Shown: piece after piece, positions 1 to 64,000 of the stretch
Layout: each line of letters begins with the position of its first letter
How positions within the stretch are numbered: the first letter of the stretch is position 1
IMG/VR virus record: IMGVR_UViG_3300045993_001028
Reading direction: 5' to 3' (one strand)
DNA: 64,000 nt
From: a virus
Program-made: the position numbers and the translations under genes
The notes under the pieces: model-generated
What the model saw: only the letters and a program-made list of their open reading frames with translations
Told to the model about the DNA's origin: nothing
Databases searched by the model: none

Positions 1-562
1 CGTCGCTCGGGCCGAAGGCGTGCGCGAACGCGCGCACCAGGCCCAGCGGGTTCTTCCGCAGCGTCCAGGCGCCGATCCAGTAGAACCGGAACGGCTGGTC
101 GGAGGGCGGCGTCACGGGCATCCTGGGCACCGTGTCGTCGTAGGGGATCGGCACGACATGGACCGGCACCGGGCAGCGGGGCGCCAGCACCTCGCGGTTG
201 GCCCTGGATGGCACCAAGACGGCGTCGAACGGCGCGAAGGCGCCGCTGACCTGCAGCGGCACCGTGAGGCCCTCCCACGTCGTGTAGGCGACGATCCTGT
301 CGGGCTCGCCCGTGAACCCCTGGCTGACGATCTCGAGCGCCTTGGCGCAGTCCAGGGGCAGCGTGCAGATGATGACCACGTCGCCAGCACCGGGCGGCGC
401 GGTGGGGCGGGCGTCGTCGACCGGCCCGCGGCCGATCGGGATCGACACCACGCGGGGCGCGCCGCTCTGGCGCGCCGCTCCATCCCCGAGCGCGTCCCGC
501 AGCCGCCGCCCGAGCTCACCGTAGCCGGTGTCCTGGTTGACGTGCGAGTACAGGTAGATCAC
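1..562 (-). CDS. GT-B (GT4-like) glycosyltransferase, 3' truncated by window edge
   Basis: Own translation from GTG562 (overlaps upstream stop): MIYLYSHVNQDTGYG...AYTTWE...FDAVLVPSRAN...FRFYWIGAWTLRKNPLGLVRAF; not in the ORF track. Confidence 0.8.
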   Translation of the reverse strand, partial: MIYLYSHVNQDTGYGELGRRLRDALGDGAARQSGAPRVVSIPIGRGPVDDARPTAPPGAGDVVIICTLPLDCAKALEIVSQGFTGEPDRIVAYTTWEGLTVPLQVSGAFAPFDAVLVPSRANREVLAPRCPVPVHVVPIPYDDTVPRMPVTPPSDQPFRFYWIGAWTLRKNPLGLVRAFAHAFGPSD

Positions 563-990
563 GCCGCCACCAGCGACGACTCGGTGATCGGCATCATCGC
601 GATCTCGAGCACGTTGTCGATCCGCTCCGCGTCCGCGGTCGTCAGCGTGTAGACCATCTGGTACCGGTCGAGGGCGCGGCGTAGGTCGTTCGCCGGGAAC
701 TTCAGGTGCGCGTCGGCGACGAGCAGCGCGACGTTGCCCAGGCCAAACGACGAGTGGATCTTCAGCAGATCATCCGGCGTGCCGCAGACGAAGTTGACGT
801 ACTCGCCCAGCATCGGCGTGGTCGTCAACGGCGCGTGCCGCTGCCAGTCCCCGCTCTTCCCGTCGAAGAGCGCAAACTGGTTCAGCGAGACGAGGCGCAC
901 GCTGTGCCGCTCCGCGAGGTAGTCGCAGAACGCCAAGCCCGCACGCCCGAGCTCGGAGTCGTCGGTGTAGCAGAACAGGCGGATGTGCAT
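559..990 (-). CDS. Hypothetical protein, possibly a glycosyltransferase-like N-terminal half
   Basis: ORF with good codon bias (MHIRLFCYTDDSELGRAG...), coupled to the GT gene; start chosen at ATG990. Confidence 0.55.
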   Translation of the reverse strand: MHIRLFCYTDDSELGRAGLAFCDYLAERHSVRLVSLNQFALFDGKSGDWQRHAPLTTTPMLGEYVNFVCGTPDDLLKIHSSFGLGNVALLVADAHLKFPANDLRRALDRYQMVYTLTTADAERIDNVLEIAMMPITESSLVAA

Positions 991-1023
991 GCGCTGCAAC
1001 ATCCGACAGCCTGCCCGACAATG

Positions 1024-1182
1024 TCAAGCACGTCGCGAGCGAAGCAGCAGCCAGCCGGCAAGCAGCGCGAGCGCCGCCCACTGCAGCTTCGACGGGCCGA
1101 GCGTCTGGTCGAGCGCGGCGTCGCCGACGTACATGAGCGAGGTGACACCCCCGCCCGCCGGCTGCGTGTACCGGACCTGCAT
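1024..1182 (-). CDS. 52-aa membrane protein with YVGD motif and C-terminal TM + RSRR
   Basis: Own translation MQVRYTQPAGGGVTSLMYVGDAALDQTLGPSKLQWAALALLAGWLLLRSRRA; fills the gap between neighbours; below ORF-track cutoff. Confidence 0.7.
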   Translation of the reverse strand: MQVRYTQPAGGGVTSLMYVGDAALDQTLGPSKLQWAALALLAGWLLLRSRRA

Positions 1183-1185
1183 CGA

Positions 1186-1557
1186 TCAGAGGAACCCGAT
1201 CTCGGCCTCGGCCTGGAACACGAGCGAGGTCAGGGCGCTCGCGAGGCCGGTGAGGAAGTCCGTGCTGTCGAGCCGGAGCTGCCCGTACCAGGGGAACGAG
1301 GAGTTCGCGGCGACGCTCTGCGCGGTGCCGATGACCTCGGTACCGGCCGCCGAACCGCCGGTGGTACCGACGTACAACGAAAACGTCACCGCGCCGGCGG
1401 TCTTGTTCACGATGTTGATGTGCCTGACGATCAAATACGGCTGCGTCGCGGTGAAGCCGGTCGGGCCCGCCACCGAGGTGATCAGCGGGTTGATGATGTT
1501 CGTCGCCGCCGTGAGCATCGCGACGGGGCCAATGCGGATGATCTTGTTGCTCGCCAT
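1186..1557 (-). CDS. Small beta-rich virion structural protein
   Basis: 123 aa, alternating beta pattern (LIVRHINIVNKT..VTFSLY..LRLDSTDFL); GGAG SD upstream. Confidence 0.65.
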   Translation of the reverse strand: MASNKIIRIGPVAMLTAATNIINPLITSVAGPTGFTATQPYLIVRHINIVNKTAGAVTFSLYVGTTGGSAAGTEVIGTAQSVAANSSFPWYGQLRLDSTDFLTGLASALTSLVFQAEAEIGFL

Positions 1558-1581
1558 GACGTGTTCTCCTGGGTTCGCCCG

Positions 1582-1590
1582 ATGGTATCA
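1582..1590 (-). promoter_or_regulatory. Extended -10 promoter candidate TGaTACCAT
   Basis: TGn-TAnnnT in the intergenic gap upstream of 1557, followed by a GGAG SD. Confidence 0.45.
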
Positions 1591-1600
1591 GCTTTCCCGG

Positions 1601-2515
1601 TCACCAGCTTAGGATGATCACGATCCCGTTTCCGCCCTGCCCGCCGCGCCCGGCCGTCGTCCCGCACCCGCCGCCCCCGCCCCCGGCCCCGTAGGCCCCC
1701 GGACCGCCCGCCCCGCCGATGCTGGCGTTGCTAGCCGCGCCGCCGCAGCCGCCGAACATCATGAACGGCTGCCAGATCGCCAGCCCGCCGCAGCCGTCAA
1801 ACGAGCCCGCCGCAGCCGCGGCCGGGCGCTGTTCGCTCAGGTAGGTGTTCGCGGTCGCGTTGAAGCCGCCGCCGGCGACGTCGGCGGCGATCACGCCCGC
1901 GCCGCCCGCGCCGCCGGTCATGCGGGCGCCGGTCACGGGGAGCGTGATCGACACGCCCGCCGCCCCGCCGCCGCCGCCAGCCGCGCCGGCCTGGCCGCCG
2001 ATCCCATCAAAGAGGCCCAGGGGCGAAAAGGCGCACGTCGACGCCGCGACGGCCGCTGTGACAGTGCCGGCGGTGCCGGCCGCCCCGGACGACCCTGCGC
2101 CGCCCCCAGGGGCCCCGTTCGCGAGGGCCAGCAGGTTGTCGATGGTGGTGTCACTGTCGATGCTGACGTAACTCGGAATCCCCGAAAGGGCTGCGCTGCC
2201 GCCGGGGATCCCTCCGAAGCCCCCCACGCCGACCTGGACGTAGAGCACGTCGGGCAGGAAGATCGTCGGATAGGTTACCCTGGTCAGCCCGGCCGAGGCG
2301 CCGCCGCCGCCGCCGCCGCCGGTCGCCGCCGCGGCGCGCGTGAAGCCCGCGCCGCCACCCCCGCCGCCCCCGAGCACGATCGCCGACATCATGCTCACGC
2401 CGCGCGGCTTGCGCCACGTCTGCCACTGCAGGTTCGTGACCGACGCCGGCGCGGTGAACACCTGCACGTCGCCGCGGAGGAACTTGTTGGGTACGCCGAA
2501 GAAGTCGATCGTCAT
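1601..2515 (-). CDS. Glycine-rich domain protein (paralog 1)
   Basis: 304 aa; [19 protein letters not shown]...GGQGGNGIVIILSW, typical phage Gly-rich (polyglycine) domain. Confidence 0.85.
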   Translation of the reverse strand: MTIDFFGVPNKFLRGDVQVFTAPASVTNLQWQTWRKPRGVSMMSAIVLGGGGGGGAGFTRAAAATGGGGGGGASAGLTRVTYPTIFLPDVLYVQVGVGGFGGIPGGSAALSGIPSYVSIDSDTTIDNLLALANGAPGGGAGSSGAAGTAGTVTAAVAASTCAFSPLGLFDGIGGQAGAAGGGGGAAGVSITLPVTGARMTGGAGGAGVIAADVAGGGFNATANTYLSEQRPAAAAAGSFDGCGGLAIWQPFMMFGGCGGAASNASIGGAGGPGAYGAGGGGGGCGTTAGRGGQGGNGIVIILSW

Positions 2516-2519
2516 GAGG

Positions 2520-3434
<915 letters not shown>

Positions 3435-3438
3435 GAGG

Positions 3439-4356
<918 letters not shown>

Positions 4357-4359
4357 GCG

Positions 4360-4794
4360 TCAGTACTTGCCGGCGATCGGCGTGCAGACCCACCCCGCCG
4401 CCACCGCGGTGCCGAGGCCGACGTAGATGCGGAACCCGGCGGGGATCGCGAACCCGAGCGGGTAGTCGATCTCGACGGTCGCCGCCGTCGCGATGGCGGT
4501 CGTCGCCGGGAGGCTGATCTCCCCGTAGAAAGTGTTGTTCGCCGCGGTGGTGTTGATCGACCCGTTGTTCAGGTAGATGCGCATCACCGACGCGACGTTG
4601 GTGCCGCCGGCCTTTAATCGGAGACGCTCGATGAACGACCCGTTGGTCGCGTCCGCGGTGAAGACGAGCGAGTTGTTCGCGCTGATGCCGGTGTAGTCGG
4701 CGGCGGCCAGCAGGATGAGCTGGTTCATGCCCGTCGTCCCGTTGTTCGAGACGTCGCCGATCTTCGAGTAGATGGGTGCGGTGTTGCCTGCCAT
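4360..4794 (-). CDS. Beta-rich virion/fibre-associated protein
   Basis: 144 aa MAGNTAPIYSKIG...EISLPATT...LGFAIPAGFRIYVGLG; type usually seen beside phage Gly-rich genes. Confidence 0.7.
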   Translation of the reverse strand: MAGNTAPIYSKIGDVSNNGTTGMNQLILLAAADYTGISANNSLVFTADATNGSFIERLRLKAGGTNVASVMRIYLNNGSINTTAANNTFYGEISLPATTAIATAATVEIDYPLGFAIPAGFRIYVGLGTAVAAGWVCTPIAGKY

Positions 4795-4801
4795 GGTGCC
4801 C

Positions 4802-5127
4802 TCAGGGAAGCGCGAAACCCTTGGTCAGCGCAAGGATCTCGCCGATCGAACCCGGCCCGGTGGGCCCGGTGGGCCCGGCAGGCCCGTCGGCGCCGGTGGC
4901 GCCGGTCGGGCCCGTCGCGCCCGTCGCGCCGCCGCCACTGCCCAGCAGCGTCCACGCGGTCGGGCCGGTGCCGCTCTTGACGTAGACGGCTCCGACGCCG
5001 GTGTACGACGTCGGCGACGACGGGACGTTCGTCTTCTGGTAGAGCATCCCCTTGGGCGCCTGGATCGACGTGACCGTCGGGTCGTCGTCGCCTTGGAGGG
5101 CCCAGTTCCAGTTGCTGTGCCAGTAGC

Positions 5128-5131
<4 letters not shown>
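4802..5131 (-). CDS. Short collagen-containing fibre protein (109 aa)
   Basis: True start ATG5131 (ATGA overlap): [19 protein letters not shown]...[10 protein letters not shown]. Confidence 0.8.
5076..5119. repeat. 44-bp exact direct repeat, copy 1 (copy 2 at 6806-6849)
   Basis: gtcgggtcgtcgtcgccttggagggcccagttccagttgctgtg at both sites; encodes [15 protein letters not shown]. Confidence 0.9.
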
Positions 5132-6861
<1,730 letters not shown>

Positions 6862-6865
6862 GGCA

Positions 6866-11107
<4,242 letters not shown>

Positions 11108-11116
11108 GCCGCCATA

Positions 11117-12484
11117 CTACCCGATCGGCCCGTAGCTGGGGCTGATCGCGATGACGGTCCCGGGCGTTCCCGGGAACCCGGTCGCGCCGACGTCCGCGCC
11201 GCGCCCGCCGCCGCCTCCTCCGACGTCGATCACCGGCAGCATCGGGTCATCGGTGATGACGATGACGACGCCTCCCTGGCCGCCGCCGCCGCCGCCGCCC
11301 GCGACGGTCGCCGCGCCGCCGCCGCCGCCCGCGGCGCGGATCGACCGGTCGGCCGCCTCGATGTGCCGAGCGCAGATCACGAGCACGCCGCCGCCGCCGC
11401 CGCCCGCGCCCGGCACGCCGAGCCCGTCGGGTGACGCCGCGCCGCAGCCGCCGCCGGCGCCGCCCGAGATGACGCCGCCGAGCATCGACTCGACGGTGTA
11501 GCAGTCGACGCCGCCGAGGTCGCCGGCGCCGCCGCCGGCGTAGCCGTCGCCGACGCCCGCGGCGCTGTCGCCACCCTGGCCGCCGGCCGCGACCGCCCGC
11601 GACGGGAAGTGGCCCGCCGGCGAGCCGACCGCCAGGAAGCCGCCCGCGCCGCCCGCGAAGTGGTTGCCGCCCGCGGCGCCGGTGCCCGGCGTCTCGAGGT
11701 GCGCGTCGCCGCCGTCGTTGCAGATGACGCCGCCGGGCTCGACGACCAGATCCTCCGCGACGTGGATGCGGTAGCCGGCCGCCTTGATGACGTCGCCCGC
11801 CTTGACGGTCAGCCGCCGGTAGAAGACGTCGCGGTGCAGCGTGGCGCCGCCGCCGGAGGTCACGAGGTCGCCGTCGATGCCCGTGCCGTAGCTCGAGCGG
11901 TCGGCGGTGTCGTCAAGGCACGACAGGTGGACCTGCGGCAGGCCGGGGTTGATCGTCGGCACGCCCTGTCGCACGACGCGCGCGTACTTCGCGACGACGT
12001 TCCGGGTCGCGATGCCCGGCGCGTTGAAGCCGAAGCCGACCTGCGCCCAGACCTCGCCGTCGAGGCTGACCTCGATCTCGACGTTGCCGCGGAACTCGCC
12101 GCCGACGCACGCCGTCTTGGCGACGTCGAAGCGGTCGATCAGCACGGGCTCGCCGATGCCCGCCTCGGGCGTCACGGGGAGCTCGACGGCGATCACGCGC
12201 CCGGCCTGACCCGCAAGCCCGCACGCCGCCGCGCCGTTGCGCCAGCCGCTCACGGTGCAACGCATCCAGCGGAACGCGCCGTCGAACGTGGTCGTGCCCG
12301 GGGATGAGGTCGTCCACACCGTGGCCCAGTCGTCCGGGTCCGCCGGCTCGTTCGACACCTCGACGGTGATCGTCGCCTGGAACTTGCCGCTGACGACGAC
12401 GGTCTTGGTCGCGAGATCGGCGACGCTGACGGGCGCGCCGGCGCCGTTGCCGGTGGGGACGGGGAGGGTGCGGAAGATGTTCAT
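11117..12484 (-). CDS. Collagen-less paralog of the long fibre (N-terminal beta domains + Gly-rich domain)
   Basis: MNIFRTLPVPTGNGAG vs [17 protein letters not shown]; YGTGIDGDLVT motif shared. Confidence 0.85.
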   Translation of the reverse strand: MNIFRTLPVPTGNGAGAPVSVADLATKTVVVSGKFQATITVEVSNEPADPDDWATVWTTSSPGTTTFDGAFRWMRCTVSGWRNGAAACGLAGQAGRVIAVELPVTPEAGIGEPVLIDRFDVAKTACVGGEFRGNVEIEVSLDGEVWAQVGFGFNAPGIATRNVVAKYARVVRQGVPTINPGLPQVHLSCLDDTADRSSYGTGIDGDLVTSGGGATLHRDVFYRRLTVKAGDVIKAAGYRIHVAEDLVVEPGGVICNDGGDAHLETPGTGAAGGNHFAGGAGGFLAVGSPAGHFPSRAVAAGGQGGDSAAGVGDGYAGGGAGDLGGVDCYTVESMLGGVISGGAGGGCGAASPDGLGVPGAGGGGGGVLVICARHIEAADRSIRAAGGGGGAATVAGGGGGGGQGGVVIVITDDPMLPVIDVGGGGGGRGADVGATGFPGTPGTVIAISPSYGPIG

Positions 12485-13569
12485 GGCGTGGCTCCGAGGT
12501 AGAACGAGAGGTTCCGGTGCAGGCGAGGATCGTCCGGCCGGGCCGCGATGGCAAGCCTCGCTGCGGCGAGGCCTGCAGCGCGGACCGCGGCGTCCCTAGT
12601 CCGCTGGGCGAGGTAGAACGCGGAGATCGCGACGAGGTCGTGGGCCTTCCAGGCGTAGACCTCGTCGTCGATGAACAGGCCGCGCTTCGGCAGGGGGAGC
12701 GACGCGGCACGGCTGGCGAACAGGTAGCAGAGCGCGAGGTCGTCGACCTGGCGGTAGTGCTCCGCGATCTCGTAGAGCGGTTCCGCTCGGGTCGGGTCGA
12801 AGGCGTGCGCCTCGAGGTACGCCGCCATCACGGCGTGCCAGGGGTTCTCGAGCTTCGCCCGGCACCGGGCGACGCGCAGCTTGGCCTCGAACGTCTCCTG
12901 GTCCCAGCCGCCGGCCTCGACGCGGGCGGCGTAGTGGCCCTCGGCGCGCCCCCAGTTGTCCAGGCACTCGTAGGTCTGCGCCAGGTAGAACAGCGTGCGC
13001 GAGCGGTCGACACCCGCGTCCAGGTCTTCGTGGAGCAGCGCGAGGTCACGCTCCCAGCGGGCCCTGCTCGCCGCCGCGCTGCGTGCGCTGCGGGCCTGCG
13101 TGACGTAGACGCCGGGCAACATCGAGACGGCGTTCTCGCCGACGGGCCCGCAGACGTACTCGTGGACGCGCCCGCGGTAGCGCCACTTTGCGGCCGTCCG
13201 CAGCACGAGCGGGACATGCCACGACGTGTCGCCGCGCCGCTGCACGAGGTAGGCGTCGGACCTCGAGTCGATGCAGATCGGCCCCTCGGCGTGGACGCGG
13301 TCGTCGCTGTCGAGCATCAGCGAGAAGGTCGTCTGATCGCCGAGGAGGTCGAGCGCCCGGTTGCGCGCCGACGCGAAATCCTCGAACGGGCCCTCGTGGA
13401 GCTCGCCCGGCAGCTCGCCCAGCACGCCGCGGATGATCGCCTGCGTGCCGTCCGTCGATCCGGTGTCGAGGATGCACCACCGGTCGATGTGTGGGAGCGC
13501 GGAGCGCAGCGTCGCCTCGATCCCGTGCGCCTCGTTGCGCACGATCATCACCAGGCCCATGGTGCTCAT
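12481..13569 (-). CDS. GT2 glycosyltransferase with TPR-like C-terminus
   Basis: Start ATG13569: GLVMIVRNEA..ILDTGSTDGT..LDSDD..YRGRVHE..R.LFYLAQTY. Confidence 0.9.
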   Translation of the reverse strand: MSTMGLVMIVRNEAHGIEATLRSALPHIDRWCILDTGSTDGTQAIIRGVLGELPGELHEGPFEDFASARNRALDLLGDQTTFSLMLDSDDRVHAEGPICIDSRSDAYLVQRRGDTSWHVPLVLRTAAKWRYRGRVHEYVCGPVGENAVSMLPGVYVTQARSARSAAASRARWERDLALLHEDLDAGVDRSRTLFYLAQTYECLDNWGRAEGHYAARVEAGGWDQETFEAKLRVARCRAKLENPWHAVMAAYLEAHAFDPTRAEPLYEIAEHYRQVDDLALCYLFASRAASLPLPKRGLFIDDEVYAWKAHDLVAISAFYLAQRTRDAAVRAAGLAAARLAIAARPDDPRLHRNLSFYLGATP

Positions 13570-14387
13570 CGGGAGGTCCGGTACTTCCAGAAGGCGAACG
13601 CCGCGATGGCGGCGGCGGTCAGCAGGAGGAGGGTGGTCGCCGACGACTTGCCGAGCAGCACGCTGCGGACGGTGTCGAGGTCGGTCGCGGCGACGCCTTG
13701 GCTCATGTCCATCACGACGCTCATGTCGGTGCCGGGCCAGCCGGGCGCCGAGGTCGGGTAGCCGTACTTGGCGTCGGCGGGGTTGTAGTAGCGCCCGTCG
13801 CCGACGTACTGCCAGAGGCAGAACTCGCCCTGCCGCCACCCGGCCTTGCTCATGTCGAGGTGCGGGCTCCACATCGACGAGAACCCCATGCGATCGGTGA
13901 CGCCGAGGTCGCGGACAAGGGCGCCGGTGTAGAGGATCGGCGTGACGCCGAGCGCGGCGCGGATCTTCGCGCAGAAGTCAGACGAGACGTCGACGATCTG
14001 CTGCGCGCTCGACCAGGACGAGCCCTCGAGGTCCCACGCCGGCGGCATGTCGCCGGCGCTGTCCCAACCGCCGGCGCGGTCGAGCGCGGCGAGCAGGAAG
14101 TCGGCCTGCGCGGTGCCGTCGCCGGGGCGCCCGAAGTGGTAGCAGCCGCGGAACCACGAGTCCCCGTAGCGCCCGCCGCCGGCGTCGCGCAGGCGCGGCC
14201 AGTTGTTCGTGAACCACGCGGGCGCATACTTGACGCCCTCGGTCGCCTTCAGGATGCACCCGACCATGTTCGCCGAAGCGGCGAGGGTGTCGAAGCGCGG
14301 CGCGGCGCCGGTGTTGTCGAGCTCGTAGATGTCGGGGAGGAAGAAGGCGGGCTGCCCGACGTCGCCCAGGCCGCGCAGGTAGCTCAC
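13566..14387 (-). CDS. GH25-like muramidase with C-terminal membrane anchor
   Basis: KATEG, GCYHF, PPAWDLE, PILYTG, LWQY; N-term MSYLRGLGD; C-term LLLLTAAAIAAFAFWKYRTSR. Confidence 0.85.
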   Translation of the reverse strand: MSYLRGLGDVGQPAFFLPDIYELDNTGAAPRFDTLAASANMVGCILKATEGVKYAPAWFTNNWPRLRDAGGGRYGDSWFRGCYHFGRPGDGTAQADFLLAALDRAGGWDSAGDMPPAWDLEGSSWSSAQQIVDVSSDFCAKIRAALGVTPILYTGALVRDLGVTDRMGFSSMWSPHLDMSKAGWRQGEFCLWQYVGDGRYYNPADAKYGYPTSAPGWPGTDMSVVMDMSQGVAATDLDTVRSVLLGKSSATTLLLLTAAAIAAFAFWKYRTSR

Positions 14388-15202
14388 GGCTTGCTCGCCA
14401 GGAACCGCCGCATCCGCGCCATGTTCTCGTCGGAGAGCGGGTTGTTGTCGGGCGCGGGGTTGCGCCGAGCGCGGCGGCCCGGGTTCGGCTTCAGCTTGGC
14501 GACCTCGCGCTCGACCATGTCGTAGACGCGCTCCCGGTCGGGGTCACCCGGCTGGCAGAGCAGATCGTCGAGCACCGAGGTGGTGAGGGTGCCCGGCGAG
14601 TCCGGGTAGCGGTCGCGCTGGCTGCGCATCCGCGCAACCGACCAGGCGACCTCGCGCTCGGTGATCTCCGCGGGCTTGACGCCGCGCAGGGCGTCGTCGG
14701 GACGCCGGCGGGCGCGGTCGGGCGGGTTGCGGCGCGGCGCCGGGTTCGGGAGCGCGACGACGCTGCCGCCGTCCCAGGAGAACGACGTCCCGTCGAAGCT
14801 GACCTCGAAGTTCGGGATGCTGACATGGAACCGCGCGTGGTTGTCGAACCACGAAACGCCGGAGCCGAGCGCCATGCTGGCGAGCGCGGATCCGAAGTCG
14901 TCCATGTCGATGCCCTTGGCGCGGGCGCGGCGCCGCGAGCCCGCCGGGTGCGCGGTGTGCTCGTCCTCGGCCGCTGCCATCATCGCGAGCATGCTGATCT
15001 GGGTCCGGTTCGACTCCTCGATGAGCTCGACGAGCGCCCACGCCGCCTTGTAGGCCGCCGCCGGCGTCTTCGGCGCGATGTCGTCCCAGTCCTGGCCGCT
15101 CCTCGCTCGGGCGACGCCGGGCGTGTTCTCGGCGTACTCCATGTAGGCGTACAGCCAGAGCGTGCGAGCCATGCCGTCGATCCCGTTCCAGTTGCGCGCC
15201 AT
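14384..15202 (-). CDS. Hypothetical protein with multiple NP motifs in a basic C-terminal part
   Basis: 272 aa; PNPAPRRNPP, KPNPGRRARRNPAPDNNP. Confidence 0.75.
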   Translation of the reverse strand: MARNWNGIDGMARTLWLYAYMEYAENTPGVARARSGQDWDDIAPKTPAAAYKAAWALVELIEESNRTQISMLAMMAAAEDEHTAHPAGSRRRARAKGIDMDDFGSALASMALGSGVSWFDNHARFHVSIPNFEVSFDGTSFSWDGGSVVALPNPAPRRNPPDRARRRPDDALRGVKPAEITEREVAWSVARMRSQRDRYPDSPGTLTTSVLDDLLCQPGDPDRERVYDMVEREVAKLKPNPGRRARRNPAPDNNPLSDENMARMRRFLASKP

Positions 15203-15203
15203 G

Positions 15204-15638
15204 TCAGACCTCGCGGGCGATGTTGTTGTCGATGACCAGTTTGAGCCCGCAGAGGCCGAGGCCGAAGTCCATCCGGCGCCCCTTGCTCTCGAGCTCCCAC
15301 GGGCACTCGAACGCCTCGACGTTGAGCTGGCCGCCGTCCTCGACCTGCCGCCGCGGGTCGTACTCGATCCGCTTCCGGTCGCCGCGGATCGTCGACATGC
15401 GAGCGTCGTTGAGCGGGCCGCATCGGGGGCACATCCAGTGGACCTGCATGGGCTCGCCGGGGTGCTGGTACACCTCGACGAAGATCATGCGGTCCTTGTA
15501 CCGGACGCGCGGCTTGCCGAGGGCGTTCGCGGTGAGGGCGATGTCACCCTGGCGGGTGAGCGGCCCGTCGCCGCGGAGGGCCGGGTCATCTCCGGCCAGG
15601 TGCTCGAGTTCTTCGGTTAGGGGGTTCAGCGTTGCCAC
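15204..15638 (-). CDS. Hypothetical protein, possible Zn-binding
   Basis: CPRC ... CPW ... C; TAACGT 6 nt before the GTG. Confidence 0.7.
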   Translation of the reverse strand: MATLNPLTEELEHLAGDDPALRGDGPLTRQGDIALTANALGKPRVRYKDRMIFVEVYQHPGEPMQVHWMCPRCGPLNDARMSTIRGDRKRIEYDPRRQVEDGGQLNVEAFECPWELESKGRRMDFGLGLCGLKLVIDNNIAREV

Positions 15639-15647
15639 CCCCCGACG

Positions 15648-15947
15648 TTACTTCTTCCGCAGGGCGAAGACCAGCACACCCAGGACCGCGACGCCGCCGA
15701 TCAGCAGCACGGGGGTGCTGATCGGAGAGGCCGCCGCCTGGACGTAGGTCGTGTTCTGCGGCTGCTTGCCGAAGATCGACGTGAGGGCGGCGAGCCCCTC
15801 CTTGAGGTAGTCGGTCGCCGGCGAGGTCAGCGTCGCGTTCTTGTCGACGCACTGGCCCGGCGGCAGGTTGCCGTAGACGAGGTTGGCGTCCCACTTCTGG
15901 TTGGGGCCGCAGCTCGAGGAATCGCCAAGGGTTTTCGCGTACGACAT
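15648..15947 (-). CDS. Small virion membrane protein (MSY..LGD, C-terminal TM)
   Basis: MSYAKTLGD...VLLIGGVAVLGVLVFALRKK. Confidence 0.8.
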   Translation of the reverse strand: MSYAKTLGDSSSCGPNQKWDANLVYGNLPPGQCVDKNATLTSPATDYLKEGLAALTSIFGKQPQNTTYVQAAASPISTPVLLIGGVAVLGVLVFALRKK

Positions 15948-16564
15948 CACGACCTCCGCAGGAGCAGCAGGGCGCCCAGCGCGAGCGCCCCGTAGATGAG
16001 CAGGTTACCACCCGTGACGGTGACGTTGGCGTTCGGATCGACCACGGGCGTCACGTCGATCTGGTCGATGGGGCCGACGTCGACGGTCGGGTCGACGGTG
16101 TAGCCGCCGCCTGAACCGCCCGAGCTGCCGCCGCCCGAGCTGCCGCCGCCCGAGCTGCCGCCGCCCGAGTCCGGGTTCGAGCTCGGTTGCTTCATCTCCT
16201 CGCCGACGACGCTGCCCCGCGGCTTGACCGGGGCGGGGGTGCGCGTCTTGATCTCTGGCGCGGCGGCGCCGCGCGTGGGCACGCCGCCGCCTGGGCGGAC
16301 GATCACCGGGCCGCGCCCCGGCCCGCGCCCTGGCCCGCGCCCTGGCGGCACGGGCGGCTTCGGCCAGCTCGGGCCGGGGTTCTTCGGGACGCCGGGCTCG
16401 AGGCGCATCGCGCCGAGCGTCTGCGTGGCGAGGATCTGATCACGCGCGGCCATGAGGTGGAGCGCGCGAGCCATCGCGATACGACGTGCGGGCGTGACGG
16501 CGTCGATGGTTCGCACCGCGCCGACGCCGCGCGTGTGCGCGTTGGTGTCGCGCGCGTAGCTCAC
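15947..16564 (-). CDS. Virion membrane protein with Pro/Gly low-complexity linker
   Basis: MSY..RGVGA..TLGA; (PGRG)3, (GGGSS)3; LLIYGALALGALLLLRRS. Confidence 0.8.
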   Translation of the reverse strand: MSYARDTNAHTRGVGAVRTIDAVTPARRIAMARALHLMAARDQILATQTLGAMRLEPGVPKNPGPSWPKPPVPPGRGPGRGPGRGPVIVRPGGGVPTRGAAAPEIKTRTPAPVKPRGSVVGEEMKQPSSNPDSGGGSSGGGSSGGGSSGGSGGGYTVDPTVDVGPIDQIDVTPVVDPNANVTVTGGNLLIYGALALGALLLLRRS

Positions 16565-16803
16565 TTGAAGATGCTCCCGCCGATCGAGCCGAGGCCGGCG
16601 GTCGGACCGAACATCTGGGTCGCCCGCGGGTCGACGCCCGAGCCGGCGCCCTCGGCCATCGCGGCGGCGACGTTCGGAATCGGCACCGAGCCGCCGATCT
16701 TCTCCGCCACCGCGGCGACCGCCTTGGCGGCGATGAACTGGGTGTAGATGATGTAGGCGCCGGCCGCGACGGCCCCGTAGGTCAACAGCTTCTTGGTGTC
16801 CAT
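16561..16803 (-). CDS. Small membrane protein
   Basis: N-terminal hydrophobic segment; C-term AGLGSIGG. Confidence 0.75.
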   Translation of the reverse strand: MDTKKLLTYGAVAAGAYIIYTQFIAAKAVAAVAEKIGGSVPIPNVAAAMAEGAGSGVDPRATQMFGPTAGLGSIGGSIFK

Positions 16804-16804
16804 G

Positions 16805-17170
16805 TTACCTGCTCCTGTTGCCGACGAAGAAGCCGGCGATGAAGGGGACGGCGAACACGGCGACGACGCCCAAGGCGGCGATCGTCGGGTGCTCGTAGAC
16901 GTAGGCGGCGGCGCGCAGCGGGCGCAGCACCTGTTCGGCGCCGATGCCCGGCTGCCCCGGCGGGATCTGCGGGCAGACGGGGACCTGGACGGTCGGCGGC
17001 TTGCCGAACACGGACGACAGGAAGCCGCGGTTCTTCCGCAGGGCCATGATCTGGTCGACGTGGCAGAGCGCCTCGGGGAGGTACGGGTCGACGGACCCCG
17101 ACATCCGCTTCACCGTCGAGAGCGTGTCGCTCCAGAGGTCGCCCATCCCGTTGCGGTTCGTGTAGCTCAT
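16805..17170 (-). CDS. Virion membrane protein (MSY..GMGD, C-terminal TM)
   Basis: MSYTNRNGMGD...IAALGVVAVFAVPFIAGFFVGNRSR; GGAG SD. Confidence 0.8.
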   Translation of the reverse strand: MSYTNRNGMGDLWSDTLSTVKRMSGSVDPYLPEALCHVDQIMALRKNRGFLSSVFGKPPTVQVPVCPQIPPGQPGIGAEQVLRPLRAAAYVYEHPTIAALGVVAVFAVPFIAGFFVGNRSR

Positions 17171-17189
17171 GGTGTTCTCCTCATCCTGG

Positions 17190-17271
17190 CGCCCTCGGGG
17201 CCGCCCTCGATTCTACCTGGGGACGCTTCTCCGGAGTCGTCCAGGTTTCGTCGAGGGCGGGCCCGGGGGCG
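17190..17271. repeat. 82-nt intergenic extended stem-loop / imperfect inverted repeat
   Basis: 17190-17210 pairs with 17251-17271 (19/21 Watson-Crick); inner stem 17216-17225 with 17238-17245; contains minus-strand TAGAAT. Confidence 0.8.
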
Positions 17272-17871
17272 TTAGGCTAGCTTGCGCTTGAGGAACCCCT
17301 TCGCGTCGTCGAGGATCCCGGACTTGTAGGTGACGTAGAGCAGCGCGGCGATGCCGCCGGCCTTGAGCCAGAACCCGTAGTCGGTGCAGGCGCCGGCCTG
17401 GATGCAGGCGTCCTTCTCCTTCTGCATCTGGACGTCGGCGTAGGAGCGGATCGCGGTCGTGACGGCGAGCAGGAGCCCGCCGACGATGACGATCGGCCAG
17501 ACCCACGGCGAGCTCGCCGAGAAGATGCCGCCGGTCGCGGTGGGCGTGGCCGGTCCGCCCGCGATGGCGAGCTGCGCCAGCTTGACGGCGGCGTCGGGGT
17601 CGACGCCGACGTTGTCGGAGGGCAGCGTCGCGGCGGCGTCGGGGAACGAGGCCGCGAGGAGCACGCGAAGCTGCGAGGCCAGCTTCTGCTCGGTGTCACG
17701 CGCCGAGGCGATGACCGACTGCGCGTAGGCGAGCGGCTGCTTCGTCGGCACGGCGCCGGAGGCGATCTTGTCGTTCCGCTGGCGGTAGGTCAGCCAGGAC
17801 GACAGCGACCGCTTCATCTTGTCGAGCTCGTGCTGCGCCTTGGCGACGTCGGAGGTGCTGATGGCGGACAT
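17272..17871 (-). CDS. Membrane protein with two C-terminal TM segments
   Basis: 199 aa; WVWPIVIVGGLLLAV and FWLKAGGIAALLYV. Confidence 0.8.
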   Translation of the reverse strand: MSAISTSDVAKAQHELDKMKRSLSSWLTYRQRNDKIASGAVPTKQPLAYAQSVIASARDTEQKLASQLRVLLAASFPDAAATLPSDNVGVDPDAAVKLAQLAIAGGPATPTATGGIFSASSPWVWPIVIVGGLLLAVTTAIRSYADVQMQKEKDACIQAGACTDYGFWLKAGGIAALLYVTYKSGILDDAKGFLKRKLA

Positions 17872-17874
17872 GGA

Positions 17875-18294
17875 TCACCACTCCCTCATGGCGAGGTAGA
17901 CGCCGAGCGCGGCGGCGGCGAGGACGAGCGCCTTGGGGAGGCCGAGGACCGAGCCCTCGAGCAGCCCGCCGCCGCCGGGCAGGCCGCGGGCGTCGCCGAA
18001 CTGGCGGATCGTGGTCGTGACCTCGCCGAGGTTTGCCGCGACGAACGAGGCGGGCGCCGCGAGCGCCTTGGCAGCGCGGACGAGCATGCCCTGTTCGGCG
18101 GCGACCTGGGCACGCTGTGCGTAGATGTTCGCCGCGATGATCGCGAGCGTCGCATCGAAGGGGCCGGTCGCCGCGACCTCGGGCGAGAAGCGGCGCACCT
18201 GGGCCCGCAGCGCGTCGACCTCGGGGTTCGACGCGCTGTCGCCCAGGCTCGCGCAGCGGCGGCCGGACGCGCAGGCGTGGCAGCAGGCCGGCAT
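17875..18294 (-). CDS. Virion membrane protein (Cys-rich N-term, LGD, C-terminal TM)
   Basis: MPACCHAC..CASLGDSASNP...ALVLAAAALGVYLAMREW. Confidence 0.8.
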   Translation of the reverse strand: MPACCHACASGRRCASLGDSASNPEVDALRAQVRRFSPEVAATGPFDATLAIIAANIYAQRAQVAAEQGMLVRAAKALAAPASFVAANLGEVTTTIRQFGDARGLPGGGGLLEGSVLGLPKALVLAAAALGVYLAMREW

Positions 18295-18298
18295 GGCC

Positions 18299-18931
18299 TT
18301 AGAGGTTGACGATCCGGTAGCCGATGAGGTCGACGTGGAGCGTGCCCTGGGTCGGGATGACCGTGGCGGCGTTCCACGTCAGCTTGTTGTAGGTCGGCAG
18401 GAACTGGATCGCCGAGTTCGGCGACCACAGCGTCGGGCACGCGCACTTGAGGAGGTTGTCCGGGCGCGAGAAGATCGGGCCGCGGGGCGCGTTCTGGAAG
18501 TTGCGCTGGGCGCCGCCGTCCTGGAGCTCGTACATCAGGTCGATGATGTCGGTGCCGTCCTGCTGGGTCGGCAGCGGGAAGGTGGACACCGGGCGCCACC
18601 GCTCGTAGTTGTCGGCGTTGGTCGGCAGCGTCGCGCGCCAGAGGACCATCGGGTAGTGGGTCATGACGAACGGGCCGTCCTGGCTCACCTGGATGAGGAT
18701 CGGGTTGCCACGCTTGCCCTCGTCGGACGAGGTGAACGTGACCTCGCCGGAGAGGACCGTCTCGATGCGGCGACCGGGGATCGCGTCGATCTCCTCGGTG
18801 ACGGTGCGCGGGCGCCCGGCGAGCTGGGCGATGATCGCCTGCTGCTGCTGCACGACGCTCTGCAGCGCGGCGGTGCGGCGGTCGAGGACGGCGGTTGCGG
18901 CGAGGAGCTTCTGGATGTTGGCGTCGGCCAC
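18299..18931 (-). CDS. Putative single-jelly-roll capsid protein 2
   Basis: GTG18931 with GGGAG SD; N-terminal coiled segment then beta-rich DGPFVMTH..LQDGGAQRNFQNAP..PTLWSPNSAIQF..LHVDLIGYRI; fold inferred. Confidence 0.55.
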   Translation of the reverse strand: MADANIQKLLAATAVLDRRTAALQSVVQQQQAIIAQLAGRPRTVTEEIDAIPGRRIETVLSGEVTFTSSDEGKRGNPILIQVSQDGPFVMTHYPMVLWRATLPTNADNYERWRPVSTFPLPTQQDGTDIIDLMYELQDGGAQRNFQNAPRGPIFSRPDNLLKCACPTLWSPNSAIQFLPTYNKLTWNAATVIPTQGTLHVDLIGYRIVNL

Positions 18932-19064
18932 GGTGGTTCTCCCAGGTAGGGGTTCTCCGCTTGCGCGGGATCTCAGGTGGATGGTCAGGAGGTTCCTGAT
19001 CGGAGCAGCGACCCGCGAAAAGGTCGCTGCCCCTGTCAGGGGCACGCTTGCGCGTGCCGCCCGA
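18932..19064 (-). promoter_or_regulatory. Structured intergenic RNA (four hairpins, two GCAA tetraloops)
   Basis: Stems 19041-19058 (7 bp), 19005-19030 (9 bp), 18985-18999 (6 bp), 18957-18968 (4 bp). Confidence 0.7.
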
Positions 19065-19640
19065 CTACTGCACGTCGCGGGTCTGCAGACCGTCGAGGAG
19101 GAACTTGATCTCCTTCTCGTCGTCGGTCGCGCCGCTGTTCAGCCCGTCGAGGGCCGACACCGAGCCCATCGCGTAGAACGACGCCTGGACGGCGAAGTTC
19201 TGGCGAACCGGCACGATGATCGGGCGGGCCAGCTTGAGGATGGCCTCCTGCGACGGGGTGCCGTTGGAGAACACCGACGTGGTCGCGTCGAGGCCCCAGA
19301 CGCCGCCGCCGGCGGGGAAGTACCAGCTCGGGGCCTGGAACATCGGCTTCTCGCCGACGATCAGGGTCCAGTAGAGCTGGCTGGTGACGTGGACGTAGTT
19401 CGCCCGGCGGTTGGTGCCGTTGAAGTACAGCCACGCGCGGAGCGCGAGGATGACGTAGGTCTGGTCCGACGCGAGCTGACCGGCCACCTGGAGGTTGGTC
19501 AGGGCGAGGTTACCGACGTTGCTGTTGCCGAACAGGTTGGTGGTCGACTGCAGCGCGGTGGTCGGGTTGCCGGTGGTGTGGACGAGCGTGTCCCAGAAGG
19601 GCTGGTGGCGACGCTCACGGACGTTGGCGATACGGGGCAT
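19065..19640 (-). CDS. Putative single-jelly-roll major capsid protein
   Basis: 191 aa beta-rich; RHQPFWDTL..LF..TNLQVAGQL..YVILALR..PIIVPVRQNFAVQ..IKFLLDG; CAGGAG SD; structured UTRs; fold inferred. Confidence 0.6.
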   Translation of the reverse strand: MPRIANVRERRHQPFWDTLVHTTGNPTTALQSTTNLFGNSNVGNLALTNLQVAGQLASDQTYVILALRAWLYFNGTNRRANYVHVTSQLYWTLIVGEKPMFQAPSWYFPAGGGVWGLDATTSVFSNGTPSQEAILKLARPIIVPVRQNFAVQASFYAMGSVSALDGLNSGATDDEKEIKFLLDGLQTRDVQ

Positions 19641-19747
19641 CTGAATCTCCTGTGCGTTTGGTTGGCCTGCTGCGGAAGTGCAGCGCGTGGCCTGGCGGGT
19701 GGCTCCCGCCGTTGGCTAGGTCGAGGTGTAGGGTGCGAGCGGGTCCT

Positions 19748-19767
19748 CGAGCGGCCGGAGCCGCTCG
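19748..19767 (-). promoter_or_regulatory. Stable cUCCGg tetraloop hairpin in the capsid leader
   Basis: cgagcggc-TCCG-gccgctcg on the minus strand (8-bp stem); second 6-bp stem at 19694-19710. Confidence 0.7.
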
Positions 19768-19771
19768 TTCC

Positions 19772-20959
19772 CTAGAACCCGCCGCGGAAGACGCCGGCGT
19801 AGAGGCCGCCGGGCGAGTCGAACGCCGAGGTCGCGTCCTCGATCTCGCTCGTGAACGAGCGGTTCGGGATCTGCCCCGAGAAGGACATCGGGGGGACCGA
19901 CCGGACGAGGGCGCTCTGCGAGAGGCCGCCGGGGATCTCCCCGAGCTCCTGCGAGAGGCCGAGCTCCTGCGACATGCCGAGCTCCTGCTCGATCCCGTCC
20001 ATGCCCGTCGAGACGTAGTCCGACGTGGTCAGGTAGTCCGAGGTCTGGACGTAGTCGGACAGGGCGCGATCGTAGATCCCGCCCATGCCGATCGCCGTCT
20101 TGACGCTCGCCGGGGCGAAGGCCGAGATGACCTCGGTCAGGAGGTTGATGCCGAGGCCGAGCATGATCTCGTCCTGGTGGGCGCGGAGGAACGACACCTT
20201 GCTCGAGGCGATCTGCGCGCCGACGAGCAGCGCACCAGCGAGGACCGGCCCCTGGAACTGGCCCAGGCTCGACACCTGGGACACGTTCGAGACGATCTGC
20301 TTCTGGATCAGCTTGCCGACGAGGATCGACCCGAGGACCGGCAGCGCGCGCTTGATCAGCGCGAGGATGCCCGCCATCGACGGGTTCCGCTTGTAGCGAC
20401 GCCGCGCCTTGCGACGCGCCTTCGCGTGGGTGACGTGCCGGCCCTTGCGGACCCGGTACCGGCGCGCGGTACGGCCGATGCGACGGTGGTGCCGACGCTT
20501 GCGGGCGTGCCCGAGGCGAGCCGCGGCCTTCCGGCCGCGCCGACGCCGCTTGGCCGGGTTGTGCGTGAACGGCTTGCGCTTGGAGGCGCCGGCGGCGGCG
20601 CGAGCCGCCGAGTATCGCTTGCGCGAGGCGGTCGACGGGCGACGCGGGCCCTTCATGCTGTTGCCAGCCTCGAACGGGTGCGCCTTGCGGAAGCGGCGGC
20701 CCTTCCAGCCCTTCTTGGCCGCCCGGCGCCGACGCCGGCGGACCGCGCTCTTGCGCGCGACCTTCCGGCGCTTCACGCGCCGCTTCGGCGCGGCGAGCCG
20801 GCGGCGACGCCGCGCATGCCCCAGCTTTGCCGCGGTGCGGCGGCCACGTCGCTTCTTGTTCTTACGCTTCGCCATCGGGTTGCTCCTCAAAGTGCCGACG
20901 CGAGCGCGCCCTTTGGCACGCTTGCCGTGGCCGGCGGGGTTGACGTACATGATCGGCAT
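19772..20959 (-). CDS. Arg/Lys-rich core-like protein with NP-delimited segments and C-terminal membrane domain
   Basis: Start ATG20959; four NP motifs bracket very basic blocks; C-term (SDYxxT)3 and (QELG)3 repeats. Confidence 0.8.
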   Translation of the reverse strand: MPIMYVNPAGHGKRAKGRARVGTLRSNPMAKRKNKKRRGRRTAAKLGHARRRRRLAAPKRRVKRRKVARKSAVRRRRRRAAKKGWKGRRFRKAHPFEAGNSMKGPRRPSTASRKRYSAARAAAGASKRKPFTHNPAKRRRRGRKAAARLGHARKRRHHRRIGRTARRYRVRKGRHVTHAKARRKARRRYKRNPSMAGILALIKRALPVLGSILVGKLIQKQIVSNVSQVSSLGQFQGPVLAGALLVGAQIASSKVSFLRAHQDEIMLGLGINLLTEVISAFAPASVKTAIGMGGIYDRALSDYVQTSDYLTTSDYVSTGMDGIEQELGMSQELGLSQELGEIPGGLSQSALVRSVPPMSFSGQIPNRSFTSEIEDATSAFDSPGGLYAGVFRGGF

Positions 20960-20989
20960 GTGTGTGAACCCCACCCCGAGGTTCGCCCC

Positions 20990-21017
20990 AACTCCTGTCA
21001 AGCCCCTTGTAGGAGTT
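20990..21017 (-). promoter_or_regulatory. TTGACA -35 inside inverted repeat AACTCCT-N14-AGGAGTT
   Basis: Minus-strand TTGACA at 21001-20996; the hexamer 17 bp downstream is CGGGGT (poor -10). Confidence 0.5.
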
Positions 21018-21566
21018 TCAGCGAAGGGCGAGGAACGTCGCGGCGACCGACGCGATCGTCATCGCGGTCAAGATCGACACCACGGCAACCTGGCGTAACG
21101 CAAACGACGACCGCCTCGCGACCTGCGGCACCGGCCGATGGTGGTGCGGATCGGTGATCGTGAGGAGTGGCTGCGTTTGCTGGCGTTCGATCCGCTGCAT
21201 GAGCCCGCTCGTCTGCGTCTCGAGGTTCGAGACGCGGACGAGCAGCGACTGGTCGGTGCCCTCGAGGCCTCGGACCCGCGTCGAGAGGTCGGCCACCGCG
21301 ACGGTGAGGTTCGACTGGGCAACCTCCAGCTTCTTGACGTCGCCGCGGAGCTCGATCTGGTCGCGCTCGATGCGCCCGAGGCGCGGCGACACATCCTTCA
21401 CGAGCAGCTCGCGCGTGATCTTGGTGTCCTCGGCGACCAGCCGCATCAGCCGATGCAGCACGATCGGGTTGCCGTCGTCGAGGTCATCGCGTGTGACCGG
21501 CCTGTAGGCCACCGGCTGGTGGTCGACGGGCGTGAACTCGCCGGTGCGCGATCCCTCGTCGTTCAT
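21018..21566 (-). CDS. Coiled-coil protein with C-terminal TM
   Basis: Heptad region then VAVVSILTAMTIASVAATFLALR. Confidence 0.75.
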   Translation of the reverse strand: MNDEGSRTGEFTPVDHQPVAYRPVTRDDLDDGNPIVLHRLMRLVAEDTKITRELLVKDVSPRLGRIERDQIELRGDVKKLEVAQSNLTVAVADLSTRVRGLEGTDQSLLVRVSNLETQTSGLMQRIERQQTQPLLTITDPHHHRPVPQVARRSSFALRQVAVVSILTAMTIASVAATFLALR

Positions 21567-22021
21567 CGGAGATACCCGCCCAGGACCGCGCCGACGATCG
21601 CCGCGATGGCGACGCCGGCCGCCTTGATGATGAGGGGGAGGCGGTCGATCTTCTTGAGCCGCGCCTCGTGCTCCAGCTTCTCGTGGTCGAGCGCGGCCTG
21701 GCGCCGTGCCTCACGTTCGGCGCGGTCGGCAAGCGTCGCCTCGAGCAAGGTGTCGACCTTGCCGTCGAGCCCGGCCACGGCGATCCGCACGCTGGTGATC
21801 ACCTTGCCGTGCTCGTCCTGGCCGACCTCGAGCTTCGACAACCGGTGGTCAACGCTGCTGACCGCCGACGAGGCGTGCTTGGTCCGGCGCGCGATGACCT
21901 CGAGCAGCGGCTCGCCAGGGTGGGTCGCGGGCTCGCCCCAGTCGTCGTCCTTGACGGGGGCTGCGAGCTGCGCCGCGACGCCGGCCGGCGGCGTCTTAAC
22001 GTGGCGGATGTCGCGGCTCAC
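21563..22021 (-). CDS. Coiled-coil protein with C-terminal TM
   Basis: GTG22021 (GTGA overlap); IIKAAGVAIAAIVGAVLGGYLR. Confidence 0.75.
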   Translation of the reverse strand: MSRDIRHVKTPPAGVAAQLAAPVKDDDWGEPATHPGEPLLEVIARRTKHASSAVSSVDHRLSKLEVGQDEHGKVITSVRIAVAGLDGKVDTLLEATLADRAEREARRQAALDHEKLEHEARLKKIDRLPLIIKAAGVAIAAIVGAVLGGYLR

Positions 22022-22371
22022 GAGCAGCCACATCCGCCGGTCGCGACCGGCAGCACCGGGGCGACGCCGGGCGCGGCGACCGCGAACGGGGAGGCGCCCA
22101 TCACCGCGGCGACCTGGCCGACGAAGTTGACCGCGAGCGCGGTGGCGAGCGCGTAGCCGATGGACGGCGGCAGCTTCTCCTGGGCGAGGTAGCCGAGGCC
22201 GAGTAGCACGCCGGCGGCGACCGCGGGCTTCGCCGAACCGAGGAAGGCGAAGCGCGTGCAGCAGGTCGCGACCTTGTTGACGGCGGCGCGGCCAACGAGC
22301 AGCGCACCCGTGAAGTAGAGATAGTTCGCCAGCGGGGCGGGGTTGCGGCGGTAGCGGCGATGCTTCTTCAT
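22018..22371 (-). CDS. Membrane protein with N-terminal RRNP motif
   Basis: ATG22371: MKKHRRYRRNPAPL followed by hydrophobic segments. Confidence 0.8.
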   Translation of the reverse strand: MKKHRRYRRNPAPLANYLYFTGALLVGRAAVNKVATCCTRFAFLGSAKPAVAAGVLLGLGYLAQEKLPPSIGYALATALAVNFVGQVAAVMGASPFAVAAPGVAPVLPVATGGCGCS

Positions 22372-22859
22372 CCGACGATCCCTCTCGGTTCGACGCGCAG
22401 CTTGCCGCCCCACATCAGGGCGACCAGGGTGCGCTTGTTCTCGATGACCAGCAGGGTCTTGCCGTTTGTCGTGGTGTAGAGCTCGGGCAACTTGCCGGTG
22501 CCGGTGCCCTCGATCGTCTCGCCGTCGGGGTTCTCGAAGGTGAACCCGAGGCAGCCGCCGAGCAGCACGAGCGCGTCGATCTCGCGGATCCAGGCGGGGA
22601 CCTCGGTGCGCGCGCCGGCGCCCTCGAGCAGGTAGGTGCAGACGCCCGGGTCATGGTCATGGATGTAGTCGACTGGCTTCCGCGGACGCTTGAGCGTCTC
22701 GGGGTCCGTCTTGTCGCTGCGGTACATGACGTTGATCGACCGCCCCTGCTTCTTGGCGTGCGAGGGGATCGCGAACGACCGCTCGAACTCCCCGACCTTC
22801 CGCGGCTCGAACCGGTGGAAGGCCTTGTACATCGAGGCCGCGGGCTTCGGCGCGTTCAC
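22368..22859 (-). CDS. Hypothetical virion protein
   Basis: GTG22859 (GTGA overlap): YKAFHRFEP..YRSDK..YIHDH..PELY..MWGGKLRVEPRGIVG. Confidence 0.75.
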   Translation of the reverse strand: MNAPKPAASMYKAFHRFEPRKVGEFERSFAIPSHAKKQGRSINVMYRSDKTDPETLKRPRKPVDYIHDHDPGVCTYLLEGAGARTEVPAWIREIDALVLLGGCLGFTFENPDGETIEGTGTGKLPELYTTTNGKTLLVIENKRTLVALMWGGKLRVEPRGIVG

Positions 22860-23599
22860 GTCGTCTCCTTGATGCGCTTGTAGAGGTAGAACGCGAGCGC
22901 GCCGCCGGCGATCCACGGCAGGATCGTCGTGAGCATCGCCGCGGCATCGAGCGCGCCGCCGGCGACCTTGAGCAGCTTCTTGGTGCCGTCGTAGACCACG
23001 CCGACGATCGCCTCGAGCGCGGCCCACACGCCGGCGAGCACCGCGAGGAACCCGTTGACGGCGCGCGAGAACATGTCGACCTCGCAGTTGAGGGTGTACG
23101 CCGAGACGAGCGCGCTCGAGGCGGCGTTCATCGCGTTGAGCACCCACTGCTTGAGGCCCGGCATGTCGACCGTCGCGCCCGCAGCCGCCGCCTCGTCGGC
23201 CTTGCCGTTGTACGCGACCGCGTCGTTCATCTTGCGCGCGATGTCGTCGAGCGCCTGGTTCTTGGTGAAGGTCGCGTCGCTCGTGCTGTCCGGCGCCCGC
23301 TCGACCTGATCGACGGCGTAGTTGAGCAGGATCACGACCTGCTCGACGACCGCACGAAGCTGGTCGGGGCGGTAGTAGCCCGACGGGTGCCAACCGGCCG
23401 CGATCGTCGCGATCTGCTTGTCGAGGTTCGCGGTGTGCGCGTTGGCGGCGCTCACGCACGCCGCCGTGGCGCGGTCTGCCGCCGCGTTGATGATGCCCGA
23501 CCCGCCGGGCGTCACGAAGTCGATGAGCGAATCCATGAAGCCGGAGAGCGCCGGGCGAGGAGCCGGGCGGCGGTAGCGACGGGTCGGGTGATAGCTCAT
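22856..23599 (-). CDS. Helical virion membrane protein (MSY..ALSG, C-terminal TM)
   Basis: MSYHPTRRYRRPAPRPALSG...ILPWIAGGALAFYLYKRIK. Confidence 0.8.
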   Translation of the reverse strand: MSYHPTRRYRRPAPRPALSGFMDSLIDFVTPGGSGIINAAADRATAACVSAANAHTANLDKQIATIAAGWHPSGYYRPDQLRAVVEQVVILLNYAVDQVERAPDSTSDATFTKNQALDDIARKMNDAVAYNGKADEAAAAGATVDMPGLKQWVLNAMNAASSALVSAYTLNCEVDMFSRAVNGFLAVLAGVWAALEAIVGVVYDGTKKLLKVAGGALDAAAMLTTILPWIAGGALAFYLYKRIKETT

Positions 23600-23877
23600 C
23601 GGAACATCCTGTAGGCGAGGAGGGCGAGCGCGGCGTAGAGGATCAGGTTCGGGCCGCCGTCAGCGGCGCCCAGCGAGGCGATCTTGCCCTGCGGGAACTC
23701 GCCGCTGCCGACCTTGACGGCGCCGGCGGGGAGCGGCCATGCGGCCTGGTCTGGCGTCGCGCCGAGCTCGGACGCGCCGCGGGTCACCGGCGGGGCGCCG
23801 GCGTGCGTGGCAGACGTCGCGGGGCCACGGTAGTAGTCGTAGGCCCGCCGGGCGTTGTTCCAGACCGAGTACATCAT
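23596..23877 (-). CDS. Small virion membrane protein
   Basis: ATG23877: MMYSVW..ELGA..SLGA..LILYAALALLAYRMFR. Confidence 0.8.
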   Translation of the reverse strand: MMYSVWNNARRAYDYYRGPATSATHAGAPPVTRGASELGATPDQAAWPLPAGAVKVGSGEFPQGKIASLGAADGGPNLILYAALALLAYRMFR

Positions 23878-24509
23878 CGGCGGCGGTTCCGCTTCTGGTA
23901 CGCCTTCTTGCGGTTTCGGTACGCTCGGTTTGCCTTGGTCCACATCATCCGCCGGCGCATGGAGGCACGCCGACGCGCCGCAGCGAGCGCCTTGGCGTTC
24001 TTCCTGTGCCGGGGCTTCGACTTCCGAACCCCGCCAAGCCCAAGCGCCCGGTGGCGCGGGACGTAGTTGCGCTTCGACCGCTTGAAGCCGACCGGCGTCT
24101 TGGGCCCGTAGCGCCGCGCGACCTTCGACCGCTTCTTCATCTTCCGCTTGGCCTTCACCTTCCGCCGCCGGGCTGGGTTCGGCACGAGCCCGGTGCCGAA
24201 GCCACCGAACATCGGGCCGCCCGGCGCCTGGCCGAAGCCCTGGGCGAAGGCGAGCGCGGGCGTCCAGAGCGGCGCGACGCGGGCCGCGAGGCCCCAGATC
24301 ACGCCCCAGACGATGGACCCGCGGTGCCGCCGCACGCCGTGGTAGGCGCACGCCAGCGTCGACGCCGTGCGCAGCATCATCGGCCCGTCGATGACGGTGC
24401 CGATGGTGGTGTCGGTGGCGATGCCGTCGCCGAGCTGGTACGGGTTGATGTACTCGGGGGCGCCGGGGCGCGGGATCTCGGAGCTGCCAGCAGTCAGGTA
24501 GTCGCTCAT
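23874..24509 (-). CDS. Membrane protein with Arg/Lys-rich tail after a PNP motif
   Basis: YQLGDG, two hydrophobic segments, GLVPNPARRRK then about 65 highly basic residues. Confidence 0.8.
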   Translation of the reverse strand: MSDYLTAGSSEIPRPGAPEYINPYQLGDGIATDTTIGTVIDGPMMLRTASTLACAYHGVRRHRGSIVWGVIWGLAARVAPLWTPALAFAQGFGQAPGGPMFGGFGTGLVPNPARRRKVKAKRKMKKRSKVARRYGPKTPVGFKRSKRNYVPRHRALGLGGVRKSKPRHRKNAKALAAARRRASMRRRMMWTKANRAYRNRKKAYQKRNRRR

Positions 24510-24516
24510 CGGGTCC

Positions 24517-25098
24517 TCACTTCTTGGTCGCGTAGTAGATCCCCGCGATGGCGGCGGCGCCGAGCAGGAGGATCGAGGTGGTGGAGAGGTTCTTGACGAC
24601 GTCGAAGATCGAGCCGCCGATCTGCGTCTTGGCCTGCTCGTGCGGGACGATCGTCTGCGCGGCCAGCGACGGACCGAAGGACGGCGGCTTGACCGACTTC
24701 GGGTAGTCGATCACGGACGACACCCCGACCTTGTCCGCGATGGCCTGCGCGTCGACGGCGTAGTTCGCCGCCATCTCGGCGACGGACGCCGGGTCGCCGC
24801 CGCCGGAACCGTTCAGCAGCGTGCTGCACATCGCCGCCGTCTGCGGGCCGATGGTGCCGTCGACGGTGATCGGCGACGGCGGCGTCACCGACGCCATCCC
24901 CATCCGCGACCGAACGACGTCGCCGGCCCGCAGCGCGAAGGCGACGCGGTCGAGCTGGTACTGGAGCGAGTAGAAGGCGTCGAGCGTCGCGCGGTCGTTC
25001 GGGACCGCGACGCTGCCCTCCATGTGGTAGTTGATCGTGACGTCCGCCGAGACGGCGCCGGGGGCGGCGCCGAGGCTGTTGCTGCGCAGGTAGCTCAT
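24517..25098 (-). CDS. Virion membrane protein (MSY..LGA, C-terminal TM)
   Basis: ATG25098: MSYLRSNSLGA...ILLLGAAAIAGIYYATKK; DGTIGPQT resembles a peptidoglycan-binding motif. Confidence 0.8.
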   Translation of the reverse strand: MSYLRSNSLGAAPGAVSADVTINYHMEGSVAVPNDRATLDAFYSLQYQLDRVAFALRAGDVVRSRMGMASVTPPSPITVDGTIGPQTAAMCSTLLNGSGGGDPASVAEMAANYAVDAQAIADKVGVSSVIDYPKSVKPPSFGPSLAAQTIVPHEQAKTQIGGSIFDVVKNLSTTSILLLGAAAIAGIYYATKK

Positions 25099-25108
25099 CG
25101 GGATCCTT

Positions 25109-25537
25109 TCACTTCTTGTGGACGAGGAAGTAGTACGCGAGCCCGGCCGCGATGACCGTGCCGAAGCCGCCGGGGATCGACGGCAGGTCAGGGAGGAAGC
25201 CGAGGTCGAGGTTCGCGGACACCGCGAGCGACCGCTTCTTCGCCGCGGCGACGGCCGCCGAGGCGATCGTGTGCCAGTCAAGCTGGTTCCAGGCCGAACC
25301 GAGCAGCCGCACGAGGGCGCGAGCGGTCGGGACGTCGACCTGGCCGGTGATGGCGACGTTGGTGGCGCCCGCGTCGATGAGGGCCTGTTGGAGGTGGCGC
25401 GTCAGCATGATGACCGGCGACATGGCGGGGTCGGTCTGGGCCGGCGAGACGAACATGATCTTGACGACCAGGCCGGCGACGGCGTCGCCCATGCCGAGGC
25501 GCAGGAGGATCTGGCGGGCGTTGTTCTCGGTGGACAT
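25109..25537 (-). CDS. Virion membrane protein, possible peptidoglycan-binding-like domain
   Basis: RLGMGD..LQQAL..ITGQVDVPTARAL..VIAAGLAYYFLVHKK. Confidence 0.75.
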   Translation of the reverse strand: MSTENNARQILLRLGMGDAVAGLVVKIMFVSPAQTDPAMSPVIMLTRHLQQALIDAGATNVAITGQVDVPTARALVRLLGSAWNQLDWHTIASAAVAAAKKRSLAVSANLDLGFLPDLPSIPGGFGTVIAAGLAYYFLVHKK

Positions 25538-25541
25538 GGGG

Positions 25542-26999
25542 TCACTTTCGGAGCAGGAGGAAGACGGCGACGCCGGCGCCGCCGAGCAGGAGGAGGGGGA
25601 TCGCGAGGCTGCTCTGTGCCGGCGGCGGCGGCCCCGGCGGCGGCTGGTCGCCCTCGCAGATGCCGCTCGCGATGGCGGTGCCGGCGGCAGCGACCTGGAG
25701 CCCGGCCTTCGGGTCCCCGGCGTAGGCGCCGGCCGCGGTGCCGACGGCGAGCAGCGCGGCCTTGCCGGCCGAGCTCGAGACGAGCTCGCACGTCTTGTCG
25801 CCGACCCACTTCGCGGCGTCCTCGACGAAGTTGACGACCGTCGCGACGACGTCGAGGATGTGCGACCAGAGCGAGTCGTTGATCTTGGCGAACCCGACGG
25901 TGAGATAGGGCGCGTTGTCCGGCTTGCCCCAGGGCTTGTTCAGGTCGGGGGCGCCCAGCATGAAGTAGATCCCCCACTTCTCCTTGGTGATCGGGTGGGT
26001 GAACTTGACGAGCGGCTTCGCGTCGTCCTTCTCGCCCTGCAGGCCGATGTAGTCCTGGTTGATCATCGCCGGCAGGCCGGGCAGGAAGTCGGCGAGCGCG
26101 CCGAGGCGCGTGCCGGGACCCGACGCGCGCATCGAGCTCGTGAAGCGGCCGGTGTCCTTCGCGAGGACGTCGATGATCCCCTGCTGCCACTCGGACGGGA
26201 GGGGCATGTGATAGGTGATGCGGCCCGCGAGGCCCGCACCGAACTTGACGGACACGAACCCGACCGTCTTCGTTCCCGAGACGGCGCCGAACGTCGAGAG
26301 CGGCACCGTGAACGGGCCGATCGCCAGCATGTTCTGGCCGATGCTGCCGGCGGCGTCGGCCTTGCCGAGCTTGCCGCCCGCCGCGCTACCATCGGACGTG
26401 TTGGTCACGGTGGTACCGCCGGCGGCGCCAGTGGTCGTCGTGGTGCCGACGAGGCCCGGCTGCGGCGTCTGCCCTGGGCGCAGCCGCTCCCAGTGCGCCG
26501 GCATGGCCGTCGTCGCGGCGACGTACGTCCACCCGGGCCGGACTTCATACTTGGTCGTGGTCGCCGTCATCGTGCCGAACGACGGCGTCCCCGCGAGCGC
26601 CATGCACGGAATGCAGCCGAGCTGCGACCGCTTGGCGACGCCGCGGCCCTTGCCGAGCGCGACGATCTCCCGCCCGAGCCCCTGGCTCGCGGCGAGCGCG
26701 ATGCCGCGCTGCACGGCGACCTTGGCGGGCACGCCAGCCTTCGCCTCGGCCTCGGCGTGAGCCTCGGCGGCGGCGTGCAGGCGCGGGTCGATCTTGTCGA
26801 GCGCGGCGCGGAGCATCTTGGTGCGCACCGCGTCAGGCATGCCCTCGACGGTGGACATGAGCCCCTGCGCGAGCTGCGCACCGTAGGACGTGACCGGGGT
26901 CGCGCCCGACGCCGCGGCCTCGGCCCCGGCGAGGCCGGAGAGCGCCCGCGAGGCGTGGCCGCGGGCGTACCGGCGGCGTGGGGAGCTGGAGATGTACAT
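25542..26999 (-). CDS. Large virion membrane protein (ALSG motif, C-terminal TM)
   Basis: 485 aa; RALSGLAG; LAIPLLLLGGAGVAVFLLLRK. Confidence 0.8.
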   Translation of the reverse strand: MYISSSPRRRYARGHASRALSGLAGAEAAASGATPVTSYGAQLAQGLMSTVEGMPDAVRTKMLRAALDKIDPRLHAAAEAHAEAEAKAGVPAKVAVQRGIALAASQGLGREIVALGKGRGVAKRSQLGCIPCMALAGTPSFGTMTATTTKYEVRPGWTYVAATTAMPAHWERLRPGQTPQPGLVGTTTTTGAAGGTTVTNTSDGSAAGGKLGKADAAGSIGQNMLAIGPFTVPLSTFGAVSGTKTVGFVSVKFGAGLAGRITYHMPLPSEWQQGIIDVLAKDTGRFTSSMRASGPGTRLGALADFLPGLPAMINQDYIGLQGEKDDAKPLVKFTHPITKEKWGIYFMLGAPDLNKPWGKPDNAPYLTVGFAKINDSLWSHILDVVATVVNFVEDAAKWVGDKTCELVSSSAGKAALLAVGTAAGAYAGDPKAGLQVAAAGTAIASGICEGDQPPPGPPPPAQSSLAIPLLLLGGAGVAVFLLLRK

Positions 27000-27000
27000 G

Positions 27001-27369
27001 TCAGCGACCCTTCCGCCCGCCGAGCAGCAGGAACACCGCGACCGGGATCGCGAGGACGGCGGCGATCCCGATGGGCGTCATGTTGTACTCGCCGAGCGAC
27101 GGCGCCGAGCGGTTGAGCCAGTGAGGAACGCGCGGCCCATCGTAGGTCCCGCGCCGCGCCATCTTCGTGGTGCGGGCGCCCTGCCCGTAGGGCTCGCTCT
27201 TGACGTAGCCGGGCGTCGCGTAGCCGGTGTTGGCCGCGATGTTCGGGTCGTCGAAGGTGCCCCGCGGCGTCATCGCCGAGACGTAGGCGTGCCGCTGGAG
27301 CCCCTCGTCGGCGACGTTGGACGGGAGGGCGTAGCCGGGCTGCCACGGTGGCGGGAGGACGTTATTCAT
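27001..27369 (-). CDS. Small virion membrane protein
   Basis: PSLGEY then IGIAAVLAIPVAVFLLLGGRKGR. Confidence 0.8.
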   Translation of the reverse strand: MNNVLPPPWQPGYALPSNVADEGLQRHAYVSAMTPRGTFDDPNIAANTGYATPGYVKSEPYGQGARTTKMARRGTYDGPRVPHWLNRSAPSLGEYNMTPIGIAAVLAIPVAVFLLLGGRKGR

Positions 27370-27378
27370 GGGGCTCCT

Positions 27379-27915
27379 TTATGCGACCGGCCACACGGCG
27401 GCGGCCTTGATGCGCTTCATCATCTCGGGGGTCTTCTCGGCCGCGACCGGATCGAGCACGATCCACTGCCCCGTCCGCGGCTCCTGCGCCTGGGCGAACA
27501 CATGGCTGTACTGCTGCTGCCCCTGGTAGACCTGCAGCGCGAACGCGACCGTCACGAACCGGACGGTGCCGCCGACCGCGAGGATCAGCGCACCGAGCAG
27601 GCTCGACATGTCGTCGCAGTCGAGCGACGGGCGCCCGCCGCCCAGCAGCTCGTCGCAGACGAGGTAGGGCGCCTTCACGAGCTCGACCGTCCGCGGGTCC
27701 CGCATGTAGCGGCACCGCGCGAGGACGAGGTTGTAGAGCGCCAGGTACTCGCTCGTGTAGTCCTTGGACGCGAGGGCCTGACAGGCGGCCTCGGCGACCT
27801 TGCGGACGCCGAAGTGCCCCTGGGACTCGAGCACGGCACGACGCATCACGGCGACCGTCTGAGGTGCGCCGCGGTAGTCGAGTTTCAGGACTCGTGAGTC
27901 GTCAGCGTTGATCAC
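27379..27915 (-). CDS. Transglutaminase-fold cysteine protease (candidate virion maturation protease)
   Basis: LDCDDMS (Cys), YSHVF (His), WIVLDP (Asp) in transglutaminase-like order and spacing. Confidence 0.8.
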   Translation of the reverse strand: MINADDSRVLKLDYRGAPQTVAVMRRAVLESQGHFGVRKVAEAACQALASKDYTSEYLALYNLVLARCRYMRDPRTVELVKAPYLVCDELLGGGRPSLDCDDMSSLLGALILAVGGTVRFVTVAFALQVYQGQQQYSHVFAQAQEPRTGQWIVLDPVAAEKTPEMMKRIKAAAVWPVA

Positions 27916-27964
27916 CCAAGGGACGTTCTCCGGAGAAGGAGAGGGATGCCCCGAGGCTACACCG

Positions 27965-29644
27965 CTACGACTCGCCGATCAACGCCTTGCCGAGCTTCCG
28001 CGCCCAGTTGCGCCCACCCTGCGACGACAGCGGGCTCTCGGCGTCGACCTTCGCGACGTCCGTCAGGAACTTCTCGATCCCGAGCGACTTGATCGCGGTC
28101 ATCACCTCGGCCGGGATCATCGAGCGGACGCTCGTCGCGACCGCCTCCGGGTCGTGGTTGTTGCGGTAGGCGTTCTCGAGGTAGTCGACCGACACCTTGA
28201 TGGTCGTCGCCGAAATCTCGGGGAGCACCGCGCCGGTGCCGTCCGCGGTCGGCGGCGGCGCCGATCGCTTGCGCACGAGCTCGACCTTGCCGCCGGGCAG
28301 CGTGCGGTAGAGGTTCCCGTCGGGCCCCTGGACCATCTTGGGGCGGTGCTGCGCGACCTGCTGCGCCTGGGCCTGCGCGACCTGCTGCGGGGACGGCCCC
28401 TGCTCGCCGCCGGCGAACTTCTGGGCGATCGTCTGCATCACGGGCAGGTTGCCCGCGACCTCGAGTGCCTTCTCCCAGCCGGACTTCTCGTTCTTGTCAT
28501 CGCCGGTGATCTCGCCGAGCGCGTCCTTGATGGCGGCGAACTCCGAGGCCTGCTCGAGGATGGTCTTGTCCTTCTTGAGCCGCAGCGCGACGACCTCGGC
28601 CTTCGTCTCGCCGAGCTGCGCCTCGAGCCGGCGGACCTCGGCCTCGAGCAGCGAGCGCGTCGTCGACGCGGCCGTCTCGACGCTGGCGACCCGCAGGTCG
28701 TAGCTCTGCCGCAGCATGCCGATCTCCCGCTCGTGCATGAGCGTTGCCGCCTGGCGGTCGCGCTCGAACCGGTCGTGGAGCCGCTCCTCGCTCTGGTGCG
28801 CGTGCTCCTTCGCCATGCGGAGCTCGGACTCGTACTGCGTCCGGAGCGCGGTGATGCGCGCCGAGTCGCCGTCGAGCAGCTTGTCGAGCATCTTGTCGCG
28901 GAACTCGTCGCGCTCGGGCGGCTTCTGCGCCGCCTGCTGCGTCATGGCGAGCTGCGCCTGAAGGTCGCGGTTGGTGCGGTGCATCTCGGCCATCTGCTGT
29001 TGCATCGGGCCGGTGACCTGGCGCAGGAGCTCGCCGTCGATCCCGCCGCCGTGGGACGGCTGCTGCTGCTGCTGCGCCTTCTCGAGCTGCCGCTCGAGGG
29101 ACCCGAGGGCGCGCTCGACGATGCCCGCGTTCGGCGAGTTCGGCGCCGCCGGCTGGTCGGCGCCGTCGCGGTAGACGTCGTCGAGGCGCGGGTCGCCAGC
29201 GATCTTGATCATCTTGCCGCCGGCGTACTGCCAGCCCGAGCCGCTCGCGCGGGGGCGCTGGACGACGAGATAGTAGTCGCCGCCGCCGTGCGTCTCGCGG
29301 ATGAACTCCTCGTCGACGGTGTGCTCGTAGTTGCCCACGACGCCGCCGACGTTCTTGCCCTTCCAGATCGTCGGCTTCTTGCGCTCGATCTTGACGCGGA
29401 TGGCCGCGCCCGGGTTGATCTCCTCGAGCCACTCCTTGAGGGCCTTGTCCTCGTTGAGCTTCATCTCCTTGATGACCGGCGACTCGACGAAGCGAGCGCG
29501 CTCGCGCGGCTCCGGCGCGGGCGCGGCTTCGGTCTGGCCGTCGGGCTGCGCCTCGGCGACCACTTCGGTGCCGTTGACGGCCGACATCGGGATCTCCTCC
29601 TGCTGCTGCTCGCGCAGGCGGCGGGCGCGGGGCTCACGCATCAT
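27965..29644 (-). CDS. Large coiled-coil protein
   Basis: 559 aa with a central heptad region (about aa 180-340); alternative start MSAVNG. Confidence 0.8.
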   Translation of the reverse strand: MMREPRARRLREQQQEEIPMSAVNGTEVVAEAQPDGQTEAAPAPEPRERARFVESPVIKEMKLNEDKALKEWLEEINPGAAIRVKIERKKPTIWKGKNVGGVVGNYEHTVDEEFIRETHGGGDYYLVVQRPRASGSGWQYAGGKMIKIAGDPRLDDVYRDGADQPAAPNSPNAGIVERALGSLERQLEKAQQQQQPSHGGGIDGELLRQVTGPMQQQMAEMHRTNRDLQAQLAMTQQAAQKPPERDEFRDKMLDKLLDGDSARITALRTQYESELRMAKEHAHQSEERLHDRFERDRQAATLMHEREIGMLRQSYDLRVASVETAASTTRSLLEAEVRRLEAQLGETKAEVVALRLKKDKTILEQASEFAAIKDALGEITGDDKNEKSGWEKALEVAGNLPVMQTIAQKFAGGEQGPSPQQVAQAQAQQVAQHRPKMVQGPDGNLYRTLPGGKVELVRKRSAPPPTADGTGAVLPEISATTIKVSVDYLENAYRNNHDPEAVATSVRSMIPAEVMTAIKSLGIEKFLTDVAKVDAESPLSSQGGRNWARKLGKALIGES

Positions 29645-30044
29645 CGTCCTCCTCGCCCTCGGCCTCGGCCTCGTCGGCGTCCTCCGGCGACAGCATCGTG
29701 GCCTGGGTCAAGACCTCGAGCGCCGCCTTGGCGAGCTGCTCGTGCTGGGCGATCTTCTTGAGCAGGAGCTCGTCGCCGCCGGCGCGGGCGCGGAGCTCGC
29801 TCGCGAGCTGCAGGCCGCTCTCGATGGCGGCGGCGAACACCGCGGCCGTCTCCTGCTGCAGGTAGTCCTCGCTCTGGTCGACGAGTTCGGCGACGGCGTC
29901 GTCGACCTCCTCGAAGTTCTCGACCAGCGACTCGAGGAACGGCCACAGCGTGTCCCTCAGGTGGCGCGGGAGCTGCGAGAGCTCCAGCTTGCTTGCCTCG
30001 GCAATGTTGGCTTTGAGGTCTGCCCTCAGGTCGTCCATGCTCAC
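29634..30044 (-). CDS. Acidic helical hypothetical protein
   Basis: GTGA-overlap start 30044 (MSMDDLRADL...EGEEDDDA). Confidence 0.7.
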   Translation of the reverse strand: MSMDDLRADLKANIAEASKLELSQLPRHLRDTLWPFLESLVENFEEVDDAVAELVDQSEDYLQQETAAVFAAAIESGLQLASELRARAGGDELLLKKIAQHEQLAKAALEVLTQATMLSPEDADEAEAEGEEDDDA

Positions 30045-30433
30045 TTGTCGTTCTCCTCGGAAAAGTTGTTGTCGGAGAGGCCGAGCGCCGCCTCGTAGGC
30101 GGCGGCCTCGGCGAGAAACTCGCGGCCCTCGGGGGACGCGAGGTAGCTCTGGCGGGCGGCGATCTGGTGGCGCCGGTCGCGCGGGTACCAGTGCGAGCAC
30201 TGGAGGATCGGCGTCTCGGCCAGCTCGACCTCGATCCCCGCGGACGGGTAGCAGGCCCGGGTGATTACCCTCGGGGTGACGCCGGTGGCGTCGGTCAGGG
30301 CCGCGCCGATCGCGTCCTGGGCGTCGAGGACCGACACCAGCCGGTGGTAGTGGCGACAGGGACCGGCCTCGCAGAGCGAGGGCGGATCGATCTGCGGCAG
30401 GCTCGAGCGCGGCGCGGGCGCGGGGCCCGCCAT
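30041..30433 (-). CDS. Cys/His-containing hypothetical protein (first gene of left operon)
   Basis: LCEAGPCRHYH..CYP..CSHW; start uncertain (ORF extends to 30631). Confidence 0.6.
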   Translation of the reverse strand: MAGPAPAPRSSLPQIDPPSLCEAGPCRHYHRLVSVLDAQDAIGAALTDATGVTPRVITRACYPSAGIEVELAETPILQCSHWYPRDRRHQIAARQSYLASPEGREFLAEAAAYEAALGLSDNNFSEENDK

Positions 30434-30698
30434 CGTGCCGTCGGGCGCGGTCGAGATCGCGCTCGGGGCCCAGTCAGCCAGGAATCGGGTGGTCAAGGTC
30501 GTTCTCTTCAAGGGTGCCTCCGGTTGAGCGAGCGCACAGTGAGCATCGCTCGAGGATTCCGCGAGGGTTCCGCCGGCCGCGGGTGCGCGGTCGCCGCGTT
30601 TTCGGCCGGCGCCACCTCGCCGAGGGCTCACGGGAGCCCCGGAAACCTCGTCGGCGCCCCCCTCCGCGACCTCCGAAACTCGCCAAATCCTCCTCTGT

Positions 30699-30750
30699 TT
30701 GACAAATGTCTGACGTTTTCTGTTGACCCCCAGGTCGGTTTCGATATCCT
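30699..30750 (+). promoter_or_regulatory. Rightward sigma70-type promoter region at the divergence point
   Basis: AT-richer patch; TTGACA 30699-30704; TTGACC 30723-30728 + 16 bp + TATCCT 30745-30750. Confidence 0.6.
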
Positions 30751-30814
30751 GGCCTCACCTCGGCAATGGCCGAGGCCGACCACCCCCGGCAATGGCCGGA
30801 AAGGAGCCTCCCCG

Positions 30815-31051
30815 ATGCGCTGCCCCGTCTGCCACGTCACCCGCCCCTCTGACCCCGACCCCTGCGCCGACTGCGAGGTCCAGGCGGCCCTCGATGCCGT
30901 CGCCGCCACCCCCAACCTGCCATCCTGCCGTCGCTACCTGGAGGCCGCTGTCGTCGCCGCCGGCCCCGGCCGGGTCGATCGCCAGACCCTGACCAGCCTC
31001 GCGGCGTCCCTGGTCAAGCTCCTCGCGGCGCGGACGGGAGCCGCGCTGTGA
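30815..31051 (+). CDS. Small Zn-finger-like early protein
   Basis: AAGGAG SD; MRCPVC...CADC. Confidence 0.7.
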   Translation: MRCPVCHVTRPSDPDPCADCEVQAALDAVAATPNLPSCRRYLEAAVVAAGPGRVDRQTLTSLAASLVKLLAARTGAAL

Positions 31052-31620
31052 CCGCCGCCGGCAACCAGATCACCCACCGGGTGACCTGGCACCGCGTCCC
31101 CGGGGTCGGCAACGTCGTTGCGATCGACGGGCGCCCGCTGATCGCGTTTGGCGGCGGCCACAGCCGCCGGGTGATCTTCCGGCACGGGCGCTACCCGGGC
31201 GACCGGGCGGCGTTCGAGTTCGTCGCGACCTCTGACCCGCTGGGCCCGACCCCGGCCGACATCAAGTTCACCCTCGACGCCGGCGCCGCCGGCCGCGCCG
31301 CGGTGACGGACGCCGCCCGCCTGCTGGCCCACTGGACCCCGTTCTGGGAGAGTCTCCGACATCCGCCTGACCTGGAGGTTCGCGTGAAGTTCGCCCGGTA
31401 CATCCCCTGCTTCGGCCAGGCCCACCAGCCTGGTGTCGATCAGGACCACTGCATGTGTTGCCTGCCGGAGTGGGGCCAGATCATGGTCTGCCCGACCTGC
31501 GAGATGTCCGTCAAGAGGACCCGCAAGACACGGTCCTGCCGCAACCCGGCCTGCGCCGAGTTCAAGAAGCGGCTCGCCCGGCCGGTCCACGATCTGGTCG
31601 ACCTGTCGAAGCTCGTCTAA
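31048..31620 (+). CDS. Hypothetical protein with Cys cluster
   Basis: HCMCC..CPTC..CRNPAC; GTGA coupling. Confidence 0.7.
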   Translation: MTAAGNQITHRVTWHRVPGVGNVVAIDGRPLIAFGGGHSRRVIFRHGRYPGDRAAFEFVATSDPLGPTPADIKFTLDAGAAGRAAVTDAARLLAHWTPFWESLRHPPDLEVRVKFARYIPCFGQAHQPGVDQDHCMCCLPEWGQIMVCPTCEMSVKRTRKTRSCRNPACAEFKKRLARPVHDLVDLSKLV

Positions 31621-31723
31621 CCCCGCCGACCGGCCCTGCCGGTCCCCGAGATCGCCACCCGCGGGCGACCTCGGGGCTCGACCGAGCCCCTCCCAACCCC
31701 GGCATGGCCGGAAGGACCTACAA

Positions 31724-32653
31724 ATGTCTGACATCTCCGACGACGACCGCTGCTTCCTCGATTCGATCGCCAACGTCCACGTCCGCTCGCTCTGCGACGG
31801 CGTGGCTCCCACCCTGGCCGAGGTGGTCGCCGACCCCGGCCTGATCCTCGAGGAGATCAAGCCCGGCCACGGCGACCTCGACGGCGCGGAGGTCCGCGCC
31901 TATCTGGTCGAGGCGATCCGCGGCGTCGCCCGGTCCCTCCTCCCGGTCGCCACCATCATGACCAAGGGTGCGATCAACTCGATCGCCTACCACCGCGACA
32001 CCCCGATCGAGGAGATCGAGGCCGCCCTCCCCGACGGGTGGTCAATCGACCCGATCTCCGAGGAAACGGACCTCTCCGAGCCCGGCCGCCGCTGGCGTCA
32101 CCTCCGGCTCGACGGCGTGAGGGTGACCGACGGCGACTCGGCCTGGGAGATCGAGGCACCTGCCGGCGCGACCGCCGCCGAGATCGAGGCCCTGGTCGTC
32201 GACTCGATCGGCGAGGGCTACCACGTCGACCTCGAGACGGTCCCCGTCTGGTTCCAGGCCACCCGGGGCTCGATCACGGTCAGCGGGATCGTCGAGCTCG
32301 ACCCCGAGGAGCCCGCCTGCGACGACGACGACGGCCACGACTGGGAGGCTGACGGCGGTCCGCACTACGGGTCGGTCCGCTACCACCAGGACGCCAGCGA
32401 GCGGATCGCCAAGAGGGACGCCGCGGCGCGCCGGGCCGCGGTTGCGAAGGGCGAGGAGGACGGGAGGGAGGACGTCGAAACGGCGATCCGCGAGGGGCAC
32501 GATCACCACACCCTCGACGGCGACCTCGTCGCCGAGGGGGCGATCAACGCCGCGGCCCACAGCCACCGGAAGGTCAGCACCCGCGACAAGGCGTCCTACT
32601 ATGAGGCCTACGCCAGGGGCGCCAAGGCCGCGATCGAGGAGGCGTCGTCGTGA
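31724..32653 (+). CDS. Acidic hypothetical protein
   Basis: AAGGA SD, MSDISDDD start, strong codon bias. Confidence 0.75.
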   Translation: MSDISDDDRCFLDSIANVHVRSLCDGVAPTLAEVVADPGLILEEIKPGHGDLDGAEVRAYLVEAIRGVARSLLPVATIMTKGAINSIAYHRDTPIEEIEAALPDGWSIDPISEETDLSEPGRRWRHLRLDGVRVTDGDSAWEIEAPAGATAAEIEALVVDSIGEGYHVDLETVPVWFQATRGSITVSGIVELDPEEPACDDDDGHDWEADGGPHYGSVRYHQDASERIAKRDAAARRAAVAKGEEDGREDVETAIREGHDHHTLDGDLVAEGAINAAAHSHRKVSTRDKASYYEAYARGAKAAIEEASS

Positions 32654-32838
32654 CCGACCGCGAGTTCCGCGAGCGCGTCGCCCAACTCCTGGCCGACCTC
32701 GAGCGCCGGATGGCCCGGCTCCGCGCCGCCGAGGACGGCGACCTCGGCTACAGGGTCGTCACGGTCAAGGCGCACGTCGTCCCCTCGTTCAAGGTCCGCC
32801 GCCACAAGCGGCTGATCATCATCAAGAAGGCAGCCTAG
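32650..32838 (+). CDS. Hypothetical protein
   Basis: 62 aa, GTGA coupling. Confidence 0.65.
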   Translation: MTDREFRERVAQLLADLERRMARLRAAEDGDLGYRVVTVKAHVVPSFKVRRHKRLIIIKKAA

Positions 32839-32840
32839 CC

Positions 32841-33116
32841 ATGAAGCCCAAGAAGACCCGCAAGCCCCCAAAGAAGGCGCCGAAGCGCCGCCCGCGCCCC
32901 GGCTACCGCGACGTCGTCGCATGGACCGTCAACCGGCTGATCGATGCCGGCGGCGTCGGCCCGATTCCCGTGGCGATCGTCGACCTCGTCGGCGACCTCT
33001 GGCAGCGCGGGACGACGCAGTTCCACGCCGACGTCACGGCGCTCTACGAGACGCGCTACACCCTCTCCCGCCTGAGCGGCGGCACCGGCGGCGTCCGCCC
33101 CCTGAGGTACCTGTGA
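32841..33116 (+). CDS. Basic hypothetical protein
   Basis: MKPKKTRKPPKK start 2 nt after upstream stop. Confidence 0.65.
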   Translation: MKPKKTRKPPKKAPKRRPRPGYRDVVAWTVNRLIDAGGVGPIPVAIVDLVGDLWQRGTTQFHADVTALYETRYTLSRLSGGTGGVRPLRYL

Positions 33117-33574
33117 TCTCCCGCGAGAAGGCGCGCCAGATCATCCTCCGCGGGGCGCCCGAGCCTCGCTACGAGGCCGAGATGTTGTCGCTCGCCAGGA
33201 CCGAGCTCTACGGGTGCCTGTCCGGCTACGAGCGGTTCACCCGCCTCCGGCGATCCGACCTCCCCGACCACGCCTGCGCCGGCGCCGAGGTCACGTTCGG
33301 GACGTGCCAGGCCCCGGCCGACTCGGCGGGCCCGGCGACCATGGCCCTGTTCAAGGAGATCAACGCCAGCCTCCTGGCCCACGCCGCCGGGTCGATCAGA
33401 CTCCTCGGCACCGACAGCCCCCACTACGGGTGTTCGCACGTCGTGACCCTGCTCGGGCACTACGTCCGGTGCGCCTGCGGCACCTCGATCGTCGCCCCGG
33501 CGATCCGCGTCGAGATCACGTGGCCCGGCGCAGACCACCCGCTGTCGCGCGAGTACGACGCCGAGGAGGACTAG
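33113..33574 (+). CDS. Hypothetical protein
   Basis: GTGA coupling; Cys/His residues. Confidence 0.65.
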   Translation: MISREKARQIILRGAPEPRYEAEMLSLARTELYGCLSGYERFTRLRRSDLPDHACAGAEVTFGTCQAPADSAGPATMALFKEINASLLAHAAGSIRLLGTDSPHYGCSHVVTLLGHYVRCACGTSIVAPAIRVEITWPGADHPLSREYDAEED

Positions 33575-33576
33575 CC

Positions 33577-33681
33577 ATGGACGGACTAGCCGTGGACATC
33601 TCCCTCGTCAAGAAGCTGGTACTGTTCGCCGCCGCCCTACGAGCAGCAGCGCCCCGCCGCCGCCCGACGGTGGCGAAGTGA
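33577..33681 (+). CDS. Tiny hypothetical protein (34 aa)
   Basis: GAGGA SD; MDGLAVDISLVKKLVLF. Confidence 0.45.
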   Translation: MDGLAVDISLVKKLVLFAAALRAAAPRRRPTVAK

Positions 33682-33830
33682 AGCGCGGGCGCTGGCTCCG
33701 GCGCGAAGCCGCCCGCCGCCGTGGCAGACGCCGGGCGCCGTTCAGGGTGCTCTTCGCCCAGTCATGGCAGGGCACCATCGGCGAGGTCCGGTTCGTGCTC
33801 GAGTCGATGGGCTTCCGCGTCTCCTGGTAG
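33678..33830 (+). CDS. Tiny hypothetical protein (50 aa)
   Basis: Own translation from GTGA overlap: MKRGRWLRR...VRFVLESMGFRVSW. Confidence 0.45.
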   Translation: MKRGRWLRREAARRRGRRRAPFRVLFAQSWQGTIGEVRFVLESMGFRVSW

Positions 33831-33832
33831 GC

Positions 33833-33862
33833 TTGACAACGTCGGGCGCCGTCCGCTAGCGT
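33833..33862 (+). promoter_or_regulatory. sigma70-type promoter TTGACA-N18-TAGCGT
   Basis: Intergenic, 9 nt before ATG33872. Confidence 0.6.
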
Positions 33863-33871
33863 CCGACAACC

Positions 33872-34114
33872 ATGTACGTCTGCGCGTTTTGCAAGAAGCC
33901 ATCCCTGCCCGGCGAGGTCTGTTCCGAGATCGTCGTTCGGGTCCGCGAACACGAGTACCGTGACCACCGCGGCGAGCCGACGATCGGTCGACAGATCGTC
34001 GCGACCAGGCGTGCGTGCCCGACGTGCGCGCCGACCGCGGAGGCCACGCCGCCGGTGGTCATCCCGCGCCCCGAGCCCGAGCCCGAGTTCGCCCCGGCCT
34101 TCGCGGACTCGTGA
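33872..34114 (+). CDS. Zn-ribbon-like small protein
   Basis: YVCAFC...ACPTC. Confidence 0.7.
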   Translation: MYVCAFCKKPSLPGEVCSEIVVRVREHEYRDHRGEPTIGRQIVATRRACPTCAPTAEATPPVVIPRPEPEPEFAPAFADS

Positions 34115-34127
34115 TAGGCTCGAGCTC

Positions 34128-34388
34128 ATGTCCGCTCTCAAAGACCTCTTCGCGTCCGAGCACGGCTTCTTCGCGCTCGCCCTCATCATCTGCGCGACCG
34201 TCCTGGTCGGCATCGGCAAGATGCCCGTCGGCGACTGGCAGACCTTGGCGACCACCGTGTTCGGGCTCTACGTCGGGAGCAACACGGTGACCGGCGCGGT
34301 GACCGCGTTCCGATCGCCGAACGTGATCGCGGCGTCGCAGCCCGCGCCGACCTCGATCTCGATCACCGAGGCGCCGAAGCCCGCCTGA
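34128..34388 (+). CDS. Holin-like two-TM protein
   Basis: ATG34128, 7 nt after TGaTAGGCT; two hydrophobic helices. Confidence 0.55.
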   Translation: MSALKDLFASEHGFFALALIICATVLVGIGKMPVGDWQTLATTVFGLYVGSNTVTGAVTAFRSPNVIAASQPAPTSISITEAPKPA

Positions 34389-34392
34389 ACCG

Positions 34393-34465
34393 AGGGGGGT
34401 AGCTCAACTGGTAGAGCGTCCGTCTCCAAAGCGGAAGGTCACGGGTTCGACTCCCTTCCCCCCTG
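34393..34465 (+). tRNA. trnW: tRNA-Trp (anticodon CCA)
   Basis: AGGGGGG/CCCCCCT acceptor, GCTC/GAGC D-arm, TCCGT-CTCCAAA-GCGGA anticodon arm, TTCGACT T-loop; one C:T mismatch in T-stem; 3' CCG rather than CCA. Confidence 0.9.
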
Positions 34466-34501
34466 CCGCCGCGTCCCAACCCGTCACCGTCGAGGTCCAC
34501 C

Positions 34502-34882
34502 ATGCGTTACGCCGCCATCCTGATGTTCGTCGCCGCCGCCGCCGCCGCCGCCGTCCCCTCGTGCAAGCCGGGCAACATGCCGACGCCGATCGCTGACATC
34601 ATCGAGTGCAGCAAGGTCGCGAACCTGCCGGCCGAGTTCGCCAAGCTGTCGGCGCTCGTGCCTGACTGGGCGGCGATCTACGCGACCGCCGTCGCCGACG
34701 TGAAGTCGCTGGGCGTCGCCGTCGTCGGCTGCGTCCTCGCCGACCTGACGCAGCAGTACCTGATCAAGAAGGGCCCGAGCGCGCCGCCGGCCGACACCCA
34801 GAACGCCCGCGACACCTTCGAGCGGTTCCGCGTCGAGCAGGCCCACAACGCGACGTTCGCGACCTCGGCCGGCAACCTGTGA
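34502..34882 (+). CDS. Secreted/lipoprotein-like protein
   Basis: Signal-like MRYAAILMFVAAAAAAAVPSC. Confidence 0.65.
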   Translation: MRYAAILMFVAAAAAAAVPSCKPGNMPTPIADIIECSKVANLPAEFAKLSALVPDWAAIYATAVADVKSLGVAVVGCVLADLTQQYLIKKGPSAPPADTQNARDTFERFRVEQAHNATFATSAGNL

Positions 34883-35619
34883 AGCTAGGCCGATCGAGCA
34901 TCCGGCTCGACCCGCGGACGGCGCACCTGTCCGCGTTCATGCCCGCGCCGTCCTCGGGCTTCCCCGGACCGCCGCTGGCGATCGACTGGAACCGCCGCCT
35001 CCCTGTCGACCTCGGCGCGATGCGGAACGACCAGATCGGTGACTGCGTGTTCGCCGCGATGGGACACGCGCACCAGACCTGGACCGGCGCGGCGCTCGGG
35101 AACCCGATCACGCCGACCGACGACGACGTCGTGCGCGCCTACTCGATCTGTACCGGCTACAACCCGGCGGTCGCCGGCACCGACAACGGCGCGGTGATCC
35201 TCGTCGCCCTGAACCACTGGCGGCGGACGGGGATCGGCGGGCGGCGGATCGACGCCTACTGCGCGGTCAACTTCCGCGACCTCCGGCACGTCCAGGCGGC
35301 GATCGACCTGTTCGGCGGCATCCTGGTCGGCGCCGCGATGCCGAGGTCGGCCCAGCGGCTCGACTGGACCGGCAAGGTCAACCCGACCGGCGACGACGCC
35401 CCGGGGACCTGGGGCGGCCACGGGATGTGGTGCCCGACCTACGACCACCTCGGACCGGGGTTCGTCACCTGGGGGCATCGCCAGCGCGCCGACTGGCAGT
35501 GGTGGAACAACTACGTCGACGAAGCCTACGTCGCGCTGTCGCCCGAGTGGACGGCGCGCATGACCGCGCCCAACGGCTTCGACTACGCGAAGCTGCTGGC
35601 GTACATCGCGAGCCTGTAG
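34879..35619 (+). CDS. Papain-like cysteine peptidase
   Basis: NDQIGDCVFAA (Cys), WGGH (His), VTWG, VDEAY. Confidence 0.75.
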   Translation: MKLGRSSIRLDPRTAHLSAFMPAPSSGFPGPPLAIDWNRRLPVDLGAMRNDQIGDCVFAAMGHAHQTWTGAALGNPITPTDDDVVRAYSICTGYNPAVAGTDNGAVILVALNHWRRTGIGGRRIDAYCAVNFRDLRHVQAAIDLFGGILVGAAMPRSAQRLDWTGKVNPTGDDAPGTWGGHGMWCPTYDHLGPGFVTWGHRQRADWQWWNNYVDEAYVALSPEWTARMTAPNGFDYAKLLAYIASL

Positions 35620-35621
35620 AG

Positions 35622-36176
35622 ATGGCACCCAAGAAGAAGGCGCCGCGCTGCGCCTACCACGAGCACGGCGAGCGGTGCCGGCGGGCTGGCACGGGCAACC
35701 CGCCCGTCTGCGACGCGCACCGCATCGTCCTCGACGAGGCGACGCGGGCGAAGCGCCCGGGGTCTACGATCTTCGGGATCGTCGCCGAGCTCTTCCAGGG
35801 CAAGAGGTCGATCGAGGAGTTCAGCGAGCAGGAGCTCTACGCGGGCGTGTCCGACTTCATCGACGTCGCCCAGCGCATCCCGAGCGACCGCGTGCGAGCT
35901 GCCGCGGCCGGCGCCCAGGCCCGCGCCGAGCAGGTCCGCGCCTGGCAGCGGGCGCAGCGCGGACAGGCCGAAGCGCCGCGCCAGGAAGGCCCCGACGTCG
36001 CCGTCATCAAGGCCCGCGCCGTCCTCGGGTTCGGCCCGCGCGAGCCGCTCACGCCCCCCGCGATCAAGCAACGGCACCGCGACCTCGCGCGCAAGAACCA
36101 CCCCGACCGCGGTGGCAGCGTCGCCAGGATGCAGGAGATCAACGCCGCCGTCGACGTGGTGCTGGCGAGCCTGTGA
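35622..36176 (+). CDS. J-domain protein with N-terminal Cys/His finger
   Basis: ARAVLG...IKQRHRDLARKNHPDRGG...MQEINAA (intact HPD). Confidence 0.85.
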   Translation: MAPKKKAPRCAYHEHGERCRRAGTGNPPVCDAHRIVLDEATRAKRPGSTIFGIVAELFQGKRSIEEFSEQELYAGVSDFIDVAQRIPSDRVRAAAAGAQARAEQVRAWQRAQRGQAEAPRQEGPDVAVIKARAVLGFGPREPLTPPAIKQRHRDLARKNHPDRGGSVARMQEINAAVDVVLASL

Positions 36177-36215
36177 TCCTCCCCTGCGGCTGCATCATAT
36201 GATCCTCCCCTGCGG
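36174..36215 (+). repeat. 16-bp direct repeat, period 26
   Basis: tgatcctcccctgcgg at 36174-36189 and 36200-36215. Confidence 0.9.
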
Positions 36216-36438
36216 TTGCCACCCGCCCTGCGTCGCGCCCGACTCGCACCGGACCACGCTCTCGTTCTTCCGCACCAGCGGGGTCATCCCGACGCCCAAG
36301 TGGGCGATGAACGTGCTGCCACCGCCGGACCCACCGCCGTGGCCCGAGGATCTCGATCGCGGCATCAGGCCCGGCTTCCGCGGCTACCAGCCGCCGAAGC
36401 GATCTCCGTTCTACCCGGGATCTCGCCGGCGCCGTTGA
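36199..36438 (+). CDS. Pro-rich hypothetical protein
   Basis: ATG36199 MILPCGCHPPC... Confidence 0.5.
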   Translation: MILPCGCHPPCVAPDSHRTTLSFFRTSGVIPTPKWAMNVLPPPDPPPWPEDLDRGIRPGFRGYQPPKRSPFYPGSRRRR

Positions 36439-36464
36439 CACGTCACGCGCCGCGCGCGTATGAC
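36435..36464 (+). promoter_or_regulatory. Promoter candidate TTGACA-N18-TATGAC
   Basis: Upstream of the ParB-like gene, which has an AAGGA SD. Confidence 0.5.
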
Positions 36465-36499
36465 AATGCTGGACACCTTACAACTACAAGGACGACACC

Positions 36500-37369
36500 G
36501 TGCAAGCACGCACCAACAAAGCCGCGCTCGACGCTCCCCGCAAGAACGCCTTCATGCTCGACCCCGACAAGATCGTCATCGTCGGGCTCGACACCGCCGA
36601 CGACGACAAGCACGTCCTCTGGGACCCGCGCATCAAGCTCGAGCCCACCGAGGAGATGATCCGCTCGATTCGCGTCTACGGGATCATCGAGCCGATCACC
36701 GTCGCCAAGGACGGCGACAAGACGATCGTCGTCGACGGTCGCCAGCGGGTGAAGGCGGCCCGCGAGGCCGCGAAGCGCATGCGCGAGGCCGGCGAGGGCG
36801 AGCTGCTCGTCCCCGCCATCGTGCGCCGCGCCGACGACCTCGACCTGATGTTCATCTCGCGGGCCGCGAACTCCTGCCGCACCGTCGACAGCCCGCTGGT
36901 CCACGCGAAGAACGCCCAGCGCATGATCGACCACGGCTGCAGCGAGGCCCAGGTCGCCGCGTCGTTCGGCGTCACCGTGCGCGGCGTCCAGCAGTGGCTC
37001 AAGCTGCTCGACCTCGCGCCCGAGGTCAAGCGGGCGGTCGAGGCCGGCAAGCTGACGGCGAGCGCGGCCTCGAGCCTGTCGAAGCTGTCCCGCGACGACC
37101 AGCGGGAGAAGCTGGTCGCGATCGTCGAGAAGGCCCAGGTCACCGGCAAGAAGCCGACCGCCCGCGCCGTCAAGACCGCGGTCAAGGTCGCCAAGGGCGA
37201 GGACCCGGTGATGGCGCCCAAGGAGAAGGTCAAGCTCGCCACGGACATCCTCGAGACGTACGAGCGCAGCAAGTTCCCCGGGCACCCGGACTTCATCCTC
37301 GTGACCCTCGAGGCTCTGGCGAAGGCGATCCTCGGCCGCCTGCTCGCTCCGCTTCCCAGCGACAACTGA
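36500..37369 (+). CDS. ParB/Srx-like N-terminal domain + HTH protein
   Basis: MIRSIRVYGIIEPITV..VVDGRQRVKAA; EAQVAASFGVTVRGVQQWLKLL. Confidence 0.85.
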   Translation: MQARTNKAALDAPRKNAFMLDPDKIVIVGLDTADDDKHVLWDPRIKLEPTEEMIRSIRVYGIIEPITVAKDGDKTIVVDGRQRVKAAREAAKRMREAGEGELLVPAIVRRADDLDLMFISRAANSCRTVDSPLVHAKNAQRMIDHGCSEAQVAASFGVTVRGVQQWLKLLDLAPEVKRAVEAGKLTASAASSLSKLSRDDQREKLVAIVEKAQVTGKKPTARAVKTAVKVAKGEDPVMAPKEKVKLATDILETYERSKFPGHPDFILVTLEALAKAILGRLLAPLPSDN

Positions 37370-37396
37370 GCCCGCTCCCGTGGTAGCCTCGGGGGC

Positions 37397-38146
37397 GTGA
37401 CCGACTACGCCGCGCTCCTGAACCAGAAGAACAGCGCCGCCTCGATGCAGTCGGACGCCGCCGGGGTCCAGCGGCTGCTCGGGATGTACGGGGAGTGGAT
37501 CGACAAGTACCGCGGCGGCATGCCGGCGACCTGGCTCGCCATGATCATGCAGTGGGAGTCGAACGGGAAGCAGGACCTGCCCGGCGACGCGCAACTCGGC
37601 GAGTACGGGCTCTACCAGATCGCCAAGTACATCCCCGTGCTGTTCGGGTACCCGGAGAGCGCCCGCCTCGACCCCGAAACCAACGTCGCGCTCGCCGTCC
37701 TCGAGTACGGCTACGAGGCGTGCCGCTGGGCGCTCGAGTTCCCCGGCATGGTCGAGCTCGGGTCCGCCGACTCGTGGAAGCTGGCCCGCATGACGTTCGC
37801 GCTCGGGCACGCCGGATCCCGCGCTGCCGCGAAGGCGGCGGGCATCCACAGCCCCGGCGACGTCTACGGGGACATCGCCGAGTGGGCGCGGAGCACTGGC
37901 GGCGGCGGCAACACCAAGACCGCGTTCCGCATCCTGTCGATCGACACGCAGTGGCGGACCGCCGAACTCGCGAACGGCGGGTCGCTCTACCCGGGCAAGC
38001 CCGAGCTCATCCCGGCGCCGCCGTCGGGCCCCTACACCTTGCCGCCCGCCGTCGCCGAGATGTTCACCTCCGGCGGCTCCACCACCACGCTCCTTCTGGC
38101 CGTCCTTGGCGGCGTGGGCCTGTTCCTGTACCTTCGGAGGCGCTAA
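37397..38146 (+). CDS. Membrane-anchored lytic transglycosylase-like protein
   Basis: AMIMQWESNG, GLYQI, LDPETNV; C-term LLLAVLGGVGLFLYLRRR. Confidence 0.75.
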   Translation: MTDYAALLNQKNSAASMQSDAAGVQRLLGMYGEWIDKYRGGMPATWLAMIMQWESNGKQDLPGDAQLGEYGLYQIAKYIPVLFGYPESARLDPETNVALAVLEYGYEACRWALEFPGMVELGSADSWKLARMTFALGHAGSRAAAKAAGIHSPGDVYGDIAEWARSTGGGGNTKTAFRILSIDTQWRTAELANGGSLYPGKPELIPAPPSGPYTLPPAVAEMFTSGGSTTTLLLAVLGGVGLFLYLRRR

Positions 38147-38149
38147 CCC

Positions 38150-38599
38150 ATGACCGCGATGTCCTCGAAACTCGGCCCGCCGACCTCGACCAACCGGAAC
38201 CAGGCCACGGTCCTCGCCCCGGGCGCGACCGCCCTCACGGCCGAGACGACGTCGGACCTGTCGACGTTCCTCACGACGGCGGTCGCCAACGGGCAGCCCC
38301 AGGTTCTCTACAACGGCGACCGGCAGCAGGCGAACGTGACGCTGACGCTCGAGACGGCGGGCCCGGTGACCGTCAGCACCCGCGCTGCCCTGAAGACCGG
38401 GCACGTCCTCCAGACCGGCGTCCCGACCACGATCCCGGTCGCGAAGGGGAACCGGCTGTACGTCGCGGCGAGCGGGATCAACCGCATCAGCGTCGACGTC
38501 GTCCCCGTCCCGTGGCAGGAGCAGCAGGCCGGGCTGCTCGCCCAGGTCGTCGCCGGGCTCGGGGCCCTCCTCAACGTCCTCGCTCGAGGTGTCAAGTGA
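38150..38599 (+). CDS. Beta-rich structural-like protein
   Basis: SKLGP; alternating beta strands (VTLTLE..VTVS..RLYVAA..ISVDV). Confidence 0.65.
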   Translation: MTAMSSKLGPPTSTNRNQATVLAPGATALTAETTSDLSTFLTTAVANGQPQVLYNGDRQQANVTLTLETAGPVTVSTRAALKTGHVLQTGVPTTIPVAKGNRLYVAASGINRISVDVVPVPWQEQQAGLLAQVVAGLGALLNVLARGVK

Positions 38600-39435
38600 G
38601 CTACCCGCAGCCTAACGCCAACGCCTACGCCCTCGGTGGGTCCCAGTTCTTCCGGCTCAACACGCTGCTCTCGAGCCCCGGCGACATCTACGAGAGCGAG
38701 CAGAGCGGGCTCGCGCTCGCGATCGGCCCGAACAGCGACATCGCCAAGGTCGGCGTCGCGTACTTCGACGGCCAGACCCCGACGTACATGAACCGGATGG
38801 TGATCGATCCGAACCGGATGTTCCTCGGCCGGCTCGACGCGCGCAATGCCGCGTCCACCTACGCCCCGTCGGGCCGACCTGGGCGGATCCTGATGTGGTC
38901 GGAGGACGCCTACGACCCCAGCTACGTCCCGTCGGCAGCGGTCGGGTGGGGGGTCAGCGACACGGTCACGATCATCCCTCCGCAGCTCGACGTCATCGAG
39001 TTCTTCCAGCAGATCCCGTCCCCGTCGAGGCGCGCTGACCGAGAGTACAAGATCCAGCACGCCGGCGCCAACTTCACCGGCCAGACCTGGCTGGTGTTTC
39101 CGTGCTACGGACGCAAGTTCGGATCGATCTCCTGCACCTGCGGGGGCAACACCCCGACGTTCACGCTCCGCGTTGTCGGAGTTCGGTACAGCGCGCCGTA
39201 CGTCACGTCCGGCGGTGGCGTGACGACCCTCGGCAACCCCACGACAAGCGAGACGACGATCTACTCGGCATCCCTGGCGAGCGGCGCGAGCAAGACGGTC
39301 AAGGACTTCCTCGGCGGCGGAGTTGACACCAACGCGGGCATGTACGACTCGATCGCCGTCTGCGTTAAGTACGTCGCCGACTCCCATGATGGCGGCAACG
39401 TCCCGCTTCGCGTCTACTTCTCCGACGAGCCGTAA
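38596..39435 (+). CDS. Beta-rich structural-like protein (MSY..ALGG)
   Basis: GTG38596 (GTGA overlap), MSYPQPNANAYALGG. Confidence 0.7.
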   Translation: MSYPQPNANAYALGGSQFFRLNTLLSSPGDIYESEQSGLALAIGPNSDIAKVGVAYFDGQTPTYMNRMVIDPNRMFLGRLDARNAASTYAPSGRPGRILMWSEDAYDPSYVPSAAVGWGVSDTVTIIPPQLDVIEFFQQIPSPSRRADREYKIQHAGANFTGQTWLVFPCYGRKFGSISCTCGGNTPTFTLRVVGVRYSAPYVTSGGGVTTLGNPTTSETTIYSASLASGASKTVKDFLGGGVDTNAGMYDSIAVCVKYVADSHDGGNVPLRVYFSDEP

Positions 39436-39445
39436 AGGAGCCACC

Positions 39446-39793
39446 ATGTCCGTCTCTCTGACCGATTACGCAACCATGGCCGGGTACGTCAGCAAGGCGT
39501 GCTGGATGGCGAACTACCTCAACGGCCAGGAGTTGATCACGGCCGCGCAAGCCACCGCCTCCCTGGCGGCCTACAACACCACCATCAACAGCGGACTGAC
39601 AGTGGCCTCGCTGTCGCTTGCGGCACAGCAGGCGGAGTACACGCTCAACGGGCTGTGGCTCCTTGGCACGCTCAAGGCCGCCGTCATCGCCTTCGCCAAG
39701 GCGCTTCTCGCGGTATGCCCCGACCAGGATGTATTCGCCCGCCCCATCGCGCACTGGGCGACGGTCATCTACTCCCTCGCCTCCACGTTCTAG
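39446..39793 (+). CDS. Hydrophobic helical protein
   Basis: AAGGAG SD; Ala/Leu-rich. Confidence 0.7.
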   Translation: MSVSLTDYATMAGYVSKACWMANYLNGQELITAAQATASLAAYNTTINSGLTVASLSLAAQQAEYTLNGLWLLGTLKAAVIAFAKALLAVCPDQDVFARPIAHWATVIYSLASTF

Positions 39794-39801
39794 GAGCAGC
39801 C

Positions 39802-40560
39802 ATGGCGAAGAAGATCCGCCCCCGCCCTGTCCGCAACCCGGGCCCCGGCGCGCCCGGGATCGCGATCCTCGACGCCAGCGGGCGCCCGCTGCCGCCGACG
39901 ACGCGCGAGCTCATCCCGAAGGACAAGGTCTACCCGTCGCACCTCGTCTCGGTGGTCGACCGCGGCCTGCAGACCGATATCACCGCGGTCATCAAGTACC
40001 CGACCGACGTGCTCGAGGCGGTCGCCGCCTACATCGGCGACCGCAACAACGAGTTCCACGTCATCCTGTTCGTCGACTTCCGCGACCGGCTGATCGGGTA
40101 CACCTATCACACGTCGGGCGCCATGGGGATGACCTCGACGAACATCGGCGGGATCTTTCGCGAGGCACTGATCGCGGGCGCCGCGGCGATGTTCTGCGCC
40201 CACCAGCACCCGGGTGCTGATCCGACGCCGAGCCCGCCCGATCGACGACTCTGGGAAGGGATCGCCATGGCGGCCCAGATTCTCAGCGTCCCGGTGACCG
40301 ACAACATCATCATCGGCGACGACTCCTACTTCTCCGAGACGGCCGAGCTGCGGGAGATGAACGCGCGGAAGCTCATCATGGAGTACAAAAGCGGCTTGAC
40401 CTACGCGCAGCTCGAGCAAAAGTACGGGCTCACGAACGCCGAGCTCCTCGAGAAGATGAACTACCGCCCCTCGAAGTACAGCACCGGCAAGCCGGGGTTC
40501 TTCAAGTACCCGTTCCCGATCCCCAAGGGCGCCCGCGTGCCCAGGAACGTCGCCCCGTGA
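39802..40560 (+). CDS. RadC-like JAB/MPN domain protein
   Basis: NEFHVILFVD..RLIG..IFREAL..HQHPGADPTPSPPD..VTDNIII; N-term RPVRNP. Confidence 0.85.
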   Translation: MAKKIRPRPVRNPGPGAPGIAILDASGRPLPPTTRELIPKDKVYPSHLVSVVDRGLQTDITAVIKYPTDVLEAVAAYIGDRNNEFHVILFVDFRDRLIGYTYHTSGAMGMTSTNIGGIFREALIAGAAAMFCAHQHPGADPTPSPPDRRLWEGIAMAAQILSVPVTDNIIIGDDSYFSETAELREMNARKLIMEYKSGLTYAQLEQKYGLTNAELLEKMNYRPSKYSTGKPGFFKYPFPIPKGARVPRNVAP

Positions 40561-42314
40561 CGAAGCACGACGACGAGGCGGCGTATCCGTCGGCACGCGA
40601 GATGAACCGCAAGTTCGGCGTCACGCTCACGACCAACCCGGCGCCCGACGGCGAGCGCGACGACATGGCCTACCCGTCGGCGCGCGAGATGAACCGCAAG
40701 CTCGGGGTCACGCTCACGGTCAACCCGGCGCCGAGCCAGCACCCCCCGCTCGCCCGCGGCTCGCTGCAGCGGCCGACGCGGAGCTCCTCGCTGCCGATCG
40801 TCACGGGCGCCCCCAGCCGCGCTCCGGCGACCGACAGCATGATCGCGATCCTCAACCCCGACGGCGTCGCGATCGACGAGGTCGCGACGCCCGCCGAGGC
40901 CTACGAGCGCGCCCGCGCCCTCTCGGCGACCGGCACGGTCATCGCCGACGGCAACGTCTGGGCCGAGCCCGAGTACGTCACGAACCCGCCCCCGCCGGGG
41001 CGCGTCGGCCTCGCGCTCGCCGCCGCCGGCGTCCAGCCAGTGCCGATCGACTGGGAGCGCATGGCGTGGGGCAGCGACAACTACGAGCGCGAGCTCGAGA
41101 ACGCCCGCGCCAAGCTCCTGTTCCACGGCGAGGATCTGTACCGGGAGATCATCGAGGCTTCCTACGGCACCGCGCACGGCACCGTCGGCGTCGGGCAGAT
41201 CGACGATAACTCGACGTTCAAGAAGAACTGGCTCACGTCGCAGCTCCTGCGCGAGAACCAGAAGATGGCGAAGATCCTCGCCGGCTCCGACCGCCAGTAC
41301 GACGCCCGCGGGCTCTCGTTGCTGCCACACGGCAGCAGCTTCCGCGATCCGTTCTCGCGGTCGACCGACAACGAGCCGAAGTCACCCCACGGCTTCACCA
41401 ACTGCCTCCACTCCACCTCGGAGTGCCGCATGGCCTGCCTGGTCAACACCGGGCAGCGGGCGCTCGGGTCCGGCGCCTTCGCCGCCTCGTATCTCTACTC
41501 GCGGATGCTGCGCGAGCACGCGCCCGAGTTCCTGATGCTCGTCCACAACGAGTGCATCAAGTCGTTCCTCCAGGCGCAGCGCGGCGGCTTCTCGCGCTTC
41601 CTGCGCCTCAACGTGATGAGCGACATCCCGTGGGAGCTCTTCGCCCCCGGCATGATCGAGAACGCCACGCAGGTTGCCCGCAAGCAGATCCTCGGCAACC
41701 GCCGCTGGACGCGGCGCGACGGGATCATGTTCTACGACTACACCAAGGTCGCAGGCCGCACCCCGTCGCCCGACCACTACGACCTGACGTACTCGTTCTC
41801 GGGGATGCAGAGCAGCATCGACGAGATGATCGCCGGCTGGGAGCACGGTCGGCGGTCGGCGGTCGTGTTCGTGTTCCGCGAGAACGAGCTCGTCAAGGGC
41901 ACCGCGGGCGCCGGCTACCGCGAGACGTACTACCGCGGCGACCCCGGGGCCAAGCTGAAGAAGATCGAGTCCACGCACCTCCCGTTCAAGTTCTTCGGGC
42001 ACGAGGTCTTCAACGGCGACAAGAGCGACATCCGCCCGCTCGACCCGAAGGGCACGAAGGTCGTCGGCCTGGCCTACAAGGTGTCGCGCTACAAGGTCCA
42101 GACGAACGCGCTCCGCAAGGACGGGACGCCGAAGGCCTACGACCTGAAGAACTACGTCTTCAGCCACGAGCTCGACGAGAAGATGCCGCACTTCCTCGTC
42201 CGCGTTCACAAGAAGGACGGCAAGCTGATCGTCGCCGGCACCCAGGATCTCGAGAACCGGGTGCTGCGGCAGTTCGAGGACCAGGGTGGCCCGCTCGAGA
42301 GGCAGCGGCTCTAG
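40557..42314 (+). CDS. GP88-like phage protein with N-terminal tandem repeats
   Basis: C-x6-C-x3-C, FLRLNVMSDI, FYDYTK, YDLTYSFSG, NGDKSDIRPLDP..VVGL. Confidence 0.75.
   Translation: MTKHDDEAAYPSAREMNRKFGVTLTTNPAPDGERDDMAYPSAREMNRKLGVTLTVNPAPSQHPPLARGSLQRPTRSSSLPIVTGAPSRAPATDSMIAILNPDGVAIDEVATPAEAYERARALSATGTVIADGNVWAEPEYVTNPPPPGRVGLALAAAGVQPVPIDWERMAWGSDNYERELENARAKLLFHGEDLYREIIEASYGTAHGTVGVGQIDDNSTFKKNWLTSQLLRENQKMAKILAGSDRQYDARGLSLLPHGSSFRDPFSRSTDNEPKSPHGFTNCLHSTSECRMACLVNTGQRALGSGAFAASYLYSRMLREHAPEFLMLVHNECIKSFLQAQRGGFSRFLRLNVMSDIPWELFAPGMIENATQVARKQILGNRRWTRRDGIMFYDYTKVAGRTPSPDHYDLTYSFSGMQSSIDEMIAGWEHGRRSAVVFVFRENELVKGTAGAGYRETYYRGDPGAKLKKIESTHLPFKFFGHEVFNGDKSDIRPLDPKGTKVVGLAYKVSRYKVQTNALRKDGTPKAYDLKNYVFSHELDEKMPHFLVRVHKKDGKLIVAGTQDLENRVLRQFEDQGGPLERQRL
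40580..40731 (+). repeat. Two imperfect ~65-bp coding repeats, period 87 bp
   Basis: AYPSAREMNRK(F/L)GVTLT(T/V)NPAP twice. Confidence 0.85.
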
Positions 42315-42910
42315 TCGTCGGTCCGGCGCCGGCGCGGCGCCTTCTTCTTATCGCGCCCGTCGCCGACCAGGCGGTTGAGCAGGTAGACGAAGTCCATGTT
42401 GCTCAGGGCCTCGCGCCCGCGCCGTTCACGGATGAGTTCGACGATCTGCCCGGCGGACATCGTCGTGAGCTGCGACAGCGCGATGCCGGCGACCAGCGCC
42501 GAGCGGTTGAGGCCGAGGGCGCAGGTCACTAGGACGCGGCGCCCGTTGGCGAGCGCCTGGGCGACGGTGACGCCGGCGACGATCGCCATGTTCACTTCAG
42601 AGCTCGAGAGCGCCGCGTCGGGCAGCGGGCAGTGGATGAGCCGCCCGTGGAACGCCAGCGAGGCGGGCTGGAACTCCTCTGCGCAGAGCACGAGGAGGTC
42701 GATCTGGGCCATGTCGCGGTCGACCGGCGGCTTCGAGCCGACCCACAGCCGCGGCGCCACCTGGCTGGCGTCGTAGGCGGGCCTACGGCGCGCTGCGCTG
42801 ATCCACCCGCCCCGGCGCCCCGGCGGCGCCTTCGCGTGCTCAGGGCAGAACAGGGCGCCTTCTGGCGCCTCGTGAGCGCAGGACGGAGCCAGGCACCGCG
42901 CCCCCCACAC
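42311..42910 (-). CDS. Dual-specificity/tyrosine phosphatase-like protein
   Basis: LWVGS..VLVTCALGLNRSALVA (CX5R P-loop). Confidence 0.85.
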   Translation of the reverse strand: MWGARCLAPSCAHEAPEGALFCPEHAKAPPGRRGGWISAARRRPAYDASQVAPRLWVGSKPPVDRDMAQIDLLVLCAEEFQPASLAFHGRLIHCPLPDAALSSSEVNMAIVAGVTVAQALANGRRVLVTCALGLNRSALVAGIALSQLTTMSAGQIVELIRERRGREALSNMDFVYLLNRLVGDGRDKKKAPRRRRTDD

Positions 42911-42916
42911 GCCGGG

Positions 42917-43663
42917 TCACTTCCCGATGTTGGCGCGGAGCCACGCGAGCTGCTGCTCGGGCGTCGACCCGTCGCAGATCGTGATCGCCGTCAGGTCGAC
43001 CGCGGTCCTGCCCAGCGGGCAGACCCGGGGGTAGTTCACGGGGCCGGTGAAGGCCTCGGTTGAGCAATACTGCCACCCCAGCAGCTTGTCGAGGGGCCAC
43101 CCCATGCTCGTGTACAGCCGCGACGGCAGCGTCGCCCCGTAGCACGCGGTGATCAGGTACTGGCAGCCCATGTGGCTGGTGATCCCCAGGTCGCGCAGGT
43201 ACGAGCCCGCGTAGAGCACCGGCCGCTTGCCCAGCTTGGCGAAGATGCGGTCGGCGAACTTGGTCGTGGTGTCGATGACCTTCGACGCGGGCCCGGCCGG
43301 CGGGTTGCCGGACGTCTCGACGTCGACGACGGGCCACAGGTCGCCGGGCCCCCAGCCGCCGGCGGCCTCGACGAGCGCCAGGAAGAAGTCCGCCTGGATC
43401 GCGCCGTCGGAGTTCACGTCGAGGTAGTGGTAGGCGTACCGGAACCAGTCGACCCCATAGCGGGTGCCGGCGAGCGAGCGGGAGAGCGGCCAGTAGGTCT
43501 TGAACCACTCCTGGCGGGCCTTGCCGATCGGGTACCCGAGGCCCTGGGTCGCCTTGAGCCCGAGCCCGGCCCAGGGGGCGCCGGCCTTCACGAGCGCGGC
43601 GATGTCCGGCTTGCCGCCGAGGTCGAGCGCGTACAGGTCAGGGATGACCGGGCCGACGCTCAC
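42917..43663 (-). CDS. GH25-like muramidase (soluble endolysin candidate)
   Basis: KATQG, YAYHY, PVVDVE, PVLYAG, GWQY; no TM. Confidence 0.85.
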   Translation of the reverse strand: MSVGPVIPDLYALDLGGKPDIAALVKAGAPWAGLGLKATQGLGYPIGKARQEWFKTYWPLSRSLAGTRYGVDWFRYAYHYLDVNSDGAIQADFFLALVEAAGGWGPGDLWPVVDVETSGNPPAGPASKVIDTTTKFADRIFAKLGKRPVLYAGSYLRDLGITSHMGCQYLITACYGATLPSRLYTSMGWPLDKLLGWQYCSTEAFTGPVNYPRVCPLGRTAVDLTAITICDGSTPEQQLAWLRANIGK

Positions 43664-43965
43664 CGGCGCGCTCCGGCGCGGCGGGCCACCGTCCGCTTCT
43701 CGATCTGCGCCGGCACGACGTCCGGCGGGTGGTCGGCCTCCAGCTTCGCCATGCGGGCCTCGGCGAGCTCGAGGACGCGCCGCACGGCGGGCAGGTACTT
43801 CGCGCCGAAGTAGGTCGTCAGCTCCTCGGCGCCGTCACGCTGGAACACCTTGAAGATGCCGAGCGAGAACTGATTGCGCCCGACGCGGCGCGAGATGACC
43901 CCGACGATGCCGTCCGGGTCGCGGATGAGGTCGACGTCCTCGAACGCCGATGATGCTGGAGCCAT
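43660..43965 (-). CDS. Hypothetical protein
   Basis: ATG43965 downstream of TATGGT; MAPASSAFEDVDL. Confidence 0.6.
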   Translation of the reverse strand: MAPASSAFEDVDLIRDPDGIVGVISRRVGRNQFSLGIFKVFQRDGAEELTTYFGAKYLPAVRRVLELAEARMAKLEADHPPDVVPAQIEKRTVARRAGARR

Positions 43966-44032
43966 AGGGGTGGCCCGACCATACCGGAATCCGGCGGGTT
44001 TCGTCCATCTTCGACCGGATGTAGGATGGGGC

Positions 44033-45310
44033 ATGCCCAAGGTCGACCTCCACAGCCTCCAGGTCCAGGTCGCCGCGGCGAGGGCTCGCGTCCGGGCGAG
44101 CAAGACCGACGCGACCATGCGAGCCCTGCGCGACGCCGAGCGGGCGCTGGCGATGACGACCACGGCGCGCAGCAGCGGCGCGGTGCCGAACCCCTACATG
44201 GGCGGCACGCACCGGGACCTGTTCGCGCCGTCGCCATCGCGGTACTCGACGATGACCGAGACGGGCCTCGCCGAGGGCTTCCCCGACCTCCACAAGCGCA
44301 CCGAGGCGTGGATCATCGGCCGCAAGGACGAGAAGCTCCAGCACGAGGCCGGCACGCCGAAGTTCGTTCCGCTCGACGAGCTCTTCGAGGACCAGATCCG
44401 CGCCCTTCCGCGCGAGGCCTTCACCGACGCCGAGTGGCAGCAGCTCACCGACGAGGACCGCGAGCACATCCTCGATGAGGGCGTCGTCCAGGGCAGGGAC
44501 GGCCGACCCGACACCGCTTACACCGCGGCGAACCGGCTCTTCTCCCTCTTCGAGGACGCCGAGGCAAGCGCCAAGGCAGCCCGACATGTCGAGGTCGGCA
44601 ACGAGGGCGCCGAGATCCAGGCCCACAGCCTCGACGTCGACGAGATCGAGGACGCGGTCAACGGCTCGGACCTCGACATCGACGAGCTCGTCAAGGGCTA
44701 CGACTTCAACCCGGAGACGATCAGGCACCAAGTCTACGAGAAGATCATCGAGCTCCTCGAGGGCAACAACTCCTGCGTCGACTACGAGATCCGCGACTAT
44801 CACTCCCATCGCGGCGCCTTCAGGAGCCACCGCATCGAGGCGAACGCCTGGGTGAACCGCGAGGAGATCACCCCGTTGGTCGAGCAACTCTTCGACGAAG
44901 AGCTCGATCTTGTCGTCGAACGCATCAACGGCGAGCTCGAGTGGTGGGACGTCAACGTCCGCGAGCTCAAGCAGACGACCGGCGACGGCATCGAAACCAA
45001 CAACCACTGGACCGACAAGTGGGACTGCGCGTTCGTCGACTGGCTTCAGGTCGAGATAGAGCTCGAGGCGTGGATCGAGGAGGAGTTCAACGAGAAGGCG
45101 GACCCCCTCGCCGAGGCTCGCGAGGTGCTCGGGTTCGACGAGGACGAAGAGCTCACCCGCCGCGACGTGAGCAGGCGTAAGCGCGAGCTCGCGTTCGATG
45201 CGAACCCCGACCGCGGCGGGAGCCTCGAGAAGATGAAGAAGATCAACAACGCCGCCGACGTCCTGCTGGCTTCGATCCCGAAGCAGAACCCGCGAAGGAG
45301 CCGGTCGTGA
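44033..45310 (+). CDS. Acidic protein with C-terminal J-like domain (NPD instead of HPD)
   Basis: ATG44033 5 nt after TAGGAT; AREVLG..RKRELAFDANPDRGG..MKKINNAA; ends KQNPRRSRS. Confidence 0.8.
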   Translation: MPKVDLHSLQVQVAAARARVRASKTDATMRALRDAERALAMTTTARSSGAVPNPYMGGTHRDLFAPSPSRYSTMTETGLAEGFPDLHKRTEAWIIGRKDEKLQHEAGTPKFVPLDELFEDQIRALPREAFTDAEWQQLTDEDREHILDEGVVQGRDGRPDTAYTAANRLFSLFEDAEASAKAARHVEVGNEGAEIQAHSLDVDEIEDAVNGSDLDIDELVKGYDFNPETIRHQVYEKIIELLEGNNSCVDYEIRDYHSHRGAFRSHRIEANAWVNREEITPLVEQLFDEELDLVVERINGELEWWDVNVRELKQTTGDGIETNNHWTDKWDCAFVDWLQVEIELEAWIEEEFNEKADPLAEAREVLGFDEDEELTRRDVSRRKRELAFDANPDRGGSLEKMKKINNAADVLLASIPKQNPRRSRS

Positions 45311-46799
45311 AGAAGCGCAACCCGTTCGACGATCCCGAGCCGCCCGGCGAGCCGCTCCGCGATCTCTCGCCCGCTGCCCAGAGGCTCTTCGACTACATCG
45401 ACGACCGGCTCGAGAAGCTGCAGGCCCACGTCGAGGAGGACGAGCGGTTCGAGGACGACGAGCTGGCGCCCCTTCACGGCCAGGCGGATCTCGAGAAGGT
45501 CATCCAACGGGAGTGGGAGGGGCTCGTCACGAGCTGGTGGAACGAGATCCTCGAGCACATGAAGGGCAAGATCCGCTTATCCTCCCTCGGGAGCGAGGAC
45601 GAGGCGACCGAGCTCGTGTTCCAGGCGGTCAGCGACGCGATCAAGGACACCAACCTCTACGCCTGGGAGCTCTCGCGTAGCAACACCCCGGGGAAGTCGA
45701 TCAGCATCACCCCGATCAGAATCAGCCAGGAGATCGAGTTCTACGAGATCGCGGACCTGCTCGAGGCATGCACGGGCTCTACGCCCGCGCGACTCTCAAG
45801 ACCGAGGACGTCGCCCAGGCCGCGGTCAAGTCCCTCACCGCGGCGATCTTCCGCGATCCTGAGGAGGCGCGCGACCCCGAGGCCCGCAAGATGTTCACCT
45901 GGCCCGACGGGTTCTACGTCATCAACCTGCTCCCCAGCGAGCTCCCGCTCGAGGGGAGCATCCAGGGGATGTGCGTCGGCAGGCCCGAGTTCGGCTACGC
46001 CCGCGCCGTCCGCGCCGGCGATTTGCAGATCCACTCGCTGCGCCGCGCCAGCGGCAAGCCCCTCTTCACCTTCGAGGTGAAGCTCAACGAGTTCGACAAC
46101 CCGAGCGAGATCGCGCAGATCAAGGGCAAGGCGAACCGGCTGCCCGGGTTCGACCTCGGCAAGACGCGCATCGAGGACATGCGATCGATCAAGCGTGATG
46201 AGGTCGAGCGCGCCCTCGCCTACGTCGCCCGCCTTGGCCTCACGATCGACCGCGTCGTCGAAGACCTCAACCCCGCTATCCTTGCGCTCAACCACCTCGC
46301 GCGCAACGGTGACGCCTGGGGTCGCAAGATGATCAACACCTACAAGATCCCCGCGTGGATGCCGGGTCGCATCGAGATCGGAATGATCATCCAGGGGCTT
46401 CGATGGATCGCCGCCATCGTCGATGGCGATGACTTGCCGCGTCAGATCAATCGCTTCATCGCTCACGTCGATCGCGCCGGTTTCGTTCCCGAAGAAAACC
46501 ACAGCTTCGTCGGGAGCGCGCGGGTCCCGCCGCCGCGCGAACGTGGCGTGGCTAAGCCCTACTTCTCCGGCCCCTGCGTAACCCCCGACGGGGTCACCGT
46601 CCGGCCCGGCGAAAAACTCGGCATCGTCGTCACCGTGAACCGCGACGAAGTCCTCGAGGCGATCGTGGACATTGTCGGCGAGGAGATCACGTTCGACGTC
46701 GACAACGGTCCCGTCTCCCAGCAGCTCGCGGACTTCTTCGGCCCGTTTGACGAGGACAAGAAGGAGAACCCCGCTACCCGACGCCGAGCAGGTCGCTGA
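45307..46799 (+). pseudogene. Probable single gene split by a frameshift near 45765, with a PcfJ-like domain
   Basis: Frame 1 (MKKRNP..EIADLLE) loses codon bias at ~45766; the -1 frame continues MHGLY..LEGSIQGMCVG..IHSLR..TFEV..QIKGKAN. Confidence 0.6.
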
Positions 46800-47616
46800 C
46801 CATCTTCGAGCCGACCGCGGCGAGCTCGTCGGCGTTCGTCGCGTCGACGTAGCCCGACGCCGTGTTCACCGAGGTCCAGCCCATGTGCGTCATCAGCTTG
46901 ATGAGGCTCTGCGGGTCGCGGTCGAGGGCGCGGACGTAGTAGGTCGCGTAGGTGCGGCGCAGCCGGTGCGGGTGTAGCCCCTCGATCTTCAGCTCGCGCG
47001 CGATGGCGGCGAGCGCCCGGCGGACCTTGCGCGGCTGCGCGTCGCCGTGGTCGATGACGAGGTCGCGGACGTGCCCCCACCGCGGCAGGTCGGCGAGCTC
47101 GCGGAGGGGCTCGAGGATGGGCGTGGCGTCGTACTCGATGCGCCGGGCGCCCTTGGCCTCGAACGACAGCTTGCCCGTGCGGAGCGCGGTCTGGACGTCG
47201 CGGCGGGCCAGGCGTAGCACGTCGCCGCAGCGGAGGCCGCGCAAGGCCATGATCAGCAGCACCGCTCGCAGGGCGCCGGGCTCGGTGCCCTGGAGGTGGA
47301 GGATCAGCCGGCGCCAGTCGTCGCGGGCGAGTTCGACCTTGGTTGCCACCCGGATGGCCGGCGGCAGCTTGATCTGCGCCAGGCGCTTCGTGAGAGCGGC
47401 GTCCTCGGCGTAGACGGCCCAGGACCGCAGGGCGGCCAGGTAGACCCGGCGGGTCTTGGGGGCCAGGTGGCGGTCGATCAGCCGCCCGGTGGGGCCGCCG
47501 GCGAGCGTGGCGCTCTGCCGCAGGCAGGACAGGTACTGCTGGATGGTCAACTCGGCCCGGCCGTGCTCGCGGAGCCAGGTCGCGTAGGCGGGCAGGGACG
47601 ACGAGGAGAGGTCCAC
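46774..47616 (-). CDS. Tyrosine recombinase (XerC/integrase family)
   Basis: GLRCGDV, HPHRLRRTYA, HMGW...SGY; start GTG47616. Confidence 0.9.
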   Translation of the reverse strand: MDLSSSSLPAYATWLREHGRAELTIQQYLSCLRQSATLAGGPTGRLIDRHLAPKTRRVYLAALRSWAVYAEDAALTKRLAQIKLPPAIRVATKVELARDDWRRLILHLQGTEPGALRAVLLIMALRGLRCGDVLRLARRDVQTALRTGKLSFEAKGARRIEYDATPILEPLRELADLPRWGHVRDLVIDHGDAQPRKVRRALAAIARELKIEGLHPHRLRRTYATYYVRALDRDPQSLIKLMTHMGWTSVNTASGYVDATNADELAAVGSKMVSDLLGVG

Positions 47617-47621
47617 GCCCC

Positions 47622-47643
47622 ACCCTATCACCCGTGATAGCCT
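47622..47643. promoter_or_regulatory. Back-to-back extended -10 elements forming palindrome CTATCAC-CC-GTGATAG
   Basis: Minus: TGaTAGGGT-5nt-GTG47616; plus: TGaTAGCCT-7nt-ATG47651. Confidence 0.75.
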
Positions 47644-47650
47644 CTGGGGC

Positions 47651-50600
47651 ATGCGTCGTGCGATGATCCCGAACCCGCCGCCCCGGAACGCCCGCTACAT
47701 CATCCGGCGGCAAGGCGAGGCGGACAGCCACGAGTTCCGATCGCTCCCAGACGCGATCGAGATCGCCCGCGACGACGGCAGCGAAGACGGCGGTGACATC
47801 TGGATGTACCCGGCGGGGTGGCCCGACGGCGCCGTGCTGATCGCGTCCTACGGGCACGACGACGACATCACCACGATCGAGATCCGCCGCCCCGACGACA
47901 TCAAGCCCGCCGACCTGCGGGAGCTCGCGGCCAACGGCGACACCAGCGTGGTCATGCCCGGCGGCCAGCCCTACGCCCCGCCGGCGCGGCGCACCCGGGC
48001 CGCCGCGGCGCCGACCGGCGCCCGGCGCCTCACCCGCGCCGAGATGACCGCGGTCATCAACCGGCGCATCAGCCTGGTCGACGCGATCGTTGGCGCGCTC
48101 GCGGCGGCGGACCTGCCGGTCGACAGCGTGCCGCGGCGCAAACGGTTCGCCGCCCGCCCGAACCGCCGCACCGGCCTCGTTCATGTCGACCTCGAGATCA
48201 GCATCCCGGGCAACACGCTCGTCGTGAAGCTCGCGTTTGAGCGCAACTCGTCGACGTACACCCCGACGGTGACGTGGGCCGGTGACGACGACGAGGACGT
48301 CGAGATGCCGATGCTGGCGAGCCTGGGCGACGTCGCGCGGATCGTCTCCGCGGTGCAGCGGGCCCGGGACGCGGCGGCGCATGGCGCGCAGATGGAGGCG
48401 CTGGAGGCGCCCGAGCGGACCGGATCCCCCGAGGCGACGCCGATCACGCCCACGATGCTTAGGCACATCCGCAACCGGATGTCGGCGGCTTCGGCGTTCT
48501 ACGAGCGCGAGACGGACCACGACACCGAGGAGGGCGACATCATCCTGGGTTCCGCCATCGACGAGCTGCACACCGCGCTCGCGGGCGAGTTCACGCACCT
48601 CACGTTTCCCGACGTGGAGATCGAGCACGACAACTGGGTCTGGACCACCATCGACCAGGGGGGGCGCATCACCCGCGTTGTGAACACGCACCACGCGGCC
48701 GGCGGCTACGGCATGCTGCCGCGCGAGTTCTATCTCCGCGTCGAGAACGACGGGAGCAGCTCGTTCCACCGTGCCGACCCTGGCGGCGCCGACGCTTCCG
48801 ACGCCGGACGCTGGTCGGGCACCGAGGGCATGAACATGGTGGGCACCTCGAACGACCTCGAGGAACTCATCGCGCGCCTGCGCAACGACCGCGACATGCT
48901 CGAGGCGGGCGCGGCGCGCGTTCAGCGGGCGATCGACTCGGTGACGCCCGCCGCTTGGGCCATCGGGCGCGAGATCGGTGCGCCCGAGCCCGCTGATCCG
49001 ACGATCAACGACCGCGAGCTGCTCGACCTCATCGACTCCCTTGGGTTCACGCGCCCCGAGGGCGACCGGATGTCGATCCGCCGGAACGGGCAGCGCGGAC
49101 GGCTGACGATCAACATCAGCGATGAAAACGAGCACCGCTACCGCATCCGATGGGAGGGCGTCGCCGGCATCTACGTCGGGCACGTCTGCACGGGTGACGA
49201 CGTCCAGCGGATCGGCGTGTGGCTCCGGTCGATTGCGAACCTCACGCCGCCGCACAGCATCTACGAGCAGCGGTTCCACGAGGACGAGCTCCGCGTGATG
49301 ATCGAGGCCAAGCTGCCGCCGGGCGCGCACCTGGGCCCGTGGATCGAAGCCAACAACCGCGCCGGCACGACGAAGGCGCGCATCTACCGCGGGTCCGCGC
49401 CGGGCTCGTCGAACGCCGAGATCGACGTCCACATCGAGTGGAGCCAGCCGGTCAACAATGTCTACCCGGGCACCATCATCTGGCCGACGCAGATCGGCTT
49501 CACGACCGCCGGCCACACGCCCGGCATCGGCGACGAGGACGACTGGGACCTGCTCGAGACGATCGACGCCGACGACGGCGAAACCCTGGGCGAGTGCCTT
49601 GACGGCATCCTCGACGGCGTCGACATCGGCCGCAAGCTTGATGCGGCGTCGACCAGCTTCAACCGCGAGCTCATCCTCGAGCGGCTGCGGATGCTCGACG
49701 GCGAGATCGACTGCTTCGACACGACGCCCGACATGACGCACTGGTACGGGACGGCACCGTTTTCGTCGCACTTTGCGATCACGCTGCGGGGCGGGGTGCC
49801 GCGAAGCATCCGGATCGAGACGTCGTTCGAGCCGATCACGGGCGAGGTCGTCGGTGTGACCGCCCGCGTTTACACCATCAGCGACGGCACGCTCCTCGCG
49901 TCGCCGACGATCGCGCCGCCGAACCTCGGCACGGACGGGTACTGTGCCTACATCGTGGCGTGGGTCCGCGGGCTTGCCACGGGCGGCACCGCTGGCGCCA
50001 CCGCAGCCGTGGCGTCCTTCGTGCCCCGTGCCGACGGCAGCGCCTCCGTCATCGAGGCTGTGCGCGAGTCCTTCGCCACCACCGTCGCCGATCCGACGCC
50101 CCGCGTGGTGCCGCCGGCTGCGCGGTCGTTCCTCTCGAACGTCGAGGACCGCGACGGGTGGCGCGACTTTGGCCTGACGACCGTCGGATCGAAGGCCCTG
50201 CTGCGCATCGGCACCCGCAACTACTGGTTCTGGTGGCGCGACGACGAGGTCCACATCGGTCAGGGCCCCGTCTCGCCGCGCCAGCCGGCGGTCGAGGAGC
50301 TCTACGTCACCGCTGAGTGGGGAGGGGCCGAGGACGCCGCCCTCCAGGTTGCGGACGGGCTCGTGAGCAACGGCGGCGGGGATGTGCGCGGCGCGGCTCT
50401 AACCGCCAGCGCCGGCTCCGGCCTCGTGCGCCAAGGCGCCGGCGCCGCCCCGCCTGCTGACGCCATCGCCGAGGTCCGTGCCAGCCTCGCCCGCCTTGGG
50501 ATCCGCCTGCTGAACGGCGCTCCTGACGCGGACGGGGCGGTGCGCTTCCACAACGGCATGCTCGTCCGCGCTCCGGCGGGATCGCGCTCAACGCGGCGCC

Positions 50601-53600
50601 CCGGCTTCACCGAGATCACGCCGCAGCCTGACGGATCGTTCCAGGTCGCGGTCCTGAGCGACGATGGCACCACCCTCGTCCCCTCCTCGCTGCCGAGCGT
50701 GGCGACCGTCGTCGGCCTCATCGAGGCTCTCCGCAACACCGCTCGCCCCAGCGGGGACCAGGAGTTCGACGCGCAGCTCGACCGCGGCGGGCTGTTCTTC
50801 CAGTGGCTGCTCGCCGCGGACGTCGGGTCACGCGATCCAACGGACCACACCGCCGGCGTCATGGGCCTGCGCGACCTGCTGTGCCCTCACGACGACGGCG
50901 CGGTCGGCGTCACCCGCCACCGCACCACGCAAGACGGCAAGGTGGTGCAGCTCCGCTGTGACTTCCCGACCCGCGTCGACCTGTCGATCAACTACCCGCC
51001 CGGTGCTCCCGCGCAGATCCTCATGCAGAGCTACGACGTCCCGCAGTGGGGCGGGAGCCCGAGCGTCAGCCGCACCTCGCACGACATCACCCCCGACTTC
51101 CTCGACGCCGTGCGCGCCGTCCTGGCGAACGACCTCGCGGCCTATCGCGCCGCGGCCGGGCGGGTCGCGAACGCCGCCGCGTATCCCGCGGCGCCTCCGG
51201 TGACCTCCACCCCTGCACCCCCGGCCGGAGACGGCATCCCCGCGCACCTCGTCGACCGGCGCAGCGACCTCGAGCTCGACCTCGAGCTCCTCGAGGCGTG
51301 GGTCGGCGAAACCAGCGGCGCCGTCACCCTCCGGGTCATCGAGCGCACCGCCACCCGCGCCACCGTCTACCTCGGGACCGAGAACGGCTTCCTCCAGGTG
51401 ACCAGGAGGTCCGACGCCACGCTGTGGACGGGCATCGAGGGTCGCCACGGCGAGGAGCGGTCCGATGAGCTGGACAACGCCGACGACGACGGCGTCAGCT
51501 TCCGCAACCTCGCCGCGATGCTCTACCACCTCACGCACCGCACCATGCGGCACCGGGACCAGTTCCCGACGGTGCCGCTGACCGCGTCGAACGCGAACCG
51601 CGCGATGCGTGCCTCGTTCCCGCTGCCCGAGATCCGCCTCGAAGGGCTCCCCGGTCGCTTGCTGCCCCAGGCAGTAGTCGAAGTCCTCGAGGATCTCAAC
51701 TTCCCGGTCGTGCCGAACGATCACGGCACCAGCAGCAACGTTGGCTCGTTCGACGTCTACGTCACCGCGCCGGGCTCCACGGCGCCGCGTGGCTGGGTGA
51801 ACCTCCGCACCACCGCGAACGGGATCTCGCTCTCGACGATCAACGGCGTCACCGAAGTCTCCGAGGCGACCCTCCCCGAGTACCTCGTCCGCGTGCAGCG
51901 AGGAGAGGCGGCACTGCGTCGCCCCCTCGGCATGCACTTCGCGGGAGCCCTCGATCAGTTCCTCCTCCGAAACGACCTCTACCTCGCGCCGCCGGTCGAC
52001 AACAACGCGCGTCGGCGCACCGGCGACATGACGCCGCTGCGCGACGTGTACAGGCTCGTCCGCCCCGACGGCACGGCGACCGGCGTGGAGATCACGAAGA
52101 TCGACGACAACCTGTTCACGCTGTACATGGACGGCGCCCTGCGCGGCAACCGGGCGTTCTTCTCGCCCGACGAGAGCTACCACAGCCGCGTCCACTCCAG
52201 AGGGGACGCCTTCGCCGCGATCGAGCGGTTCCTGGCCGGCGGCGGCAACGAGGCCCCCGACGTGGCCGCGCCGCGCCAGGTCACCGGCCTGGTCCAAGGC
52301 GCCTCTATGGCGCCCATCCAGCCGTTCCTCACCTTCGCCGAGCGCGCCGGCGTCAACATCAACGACCTGCGCCGGCTGCTCGTGACCACGAACGCGCACC
52401 CGTCGCCGAACCATCCGACCAGGGACTTCGACCGCGACGGCGGCGACCTCCTGGCCGACATCACCATCGCGCTCGCGATGCCGCTCACGCCGGGTGGCCC
52501 TTCGGAAGAGGTGATGATCAGCCCCCAGCAGAGGCGGCGGTCGTTCTGCATCTACGGGGCCCACCGCGGCGAGCAGCACGTCCACGCCACCGACCTCGTC
52601 GCCTGGCTCGAGGCCCGCGGCGTGACCGGCCGCGCCCGCACGGCGCCGGCCGCGCCGGCTGGACCGCCGCCGCGCCGCCGCCAGATGGCGTCGGCGGCAC
52701 CGCTCATGGCTCGCGTGAGCGAGGAGTACGGGCTGTCGTTCCGGCAGCTCCTGCTCGATGCGATCCCGGGCGCCTGGTACTACCCCGACGACAACGAGCT
52801 CGCCTTCCCGATCAGCGGCAACCGCGAGGCGTCCCTCGTGTTCGACGAGGGCTACGACCCCGAGCGGCGCGTGCTGACGCGCTCGGGCGCGTTCTCGATC
52901 TTCACCCAGGACGGGGACACCCTGCTCTCGGGCGCCGACCTCGGGACGACGCTGCGCGAGCTCCGGCTGCTGACCGGAGCGCGGGCGCCGGCGCCGACGG
53001 TCACCGCGGCAGCCCCGCGGCCCGCCGAGGCCGCGCAGCGCGACGCGCTCGCCGAGCTCGCCGCGGCCTCGCGGCAGACGCCCATGTCGCGCCTGTCGCC
53101 GAACCACCAGTACCCGACCATCTTCGAGTCCCAGGCGAACTTCGAGGCGCACCCGTCCGGCAACCGCGTGACGTTCCAGATCGGCGCGGAGCGGATCACC
53201 GTCAACGTCGAGCACGACAGCGCCGCGGTGCGCGTCGGCAGGCCGCGCTACCGCGTCGACGCCCCCTACGGCAGCGGGTTCAGCGGCAGCTTCCTGACCG
53301 CCGAGGAGATGCTGGAGCACCTCCGGCTGCCTCGCTTCCCCGGCGAGGAGGCGGCGGTGCCGGACGTCCTCGACATGCCGCGGATCAACGAGCCGCTGCT
53401 CGGGGCGCTCGTCGACGCGCTCTCGACCCGGCGCAACCTCTTCGTTCACGCGCCGAACCTGCGGGGCGCGCCGACGTGGCTCGCGAGGATCGCGGCCAGG
53501 CTGCTGGGGCCGAACGTGCCAGCGGTCCTCCTGTCGGGGCGCCAGAGCGAGGACAACTGGAACATCGAGTCGGCCCGCGGCGGCGTGCTGTTCCTGCCGC

Positions 53601-55393
53601 ACCTGGGGCGCCAGAGCGTGGACGACCTCGGCGAGGGCATCACCCTCGAGCGCCGCCGCGCCATCATCCGGGCGGTCAACGCGATCCCCGCCGAAGAGCG
53701 ACCGCTGCTGATCGCCTCGTCGGTCATGCCGATGACCGGCGCCGTCGAGGGCTTCCCGCTTCGCACGACCACGGAACAGAGCCTATCCAATCCGCGCAAC
53801 GAGGTCGCCGGCGGCCCGCTGCGGCGGCAGATCGCCGCGGCCCGCGCCGGGTCGTCGACCGCGACGCCTGCGCTCGCCGAGGGCGACGACTTCGCGGCCC
53901 GCGCCGCGCTGCTCGAGCTCGACACGCCGCGGCGGCGCGACGAGTGGGGCGCGGCCGGGCAGCCCGCCGGCCCGCCGACGCCGGTCTACCTCGACACCCA
54001 CCAGCACGATCGCAGCATCGCGCTCGCGCGGACGATGCCGGTCGGCACCCGGGTGCAGACGATCACGCCCGTCCCCGTCACGGTGAAGGTCGACCAGGGT
54101 GAGATGTACGGGCCCTACGAGCGCCCCGAGGAGATCGTCTCGCTCCCCCGTGGCGCGGTCGGGCGGGTGTCGGAAAACCACATCATCGACGAGCCGACGC
54201 CGCACCACAGCCACCTGTTTGTCGTCACGTTCGACCGCCCCTACCATGGCAACACCGATCGCCTGGCGTGGGCCGCGGTCGACGATGAGGTCACGGGCCC
54301 GCGCGTTCGCTACGACAGCCTCCCGTACCAGATCGGTCCGGCAGGCGAGCTCGAGGAGCGGATCGCGGTGCTCGAGTTCGAGCCGCCGCGCGACCCGCGC
54401 TCGCTCTCGCCCGAGGACCGCACCGAGGCGTTCCTCAAGCTGGTCGAGCCCGGCTCGCGCGTCGAGACGAAGAAGAAGCTGGTCCGCGGCCGGGACATCC
54501 GCCACGACTTCCGCGCCGGCGCGATCTCGTCGTTCCCCGCCCACACCACCGGCGTGGTGACCATCAAGACCCCCTACCGCTTCGCGATCGAGCTCGACAA
54601 CGGCGCGATGCTGGAGTGGGGCCCCCTCGAACGTGAGAGGATCGGCGATGCCCTGGACATCGAGTCGGAAGGAGCCGTGCGCGCCCGTATGATCGAAAAC
54701 CCTCCCTGGACCACCCAGCTCCTCGCCAAACACCTCGAGAAGCTCGAGGAAGAGTGCCCGTCGAAGTGGCTGCCGAAGCTCAAGCACGTCCACAGCCACT
54801 ACAGCAACGTCATCGGCAAGTACCGGGAGTACGGCTGCGGCGCCTACGGCTGCGTCTTCCCGACGCTCGACAAGGACGTCGTGCTCAAGGTCACGACCGA
54901 CGACAGCGAGTTCGAGTTCGCGAACGACATCAACGGTGACCTGCCGGTCGCCGTCTGCGTCGACTACCACCTCGTCGCCGAGCTCCCCGAGAAGCACAAG
55001 GGATCGAAGGTCTACCTACTGTGGCGCGACAGCGCCGACCGCGTCGGCGAGCTCGACAAGGTGATCAGCGAGGCCGGGCGTGACGGCGACGCCGCCGAGG
55101 CCGCGGTCACCGCGCAGCACGCCGCCGCCCAGGACGCGACGAACATGATCTGGGCGAAGAAGGACGCGACGTCGCAGATCGAGGCCTGGAAGGTCAAGTG
55201 CCGTGAGATGGGAGCCCGGGTGCCCGAGCTACGGGAGCTCGCCGACGGGCTCCTGCGGAACCTCGAGGAGGCCGGCGTCTTCTTCGGCGACATTCACGGC
55301 GGCAACATCGGGCGCGTCAACGGGCGCTGGCTGATCGTCGACCCGGGCAACATCAGCGTGTTCCCCCGCGAGAAACGGTGGAAGTCGAAGTAG
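47651..55393 (+). CDS. 2580-aa polyvalent protein with degenerate AAA+-like segment and C-terminal protein-kinase-like domain
   Basis: Continuous codon bias; ESARGGVLFLPH (~53570-53600); GCGAYG, VVLKV, GDIHGGN, IVDPG (~54830-55350). Confidence 0.85.
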   Translation: MRRAMIPNPPPRNARYIIRRQGEADSHEFRSLPDAIEIARDDGSEDGGDIWMYPAGWPDGAVLIASYGHDDDITTIEIRRPDDIKPADLRELAANGDTSVVMPGGQPYAPPARRTRAAAAPTGARRLTRAEMTAVINRRISLVDAIVGALAAADLPVDSVPRRKRFAARPNRRTGLVHVDLEISIPGNTLVVKLAFERNSSTYTPTVTWAGDDDEDVEMPMLASLGDVARIVSAVQRARDAAAHGAQMEALEAPERTGSPEATPITPTMLRHIRNRMSAASAFYERETDHDTEEGDIILGSAIDELHTALAGEFTHLTFPDVEIEHDNWVWTTIDQGGRITRVVNTHHAAGGYGMLPREFYLRVENDGSSSFHRADPGGADASDAGRWSGTEGMNMVGTSNDLEELIARLRNDRDMLEAGAARVQRAIDSVTPAAWAIGREIGAPEPADPTINDRELLDLIDSLGFTRPEGDRMSIRRNGQRGRLTINISDENEHRYRIRWEGVAGIYVGHVCTGDDVQRIGVWLRSIANLTPPHSIYEQRFHEDELRVMIEAKLPPGAHLGPWIEANNRAGTTKARIYRGSAPGSSNAEIDVHIEWSQPVNNVYPGTIIWPTQIGFTTAGHTPGIGDEDDWDLLETIDADDGETLGECLDGILDGVDIGRKLDAASTSFNRELILERLRMLDGEIDCFDTTPDMTHWYGTAPFSSHFAITLRGGVPRSIRIETSFEPITGEVVGVTARVYTISDGTLLASPTIAPPNLGTDGYCAYIVAWVRGLATGGTAGATAAVASFVPRADGSASVIEAVRESFATTVADPTPRVVPPAARSFLSNVEDRDGWRDFGLTTVGSKALLRIGTRNYWFWWRDDEVHIGQGPVSPRQPAVEELYVTAEWGGAEDAALQVADGLVSNGGGDVRGAALTASAGSGLVRQGAGAAPPADAIAEVRASLARLGIRLLNGAPDADGAVRFHNGMLVRAPAGSRSTRRPGFTEITPQPDGSFQVAVLSDDGTTLVPSSLPSVATVVGLIEALRNTARPSGDQEFDAQLDRGGLFFQWLLAADVGSRDPTDHTAGVMGLRDLLCPHDDGAVGVTRHRTTQDGKVVQLRCDFPTRVDLSINYPPGAPAQILMQSYDVPQWGGSPSVSRTSHDITPDFLDAVRAVLANDLAAYRAAAGRVANAAAYPAAPPVTSTPAPPAGDGIPAHLVDRRSDLELDLELLEAWVGETSGAVTLRVIERTATRATVYLGTENGFLQVTRRSDATLWTGIEGRHGEERSDELDNADDDGVSFRNLAAMLYHLTHRTMRHRDQFPTVPLTASNANRAMRASFPLPEIRLEGLPGRLLPQAVVEVLEDLNFPVVPNDHGTSSNVGSFDVYVTAPGSTAPRGWVNLRTTANGISLSTINGVTEVSEATLPEYLVRVQRGEAALRRPLGMHFAGALDQFLLRNDLYLAPPVDNNARRRTGDMTPLRDVYRLVRPDGTATGVEITKIDDNLFTLYMDGALRGNRAFFSPDESYHSRVHSRGDAFAAIERFLAGGGNEAPDVAAPRQVTGLVQGASMAPIQPFLTFAERAGVNINDLRRLLVTTNAHPSPNHPTRDFDRDGGDLLADITIALAMPLTPGGPSEEVMISPQQRRRSFCIYGAHRGEQHVHATDLVAWLEARGVTGRARTAPAAPAGPPPRRRQMASAAPLMARVSEEYGLSFRQLLLDAIPGAWYYPDDNELAFPISGNREASLVFDEGYDPERRVLTRSGAFSIFTQDGDTLLSGADLGTTLRELRLLTGARAPAPTVTAAAPRPAEAAQRDALAELAAASRQTPMSRLSPNHQYPTIFESQANFEAHPSGNRVTFQIGAERITVNVEHDSAAVRVGRPRYRVDAPYGSGFSGSFLTAEEMLEHLRLPRFPGEEAAVPDVLDMPRINEPLLGALVDALSTRRNLFVHAPNLRGAPTWLARIAARLLGPNVPAVLLSGRQSEDNWNIESARGGVLFLPHLGRQSVDDLGEGITLERRRAIIRAVNAIPAEERPLLIASSVMPMTGAVEGFPLRTTTEQSLSNPRNEVAGGPLRRQIAAARAGSSTATPALAEGDDFAARAALLELDTPRRRDEWGAAGQPAGPPTPVYLDTHQHDRSIALARTMPVGTRVQTITPVPVTVKVDQGEMYGPYERPEEIVSLPRGAVGRVSENHIIDEPTPHHSHLFVVTFDRPYHGNTDRLAWAAVDDEVTGPRVRYDSLPYQIGPAGELEERIAVLEFEPPRDPRSLSPEDRTEAFLKLVEPGSRVETKKKLVRGRDIRHDFRAGAISSFPAHTTGVVTIKTPYRFAIELDNGAMLEWGPLERERIGDALDIESEGAVRARMIENPPWTTQLLAKHLEKLEEECPSKWLPKLKHVHSHYSNVIGKYREYGCGAYGCVFPTLDKDVVLKVTTDDSEFEFANDINGDLPVAVCVDYHLVAELPEKHKGSKVYLLWRDSADRVGELDKVISEAGRDGDAAEAAVTAQHAAAQDATNMIWAKKDATSQIEAWKVKCREMGARVPELRELADGLLRNLEEAGVFFGDIHGGNIGRVNGRWLIVDPGNISVFPREKRWKSK

Positions 55394-55837
55394 CCTGAGA
55401 CGCGCCTGGTAGTTCCTGTCGCTGCGCGCTTTTGCGACCTTCCAACAGATCCGGCAGCGACGGCGCGGCAGGTCCCATGGCACGAGGTTTCCCTCGACAA
55501 GAGGGTGCCCGAGTAGGCACGTCGTCTTCATCGCGTTAACCGCCGCCGGGCCAATGCCGCGGCGGGTGTTCTCTCCGCTCGTCACCACCTCCAGGTGCAT
55601 GGCGTTGCAGCATCGACGGTTCCGGCACAGATGATCGATCGTCATGCCGGCCGGGATCTCGACCTCGAGAGCCTTTACGAGACGATGCGGCAACCGGTTC
55701 TTTCCGTCGAACCAGAACGACCCATACCCCGTGTTCAGGATACAGGCGGTCCACAGCCAGCACCCGCTCGCCTCCTCGACGCGCACCTTAGCCCAGAACC
55801 GCGGCGGCAGCCGCGGGTCGCCGAACGCCACGCTCAC
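55229..55837 (-). CDS. HNH endonuclease
   Basis: RFWAKV..GCWLW..GYG..HRL..DHLCRNRRCCNAMHLEVVT..EN. Confidence 0.9.
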   Translation of the reverse strand: MSVAFGDPRLPPRFWAKVRVEEASGCWLWTACILNTGYGSFWFDGKNRLPHRLVKALEVEIPAGMTIDHLCRNRRCCNAMHLEVVTSGENTRRGIGPAAVNAMKTTCLLGHPLVEGNLVPWDLPRRRCRICWKVAKARSDRNYQARLRLLRLPPFLAGEHADVARVDDQPAPVDAPDVAAVNVAEEDAGLLEVPQEPVGELP

Positions 55838-56943
55838 GGCTCGCGGGCCTCGTGCGCGGCGGCGGCGGCCGGCGTCTCGACCGCGCTCTCGACGGTCACC
55901 GGGCCCGGCGCAGCGGCGGGCTGCTTCTTCAGCTTATCCTTGACCGCGGCCGTCCCCTTCGCCGGCTTCGCGTCCGCCGGCAGGACACCGCGCTCGCCGT
56001 TGCGGACGTCCATGACCTGGGCCCACGTCGCCTCGCCGTCGCGCATGGCGACGCCGACGCCGCGGAGCATGTTGAACTCGGCCGCCGTCATCGTCTCGAC
56101 CGGGCGGCCGAGCCAGATGCCGATCTGCACCGGCGTCACGCCCAGGCGCGCGAACCCGTCGAGCAGGGTGTTCCGAGCCGCGGCCGGGTCCTTCGCGTCC
56201 TTGTCCGCGAGCGTCGCGCGGCAGAGCTCGAGGGCCTCGTCCTGCAGGTCGCCGGGGATCACCCGGAGGATGCAGGTCCGCAGGGCCTTGCTGACGAGGG
56301 CGCCCTGCTTGTTGAGCAGGTCGTCCTCGGTCGCCTCGACGAGGAACACCTGATCCCCGTAGCTGTTCGTCCGCTGCGCGATCGGCACCTGGCCGCGCTT
56401 CAGGAACTTCCGCTCGACGACCTTCTCCATGGCGATGTCGGTCGACCACGGGTTGTTGCTCTCGAGGTCGACGACGGTCACTCGGACGGTGCGCGTGTGG
56501 GCGTCGTCGTAGATGATCGTCGACTCCGACGACAGGTTGCCGTAGGCGCGGGCGGCGGCCTCGGCGAAGCGGATCGACAGGCCCTCGATCGTCTTGTCGC
56601 CGCCGATCGGCTTGGCGAAGATCGCGGCGTCGGCGAACCCGGGCCGGCGGCACTCGGCGAGCAGCACCTGGCGGACCTGGGCGAGGTTCCGCGGCCGGTG
56701 GAGCGCCATCAGGTAGCGGCTCTCGATCTCGGCCTTGGCCTTGGCGACCAGCGCCGCGGTCGCGGCGCCCTCGCGCGTCGAGGTGACGCCGGTGAAGGTC
56801 ATCGCCTGCCCGCCGGCGTATCCGGAGCCGGCGACGGTGCCGCCGATCTGCGGCGCGCTCGCGTTCAACGCGACCTGCTGCGTGACGGTTCCATGGTTGG
56901 TGGCGAACAGGGAGGGGTGGAGGGGCTGCTGCTCGTTCGACAT
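55834..56943 (-). CDS. Putative single-strand annealing (RecT/Redbeta-like) protein
   Basis: Directly downstream of YqaJ; LHRPRN..ECRRP.FAD.A..GLSIRFAEAAAR.YGN; function inferred from context. Confidence 0.6.
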   Translation of the reverse strand: MSNEQQPLHPSLFATNHGTVTQQVALNASAPQIGGTVAGSGYAGGQAMTFTGVTSTREGAATAALVAKAKAEIESRYLMALHRPRNLAQVRQVLLAECRRPGFADAAIFAKPIGGDKTIEGLSIRFAEAAARAYGNLSSESTIIYDDAHTRTVRVTVVDLESNNPWSTDIAMEKVVERKFLKRGQVPIAQRTNSYGDQVFLVEATEDDLLNKQGALVSKALRTCILRVIPGDLQDEALELCRATLADKDAKDPAAARNTLLDGFARLGVTPVQIGIWLGRPVETMTAAEFNMLRGVGVAMRDGEATWAQVMDVRNGERGVLPADAKPAKGTAAVKDKLKKQPAAAPGPVTVESAVETPAAAAAHEAREP

Positions 56944-57951
56944 CTAGTTCTCCTTCTTGGTCCAGGTGCGGGGCACGCAGAACATCCGCGGGCCGGGGGT
57001 GACGGTGGTGGTGAAAGCCTCGAGGAAGTAGTCCTCGAGCTTCTGATCGAGATCGTAGGCGAGGCTGCGAGCGAGCCGCTCCCAGTCGACCCTGCTGCGG
57101 TCGGCCGTCGTCTTCCAGGTGATGGTCTGCGGCTTGCCGTCCTCGTCCTTGAACGAGATCCCGGCGGCGTCGCCGATCGACAGCTTGAGCCGCTGCTCCA
57201 GCTTGGCGCGAACCTCCTCGAGCCCGGCGACGGTCTGCCGCACGACGCGCAGCGCGGTCGCCGCCGTGACCTCATCCTCGGTCGCCTCGCGCATGGCGAG
57301 CTTGCTCTGTGGATAGCGTGTGGACAAGTAGGCGGCGAACTGCTCGGTGCCGTCGGGGTCCGGCGGCTCGCCCGCGTCGAGCGCGGCGCGGAACGCCTCG
57401 GCGTGCCCGACCAGGGCATCGATGAGGTCGTCGTCGCGCTCGATGACGTAGTCGGTCGGCTGGCCGTCGATGAACGAGACGAGGTCCCACCGCGAGAGGC
57501 CGGTGACGTGCATGTTCCACACGCACTGGACGAGCTCGTGCGCGGGCACCTCGTCGCTGCCCGGCGCGCCGTAGAGGTGCGCCATCCGGATGCTGTGGGT
57601 CTTGATCTCGAGCCCGTGCGACGGGAAGATGTTCGTGCCGGCGGACTTCCCGGGCTTCATGACGATCCCGTCCGGCGTCGCCATGGCCCACGAGCAGCCC
57701 AGCTTCACCAGCGTGCCGACCTCGCGAACCTCGGCGAACTCCGGGTGGCGCGTCAGGTAGTCGGCGCGGATGACGGGCTCGAGGAGGTTGCCCCAGCGCA
57801 CGCGCTCGTTCTCGACGAACGGCAGCGCCTGGTCGCGCTTCTCGAGGAAGACGTTGATGGCGGACTTGTAGGGGTGCGAGCCGCAGATCGCCGCGATGTC
57901 CGTCGCGGTGATGCCGCCCTTGCGGAGCGCGAGCTGTTTGTCGGTGAGCAT
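56944..57951 (-). CDS. YqaJ/lambda-exonuclease family nuclease
   Basis: RKGGITATDIAAI, GNLLEP, ATPDG, LEIKT, QCVWNM. Confidence 0.9.
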   Translation of the reverse strand: MLTDKQLALRKGGITATDIAAICGSHPYKSAINVFLEKRDQALPFVENERVRWGNLLEPVIRADYLTRHPEFAEVREVGTLVKLGCSWAMATPDGIVMKPGKSAGTNIFPSHGLEIKTHSIRMAHLYGAPGSDEVPAHELVQCVWNMHVTGLSRWDLVSFIDGQPTDYVIERDDDLIDALVGHAEAFRAALDAGEPPDPDGTEQFAAYLSTRYPQSKLAMREATEDEVTAATALRVVRQTVAGLEEVRAKLEQRLKLSIGDAAGISFKDEDGKPQTITWKTTADRSRVDWERLARSLAYDLDQKLEDYFLEAFTTTVTPGPRMFCVPRTWTKKEN

Positions 57952-57957
57952 GCGCGG

Positions 57958-58011
57958 ACCCTAGCAGGGGGGGCTGACAAGTTGACAGAGATCGTCCGTA
58001 TCTGCTACGGC
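57958..58011. promoter_or_regulatory. Divergent promoter region between YqaJ and HTH genes
   Basis: Minus TGcTAGGGT-6nt-ATG57951; plus TTGACA(57982)-N18-TACGGC-7nt-ATG58019. Confidence 0.6.
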
Positions 58012-58018
58012 TGGTCGC

Positions 58019-58249
58019 ATGCCCAAACGAAGAACCTTCAACCGTCACCGTCAGCGCAAGCCGCTCGCCGCTCGCCTCAAGGCGGCGCGGATCGCCTCCG
58101 GCCTCACGATCGTCCACGTCGCCGAGGTGCTCGGGATCGACCGGATGATCTGGTCCCGGGTCGAGAAGGGCACCGCGTCCGTCCCCGCCGAGCGCCTGCG
58201 CGAGATCGGCCACATGTTCAGGATCGATCCGGGGAGCCTGATCGGATGA
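58019..58249 (+). CDS. XRE/Cro-like HTH regulator
   Basis: RLKAARIASGLTIVHVAEVLGIDR..SRVEKG. Confidence 0.85.
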   Translation: MPKRRTFNRHRQRKPLAARLKAARIASGLTIVHVAEVLGIDRMIWSRVEKGTASVPAERLREIGHMFRIDPGSLIG

Positions 58250-58536
58250 TGCACCGCTGCCCCAACCTGCGCGCGCTCGCCGCCGATCTCGCCGAGTGCG
58301 CCGAGGAGAACCTCGAGGAACACCTCGCCGAGCAGGAGGAGCTCGCCGCCGCCGCCAGGCACGCCTCGGGCGCGTGCGGGCGCGACCTGAGTACGTGCGC
58401 CTACTGCGTCCACATCAACCGCGTGCAGTTCGGCTTCGAGTGCGACGAGGACTGCCCGGCCTGCGAGCTCATGGACGACAACGGGCTCGACTGCGGATTC
58501 CCCGAGCCCGACGCCAACACCTCGACGGAGGGCTAG
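58246..58536 (+). CDS. Cys-rich hypothetical protein
   Basis: CAYC..CDEDCPAC; ATGA coupling. Confidence 0.65.
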   Translation: MMHRCPNLRALAADLAECAEENLEEHLAEQEELAAAARHASGACGRDLSTCAYCVHINRVQFGFECDEDCPACELMDDNGLDCGFPEPDANTSTEG

Positions 58537-59745
58537 ATGGACTGGTCCAACGAGCGGTACGTCCGCGTCTACACCAGGGACACCACGTCGTGGCTCGTCC
58601 TGACGTGGGAGGCGCGGGCGCTGTTGCTGATGATGATCCGCAAGGCCGATCGCAGCGGCGTGATCGACGTCGGCGAGGACGGAACGGACGGGCTCGCGGT
58701 GGTCGTCGGGATGCCGCCGGAGGTCGTCGAAACCGCGGTCGCGCAGCTCCTGAAGCGGGGCACGGTGACCCAGACCGAGGTGTCCTACATCCTCCCCAAC
58801 TTCTTGGAGGCGCAGGAGGCCAAGGCCACCGATCGGCAGCGGCAGAAGGAACTGAGGGAGCGTCGGCGGGTGGACGTCACGCGCGGTCACACGGCGTCAC
58901 ACGACGTCACGCCGCGTCACGCGGTGTCACACGGCGTCACGGACGGTCACGCGGTGTCACACGAAGAGGGTGAACCGTCACGCGGCGTGACGAAACCGTC
59001 ACTCGCTGTCACACGGCGTCACGCGGTGTCACACGGTGTCACTCCTAGCCTAGCCAAGCCTTTCTTAGGAGACACTGACGCCACTGGTCCGACCGGTGGG
59101 TCGGTTGTCAGGGCGTCTCCGGAGCTTCCGGATCTCCGGAGTGGATCTCCCGGGAGATCCACGGGGTCGGGGTGGTCAGACCAGCCGGAAATGCACCAGG
59201 ATGAGCCAGGAGGCGCGCGGAGGGGTGACCCCGCACCCGCGCGAGGGGTTGACCCCGAAGTCGCTGCCACGGGCAAGCTGGACCCCGTTTCGGCGGTGTC
59301 AGCCACCGTCCTGGTGGACAAGGATCTCCGGATGGTCGCGGTTGGGTTGTGGCAGTACGCCGCAGGCCAGCACACGGCCGTCCGGTCGGAGGTCGAACCA
59401 ATCTGCATCCCGTGGCCGGCGAACCCGAGCGGTGAGCCGTGGCGGGATCTGCAGGCGCGCGTCCGCGAGCTCGCGGAGGGCCAGGAGCAGCGCGACATCG
59501 CGGCGCTCGAGGTCGCCGGTCGCCGGCGCGTCGACGTCGCGATGGCCGAGGCGCGGCGGGACCGCTCGATGAAGTTCACGTCGCCGTCGGCGATGTGGTC
59601 GTCGCGCTCGTTCGCCGTCGCCGTCGGGATGACCCCGGAGCAGGCGAGTAAGCCGCGGCGCAAAGCGGCGCAGGCGGCAGGAACCAACTTCGACGACGCC
59701 GTGGACGCGGCGCTCGCCGACCTGAAGCGAGGAGGTGGAGCATGA
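58537..59745 (+). CDS. Phage replication initiator (replisome organiser-like)
   Basis: YVRVYTRDT..WEARALL wHTH-like N-term, RQRQKELRERR linker, internal repeat array, helicase-loader gene downstream. Confidence 0.75.
   Translation: MDWSNERYVRVYTRDTTSWLVLTWEARALLLMMIRKADRSGVIDVGEDGTDGLAVVVGMPPEVVETAVAQLLKRGTVTQTEVSYILPNFLEAQEAKATDRQRQKELRERRRVDVTRGHTASHDVTPRHAVSHGVTDGHAVSHEEGEPSRGVTKPSLAVTRRHAVSHGVTPSLAKPFLGDTDATGPTGGSVVRASPELPDLRSGSPGRSTGSGWSDQPEMHQDEPGGARRGDPAPARGVDPEVAATGKLDPVSAVSATVLVDKDLRMVAVGLWQYAAGQHTAVRSEVEPICIPWPANPSGEPWRDLQARVRELAEGQEQRDIAALEVAGRRRVDVAMAEARRDRSMKFTSPSAMWSSRSFAVAVGMTPEQASKPRRKAAQAAGTNFDDAVDAALADLKRGGGA
58871..59042 (+). repeat. 10-bp-period GTCAC array (candidate iteron origin)
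   Basis: GTCAC ends at 58880-58960 every 10 bp (9x), at 58981, and at 59002-59042 every 10 bp (5x); one inverted GTGAC at 58987-58991. Confidence 0.9.
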
Positions 59746-60167
59746 GCGACGAGAAGGTGCGCGAGCAAACGGCCGACTACAAGGGCGACGCCACGCCTGA
59801 AACGATCGCGGTCAACTGCGCGACGTGGCGCGGTCGCGCCGAGCGCGCCGAGGCCAAGTTGGCCGAGGCTCTCGCCAGGATCACGCGAGTCGAGGAGGAG
59901 TCCGGTAGGTGGTATCAGCGGATGCAGAACGCCGACGGGTTCCTCGCTGTTTCAGACAAGTACCGGCTGATCGCCGAGGCCAAGCTGGCCGAGGTGACCG
60001 CGACGCTCAAGATGGAGCGGCTGCGCTACGCGATGGAGGGCATGTTCGACGACGAGGTTGAGGCCGCCTCCGACGAGGAACTCCGCGCCGAACTGGAGGC
60101 CGACGGCGTCAACGTCGACGCCTTCGTCCTCGACGTCAAAATCTTCGACATGAAGGAGGGAGCATGA
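59742..60167 (+). CDS. Coiled-coil hypothetical protein
   Basis: GGAG SD, ATGA coupling. Confidence 0.65.
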   Translation: MSDEKVREQTADYKGDATPETIAVNCATWRGRAERAEAKLAEALARITRVEEESGRWYQRMQNADGFLAVSDKYRLIAEAKLAEVTATLKMERLRYAMEGMFDDEVEAASDEELRAELEADGVNVDAFVLDVKIFDMKEGA

Positions 60168-60736
60168 ACATCACCTGCAAGTGCGGCGAGGAGATCGTCG
60201 AGAACATCTGCTGCGCCTGTGGCTGCGGCGAGAAGCTCGACGACGACGGCGGGTGCTACGGCCGGCACGTCGCCGACGATCTCCGCGCCAGCCTCCGCGT
60301 GGCCGAGGAGGTGCGCGACGGGGCGCAGGCGGCGAGCAACCGGAGTCTTGAGGCGAAGCGCGACGCCGAGGAGATGGCGCGCGCCACGGAGCTGCGTGCG
60401 ACACGCGCCGAGGCCGCGCGAGACGAGGCCACCGGCGACGTCGAGCTGTGGAAGGGTCGGCTGGAGGCGTCGGAGCGCCTCCGCGGCAAGCTGCTCGCGG
60501 AGCGCGACCTCGAGTGCGGCATGCGGGTGAACACCGAGGGGCAGCGCGACCTCTACCGCAAGAGCGAGCTCGAACTCCGGCACCGGCTCGACGAAGTCGG
60601 CGACGTGCTCGGGGACAACTGGTGCGACTGCGAGTGCCGATGCACGATGGACGGCGACCCGCATGGCGCCGACTGCGAGCCGTGCCTCGCCTGCAAGATC
60701 GAGGCGACCGGGTGGCCGAAGGGACCGAAGTCATGA
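60164..60736 (+). CDS. Cys-rich/coiled-coil hypothetical protein
   Basis: CKC..CCACGC..C; CDCEC..CEPCLAC. Confidence 0.7.
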   Translation: MNITCKCGEEIVENICCACGCGEKLDDDGGCYGRHVADDLRASLRVAEEVRDGAQAASNRSLEAKRDAEEMARATELRATRAEAARDEATGDVELWKGRLEASERLRGKLLAERDLECGMRVNTEGQRDLYRKSELELRHRLDEVGDVLGDNWCDCECRCTMDGDPHGADCEPCLACKIEATGWPKGPKS

Positions 60737-61278
60737 CGTCCGATCAAGCCGCCGAGGTGGTGCGCTTCCTGGGCGCGTCCTACGTCGCCGTGACCTCGAA
60801 GTTCAGCGAGGAACAGGTCCGCGGGATGGTCCTGGCCTACGCCGCCGGGCTCTGCGACCTCGAGGCCGAGGTCGTGCGCGGCGCGATCGTGCGGCTCGCG
60901 CGGACCTCGAAGTTCCTGCCGACGATCGCGGAGATCCGCGAAGCCTGCATCACGAACGCCCGCGGGCCGAAGCGCCCCGGCGCCGATGCGTGGGGCGACG
61001 TCCTCGCCGCCGTGCGGGACGAAGGGGTGTACCGCCGCCCCGTGCAGGACTTCCTGTTCAAGGACCCGCTCGTTCTCCGCGCCGTCCGGAGCCTCGGGTG
61101 GAGCGAGCTCTGCCTGAGCGAGAACCAGACCGCCGACCGGGCGCGCTTCATCGAGCTCTATGACTCCTACGAGCGTGTCGAGCGCGTCGAGGCCCAGGCC
61201 GCGAACGCGCTCGGGTCCTCGACGACGAACAAGCTGGTCGGCGACCTCGCCCTCCGGCTGACCGGAGGGAAGTCATGA
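60733..61278 (+). CDS. Helicase loader/inhibitor (SPP1 G39P-like)
   Basis: ATG60733; KFLPTIAEIR, AWGDV, RAVRSLGW..LC..RARFIELY. Confidence 0.7.
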   Translation: MTSDQAAEVVRFLGASYVAVTSKFSEEQVRGMVLAYAAGLCDLEAEVVRGAIVRLARTSKFLPTIAEIREACITNARGPKRPGADAWGDVLAAVRDEGVYRRPVQDFLFKDPLVLRAVRSLGWSELCLSENQTADRARFIELYDSYERVERVEAQAANALGSSTTNKLVGDLALRLTGGKS

Positions 61279-61643
61279 GCGTCAACGCCACCAGTGACGT
61301 GTCCCGTCGCATCATGGCCGAGGAGCGGTGTCTGGCCGCGGAGGCCCGCGCCGACCACGCCGAGAAGGCCCTGCTCATGTCGCAGGACTTCTACGAGCGG
61401 AGGTTTCGCCGGTTGCGGACGTGGGTCACCGACGAGGTGCGCCCGCTCTCCGAGGAGGTCTACCTTCGGTACTGGAACATCGTCGCCAACGGCGCGGCGA
61501 CCCCCGGGGAGCAGTTCGCGGTCGATGACCACGCCTGGACGACGCGCGATGACCTTCCGGTCTGCTCGCGGTGCGGCGTGGTCCGCAACGTCGACAAGGT
61601 CACACGGTGCCGCGGCTCGCTGCCGGCTGTGAGGACGCGGTGA
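61275..61643 (+). CDS. Hypothetical protein
   Basis: ATGA coupling; CSRC. Confidence 0.6.
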   Translation: MSVNATSDVSRRIMAEERCLAAEARADHAEKALLMSQDFYERRFRRLRTWVTDEVRPLSEEVYLRYWNIVANGAATPGEQFAVDDHAWTTRDDLPVCSRCGVVRNVDKVTRCRGSLPAVRTR

Positions 61644-61984
61644 CCGTTCGCCTCTCCCGCCGCGACAAGGAACGTCGCGCCCTCATCGTCCGCGACGTCG
61701 GCTGCGACTGCGGCGGCGAGCACCACCGCTGCCCTCTGCAGCTCACCCGCGGCGACCTCGAGGACGCCGTTCGCCTGATCATGATCGCCGGCCCCGACCG
61801 GCGCCACGTTGACCTCCGGCCGACCCCGGCCGAGGTCGCGCGCGTCACGCGCGAGAAAGAAGAACCGATGGAGACGAAGCCCTGCCCGAAGTGCCGCGCC
61901 CCCGTGGCGATCCCCGTCTACCAGGCGGCTTTCCTCACGCTCCGCGTCGCCGCGTGGCCGAACTGCACGAGGTGCGGGCTGTGA
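61640..61984 (+). CDS. Hypothetical Zn-ribbon protein
   Basis: GTG61640; CPKC...CTRC. Confidence 0.6.
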   Translation: MTVRLSRRDKERRALIVRDVGCDCGGEHHRCPLQLTRGDLEDAVRLIMIAGPDRRHVDLRPTPAEVARVTREKEEPMETKPCPKCRAPVAIPVYQAAFLTLRVAAWPNCTRCGL

Positions 61985-62106
61985 TGCTCCTGTACTTCGC
62001 GAGCGCGGCGTTCGTCGCCATCGACGTGGTGCTTGCGCGCCTCGATCGCGCCCGCCGTGTGATAGTCCTCGACCTGACGCCCCTGGCGTCGAAGGAGCGA
62101 CGATGA
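61981..62106 (+). CDS. Tiny membrane protein
   Basis: GTGA coupling; LLYFASAAFVAIDVVLA. Confidence 0.5.
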   Translation: MMLLYFASAAFVAIDVVLARLDRARRVIVLDLTPLASKERR

Positions 62107-62381
62107 GCGCGAAGCTGCTGAAGACGACGCTGGGGCACCACGCCGGCGTCGGGATCACCTGCGACGGGTGCGGCTACAAGATCCGCCGCAAGACCGCCCG
62201 CCACGCCGGCCAGTACCGCGCCGTGCTCGCCAGCCGCGGCTGGGTCACGACCGTCGAGAACCCGGAGGCGCCGGCGTCGCAGTGGGGTGCGATCATCGAC
62301 GTGTGCCCGAAGTGCCGCCACAAGTCCTACGCGGACGACGACGTCGAAGCCATCGCCCAGGTTGTTGGAGGTGTCCGGTGA
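62103..62381 (+). CDS. Small Zn-binding protein
   Basis: CDGC..GW..DVCPKC. Confidence 0.65.
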   Translation: MSAKLLKTTLGHHAGVGITCDGCGYKIRRKTARHAGQYRAVLASRGWVTTVENPEAPASQWGAIIDVCPKCRHKSYADDDVEAIAQVVGGVR

Positions 62382-62905
62382 TCCCCGCGCTGTTGTTCCT
62401 CCTGGGCCTGCTCGCGTCCGACGACGACGCTCGCGCGCTGCAGCGGACGTACCCCGAGGTCGCGCTCGAGGTCGCCCGCGAGCACGTCACCGCGGCCCGC
62501 CTCGCGGGCGCGGTGACGGGCACGGACCCCGCGCTGCTGCTGTCGATCGCGTGGCACGAGAGCCGCTACGAGGCGCGGGCCGTCGGCCCCGAAGCCGGCG
62601 GGCGCGTCTCGTGCGGCGCGATGACGCCCGAGCCCGTCGCCCGCTGCGCGCCGCAGCAGACCGCGCTCGAGGGGTACCTGGCCGGGGCGCGGCACCTCCG
62701 GACGTGGATGACCTCGACGCCCACGCTGCGCGTCGCCCTCACCGGCTACGCCGGCGGCTACCGGATGATCCGCGCCTGCGCCGGCGGCCCCGTGCGGCGC
62801 GCCACCGGCCGGCACGACGACCTCTGCCGCGTCGCCGAGGTGTTCGCGTGGCGAGCTGCGTGGATCCGCCGCGAGCTCGGGCGGCGGCTGGTGGTGGCGT
62901 CGTGA
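62378..62905 (+). CDS. Secreted SLT-like lytic transglycosylase
   Basis: GTG62378 with signal-like N-term; DPALLLSIAWHESRY..GARHL..ALTGYAGG. Confidence 0.7.
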   Translation: MIPALLFLLGLLASDDDARALQRTYPEVALEVAREHVTAARLAGAVTGTDPALLLSIAWHESRYEARAVGPEAGGRVSCGAMTPEPVARCAPQQTALEGYLAGARHLRTWMTSTPTLRVALTGYAGGYRMIRACAGGPVRRATGRHDDLCRVAEVFAWRAAWIRRELGRRLVVAS

Positions 62906-63177
62906 TCGCCGCCGCCGCGTACTTCGCCGGCGCGGTCCTGGTCGCGCTCGCTGGCACCGCGCTCGACCGCTGGGTCGTTCGGCGCGAGATGGCGGCCGAC
63001 CGGCGGCGGATCGCCGCGGAGCACGCCCTGCGCGACGCCCCGGTCCTGGCGATCGTGCGGGGGGTGCCCTCCGCGGCGTGTGCGACGTGCGGTGGCAAGA
63101 CGCCGGCCGACCGCCAGCTCTGCTGGTTCTGCCACTACGAGCTGCAAGGCGGCAAGCTGGAGAACCTGCGTGGCTGA
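62902..63177 (+). CDS. Membrane-anchored Zn-ribbon protein
   Basis: N-terminal TM; CATC..CWFC. Confidence 0.6.
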   Translation: MIAAAAYFAGAVLVALAGTALDRWVVRREMAADRRRIAAEHALRDAPVLAIVRGVPSAACATCGGKTPADRQLCWFCHYELQGGKLENLRG

Positions 63178-63246
63178 GCAGGAGGCCGCCGCCTACTGCG
63201 CCCGCTGCTTGGCGATCATCGACGGCATCCTAAAGCGGAGCGCCAG

Positions 63247-63483
63247 GTGATCGTCGGCGGCTACGAACTCCACCTCTACTGCGACGGCGCCGGCTGTCGC
63301 AACGGCCTGTACCGCCGCCACCCCGCGAACAGCGAGTACACGGGGAGCGAGAGCCGCGCCCAGGCGTGGAAGCAGGCGCGTGCGGATGGGTGGAGGCTCA
63401 TGAAGGATGGCCGCTGCCTGTGTACGAGATGCCGGGCCAAGGGGGCAAAGTTGTCCGACGAGAGCCAGGAGAACGCCCAGTGA
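63247..63483 (+). CDS. Small Zn-binding protein
   Basis: LYCDGAGC..ARADGW..CLCTRC. Confidence 0.65.
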   Translation: MIVGGYELHLYCDGAGCRNGLYRRHPANSEYTGSESRAQAWKQARADGWRLMKDGRCLCTRCRAKGAKLSDESQENAQ

Positions 63484-63608
63484 CCACGCCATGCCTGCGC
63501 TGCGGCGCGCTGCTTCACACCGGCGAGGCGCGGGTCATCGTCGGGTTCACGGTCGCGGAGTTGGTCGAGTTGCTCTACGCCGGTCGCGGAGGCCCCCATG
63601 GCGGCTGA
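63480..63608 (+). CDS. Tiny hypothetical protein
   Basis: GTGA coupling; PCLRCG. Confidence 0.45.
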   Translation: MTTPCLRCGALLHTGEARVIVGFTVAELVELLYAGRGGPHGG

Positions 63609-64000
63609 GTGCGCCGTCTGCCGCAAGGCGATCCTCCGGAACGACCGCTTCGTCCTCGACGGGACCGAGGCGTTCCACCCGTACTGCCTGCAGGACCGTT
63701 ACCGCTCCGCGCTGCGCGTTGCGCAGCAGCACCAGACCGAGCTCCAGAAGCAGCTCGACGCGACCCGCCGCGCCGCCGCTCGCATCGAGGAGGACGAGCG
63801 CCGCGCCCGCAACGAGGCGTCCCAGCGGCACGCCGCGCAGATCCGCCTCGAGTCCCAAGCCGCCACCCTGCGCGACGAACTCGCCCGCTCGCAGGAGCGC
63901 CTCCGCGCCGTGGAGGGCGCGCTCGCCGCCGCCCGCAACGAGGGCGCGACCCTCCGCGCCGAGGTCGCCAAGGTGCGCCAGGAGACGGTCCCGGCAGAGG
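63598..64000 (+). CDS. Zn-finger + coiled-coil protein, truncated by window edge
   Basis: Own translation from ATG63598: CAVC-x17-HPYC then heptads; no stop before 64000. Confidence 0.65.
   Translation, partial: MAAECAVCRKAILRNDRFVLDGTEAFHPYCLQDRYRSALRVAQQHQTELQKQLDATRRAAARIEEDERRARNEASQRHAAQIRLESQAATLRDELARSQERLRAVEGALAAARNEGATLRAEVAKVRQETVPAE

Follow-up and report, generated by a model that had tools for sequence, protein, structure and literature searches.

A shared leader and tail anchor on otherwise unrelated proteins of an uncultured clade of phages

Introduction

What could make about a dozen proteins with unrelated middle parts begin and end alike? This question is raised by a 64,000-nucleotide stretch of viral DNA (IMG/VR record IMGVR_UViG_3300045993_001028; hereafter, the window), which is part of a ~75.6-kb genome from a widespread, uncultured and undescribed clade of phages with genomes of 60-107 kb. 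A first-pass annotation had proposed that a Met-Ser-Tyr start, a nearby Gly motif and a C-terminal transmembrane (TM) helix with a basic tail constitute a virus-specific sorting or cleavage code for membrane cargo. Its virus-specific character is borne out by what we describe here: a modular code at both protein ends that is found mainly among the structural genes, is conserved as protein sequence and occurs together with an enzyme gene and a jelly-roll gene.

A tag at both protein ends

All eight genes said to start with M-S-Y translate accordingly, seven on the minus strand and one on the plus strand; five begin with ATG-AGC/TCN-TAC (5131, 15947, 17170, 23599 and 25098) and three with a GTG read as Met (14387, 16564 and 38596). 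The Gly motifs listed for them (RGLGD, KTLGD, RGVGA, NGMGD, PALSG, NSLGA and YALGG) were all recovered, as were those of further genes (SLGD, GMGD, ALSG, QLGD, ELGA/SLGA and YVGD), and most M-S-Y genes of the window have a hydrophobic-Gly-[D/A/G] motif no more than 40 residues from the start. As for the other end, ~15 genes of the window terminate in one TM helix and a K/R tail.

This pattern is far beyond chance. Tyr occupies residue 3 (Tyr3) in 11/78 proteins of the window against a background of 2.6% Tyr (binomial 5e-6), and both ends are enriched among structural genes: the full tag occurs in 7/23 genes of the structural block (13566-27369) vs 2/55 elsewhere (p=0.002), and the anchor in 13/23 vs 5/55 (p=2e-5). 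The motif [LMVFI]G[DA] at residues 4-40 is found in 7/11 Tyr3 proteins vs 8/67 other window proteins (p=5e-4), and shuffling yielded a mean of 1.6 and a maximum of 5. BLAST between tagged proteins within the same genome returned no links except one TM match.

One of the middle parts had been taken for a GH25 enzyme, and PF01183 (E=1.4e-12) confirms this for 13566..14387 (minus strand), a 273-aa muramidase with a GTG start, the leader MSYLRGLG/D (slashes mark the junction) and a C-terminal TM helix followed by KYRTSR. Its 248-aa paralogue at 42917..43663 (minus strand; BLASTP 34% identity, E=1e-33) is untagged and unanchored. Since the homology of the pair starts at residue 17 in the former vs residue 7 in the latter, leader and anchor are add-ons. 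The paralogue is a natural control within the genome.

Also on the minus strand lie the tagged, tail-anchored proteins of 15648..15947 (99 aa, MSYAKTLG/D ... LRKK), 15947..16564 (205 aa, GTG start, MSYARDTNAHTRGVG/A ... LLRRS), 16805..17170 (121 aa, MSYTNRNGMG/D ... GNRSR), 22856..23599 (247 aa, MSYHPTRRYRRPAPRPALSG/F ... YKRIKETT) and 24517..25098 (193 aa, MSYLRSNSLG/A ... ATKK), as well as the anchored 139-aa protein of 17875..18294, whose Cys-rich leader variant, MPACCHACASGRRCASLG/D, has no Tyr. Orthologues of the last of these begin MSY or MTY, those of 15947..16564 read MSF/MAY/MSY...TRG[VP]GA and those of 22856..23599 MTY...RRR...[AG][LM]GD. Orthologues of 16805..17170 were found in 21 loci, with an MxY start in 20 and an MY start in 1; their leaders span 5-27 aa and end in h-G-[D/A/G/T] (h, hydrophobic), and MxY and the conserved mature sequence after the junction are fixed while leader length varies. 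In at least one orthologue (L021), MGY is fused directly to the mature domain, with neither linker nor junction.

Two neighbouring minus-strand genes, 25542..26999 (485 aa) and 27001..27369 (122 aa), correspond to a single gene in relatives (alignment A2). The downstream half has gained its own leader, MYISSSPRRRYARGHASRALSG, and kept the C-terminal anchor, and the upstream half has gained its own TM helix and a GGRKGR tail; the alignment indicates that each half acquired its missing end de novo.

Other members are less clear-cut. The Gly motifs attributed to the genes starting at 25537 and 23877 are present, but they lie within the conserved domain sequence of orthologues and may not be junctions: in 25109..25537 (minus strand, 142 aa, anchored, C-terminal ...HKK, no Tyr box), LGMGD sits inside the orthologues' conserved LxxLGxGxFNAT block, and in the ambiguous anchored protein of 23596..23877 (minus strand, 93 aa, MMYSVWNN start, OG00), Tyr3 is conserved but the N-terminus belongs to a conserved domain. 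The 211-aa protein of 23874..24509 (minus strand) is a weak member with MSDY...YQLGD and a very basic C-terminus, lacking a TM helix in the window's genome. An anchor without a leader is seen in 1024..1182 (minus strand, 52 aa, ending ...LLLRSRRA, with an internal MYVGD), and a leader without an anchor in 38596..39435 (279 aa, GTG start, MSYPQPNANAYALG/G). The latter does start with MSY as had been noted, but it is encoded on the plus strand outside the structural block and lacks a C-terminal TM helix. Finally, 4802..5131 (minus strand) was rejected as a tag carrier; its start belongs to a conserved fibre domain common with the paralogue 5128-6861 (cluster C3), and it has no anchor.

Conservation across the clade

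One uniform gene caller gave 673 proteins for the window together with 24 related loci from metagenomes (GC 57-72%). Tyr3 is present in 139/673 vs the background of 2.6%; it exceeds expectation in every locus, with a ~ten-fold excess in most genomes. The C-terminal anchor is found on 111/139 of the Tyr3 proteins (odds ratio 14.6, p=3e-37, a pooled value that overstates significance because orthologues are not statistically independent). The tag is conserved throughout the clade on non-homologous carriers.

In the consensus, the leader opens with M-[S/A/T]-Y-x-[R/K], continues through a linker that is basic or rich in Pro and closes with [G/A]-[L/M/V]-G-[D/A]; from Met1 to the junction Gly it spans 5-43 residues (median 18 aa). 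R/K occupies residue 5 in 66/139 Tyr3 proteins, and the net charge is +2.1 in the leader and -1.35 in the following 15 aa. [LMVFI]GD occurs in 25/69 Tyr3 proteins vs 16/193 others and in 0/52 internal windows (shuffle maximum 9), and position -2, on which the search placed no requirement, is G/A in 31/48 and 57/101 cases. The tail anchor is equally stereotyped, with a Ser/Thr-rich stretch, an LLL-(A/G)-G-G core, a Tyr near the end and ~3 K/R. Selection on the tag operates at the protein level, as the second codons of tagged genes are varied and the tag is retained in genomes ranging from 48% to 72% GC.

Between these ends, the proteins are unrelated: hhalign of 17 tagged orthogroups with trimmed ends gave 0/136 pairs at a probability of at least 90, with one weak link, OG25-OG26 (probability 63). 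At the gene position of GH25, the loci L002-L004 encode an M23 peptidase, both enzymes carrying both tagged ends; LysM-containing proteins are also among the carriers, and leader-only soluble proteins occur in relatives (L001 17182 and L005 15974). Retention of the ends by genomes this deeply diverged (marker proteins at 31% identity, 48-72% GC) calls for purifying selection, which in turn implies function.

Capsid-like proteins and a candidate peptidase

The minus-strand gene 18299..18931 encodes a 210-aa capsid-like protein predicted to fold into a long N-terminal helix and an eight-stranded jelly roll (AF2 pLDDT 93.5), with the capsid proteins of HHIV-2, SPV1, HCIV-1, SH1 and P23-77 (VP17) as best, if moderate, matches (Foldseek probability 0.99, Z 6.5-7.6, i.e. 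below 8). A second, beta-rich capsid candidate of 191 aa, 19065..19640 (minus strand), is the clade's most conserved gene (678 homologue clusters, the best 120 of which are at least 71% identical), and its AF2 model is poor (pLDDT 44). The untagged, core-like protein of 19772..20974 (minus strand, 400 aa) combines a protamine-like, R/K-rich region of ~200 aa with a hydrophobic region and a conserved C-terminal LYAG[IV]FRGGF. TerL had no match in five complete relatives, and a packaging ATPase was looked for in these phages but not found. The phages of the clade seem to lack a tail and to have a jelly-roll capsid that encloses a membrane; with Z below 8, an unfolded second candidate and no packaging ATPase found, this virion type is a tentative assignment.

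Next to the tagged genes, 27379..27915 (minus strand) encodes a 178-aa transglutaminase-fold Cys-His-Asp enzyme, a candidate leader peptidase. C100 (LDCDD), H138 (YSHVF) and D155 (LDPV) are invariant in alignments A1 and A5, Pfam PF01841 matches below the cut-off (E=0.001), and its atlas features score 0.98 to viral Transglut_core clusters. The enzyme is present in 13/13 relatives, and its homologue in the phage SSIP-1 is gp34 (tblastn 5.7e-10, HMM 6e-13, triad conserved), which carries a structural-protein annotation. The one link between this putative peptidase and the Gly motif is co-occurrence in 13/13 genomes, and the protein could alternatively be a cell-wall endopeptidase for entry.

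Precedents in other viruses

By analogy, the closest precedent for the leader is the A17/D13/I7 system of vaccinia virus, which sharpens the poxvirus comparison drawn by the first-pass annotation. The membrane protein A17 begins MSYLRYYN, and its tail docks the jelly-roll scaffold D13 via Tyr3, 6 and 7 (PMC13672803), entering the base cavity of the capsomer lattice, with the first 16 residues being most critical (PMC13672803, PMC8971458). The A17 N-terminus is processed in an I7-dependent manner, I7 being a viral Cys protease that cuts core proteins at AG/X (PMC4213562). Two window proteins begin MSYLR, and the first five residues of 24517..25098 are identical to the A17 N-terminus as quoted (PMC13672803); leader lengths are comparable, and both systems have a small-residue-Gly junction. 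However, A17 is one protein, whereas about a dozen unrelated proteins, all single-pass and tail-anchored, carry the tag here; the junction reads [G/A]-[L/M/V]-G-[D/A] rather than AG/X, the candidate enzyme is of the transglutaminase fold rather than Ulp1/adenain-like, and the host is bacterial, with tag binding and cleavage being what we infer. The likeness may be convergent.

The membrane-containing phage SSIP-1 shares, besides gp34, many tail-anchored proteins in the gp34 gene neighbourhood, and its ORF36 has a 17-aa leader ending QGMGD/IWDLL that resembles the junctions of the window (here the slash follows the Asp). Yet no M-x-Y box was found among 26 SSIP-1 gene products examined, its genome is 43.8 kb with 57% GC, its capsid-like proteins lack detectable sequence similarity to those of the window, and gp34 has a C-terminal anchor of its own. 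The top structural matches of the 210-aa protein are from Sphaerolipoviridae (HCIV-1, HHIV-2, SH1), Matshushitaviridae (P23-77) and SPV1; vertical single-jelly-roll, membrane-containing viruses also have two adjacent capsid-type genes of ~200 aa, and in HCIV-1 and HHIV-2, C-terminal-TM proteins (VP10 candidate, VP13) sit beneath the capsomers and position them (PMC6414509). These viruses differ in their 16-31 kb genomes, in that no maturation protease has been described for them and in their typical packaging ATPase, which was not found in the window's clade; no shared leader was seen in P23-77.

Conceptually, the tag also resembles the capsid targeting sequence of phage T4, a short N-terminal peptide on unrelated internal proteins that delivers them into the particle and is clipped by the gp21 prohead protease. 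T4, however, has a tail, the HK97 fold and soluble cargo, its cut falls after Glu, and both motif and protease family are different. Gly-directed cleavage of several virion precursors is known from the jelly-roll viruses adenovirus, at (M/L/I)XGG/X, and ASFV, at GG/X. The window differs from these: its motif, h-G-[D/A], is rarely GG, with a hydrophobic residue directly before the Gly, internal sites are missing from the core and capsid proteins, and the candidate enzyme has a transglutaminase rather than Ulp1/adenain-like fold.

Function of the leader

We lean towards a model in which the virion-membrane proteins are three-part cassettes of an N-terminal leader, a payload of any kind (GH25, M23 peptidase, LysM or small domains of unknown nature) and a tail anchor, the leader docking for virion assembly and perhaps being removed at the Gly junction. 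The anchor would insert into the membrane of the future viral vesicle, with the payload facing the capsid and the basic tail the DNA; a lumen-facing basic tail contradicts the positive-inside rule if the host inner membrane is the source of this membrane. Once Met is removed, the x-Tyr box at the free N-terminus would dock into a partner in assembly, for which a scaffold or the base of the jelly-roll capsomers is most plausible, so that a dozen unrelated proteins would be co-recruited. The Gly junction would serve as a hinge and probably be cut by the Cys-His-Asp enzyme, freeing the leader in maturation. Docking partner, topology and cleavage, as well as the virion location, are what we infer from sequence.

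Cleavage cannot be universal, as ~27% of the Tyr3 proteins have no recognisable junction and the MGY orthologue of L021 does without one. A modular two-ended code stands, but a pure cleavage code is disfavoured by the extreme N-terminal x-Tyr being more invariant than the Gly junction, by L021, by the non-GG-X motif and the enzyme fold, and by the capsid-like, core-like and scaffold-like proteins, none of which showed a conserved junction motif in its interior. Much of this would equally suit an unlikely but serious alternative, namely a permanent, uncleaved arm that binds capsomers, membrane surface or DNA via its Tyr and basic residues, with Gly-Asp as a hinge before an acidic amphipathic helix; the basic leader and the acidic segment could zip intra- or intermolecularly, and we know of no maturation protease in cultured prokaryotic jelly-roll viruses. 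Preferences at four consecutive junction sites, however, suggest a site read by an enzyme more than they do a hinge, the leader varies freely in length and sequence between fixed ends as propeptides do, and a conserved Cys-His-Asp enzyme adjoins the tagged genes.

It is distinctly improbable that both ends are topogenic signals for host YidC/Sec or a tail-anchor pathway without any role in particle assembly. Although the two ends co-occur and charged flanks are classical topology determinants under the positive-inside rule, the leader lacks a hydrophobic h-region, twin-arginine box or lipobox, and known sorting-signal models gave no match beyond LPXTG_anchor at E=0.32, below the cut-off; nor can a charge signal explain a strictly conserved Tyr3, and some soluble proteins carry the leader alone. 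Tandem arrangement, similar small size and the OG25-OG26 link would fit relics of one ancestral small membrane protein, repeatedly duplicated and in no need of a shared function, but we give this very little credence given the lack of any profile pair at probability 90, the same ends on unrelated folds, their retention over deep divergence and the split gene, which made its missing ends de novo. Least probable of all is that the pattern reflects chance or composition, or that overlapping genes or translation initiation shaped the first codons. Many ATGA/GTGA overlaps do favour second codons starting with A, e.g. AGC (Ser), but this reading is refuted by the ~ten-fold Tyr3 excess, the diverse second codons, the shuffle and internal-window controls and the presence of the tag at 48% GC.

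Conclusions

In these phages, about a dozen membrane proteins with no relation to one another bear the same conserved address label, which most likely routes them into the particle.

A tag at both ends of membrane-anchored proteins

Proteins of the window share a tag at both ends, i.e. an N-terminal leader that starts M-[S/A/T]-Y and ends in a Gly junction of the form [G/A]-[L/M/V]-G-[D/A], together with a C-terminal transmembrane (TM) anchor that carries a Lys/Arg tail. This observation, which the first-pass annotation had read as a sorting or cleavage code on proteins beginning with MSY, is confirmed here: every MSY start and Gly motif that it quoted is found in the window translations. The eight MSY starts are all real, with three using GTG, yet the one at 5131 is a false member, its N-terminus being the fibre-domain start common to the paralogue at 5128-6861, and the gene at 38596, while it does start with MSY, lacks an anchor and is encoded on the plus strand. 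C-terminal TM helices with Lys/Arg ends, earlier put at about 12, occur in ~15 genes of the window.

Tyr as residue 3 (Tyr3) is present in 53 of 218 proteins when the window and five syntenic relatives are taken with their depositors' gene calls, against a background Tyr frequency of 2.6% and counts of 2-13 at each of positions 2 and 4-14 in the same proteins. A uniform gene caller, blind to the motif and run on 25 loci with a GC content of 57-72%, returned Tyr3 in 139/673 proteins, 111 of which also possess a C-terminal anchor (odds ratio 14.6, p=3e-37; orthologues are pooled here and not independent). Tyr3 exceeds expectation in the window alone (p=5e-6) and in each of the 25 loci. Enrichment in the structural block is borne out by both full tags (7/23 genes vs 2/55 in the rest of the window, p=0.002) and anchors (13/23 vs 5/55, p=2e-5). 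The motif also stands above its controls, as [LMVFI]GD falls within residues 4-40 of 25/69 Tyr3 proteins vs 16/193 others, in none of 52 equal-sized internal windows of the same Tyr3 proteins and in a mean of 3.2 (maximum 9) over 500 shuffles.

Anatomy of the leader and anchor

Position preferences were read by aligning the proteins on the junction Gly, and these preferences formed no part of the search criterion. Position -2 is Gly or Ala in 31/48 proteins and in 57/101 of a larger set, position -1 is Leu, Met or Val, and position +1 is Asp or Ala (89/101). From M1 to the junction Gly, the leader has a median length of 18 residues (range 5-43) and is basic or polar without a hydrophobic core; residue 5 is Arg or Lys in 66 of the 139 Tyr3 proteins, and the net charge is +2.1 in the leader and -1.35 in the following 15 residues. 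The anchor has a run rich in Ser/Thr, a Leu-rich start, Gly at -11 (59%) and Gly or Ala at -10, and closes with Tyr at -4 (32%) and then ~3.3 Lys/Arg residues.

The second codons of tagged genes are varied (AGC, GCG, ACC, GCC, ACG, GCA, TCG and others), and in a distant relative with a GC content of 48% tail-anchored proteins begin MYILGG...VMGD and MYVLGNLGA; selection therefore acts on the peptide rather than on the mRNA. Residue 2 is mostly small (S/A/T/P/G) and, under the MetAP rule, a small residue at this position leads to removal of Met. Met would hence be lost from these proteins and kept in the MY variants, and in most tagged proteins Tyr would probably stand second after processing. 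Between start and junction, some leaders contain a Cys cluster (CCHAC or CCSGC...C) that could bind metal or be acylated; these leaders belong to 17875-18294 (minus strand) in the window and to 13171-13566 and 12695-12862 in the related loci L001 and L005, respectively.

Modularity of the tag

The middle parts of the tagged proteins are unrelated, as had been stated at first pass: with both ends trimmed, 17 tagged orthogroups gave 0/136 hhalign pairs at a probability of at least 90, and within one genome no mutual BLAST links exist save for one TM match. Searches of the tagged proteins against Pfam, PHROGs and NCBIfam returned GH25 as the only match, confirming the GH25 enzyme reported among them (13566-14387, PF01183). 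At the position of this gene, three related loci (L002-L004) encode an M23 peptidase that has a leader as in GH25 (MSYARLRPRALSG..., MTYTRPTRGVLGA...) and a matching anchor. The window also holds a second GH25 gene (42917-43663, minus strand; 34% identity) whose product is neither tagged nor anchored. The homologous part of these paralogues begins at residue 17 in the tagged protein and at residue 7 in the untagged one, and stops short of 45 extra C-terminal residues in the tagged copy. The untagged, soluble enzyme is probably the endolysin, and the tagged, anchored one probably acts at entry as a component of the virion.

Five relatives have a single gene (472-621 aa) where the window (25542-27369, minus strand) has two halves, split by an insertion of ~45 codons, which provides the upstream half (27001-27369) with a TM helix, GGRKGR and a stop, and the downstream half (25542-26999) with a start and the basic leader MYISSSPRRRYARGHASRALSG. 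Among the orthologues of 16805-17170 in 21 loci, 20 start with MxY and one with MY, and their leaders of 5-27 residues end in h-G-[D/A/G/T], after which the conserved mature sequence follows. Apparently leaderless orthologues with called starts of the type 'MGD...' were dismissed, since all of them have in-frame upstream MSY starts. In one locus (L021), the orthologue (MGYATVADLAAQVNRF) retains the Tyr box while the linker and junction are absent; the Tyr box is therefore the core element of the tag.

Capsid-like and other structural-block proteins

The 210-aa protein encoded at 18299-18931 yielded a confident model from a diverse alignment (pLDDT 93.5), with a long N-terminal helix and an eight-stranded jelly roll. 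HHIV-2 was the top Foldseek match (probability 0.99, E=2e-3), and Z scores were 7.6 for SPV1, 7.0 for each of HHIV-2 and HCIV-1, and 6.5 for P23-77 VP17, a range that the tool calls common. All of these best matches are to capsid proteins of membrane-containing viruses, and their scores suggest a likeness without deciding it. The adjacent second capsid candidate, of 191 aa (19065-19640), was left out of the fold search because its AF2 model was poor (pLDDT 44), and HMM searches of PDB sequences gave no meaningful match for either candidate. In the related locus L007 (11581-12422), the 191-aa gene is broken into a 57-aa N-terminal ORF and a 219-aa ORF with an unrelated start of ~40 aa, which frameshifting, insertion or a mobile element could explain; in L001, an HNH endonuclease gene (12659-13138, minus strand) is inserted on the opposite strand directly past the capsid-like genes.

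The 400-aa product of 19772-20974 (minus strand) has a protamine-like, Arg/Lys-rich region over its first ~200 residues, beyond which come a hydrophobic segment, QELG repeats and the C-terminus LYAG[IV]FRGGF, conserved in the clade; it may be a core protein that condenses DNA and is linked to the membrane. The capsid-like, core-like and 559-aa (27965-29644) proteins were searched for junction sites conserved at internal positions, and none was found.

No structural-block protein matched a tailed-phage structural family in PHROGs or Pfam. A Walker A motif was found in none of the window proteins, and five complete relatives gave no match to PF01580, to the P23-77 ATPase or, for the large terminase, to PF03354; a divergent ATPase is possible. 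A terminase and an ATPase of the Walker-A or FtsK type thus went undetected in the window and in these five relatives of a clade that packages 75-86 kb of DNA.

A candidate processing enzyme

The protein encoded at 27379-27915 was found in 13/13 relatives examined, and its C100, H138 and D155, ordered as in the PF01841 superfamily, are invariant in eight clade members and in gp34 of SSIP-1, a cultured membrane-containing phage. PF01841 itself scores 19.8 bits (E=0.001) against a Pfam gathering cut-off of 23 and has weak precomputed matches on two orthologues; language-model features reach 0.98 to viral Transglut_core clusters, while an HMM search of PDB sequences gave no match. Homology to SSIP-1 gp34 is supported by tblastn (5.7e-10) and HMM comparison (6e-13). 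This annotated structural protein (21296-22210 of SSIP-1, L027) retains the triad and has a C-terminal anchor of its own; the linker that joins its catalytic domain to this TM anchor contains a junction-like RGMGE, which may be a self-release site. SSIP-1 has many tail-anchored proteins. The leader of its ORF36 ends in QGMGD before IWDLL, similar to the clade junctions, and lacks the MxY box.

The clade and its host

The window is part of a metagenomic contig of 75,636 bp, has a GC content of 70% and contains 78 genes according to a codon-bias gene call; 13566-30496 (minus strand) forms a tight operon-like array, mostly of genes of no known family. The fibre and glycosylation module at 1-12484 (minus strand) includes a 1413-aa collagen-repeat protein (PF01391), three paralogues of ~304 aa with Gly-rich tails and a GT2 glycosyltransferase (12481-13569, minus strand). 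A 2576-aa protein without Pfam match is encoded at 47663-55393 (plus strand), and no sequence similarity was detected between it and the giant structural protein gp43 (2319 aa) of SSIP-1.

The 559-aa protein has 47 homologues on contigs of up to 107 kb, and the 191-aa protein has 678 homologue clusters, the best 120 listed all being at least 71% identical. In IMG/VR and INPHARED, the 559-aa protein had no match by related-locus search or tblastn. The 191-aa protein had no tblastn match among phages. Five IMG/VR relatives span 75.6-86.4 kb and are rated 94-100% complete, four of them with terminal repeats and a rating of 100%. Near-complete clade contigs of 68-89 kb (L008-L015) have also been placed in MAG bins, and bins with relatives come from seven unrelated phyla (Actinomycetota, Peribacteria, Gemmatimonadota, Thermomicrobiales, Myxococcales, Kiloniellales and 'Deltaproteobacteria'), indicating that these relatives are free virus contigs, probably mis-binned, and that bin-based host calls are unreliable. 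On this ground, the bins were not used to assign a host, and the one Kofleriaceae annotation is not host evidence either. The literature searched contained no publication on this clade or tag.

Docking and processing in the light of known systems

The vaccinia A17/D13/I7 system is the closest worked-out precedent, although the clade tags are no member of it. The membrane protein A17 begins MSYLRYYN, with Tyr at positions 3, 6 and 7 of a tail that docks to the jelly-roll scaffold D13 (PMC13672803). Its N-terminus undergoes processing that depends on I7, a cysteine protease with AG↓X sites in core proteins, and the D13 scaffold is released in correlation with A17 processing (PMC4213562). The poxvirus analogy drawn at first pass holds for the Tyr-bearing extreme N-terminus on membrane proteins, seen here as M-[S/A/T]-Y in 139/673 proteins of which 111 are membrane-anchored, but not for the site or the enzyme: the clade junction is [G/A]-[L/M/V]-G-[D/A] rather than AG↓X, and where I7 is a clan-CE (Ulp1-like) protease, the sole conserved Cys-His-Asp enzyme here is transglutaminase-fold. 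The proposed likeness to the Gly-Gly-X sites of adenovirus and ASFV fails, as these viruses are cut in several core and capsid precursors at (M/L/I)XGG↓X or GG↓X, whereas the clade has Asp or Ala at +1 in 89/101 cases, Gly in just 7/101 and no conserved internal sites in the capsid-like, core-like and 559-aa proteins.

The capsid-targeting sequence of T4 is alike in concept and differs in motif, enzyme fold and carriers. In HCIV-1 and HHIV-2, proteins with a C-terminal TM helix sit beneath the capsomers and position them (PMC6414509). In Helvetiavirae-like vertical single-jelly-roll viruses an FtsK/HerA-type ATPase adjoins the capsid genes, whereas none was detected in the window or the five complete relatives; no tag was seen on inspection of P23-77. 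A sortase, exosortase or archaeosortase signal was rejected, since of the sorting-signal models in NCBIfam (LPXTG, PEP-CTERM, MYXO-CTERM, PGF-CTERM) just LPXTG_anchor responded to 10 tagged proteins (E=0.32, 11.7 bits), below its cut-off of 15.9, and the tagged leaders have no hydrophobic core of the kind found in a Sec signal peptide.

Based on the A17 and HCIV-1/HHIV-2 precedents, we propose that the x-Tyr box would dock tail-anchored cargo to the capsid or a scaffold. In this proposal, the transglutaminase-fold candidate enzyme (27379-27915) would probably process the cargo at the Gly junction. Papain-like specificity accords with a hydrophobic P2 and a small P1, as present at the junction. 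A substantial alternative is that the leader serves as a permanent arm, staying on the mature protein without any cleavage. The fullest version of docking and processing is a bacterial-virus counterpart of A17-D13-I7 extended to an entire proteome of membrane cargo, in which free N-terminal x-Tyr peptides plug about a dozen unrelated tail-anchored proteins under jelly-roll capsomers and are then clipped at the Gly junction by a cysteine protease of the virion whose fold differs from that of I7; we regard it as a tentative and rather unlikely reading. Taken together, the addressing code proposed at first pass is supported, cleavage is a putative step, and the interpretation as a whole is partly supported.

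For bacterial and archaeal viruses with an internal membrane, little is known of how membrane proteins are chosen and how membrane and capsid are coupled. A short address label that can be transferred with the two cargo ends would allow direct tests of this selection and, if it holds, would let the virion-membrane proteomes of an abundant clade be read from sequence alone; loading foreign proteins into phage-derived vesicles is a further possible use of the tags. The likeness to A17/D13/I7 bears on whether membrane-capsid coupling is shared across Varidnaviria. If the full counterpart is true, Tyr-tail docking and Gly-directed release would be either ancient or repeatedly invented in membrane-containing jelly-roll viruses, and the clade would offer a maturation protease and a cargo-addressing code, each a first among the prokaryotic members of this lineage.

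Follow-up and report, generated by a model that had tools for sequence, protein, structure and literature searches.

The locus

The window (the whole stretch of DNA analysed, 64,000 nucleotides of IMG/VR record IMGVR_UViG_3300045993_001028) covers most of the 75.6-kb genome of an uncultivated high-GC phage. The phage is apparently tailless; its genome encodes numerous small membrane proteins and, within the virion module, protamine-like proteins. It belongs to a widespread, environmental family with genomes of 68 to 88 kb, in which the core-like protein described below forms 224 clusters (at 50% identity). Pfam and PHROGs provided no family for proteins 14384, 19772, 22018, and 23874 (Table 1), nor for most other proteins of the virion module, and a tblastn search with a 559-aa protein against 50,697 phage records gave no match. 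The profile of the MCP candidate likewise matched nothing among PDB sequences; AF2 modeled it poorly (pLDDT 58), and the Foldseek matches to the model are weak and of the jelly-roll type, SH1 among them. A search of the literature on this virus group or on the Asx-Pro turn found nothing useful.

Table 1. Genes of the window considered here and the positions of their Asn-Pro (NP) codons
Feature	Position	Strand	Remarks
14384 protein	14384..15202	-	272 aa; variable slot, end of virion core module
NP codons, 14384 (five)	14741-14746, 14723-14728, 14480-14485, 14456-14461, 14438-14443	-	
Core-like protein (19772)	19772..20959	-	395 aa from ATG 20959; hyperbasic
NP codons, core-like protein	20936-20941	-	MPIMYVNP
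NP codons, core-like protein	20876-20881	-	LRSNP
NP codons, core-like protein	20555-20560	-	THNP
NP codons, core-like protein	20381-20386	-	RYKRNP, the junction
Short core-like paralog (22018)	22018..22371	-	117 aa; junction and membrane domain
NP codons, 22018	22339-22344	-	N-terminus MKKHRRYRRNP
Membrane-type protein (23874)	23874..24509	-	Basic C-terminal tail
NP codons, 23874	24174-24179	-	Tail start LVPNPARRRK
Transglutaminase-fold Cys-His-Asp protein (27379)	27379..27915	-	Head of virion module
RadC-like JAB protein	39802..40560	+	Pfam RadC 1.1e-21
NP codons, RadC-like	39835-39840	+	N-terminal extension MAKKIRPRPVRNPGPG
GP88-like protein	40557..42314	+	
J-domain paralog	44033..45310	+	HPD reads NPD
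NP codons, J-domain paralog	45287-45292	+	Appended C-terminal tail IPKQNPRRSRS
PcfJ-like gene	45307..46799	+	Two frames: 45307 to about 45770, then 45768-46799
NP codons, PcfJ-like	45319-45324	+	N-terminus V/M-KKRNP
NP codons, PcfJ-like	46767-46772	+	C-terminal tail KKENPATRRRAGR
Giant protein	47663..55393	+	2576 aa

Judged from its sequence, protein 27379 is the only candidate protease. Its match to Pfam Transglut_core is weak (E 0.001, under the cut-off), the elements CDD, SHV, and LDPVA are invariant in 12 homologs, and the homolog in genome G005 has an intein-like insert preceding CDD.

Asn-Pro in the basic arms of virion-module proteins

The core-like protein begins with an arm of 193 aa (57 R, 26 K, 1 D/E), followed by hydrophobic helices and then by acidic SDY/ELG repeats. 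Its hydrophobic N-terminus, MPIMYVNP, is conserved, with VNG among the variants at this site within the family. The NP at the junction of the basic arm with the hydrophobic domain is invariant in 17 homologs and persists beyond them: among 116 representatives, clustered at 50% identity and found by a profile that excluded the motif, NP is present in 106 and the Asn is kept in 114. Eight of the ten other junctions read NG, NS, NA, NF, or NI.

The bias extends through the arms, which over the family are 42% R+K. In two counts, 64/81 and 402/581 arm asparagines (69-79%) precede proline, where 5-6% are expected, while Ser-Pro and Thr-Pro stay at the background level (3-6%). In the arms and tails of the core-like protein and 23874, asparagine occurs almost only as Asn-Pro. 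The sites share a logo, [YML]-R-[RS]-N-P-[ASG], in which position -3 favors a hydrophobic residue and position +2 a small residue; the junction has the longer consensus R-x-R-[MY]-R-[RS]-N-P-[GSA]-G. The copies are tandem and vary in number, as DNA-binding repeats do, with five RRYRRNPR units in G004 and ten NP in P0017, and the sites stand as conserved islands amid unalignable low-complexity sequence. In an AF2 model of the core-like protein (low confidence, mean pLDDT 62), helices begin exactly at Pro28 and Pro135, and the junction NP falls in a loop (residues 188-195, pLDDT 52-64) linking two long helices, with no compact fold around it.

Protein 22018 aligns with positions 168-261 of the core-like family (hhalign probability 94.8%, E 5e-8). 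The tail of 23874, 101 aa long, holds 27 R and 18 K (45 R+K) with no D/E, and the L034 homolog has KLKNNPARRRR at the same junction. In the 14384 family, homologs with differing C-terminal domains retain two of the NP positions as linkers. Tails of NP plus an Arg run are also found at the extreme C-termini, or directly after the TM ends, of four unrelated proteins (L041_13125, L041_6418, L042_3926, and G004_29593). Protein G001_6759 carries R-[RS]-N-P-x-G four times, and it is non-basic and acidic-tailed. Altogether the basic-flanked motif is seen on about 8-10 unrelated protein families of the virus group. The idea that NP always hinges a membrane helix to a basic tail was rejected: a hydrophobic 15-mer lies nearby at 10 of the 50 sites, where 8.8 would be expected.

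Frequency and background

Asparagine makes up 2.8% of residues. Within-protein shuffles give 0.4 instances of [RK][RK]NP, 1.0 of NP.{0,2}[RK][RK], and 0.3 of NPAP, where the proteins themselves have 5, 7, and 5, values attained in 0 of 300 shuffles. Controls that swap Q, D, S, T, or H for the Asn, or A, G, or L for the Pro, are flat. A strict form of the motif occurs at 50 sites in 177 kaa of the virus family, and background sequence from high-GC bacteria and phages, 146 kaa in all, has 4 (Fisher p 2.6e-9); this background consists of samples of four MAGs and two phages that substitute for the host proteome. Leaving out the core-like proteins does not abolish the enrichment (p 4.6e-6), nor does counting by basic cluster (34/193 vs 4/81, p 0.004). 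The motif as originally predicted has its highest density in the virion core block (1.83 per 1000 aa) and the middle block (1.18). The giant protein has 0.39, the fibre block 0.22, and the replication block 0, and the backgrounds are 0.31 (bacterial) and 0.61 (high-GC phage).

One might nonetheless suppose that there is no motif at all, that NP is a generally favored dipeptide, and that the examples were cherry-picked from a proteome rich in Pro and Arg. The excess of plain NP in the window, about 1.6 times expectation, is indeed close to generic: it is 1.1-1.3 times in the MAG samples and about 1.5 times in phiC31 and Mx8. Moreover, phiC31 has 3 [RK][RK]NP against 0.2 expected, and several of the examples first listed are at background. 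However, the supposition must contend with a junction conserved in divergent homologs, with the pairing of most arm asparagines with proline, and with the enrichment over background and the flat swap controls. It is refuted for the core-like, 22018, 23874, and 14384 families, which leaves it just the GP88-like and giant-protein examples and the J-like tail; as a general account we find it scarcely credible.

Basic-flanked NP is a real, family-conserved motif with a concentration in those virion-module proteins that bear protamine-like arms or tails, and the signal arises mainly from 19772, 22018, the 23874 tail, and the linkers of the 14384 family. Three basic proteins of the window outside the virion (32841, 58019, and 46774) have Arg/Lys runs without NP. 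Since the codons at NP sites vary (AACCCG, AACCCC, AATCCG, AACCCT, AACCCA), selection acts at the level of protein, and a signal in the DNA was rejected on the same grounds. Other readings were also set aside: a Tat signal, on consensus; the NPTH of FlhB/YscU, which is in no window protein; and 2A-like skipping (D[VI]ExNPGP), whose consensus is absent, only two bare NPGP being present (VPKNPGPS and PVRNPGPG). The bacterial context is a further argument against 2A-like ribosome skipping.

Enzymes and the notion of an address

The original prediction went beyond the arms. In this model, which is analogous to the T4 capsid targeting sequence, a virion component would read basic-flanked NP as an address and bring unrelated proteins (JAB, PcfJ-like, J-like, and others) into the particle to be injected; together with the LG/TM tag, NP would make up a two-address cargo system. 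Every NP string it quoted is present in the window, two with qualifications: MKKRNP occurs as V/M-KKRNP at a GTG start (45307), in a frame other than that of the PcfJ-domain ORF, and MIENPP lies in the interior of the giant protein (residue 2343). The predicted preference for termini or domain boundaries survives at boundaries (the core-like junction, the 14384 family linkers) and fails at termini, where terminal 16-residue windows contain 8 NP against 7.0 expected; in six genomes, neither NP nor its basic-flanked form was enriched at termini.

Two enzymes weakly support a tag, each in two genomes. The RadC-like protein has a basic N-terminal extension with NP, as does that of L034 (MARKLKIPMLGAARANPP), whose gene lies inside the virion module; the homolog search gave one distant match only, and RadC is absent from G001-G005. 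The PcfJ-like gene requires a switch of frame near 45768, because the V/M-KKRNP start lies in the other frame. Its G005 ortholog (about 35% identity) is a single ORF with MRKNKCVNPK and ERENPRRRR, so that NP lies at both termini of both proteins; five MAGs yielded no PcfJ-like protein. The remaining examples did not stand. The KQNPRRSRS of the J-like tail is missing from all five homologs and from paralog 35622. The GP88-like NPs (TTNPAP, TVNPAP, VTNPP) lack a basic flank, the two NPAP copies are one internal duplication of a 23-aa N-terminal unit, and the N-terminal NPAP is not conserved; these NPs are judged to lie outside the motif. The giant protein has 3 NP against 5.9 expected, with no counterpart in relatives, and its MIPNPP and MIENPP are judged to be chance.

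An address would account for the motif's presence on so many unrelated families, concentrated in the virion module, and for the placement of the L034 RadC gene and the doubly marked PcfJ-like orthologs. The 14384 N-domain, joined by NP linkers to varying C-terminal domains, resembles a delivery domain with its cargo, and the tagged set is, as predicted, separate from the MSY..LG / C-terminal TM class, with no overlap. However, a terminal tag should not lack terminal enrichment, most sites are internal repeats in one structural protein, needless for a tag, and no receptor candidate was found. With the J-like, GP88-like, and giant-protein sites unconserved or at background, and RadC and PcfJ-like confined to two genomes each, we consider an address tag very unlikely. 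Most of the enzyme examples are judged to be chance, and there is no supporting evidence for NP as a cargo address on enzymes. What was first observed is confirmed in part, and how it was interpreted is supported in part.

A possible hinge or cleavage site

Our preferred reading, held tentatively (we would put it at about 0.45), is that NP is a boundary or hinge element setting off Arg clusters in putative DNA-condensing arms and tails. The Asn would end one helix and cap the next, which the Pro would start (an Asx-Pro turn). NP would in this way delimit each Arg cluster and hinge the basic arm or tail to a hydrophobic or folded domain, and the arms may line the inner face of an internal membrane, neutralizing the packaged DNA. 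Several unrelated virion-module proteins and a few enzymes (PcfJ-like, RadC, and one J-domain paralog) would have gained a module of NP plus an Arg run, as tail or linker, that probably tethers them to DNA. Any address would then be the Arg run, with NP as its punctuation.

Junction conservation, the Asn-Pro bias of the arms, the helix starts of the AF2 model, the tandem copies, the varied codons, the NP-plus-Arg tails on unrelated proteins, the enrichment over background, and the lack of NP in the Arg/Lys runs of basic non-virion proteins all count toward a hinge. Against it, the junction motif exceeds the length of a cap, the repeats of G001_6759 are in a non-basic protein where DNA condensation cannot account for them, the conserved hydrophobic MPIMYVNP is no DNA-binding element, the AF2 model is of low confidence, and strict sites show no greater proximity to hydrophobic segments than positions drawn at random from those proteins (10 observed vs 8.8 expected). 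A simple helix cap is expected to tolerate Ser, Thr, or Asp; with Ser-Pro and Thr-Pro at background and Asn kept in 114/116 junctions, this suggests that the role of the Asn side chain is more specific.

Perhaps that role is scission. NP, or really its Asn, might be a maturation cleavage site, used in Asn-dependent self-cleavage or by a virion protease: arms would be cut into protamine-like peptides, the basic arm detached from the hydrophobic domain, and tags or linkers trimmed from multi-domain cargo proteins. This is a serious rival to the hinge, if a somewhat unlikely one. Asn outlasts Pro at the junction (114 vs 106 of 116), and its variants, like VNG at the N-terminal site, change the residue that follows it. 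Viral Asn cleavage sites precede Ala in nodavirus, Phe in tetravirus, Ser in poliovirus, and Pro in reovirus mu1 (Asn42-Pro43), and a variable residue after the junction Asn fits them. Also as cleavage would have it, the sites are conserved islands in low-complexity sequence, favor hydrophobic residues at -3 and small residues at +2, bound domains in proteins with shuffled C-terminal domains, and extend to the non-basic pair G001_6759/L034_17182; and a conserved Cys-His-Asp protein (27379) sits at the head of the module. Bacterial RsgI, in which Asn-Pro autoproteolysis is documented (PMC10328401), provides a precedent. However, the phage sites lie in basic arms predicted to be disordered or helical, whereas known Asn lyases require a folded active site, and ten sites per arm, or tails of 4-8 residues past the site, would yield products without obvious use. 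Moreover, 27379 fits the separate LG[DA]/ELG motif better, and cleavage at NP would therefore require a second specificity.

In an extended form, which we regard as unlikely, the invariant Asn would be scissile during virion maturation, and self-cleavage or a dedicated protease would free protamine-like peptides onto the genome along with the hydrophobic domain. Enzymes loaded through NP-delimited basic linkers (JAB, PcfJ-like, and receiver-domain proteins) would be released in the same step. The phage lineage would then have a nucleoprotein core and, besides the LG/TM membrane class, a second cargo address, this one directed to DNA.

Comparison with known systems

Nucleoprotein cores with protamine-like proteins occur in adenoviruses, some archaeal viruses, and eukaryotic giant viruses. 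To our knowledge, bacteriophages package naked DNA, and we know of no description of a protamine-like core protein in any of them. In the widespread environmental family described here, a conserved hyperbasic protein is fused to a hydrophobic domain, its arms punctuated by a near-invariant Asn-Pro, a short, mutable handle on the condensation, maturation, and release of the genome, which would also allow the travel of an enzyme with the DNA to be tested. If the Asn is a cleavage site, Asn-dependent capsid maturation would extend to a dsDNA phage.

The T4 capsid targeting sequence is strictly N-terminal, ends in L/I-x-E, is found on internal proteins, and may be removed by the head protease. The proposed address tag shares its idea, a short terminal peptide common to unrelated proteins destined for the capsid interior, but the phage element differs in being mostly internal, with no terminal enrichment and with terminal copies only in RadC and PcfJ-like (two genomes each). 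Asparagine peptide lyases (reovirus mu1 Asn42-Pro43, nodavirus and tetravirus coats, FlhB/YscU, RsgI) share with it an invariant Asn, followed by a residue that may vary, at a boundary that parts a nucleic-acid-binding or anchoring segment from a hydrophobic one. Their sites, however, are in folded domains, and the phage proteins have neither NPTH nor homology to them.

Adenovirus has core proteins pVII and pX/Mu, a cysteine protease that cuts at (M/I/L)XGX-G or (M/I/L)XGG-X, and a basic "sled" peptide, pVIc. NP sites do not match these targets, and there is no sequence similarity, but in both cases basic, putatively DNA-condensing virion proteins are encoded with a cysteine-protease-like gene, a basic segment precedes a hydrophobic one, and other virion proteins bear short basic tails. 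Protamines and the repeats of SPKK and AT-hook proteins (S/T-P-K/R-K/R or R-G-R-P) differ in that the phage arm continues into a hydrophobic domain that is probably membrane-associated. The phage element is also Asn-Pro, the SPKK and AT-hook strings being rare: 22 kaa of arms contain 438 NP, 22 [ST]P[RK][RK], and 1 RGRP. The design is nonetheless similar: extreme Arg/Lys content (42% R+K in the arms), few acidic residues, and Arg clusters parted by a short Pro-containing turn element in variable tandem copies.

Asn-Pro in basic sequence

An Asn-Pro (NP) motif set in basic sequence is, as judged from sequence and its comparison, real and conserved in the core-like protein and in other basic proteins of the putative virion module; its presence in the set of proposed effectors is doubtful. 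The original prediction had taken the motif to mark proteins carried in the virion interior, effector enzymes included. Every NP string it quoted is found in the window, with the caveats that MKKRNP depends on a GTG start in a different frame and MIENPP lies in the interior of the giant protein.

The window, 70-71% GC over its full length, belongs to a 75.6 kb contig. A codon log-odds model, applied to ORFs of at least 50 amino acids, called 81 ORFs covering 94% of the window, with unreliable starts within Arg-rich regions. Recognizable genes encode collagen-like fibres, glycosyltransferases, two GH25 lysozymes, ParB, RadC-JAB, GP88-like and PcfJ-like proteins, and a tyrosine recombinase, and there is a weak match to a transglutaminase core. 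In the virion module, most proteins have no Pfam or PHROG family, and many are small and combine basic ends with a hydrophobic anchor at the C-terminus.

Five related IMG/VR contigs (55-86 kb, three with terminal repeats), analysed whole, share, with 53-90% identity, the two most conserved genes, 19065 and 18299 (both capsid candidates). Further relatives are one NCBI MAG contig and eight GTDB MAG contigs (L037-L044, 68-88 kb). The bins represent at least six phyla (Galbitalea, Peribacteria, Gemmatimonadota twice, Thermomicrobiales, Myxococcales, Kiloniellales, Deltaproteobacteria), and since these are mutually inconsistent, the MAG relatives must almost certainly be free viral genomes that were wrongly binned, whose MAG taxonomy is not informative on the host. 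The most conserved gene of all, 19065 (64-90% identity in 13 relatives), gives an all-beta AF2 model (pLDDT 58) with only weak jelly-roll-type Foldseek matches (TNF/C1q, picornavirus, PCV2, SH1), so the predicted fold is only weakly jelly-roll-like.

Plain NP occurs 54 times in the window against 33.4 expected, but this excess is largely generic: phiC31 and Mx8 each reach about 1.5x, and samples of four high-GC MAGs lie at 1.06-1.31x. The basic form [RK][RK]NP, compared with within-protein shuffles, was observed 5 times against 0.4 in the window, 5 against 0.3 in relative G001, 6 against 0.5 in G004, and 3 against 0.5 in G005; residue-swap controls (Q, D, S, T or H for N; A, G or L for P) gave no signal. 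A strict motif, NP with at least three basic residues among the four preceding or five following, occurs at 50 sites across 177 kaa of family proteins, against 4 across 146 kaa of background proteins (p = 2.6e-9). The difference persists when core-like proteins are removed (34 in 173 kaa, p = 4.6e-6) and when sites are counted per basic cluster (34/193 vs 4/81, p = 0.004). The motif as first proposed reaches 1.83 sites per kaa in the virion core, 1.18 in the middle block, 0.39 in the giant protein, 0.22 in the fibre block and 0 in the replication block, against 0.31 and 0.61 in bacterial and high-GC phage samples used in place of the host proteome.

The core-like protein

The arm of the core-like protein (193 amino acids: 57 Arg, 26 Lys, one acidic residue) is followed by hydrophobic helices, then by SDY and ELG repeats of acidic character. 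Conservation in homologs is strong here. The NP at the junction between arm and hydrophobic domain does not vary among 17 homologs, in which x-N-P-[SGA]-R-R-R-R within the arm and MPIMYVNP at the N-terminus are conserved as well, and in their arms Pro follows Asn in 64 of 81 cases (79% vs 6% expected), with Ser-Pro and Thr-Pro at background level. A profile free of the motif, because it was built solely from the domain C-terminal to the junction, found 224 cluster representatives (E ≤ 1e-3). Junction NP is present in 106 of the 116 with upstream sequence, and eight of the ten exceptions retain Asn (NG, NS, NA, NF, NI). In the representatives' arms (19.6 kaa), 402 of 581 Asn precede Pro; 59 representatives have the N-terminal M-P-[IL]-x-[YF]-[VI]-N-P, and VNG variants also occur. 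At the junction the logo reads R-x-R-[MY]-R-[RS]-N-P-[GSA]-G, and codons vary at NP sites. Copy number grows by tandem duplication, as in G004 (see table) and in family member P0017, with ten NP sites. Another conserved NP, in non-basic context, lies in the family-wide C-terminal motif D-N-P-G-x-L-Y-x-G-I-F-R-G-G-F.

In the AF2 model (mean pLDDT 62), helices start exactly at Pro28 and Pro135, and the junction NP lies in a loop between helices 152-187 and 196-225. The best single reading of the motif, to which we give a probability of roughly 0.45 and with which this model agrees, is that NP serves as a helix stop/start element, which would punctuate the Arg-rich helices, and as the hinge that would join basic arm to hydrophobic domain.

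Other carriers

Protein 22018, a short paralog covering the core-like junction and membrane domain (hhalign 94.8%), is therefore no independent case. The tail of 23874 starts PNPARRRK, and its homolog in relative L034 has NNPARRRR at the equivalent junction; homologs in G002-G004 lack the whole tail. In the 14384 family NP is conserved at two positions, the first behind a W(D/E)GG N-domain and the second more distal. The first is followed in G002-G004 by a weak receiver domain and preceded in L041 by a different domain. The G001 positional equivalent, a non-basic protein, has four R-[RS]-N-P-x-G sites, shared in part with L034. The gene slot that follows the 15204 homolog varies in content: a common N-domain is joined to differing C-terminal domains (L034 has its RadC gene there), in a layout reminiscent of a delivery domain carrying interchangeable cargo. 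Several unrelated small proteins end in NP and an Arg run (L041_13125, ...KNPARRRR; L041_6418, ...SNPARRRR...; L042_3926; G004_29593). NP lies at domain boundaries in the core-like junction and the 14384 linkers; there is no enrichment at termini. None of the window's six strict-motif proteins belongs to the MSY..LG or C-terminal-TM classes.

Locations of the features discussed
Feature	Genome	Coordinates	Remark
Virion module	window	13566-30496 (-)	putative
Capsid candidate	window	19065-19640	
Core-like protein	window	19772-20959 (-)	395 aa
Core-like C-terminus	window	19785-19830	DSPG at the DNPG position
Core-like protein	G004	31470-32933 (L004 8144-9211)	five tandem RRYRRNPR units
14384 slot	window	14384-15202	
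14384 slot	G003	44161-45822	
14384 slot	G004	24845-26341	
14384 slot	L034	16649-18252	
14384 slot	L037	16451-17629	
14384 slot	L041	14112-15209	
Locus with N-terminus MSYHPTRRYRRPAPRP	window	22856-23599	RRYRR..PAP context as in 22018, without Asn
Second J protein	window	35622-36176	HPD retained
GP88-like unit	window	40581-40730	N-terminal AYPSAREMNRK[FL]GVTLT[TV]NPAP, duplicated; weak HTH_50 match
J-like protein	window	44033-45310	
NPD for HPD (ELAFDANPDRGGS)	window	45203-45211	residues 391-393
PcfJ-like gene	window	45307-46799	one frame from GTG 45307 to ~45770, another from 45768
Transglutaminase-fold protein	G005	6583-8076 (L021)	~330 aa insert ending VSN

Proposed effectors

RadC is present only in the window and in L034 (there within the virion module); both copies have a basic N-terminal extension containing NP, an agreement expected by chance about once in 15. 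The PcfJ-like protein likewise has NP at both termini in the window (NPATRRR tail) and in G005; a search of five MAGs gave no further ortholog. MKKRNP and the PcfJ-domain ORF lie in different frames, so the window gene can be read through only with a switch of frame near 45768, whereas in G005 the ortholog is a single 470-aa ORF. The break in the window may reflect a sequencing, mutational or programmed frameshift, or else a pair of genes that overlap. The other proposed carriers are not supported: the J-like tail IPKQNPRRSRS is an appendage missing from five homologs and from paralog 35622, the GP88-like NPAP pair is a single duplicated unit without conservation, and the giant protein has fewer NP than expected. 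Also, the NPD copy of the J-like protein may be incapable of stimulating DnaK; all five relatives retain HPD.

That NP is an address tag read by a receptor is improbable, given the lack of terminal enrichment and the narrow conservation on enzymes.

Possible Asn-dependent cleavage

Cleavage at NP that depends on Asn is a strong rival to the hinge, if itself somewhat unlikely, because four observations argue that the Asn is read specifically: the sites favour Asn in particular, the junction motif is extended, sites also occur in a non-basic multi-domain protein, and the N-terminal MPIMYVNP is hydrophobic. A conserved Cys-His-Asp transglutaminase-fold protein stands at the head of the virion module, but this candidate protease may serve the LG motif instead of NP. 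In G005, the insert directly before its invariant catalytic CDD has the look of an active-site intein. Viral asparagine lyases provide a precedent for Asn-dependent cleavage. RsgI provides another (PMC10328401).
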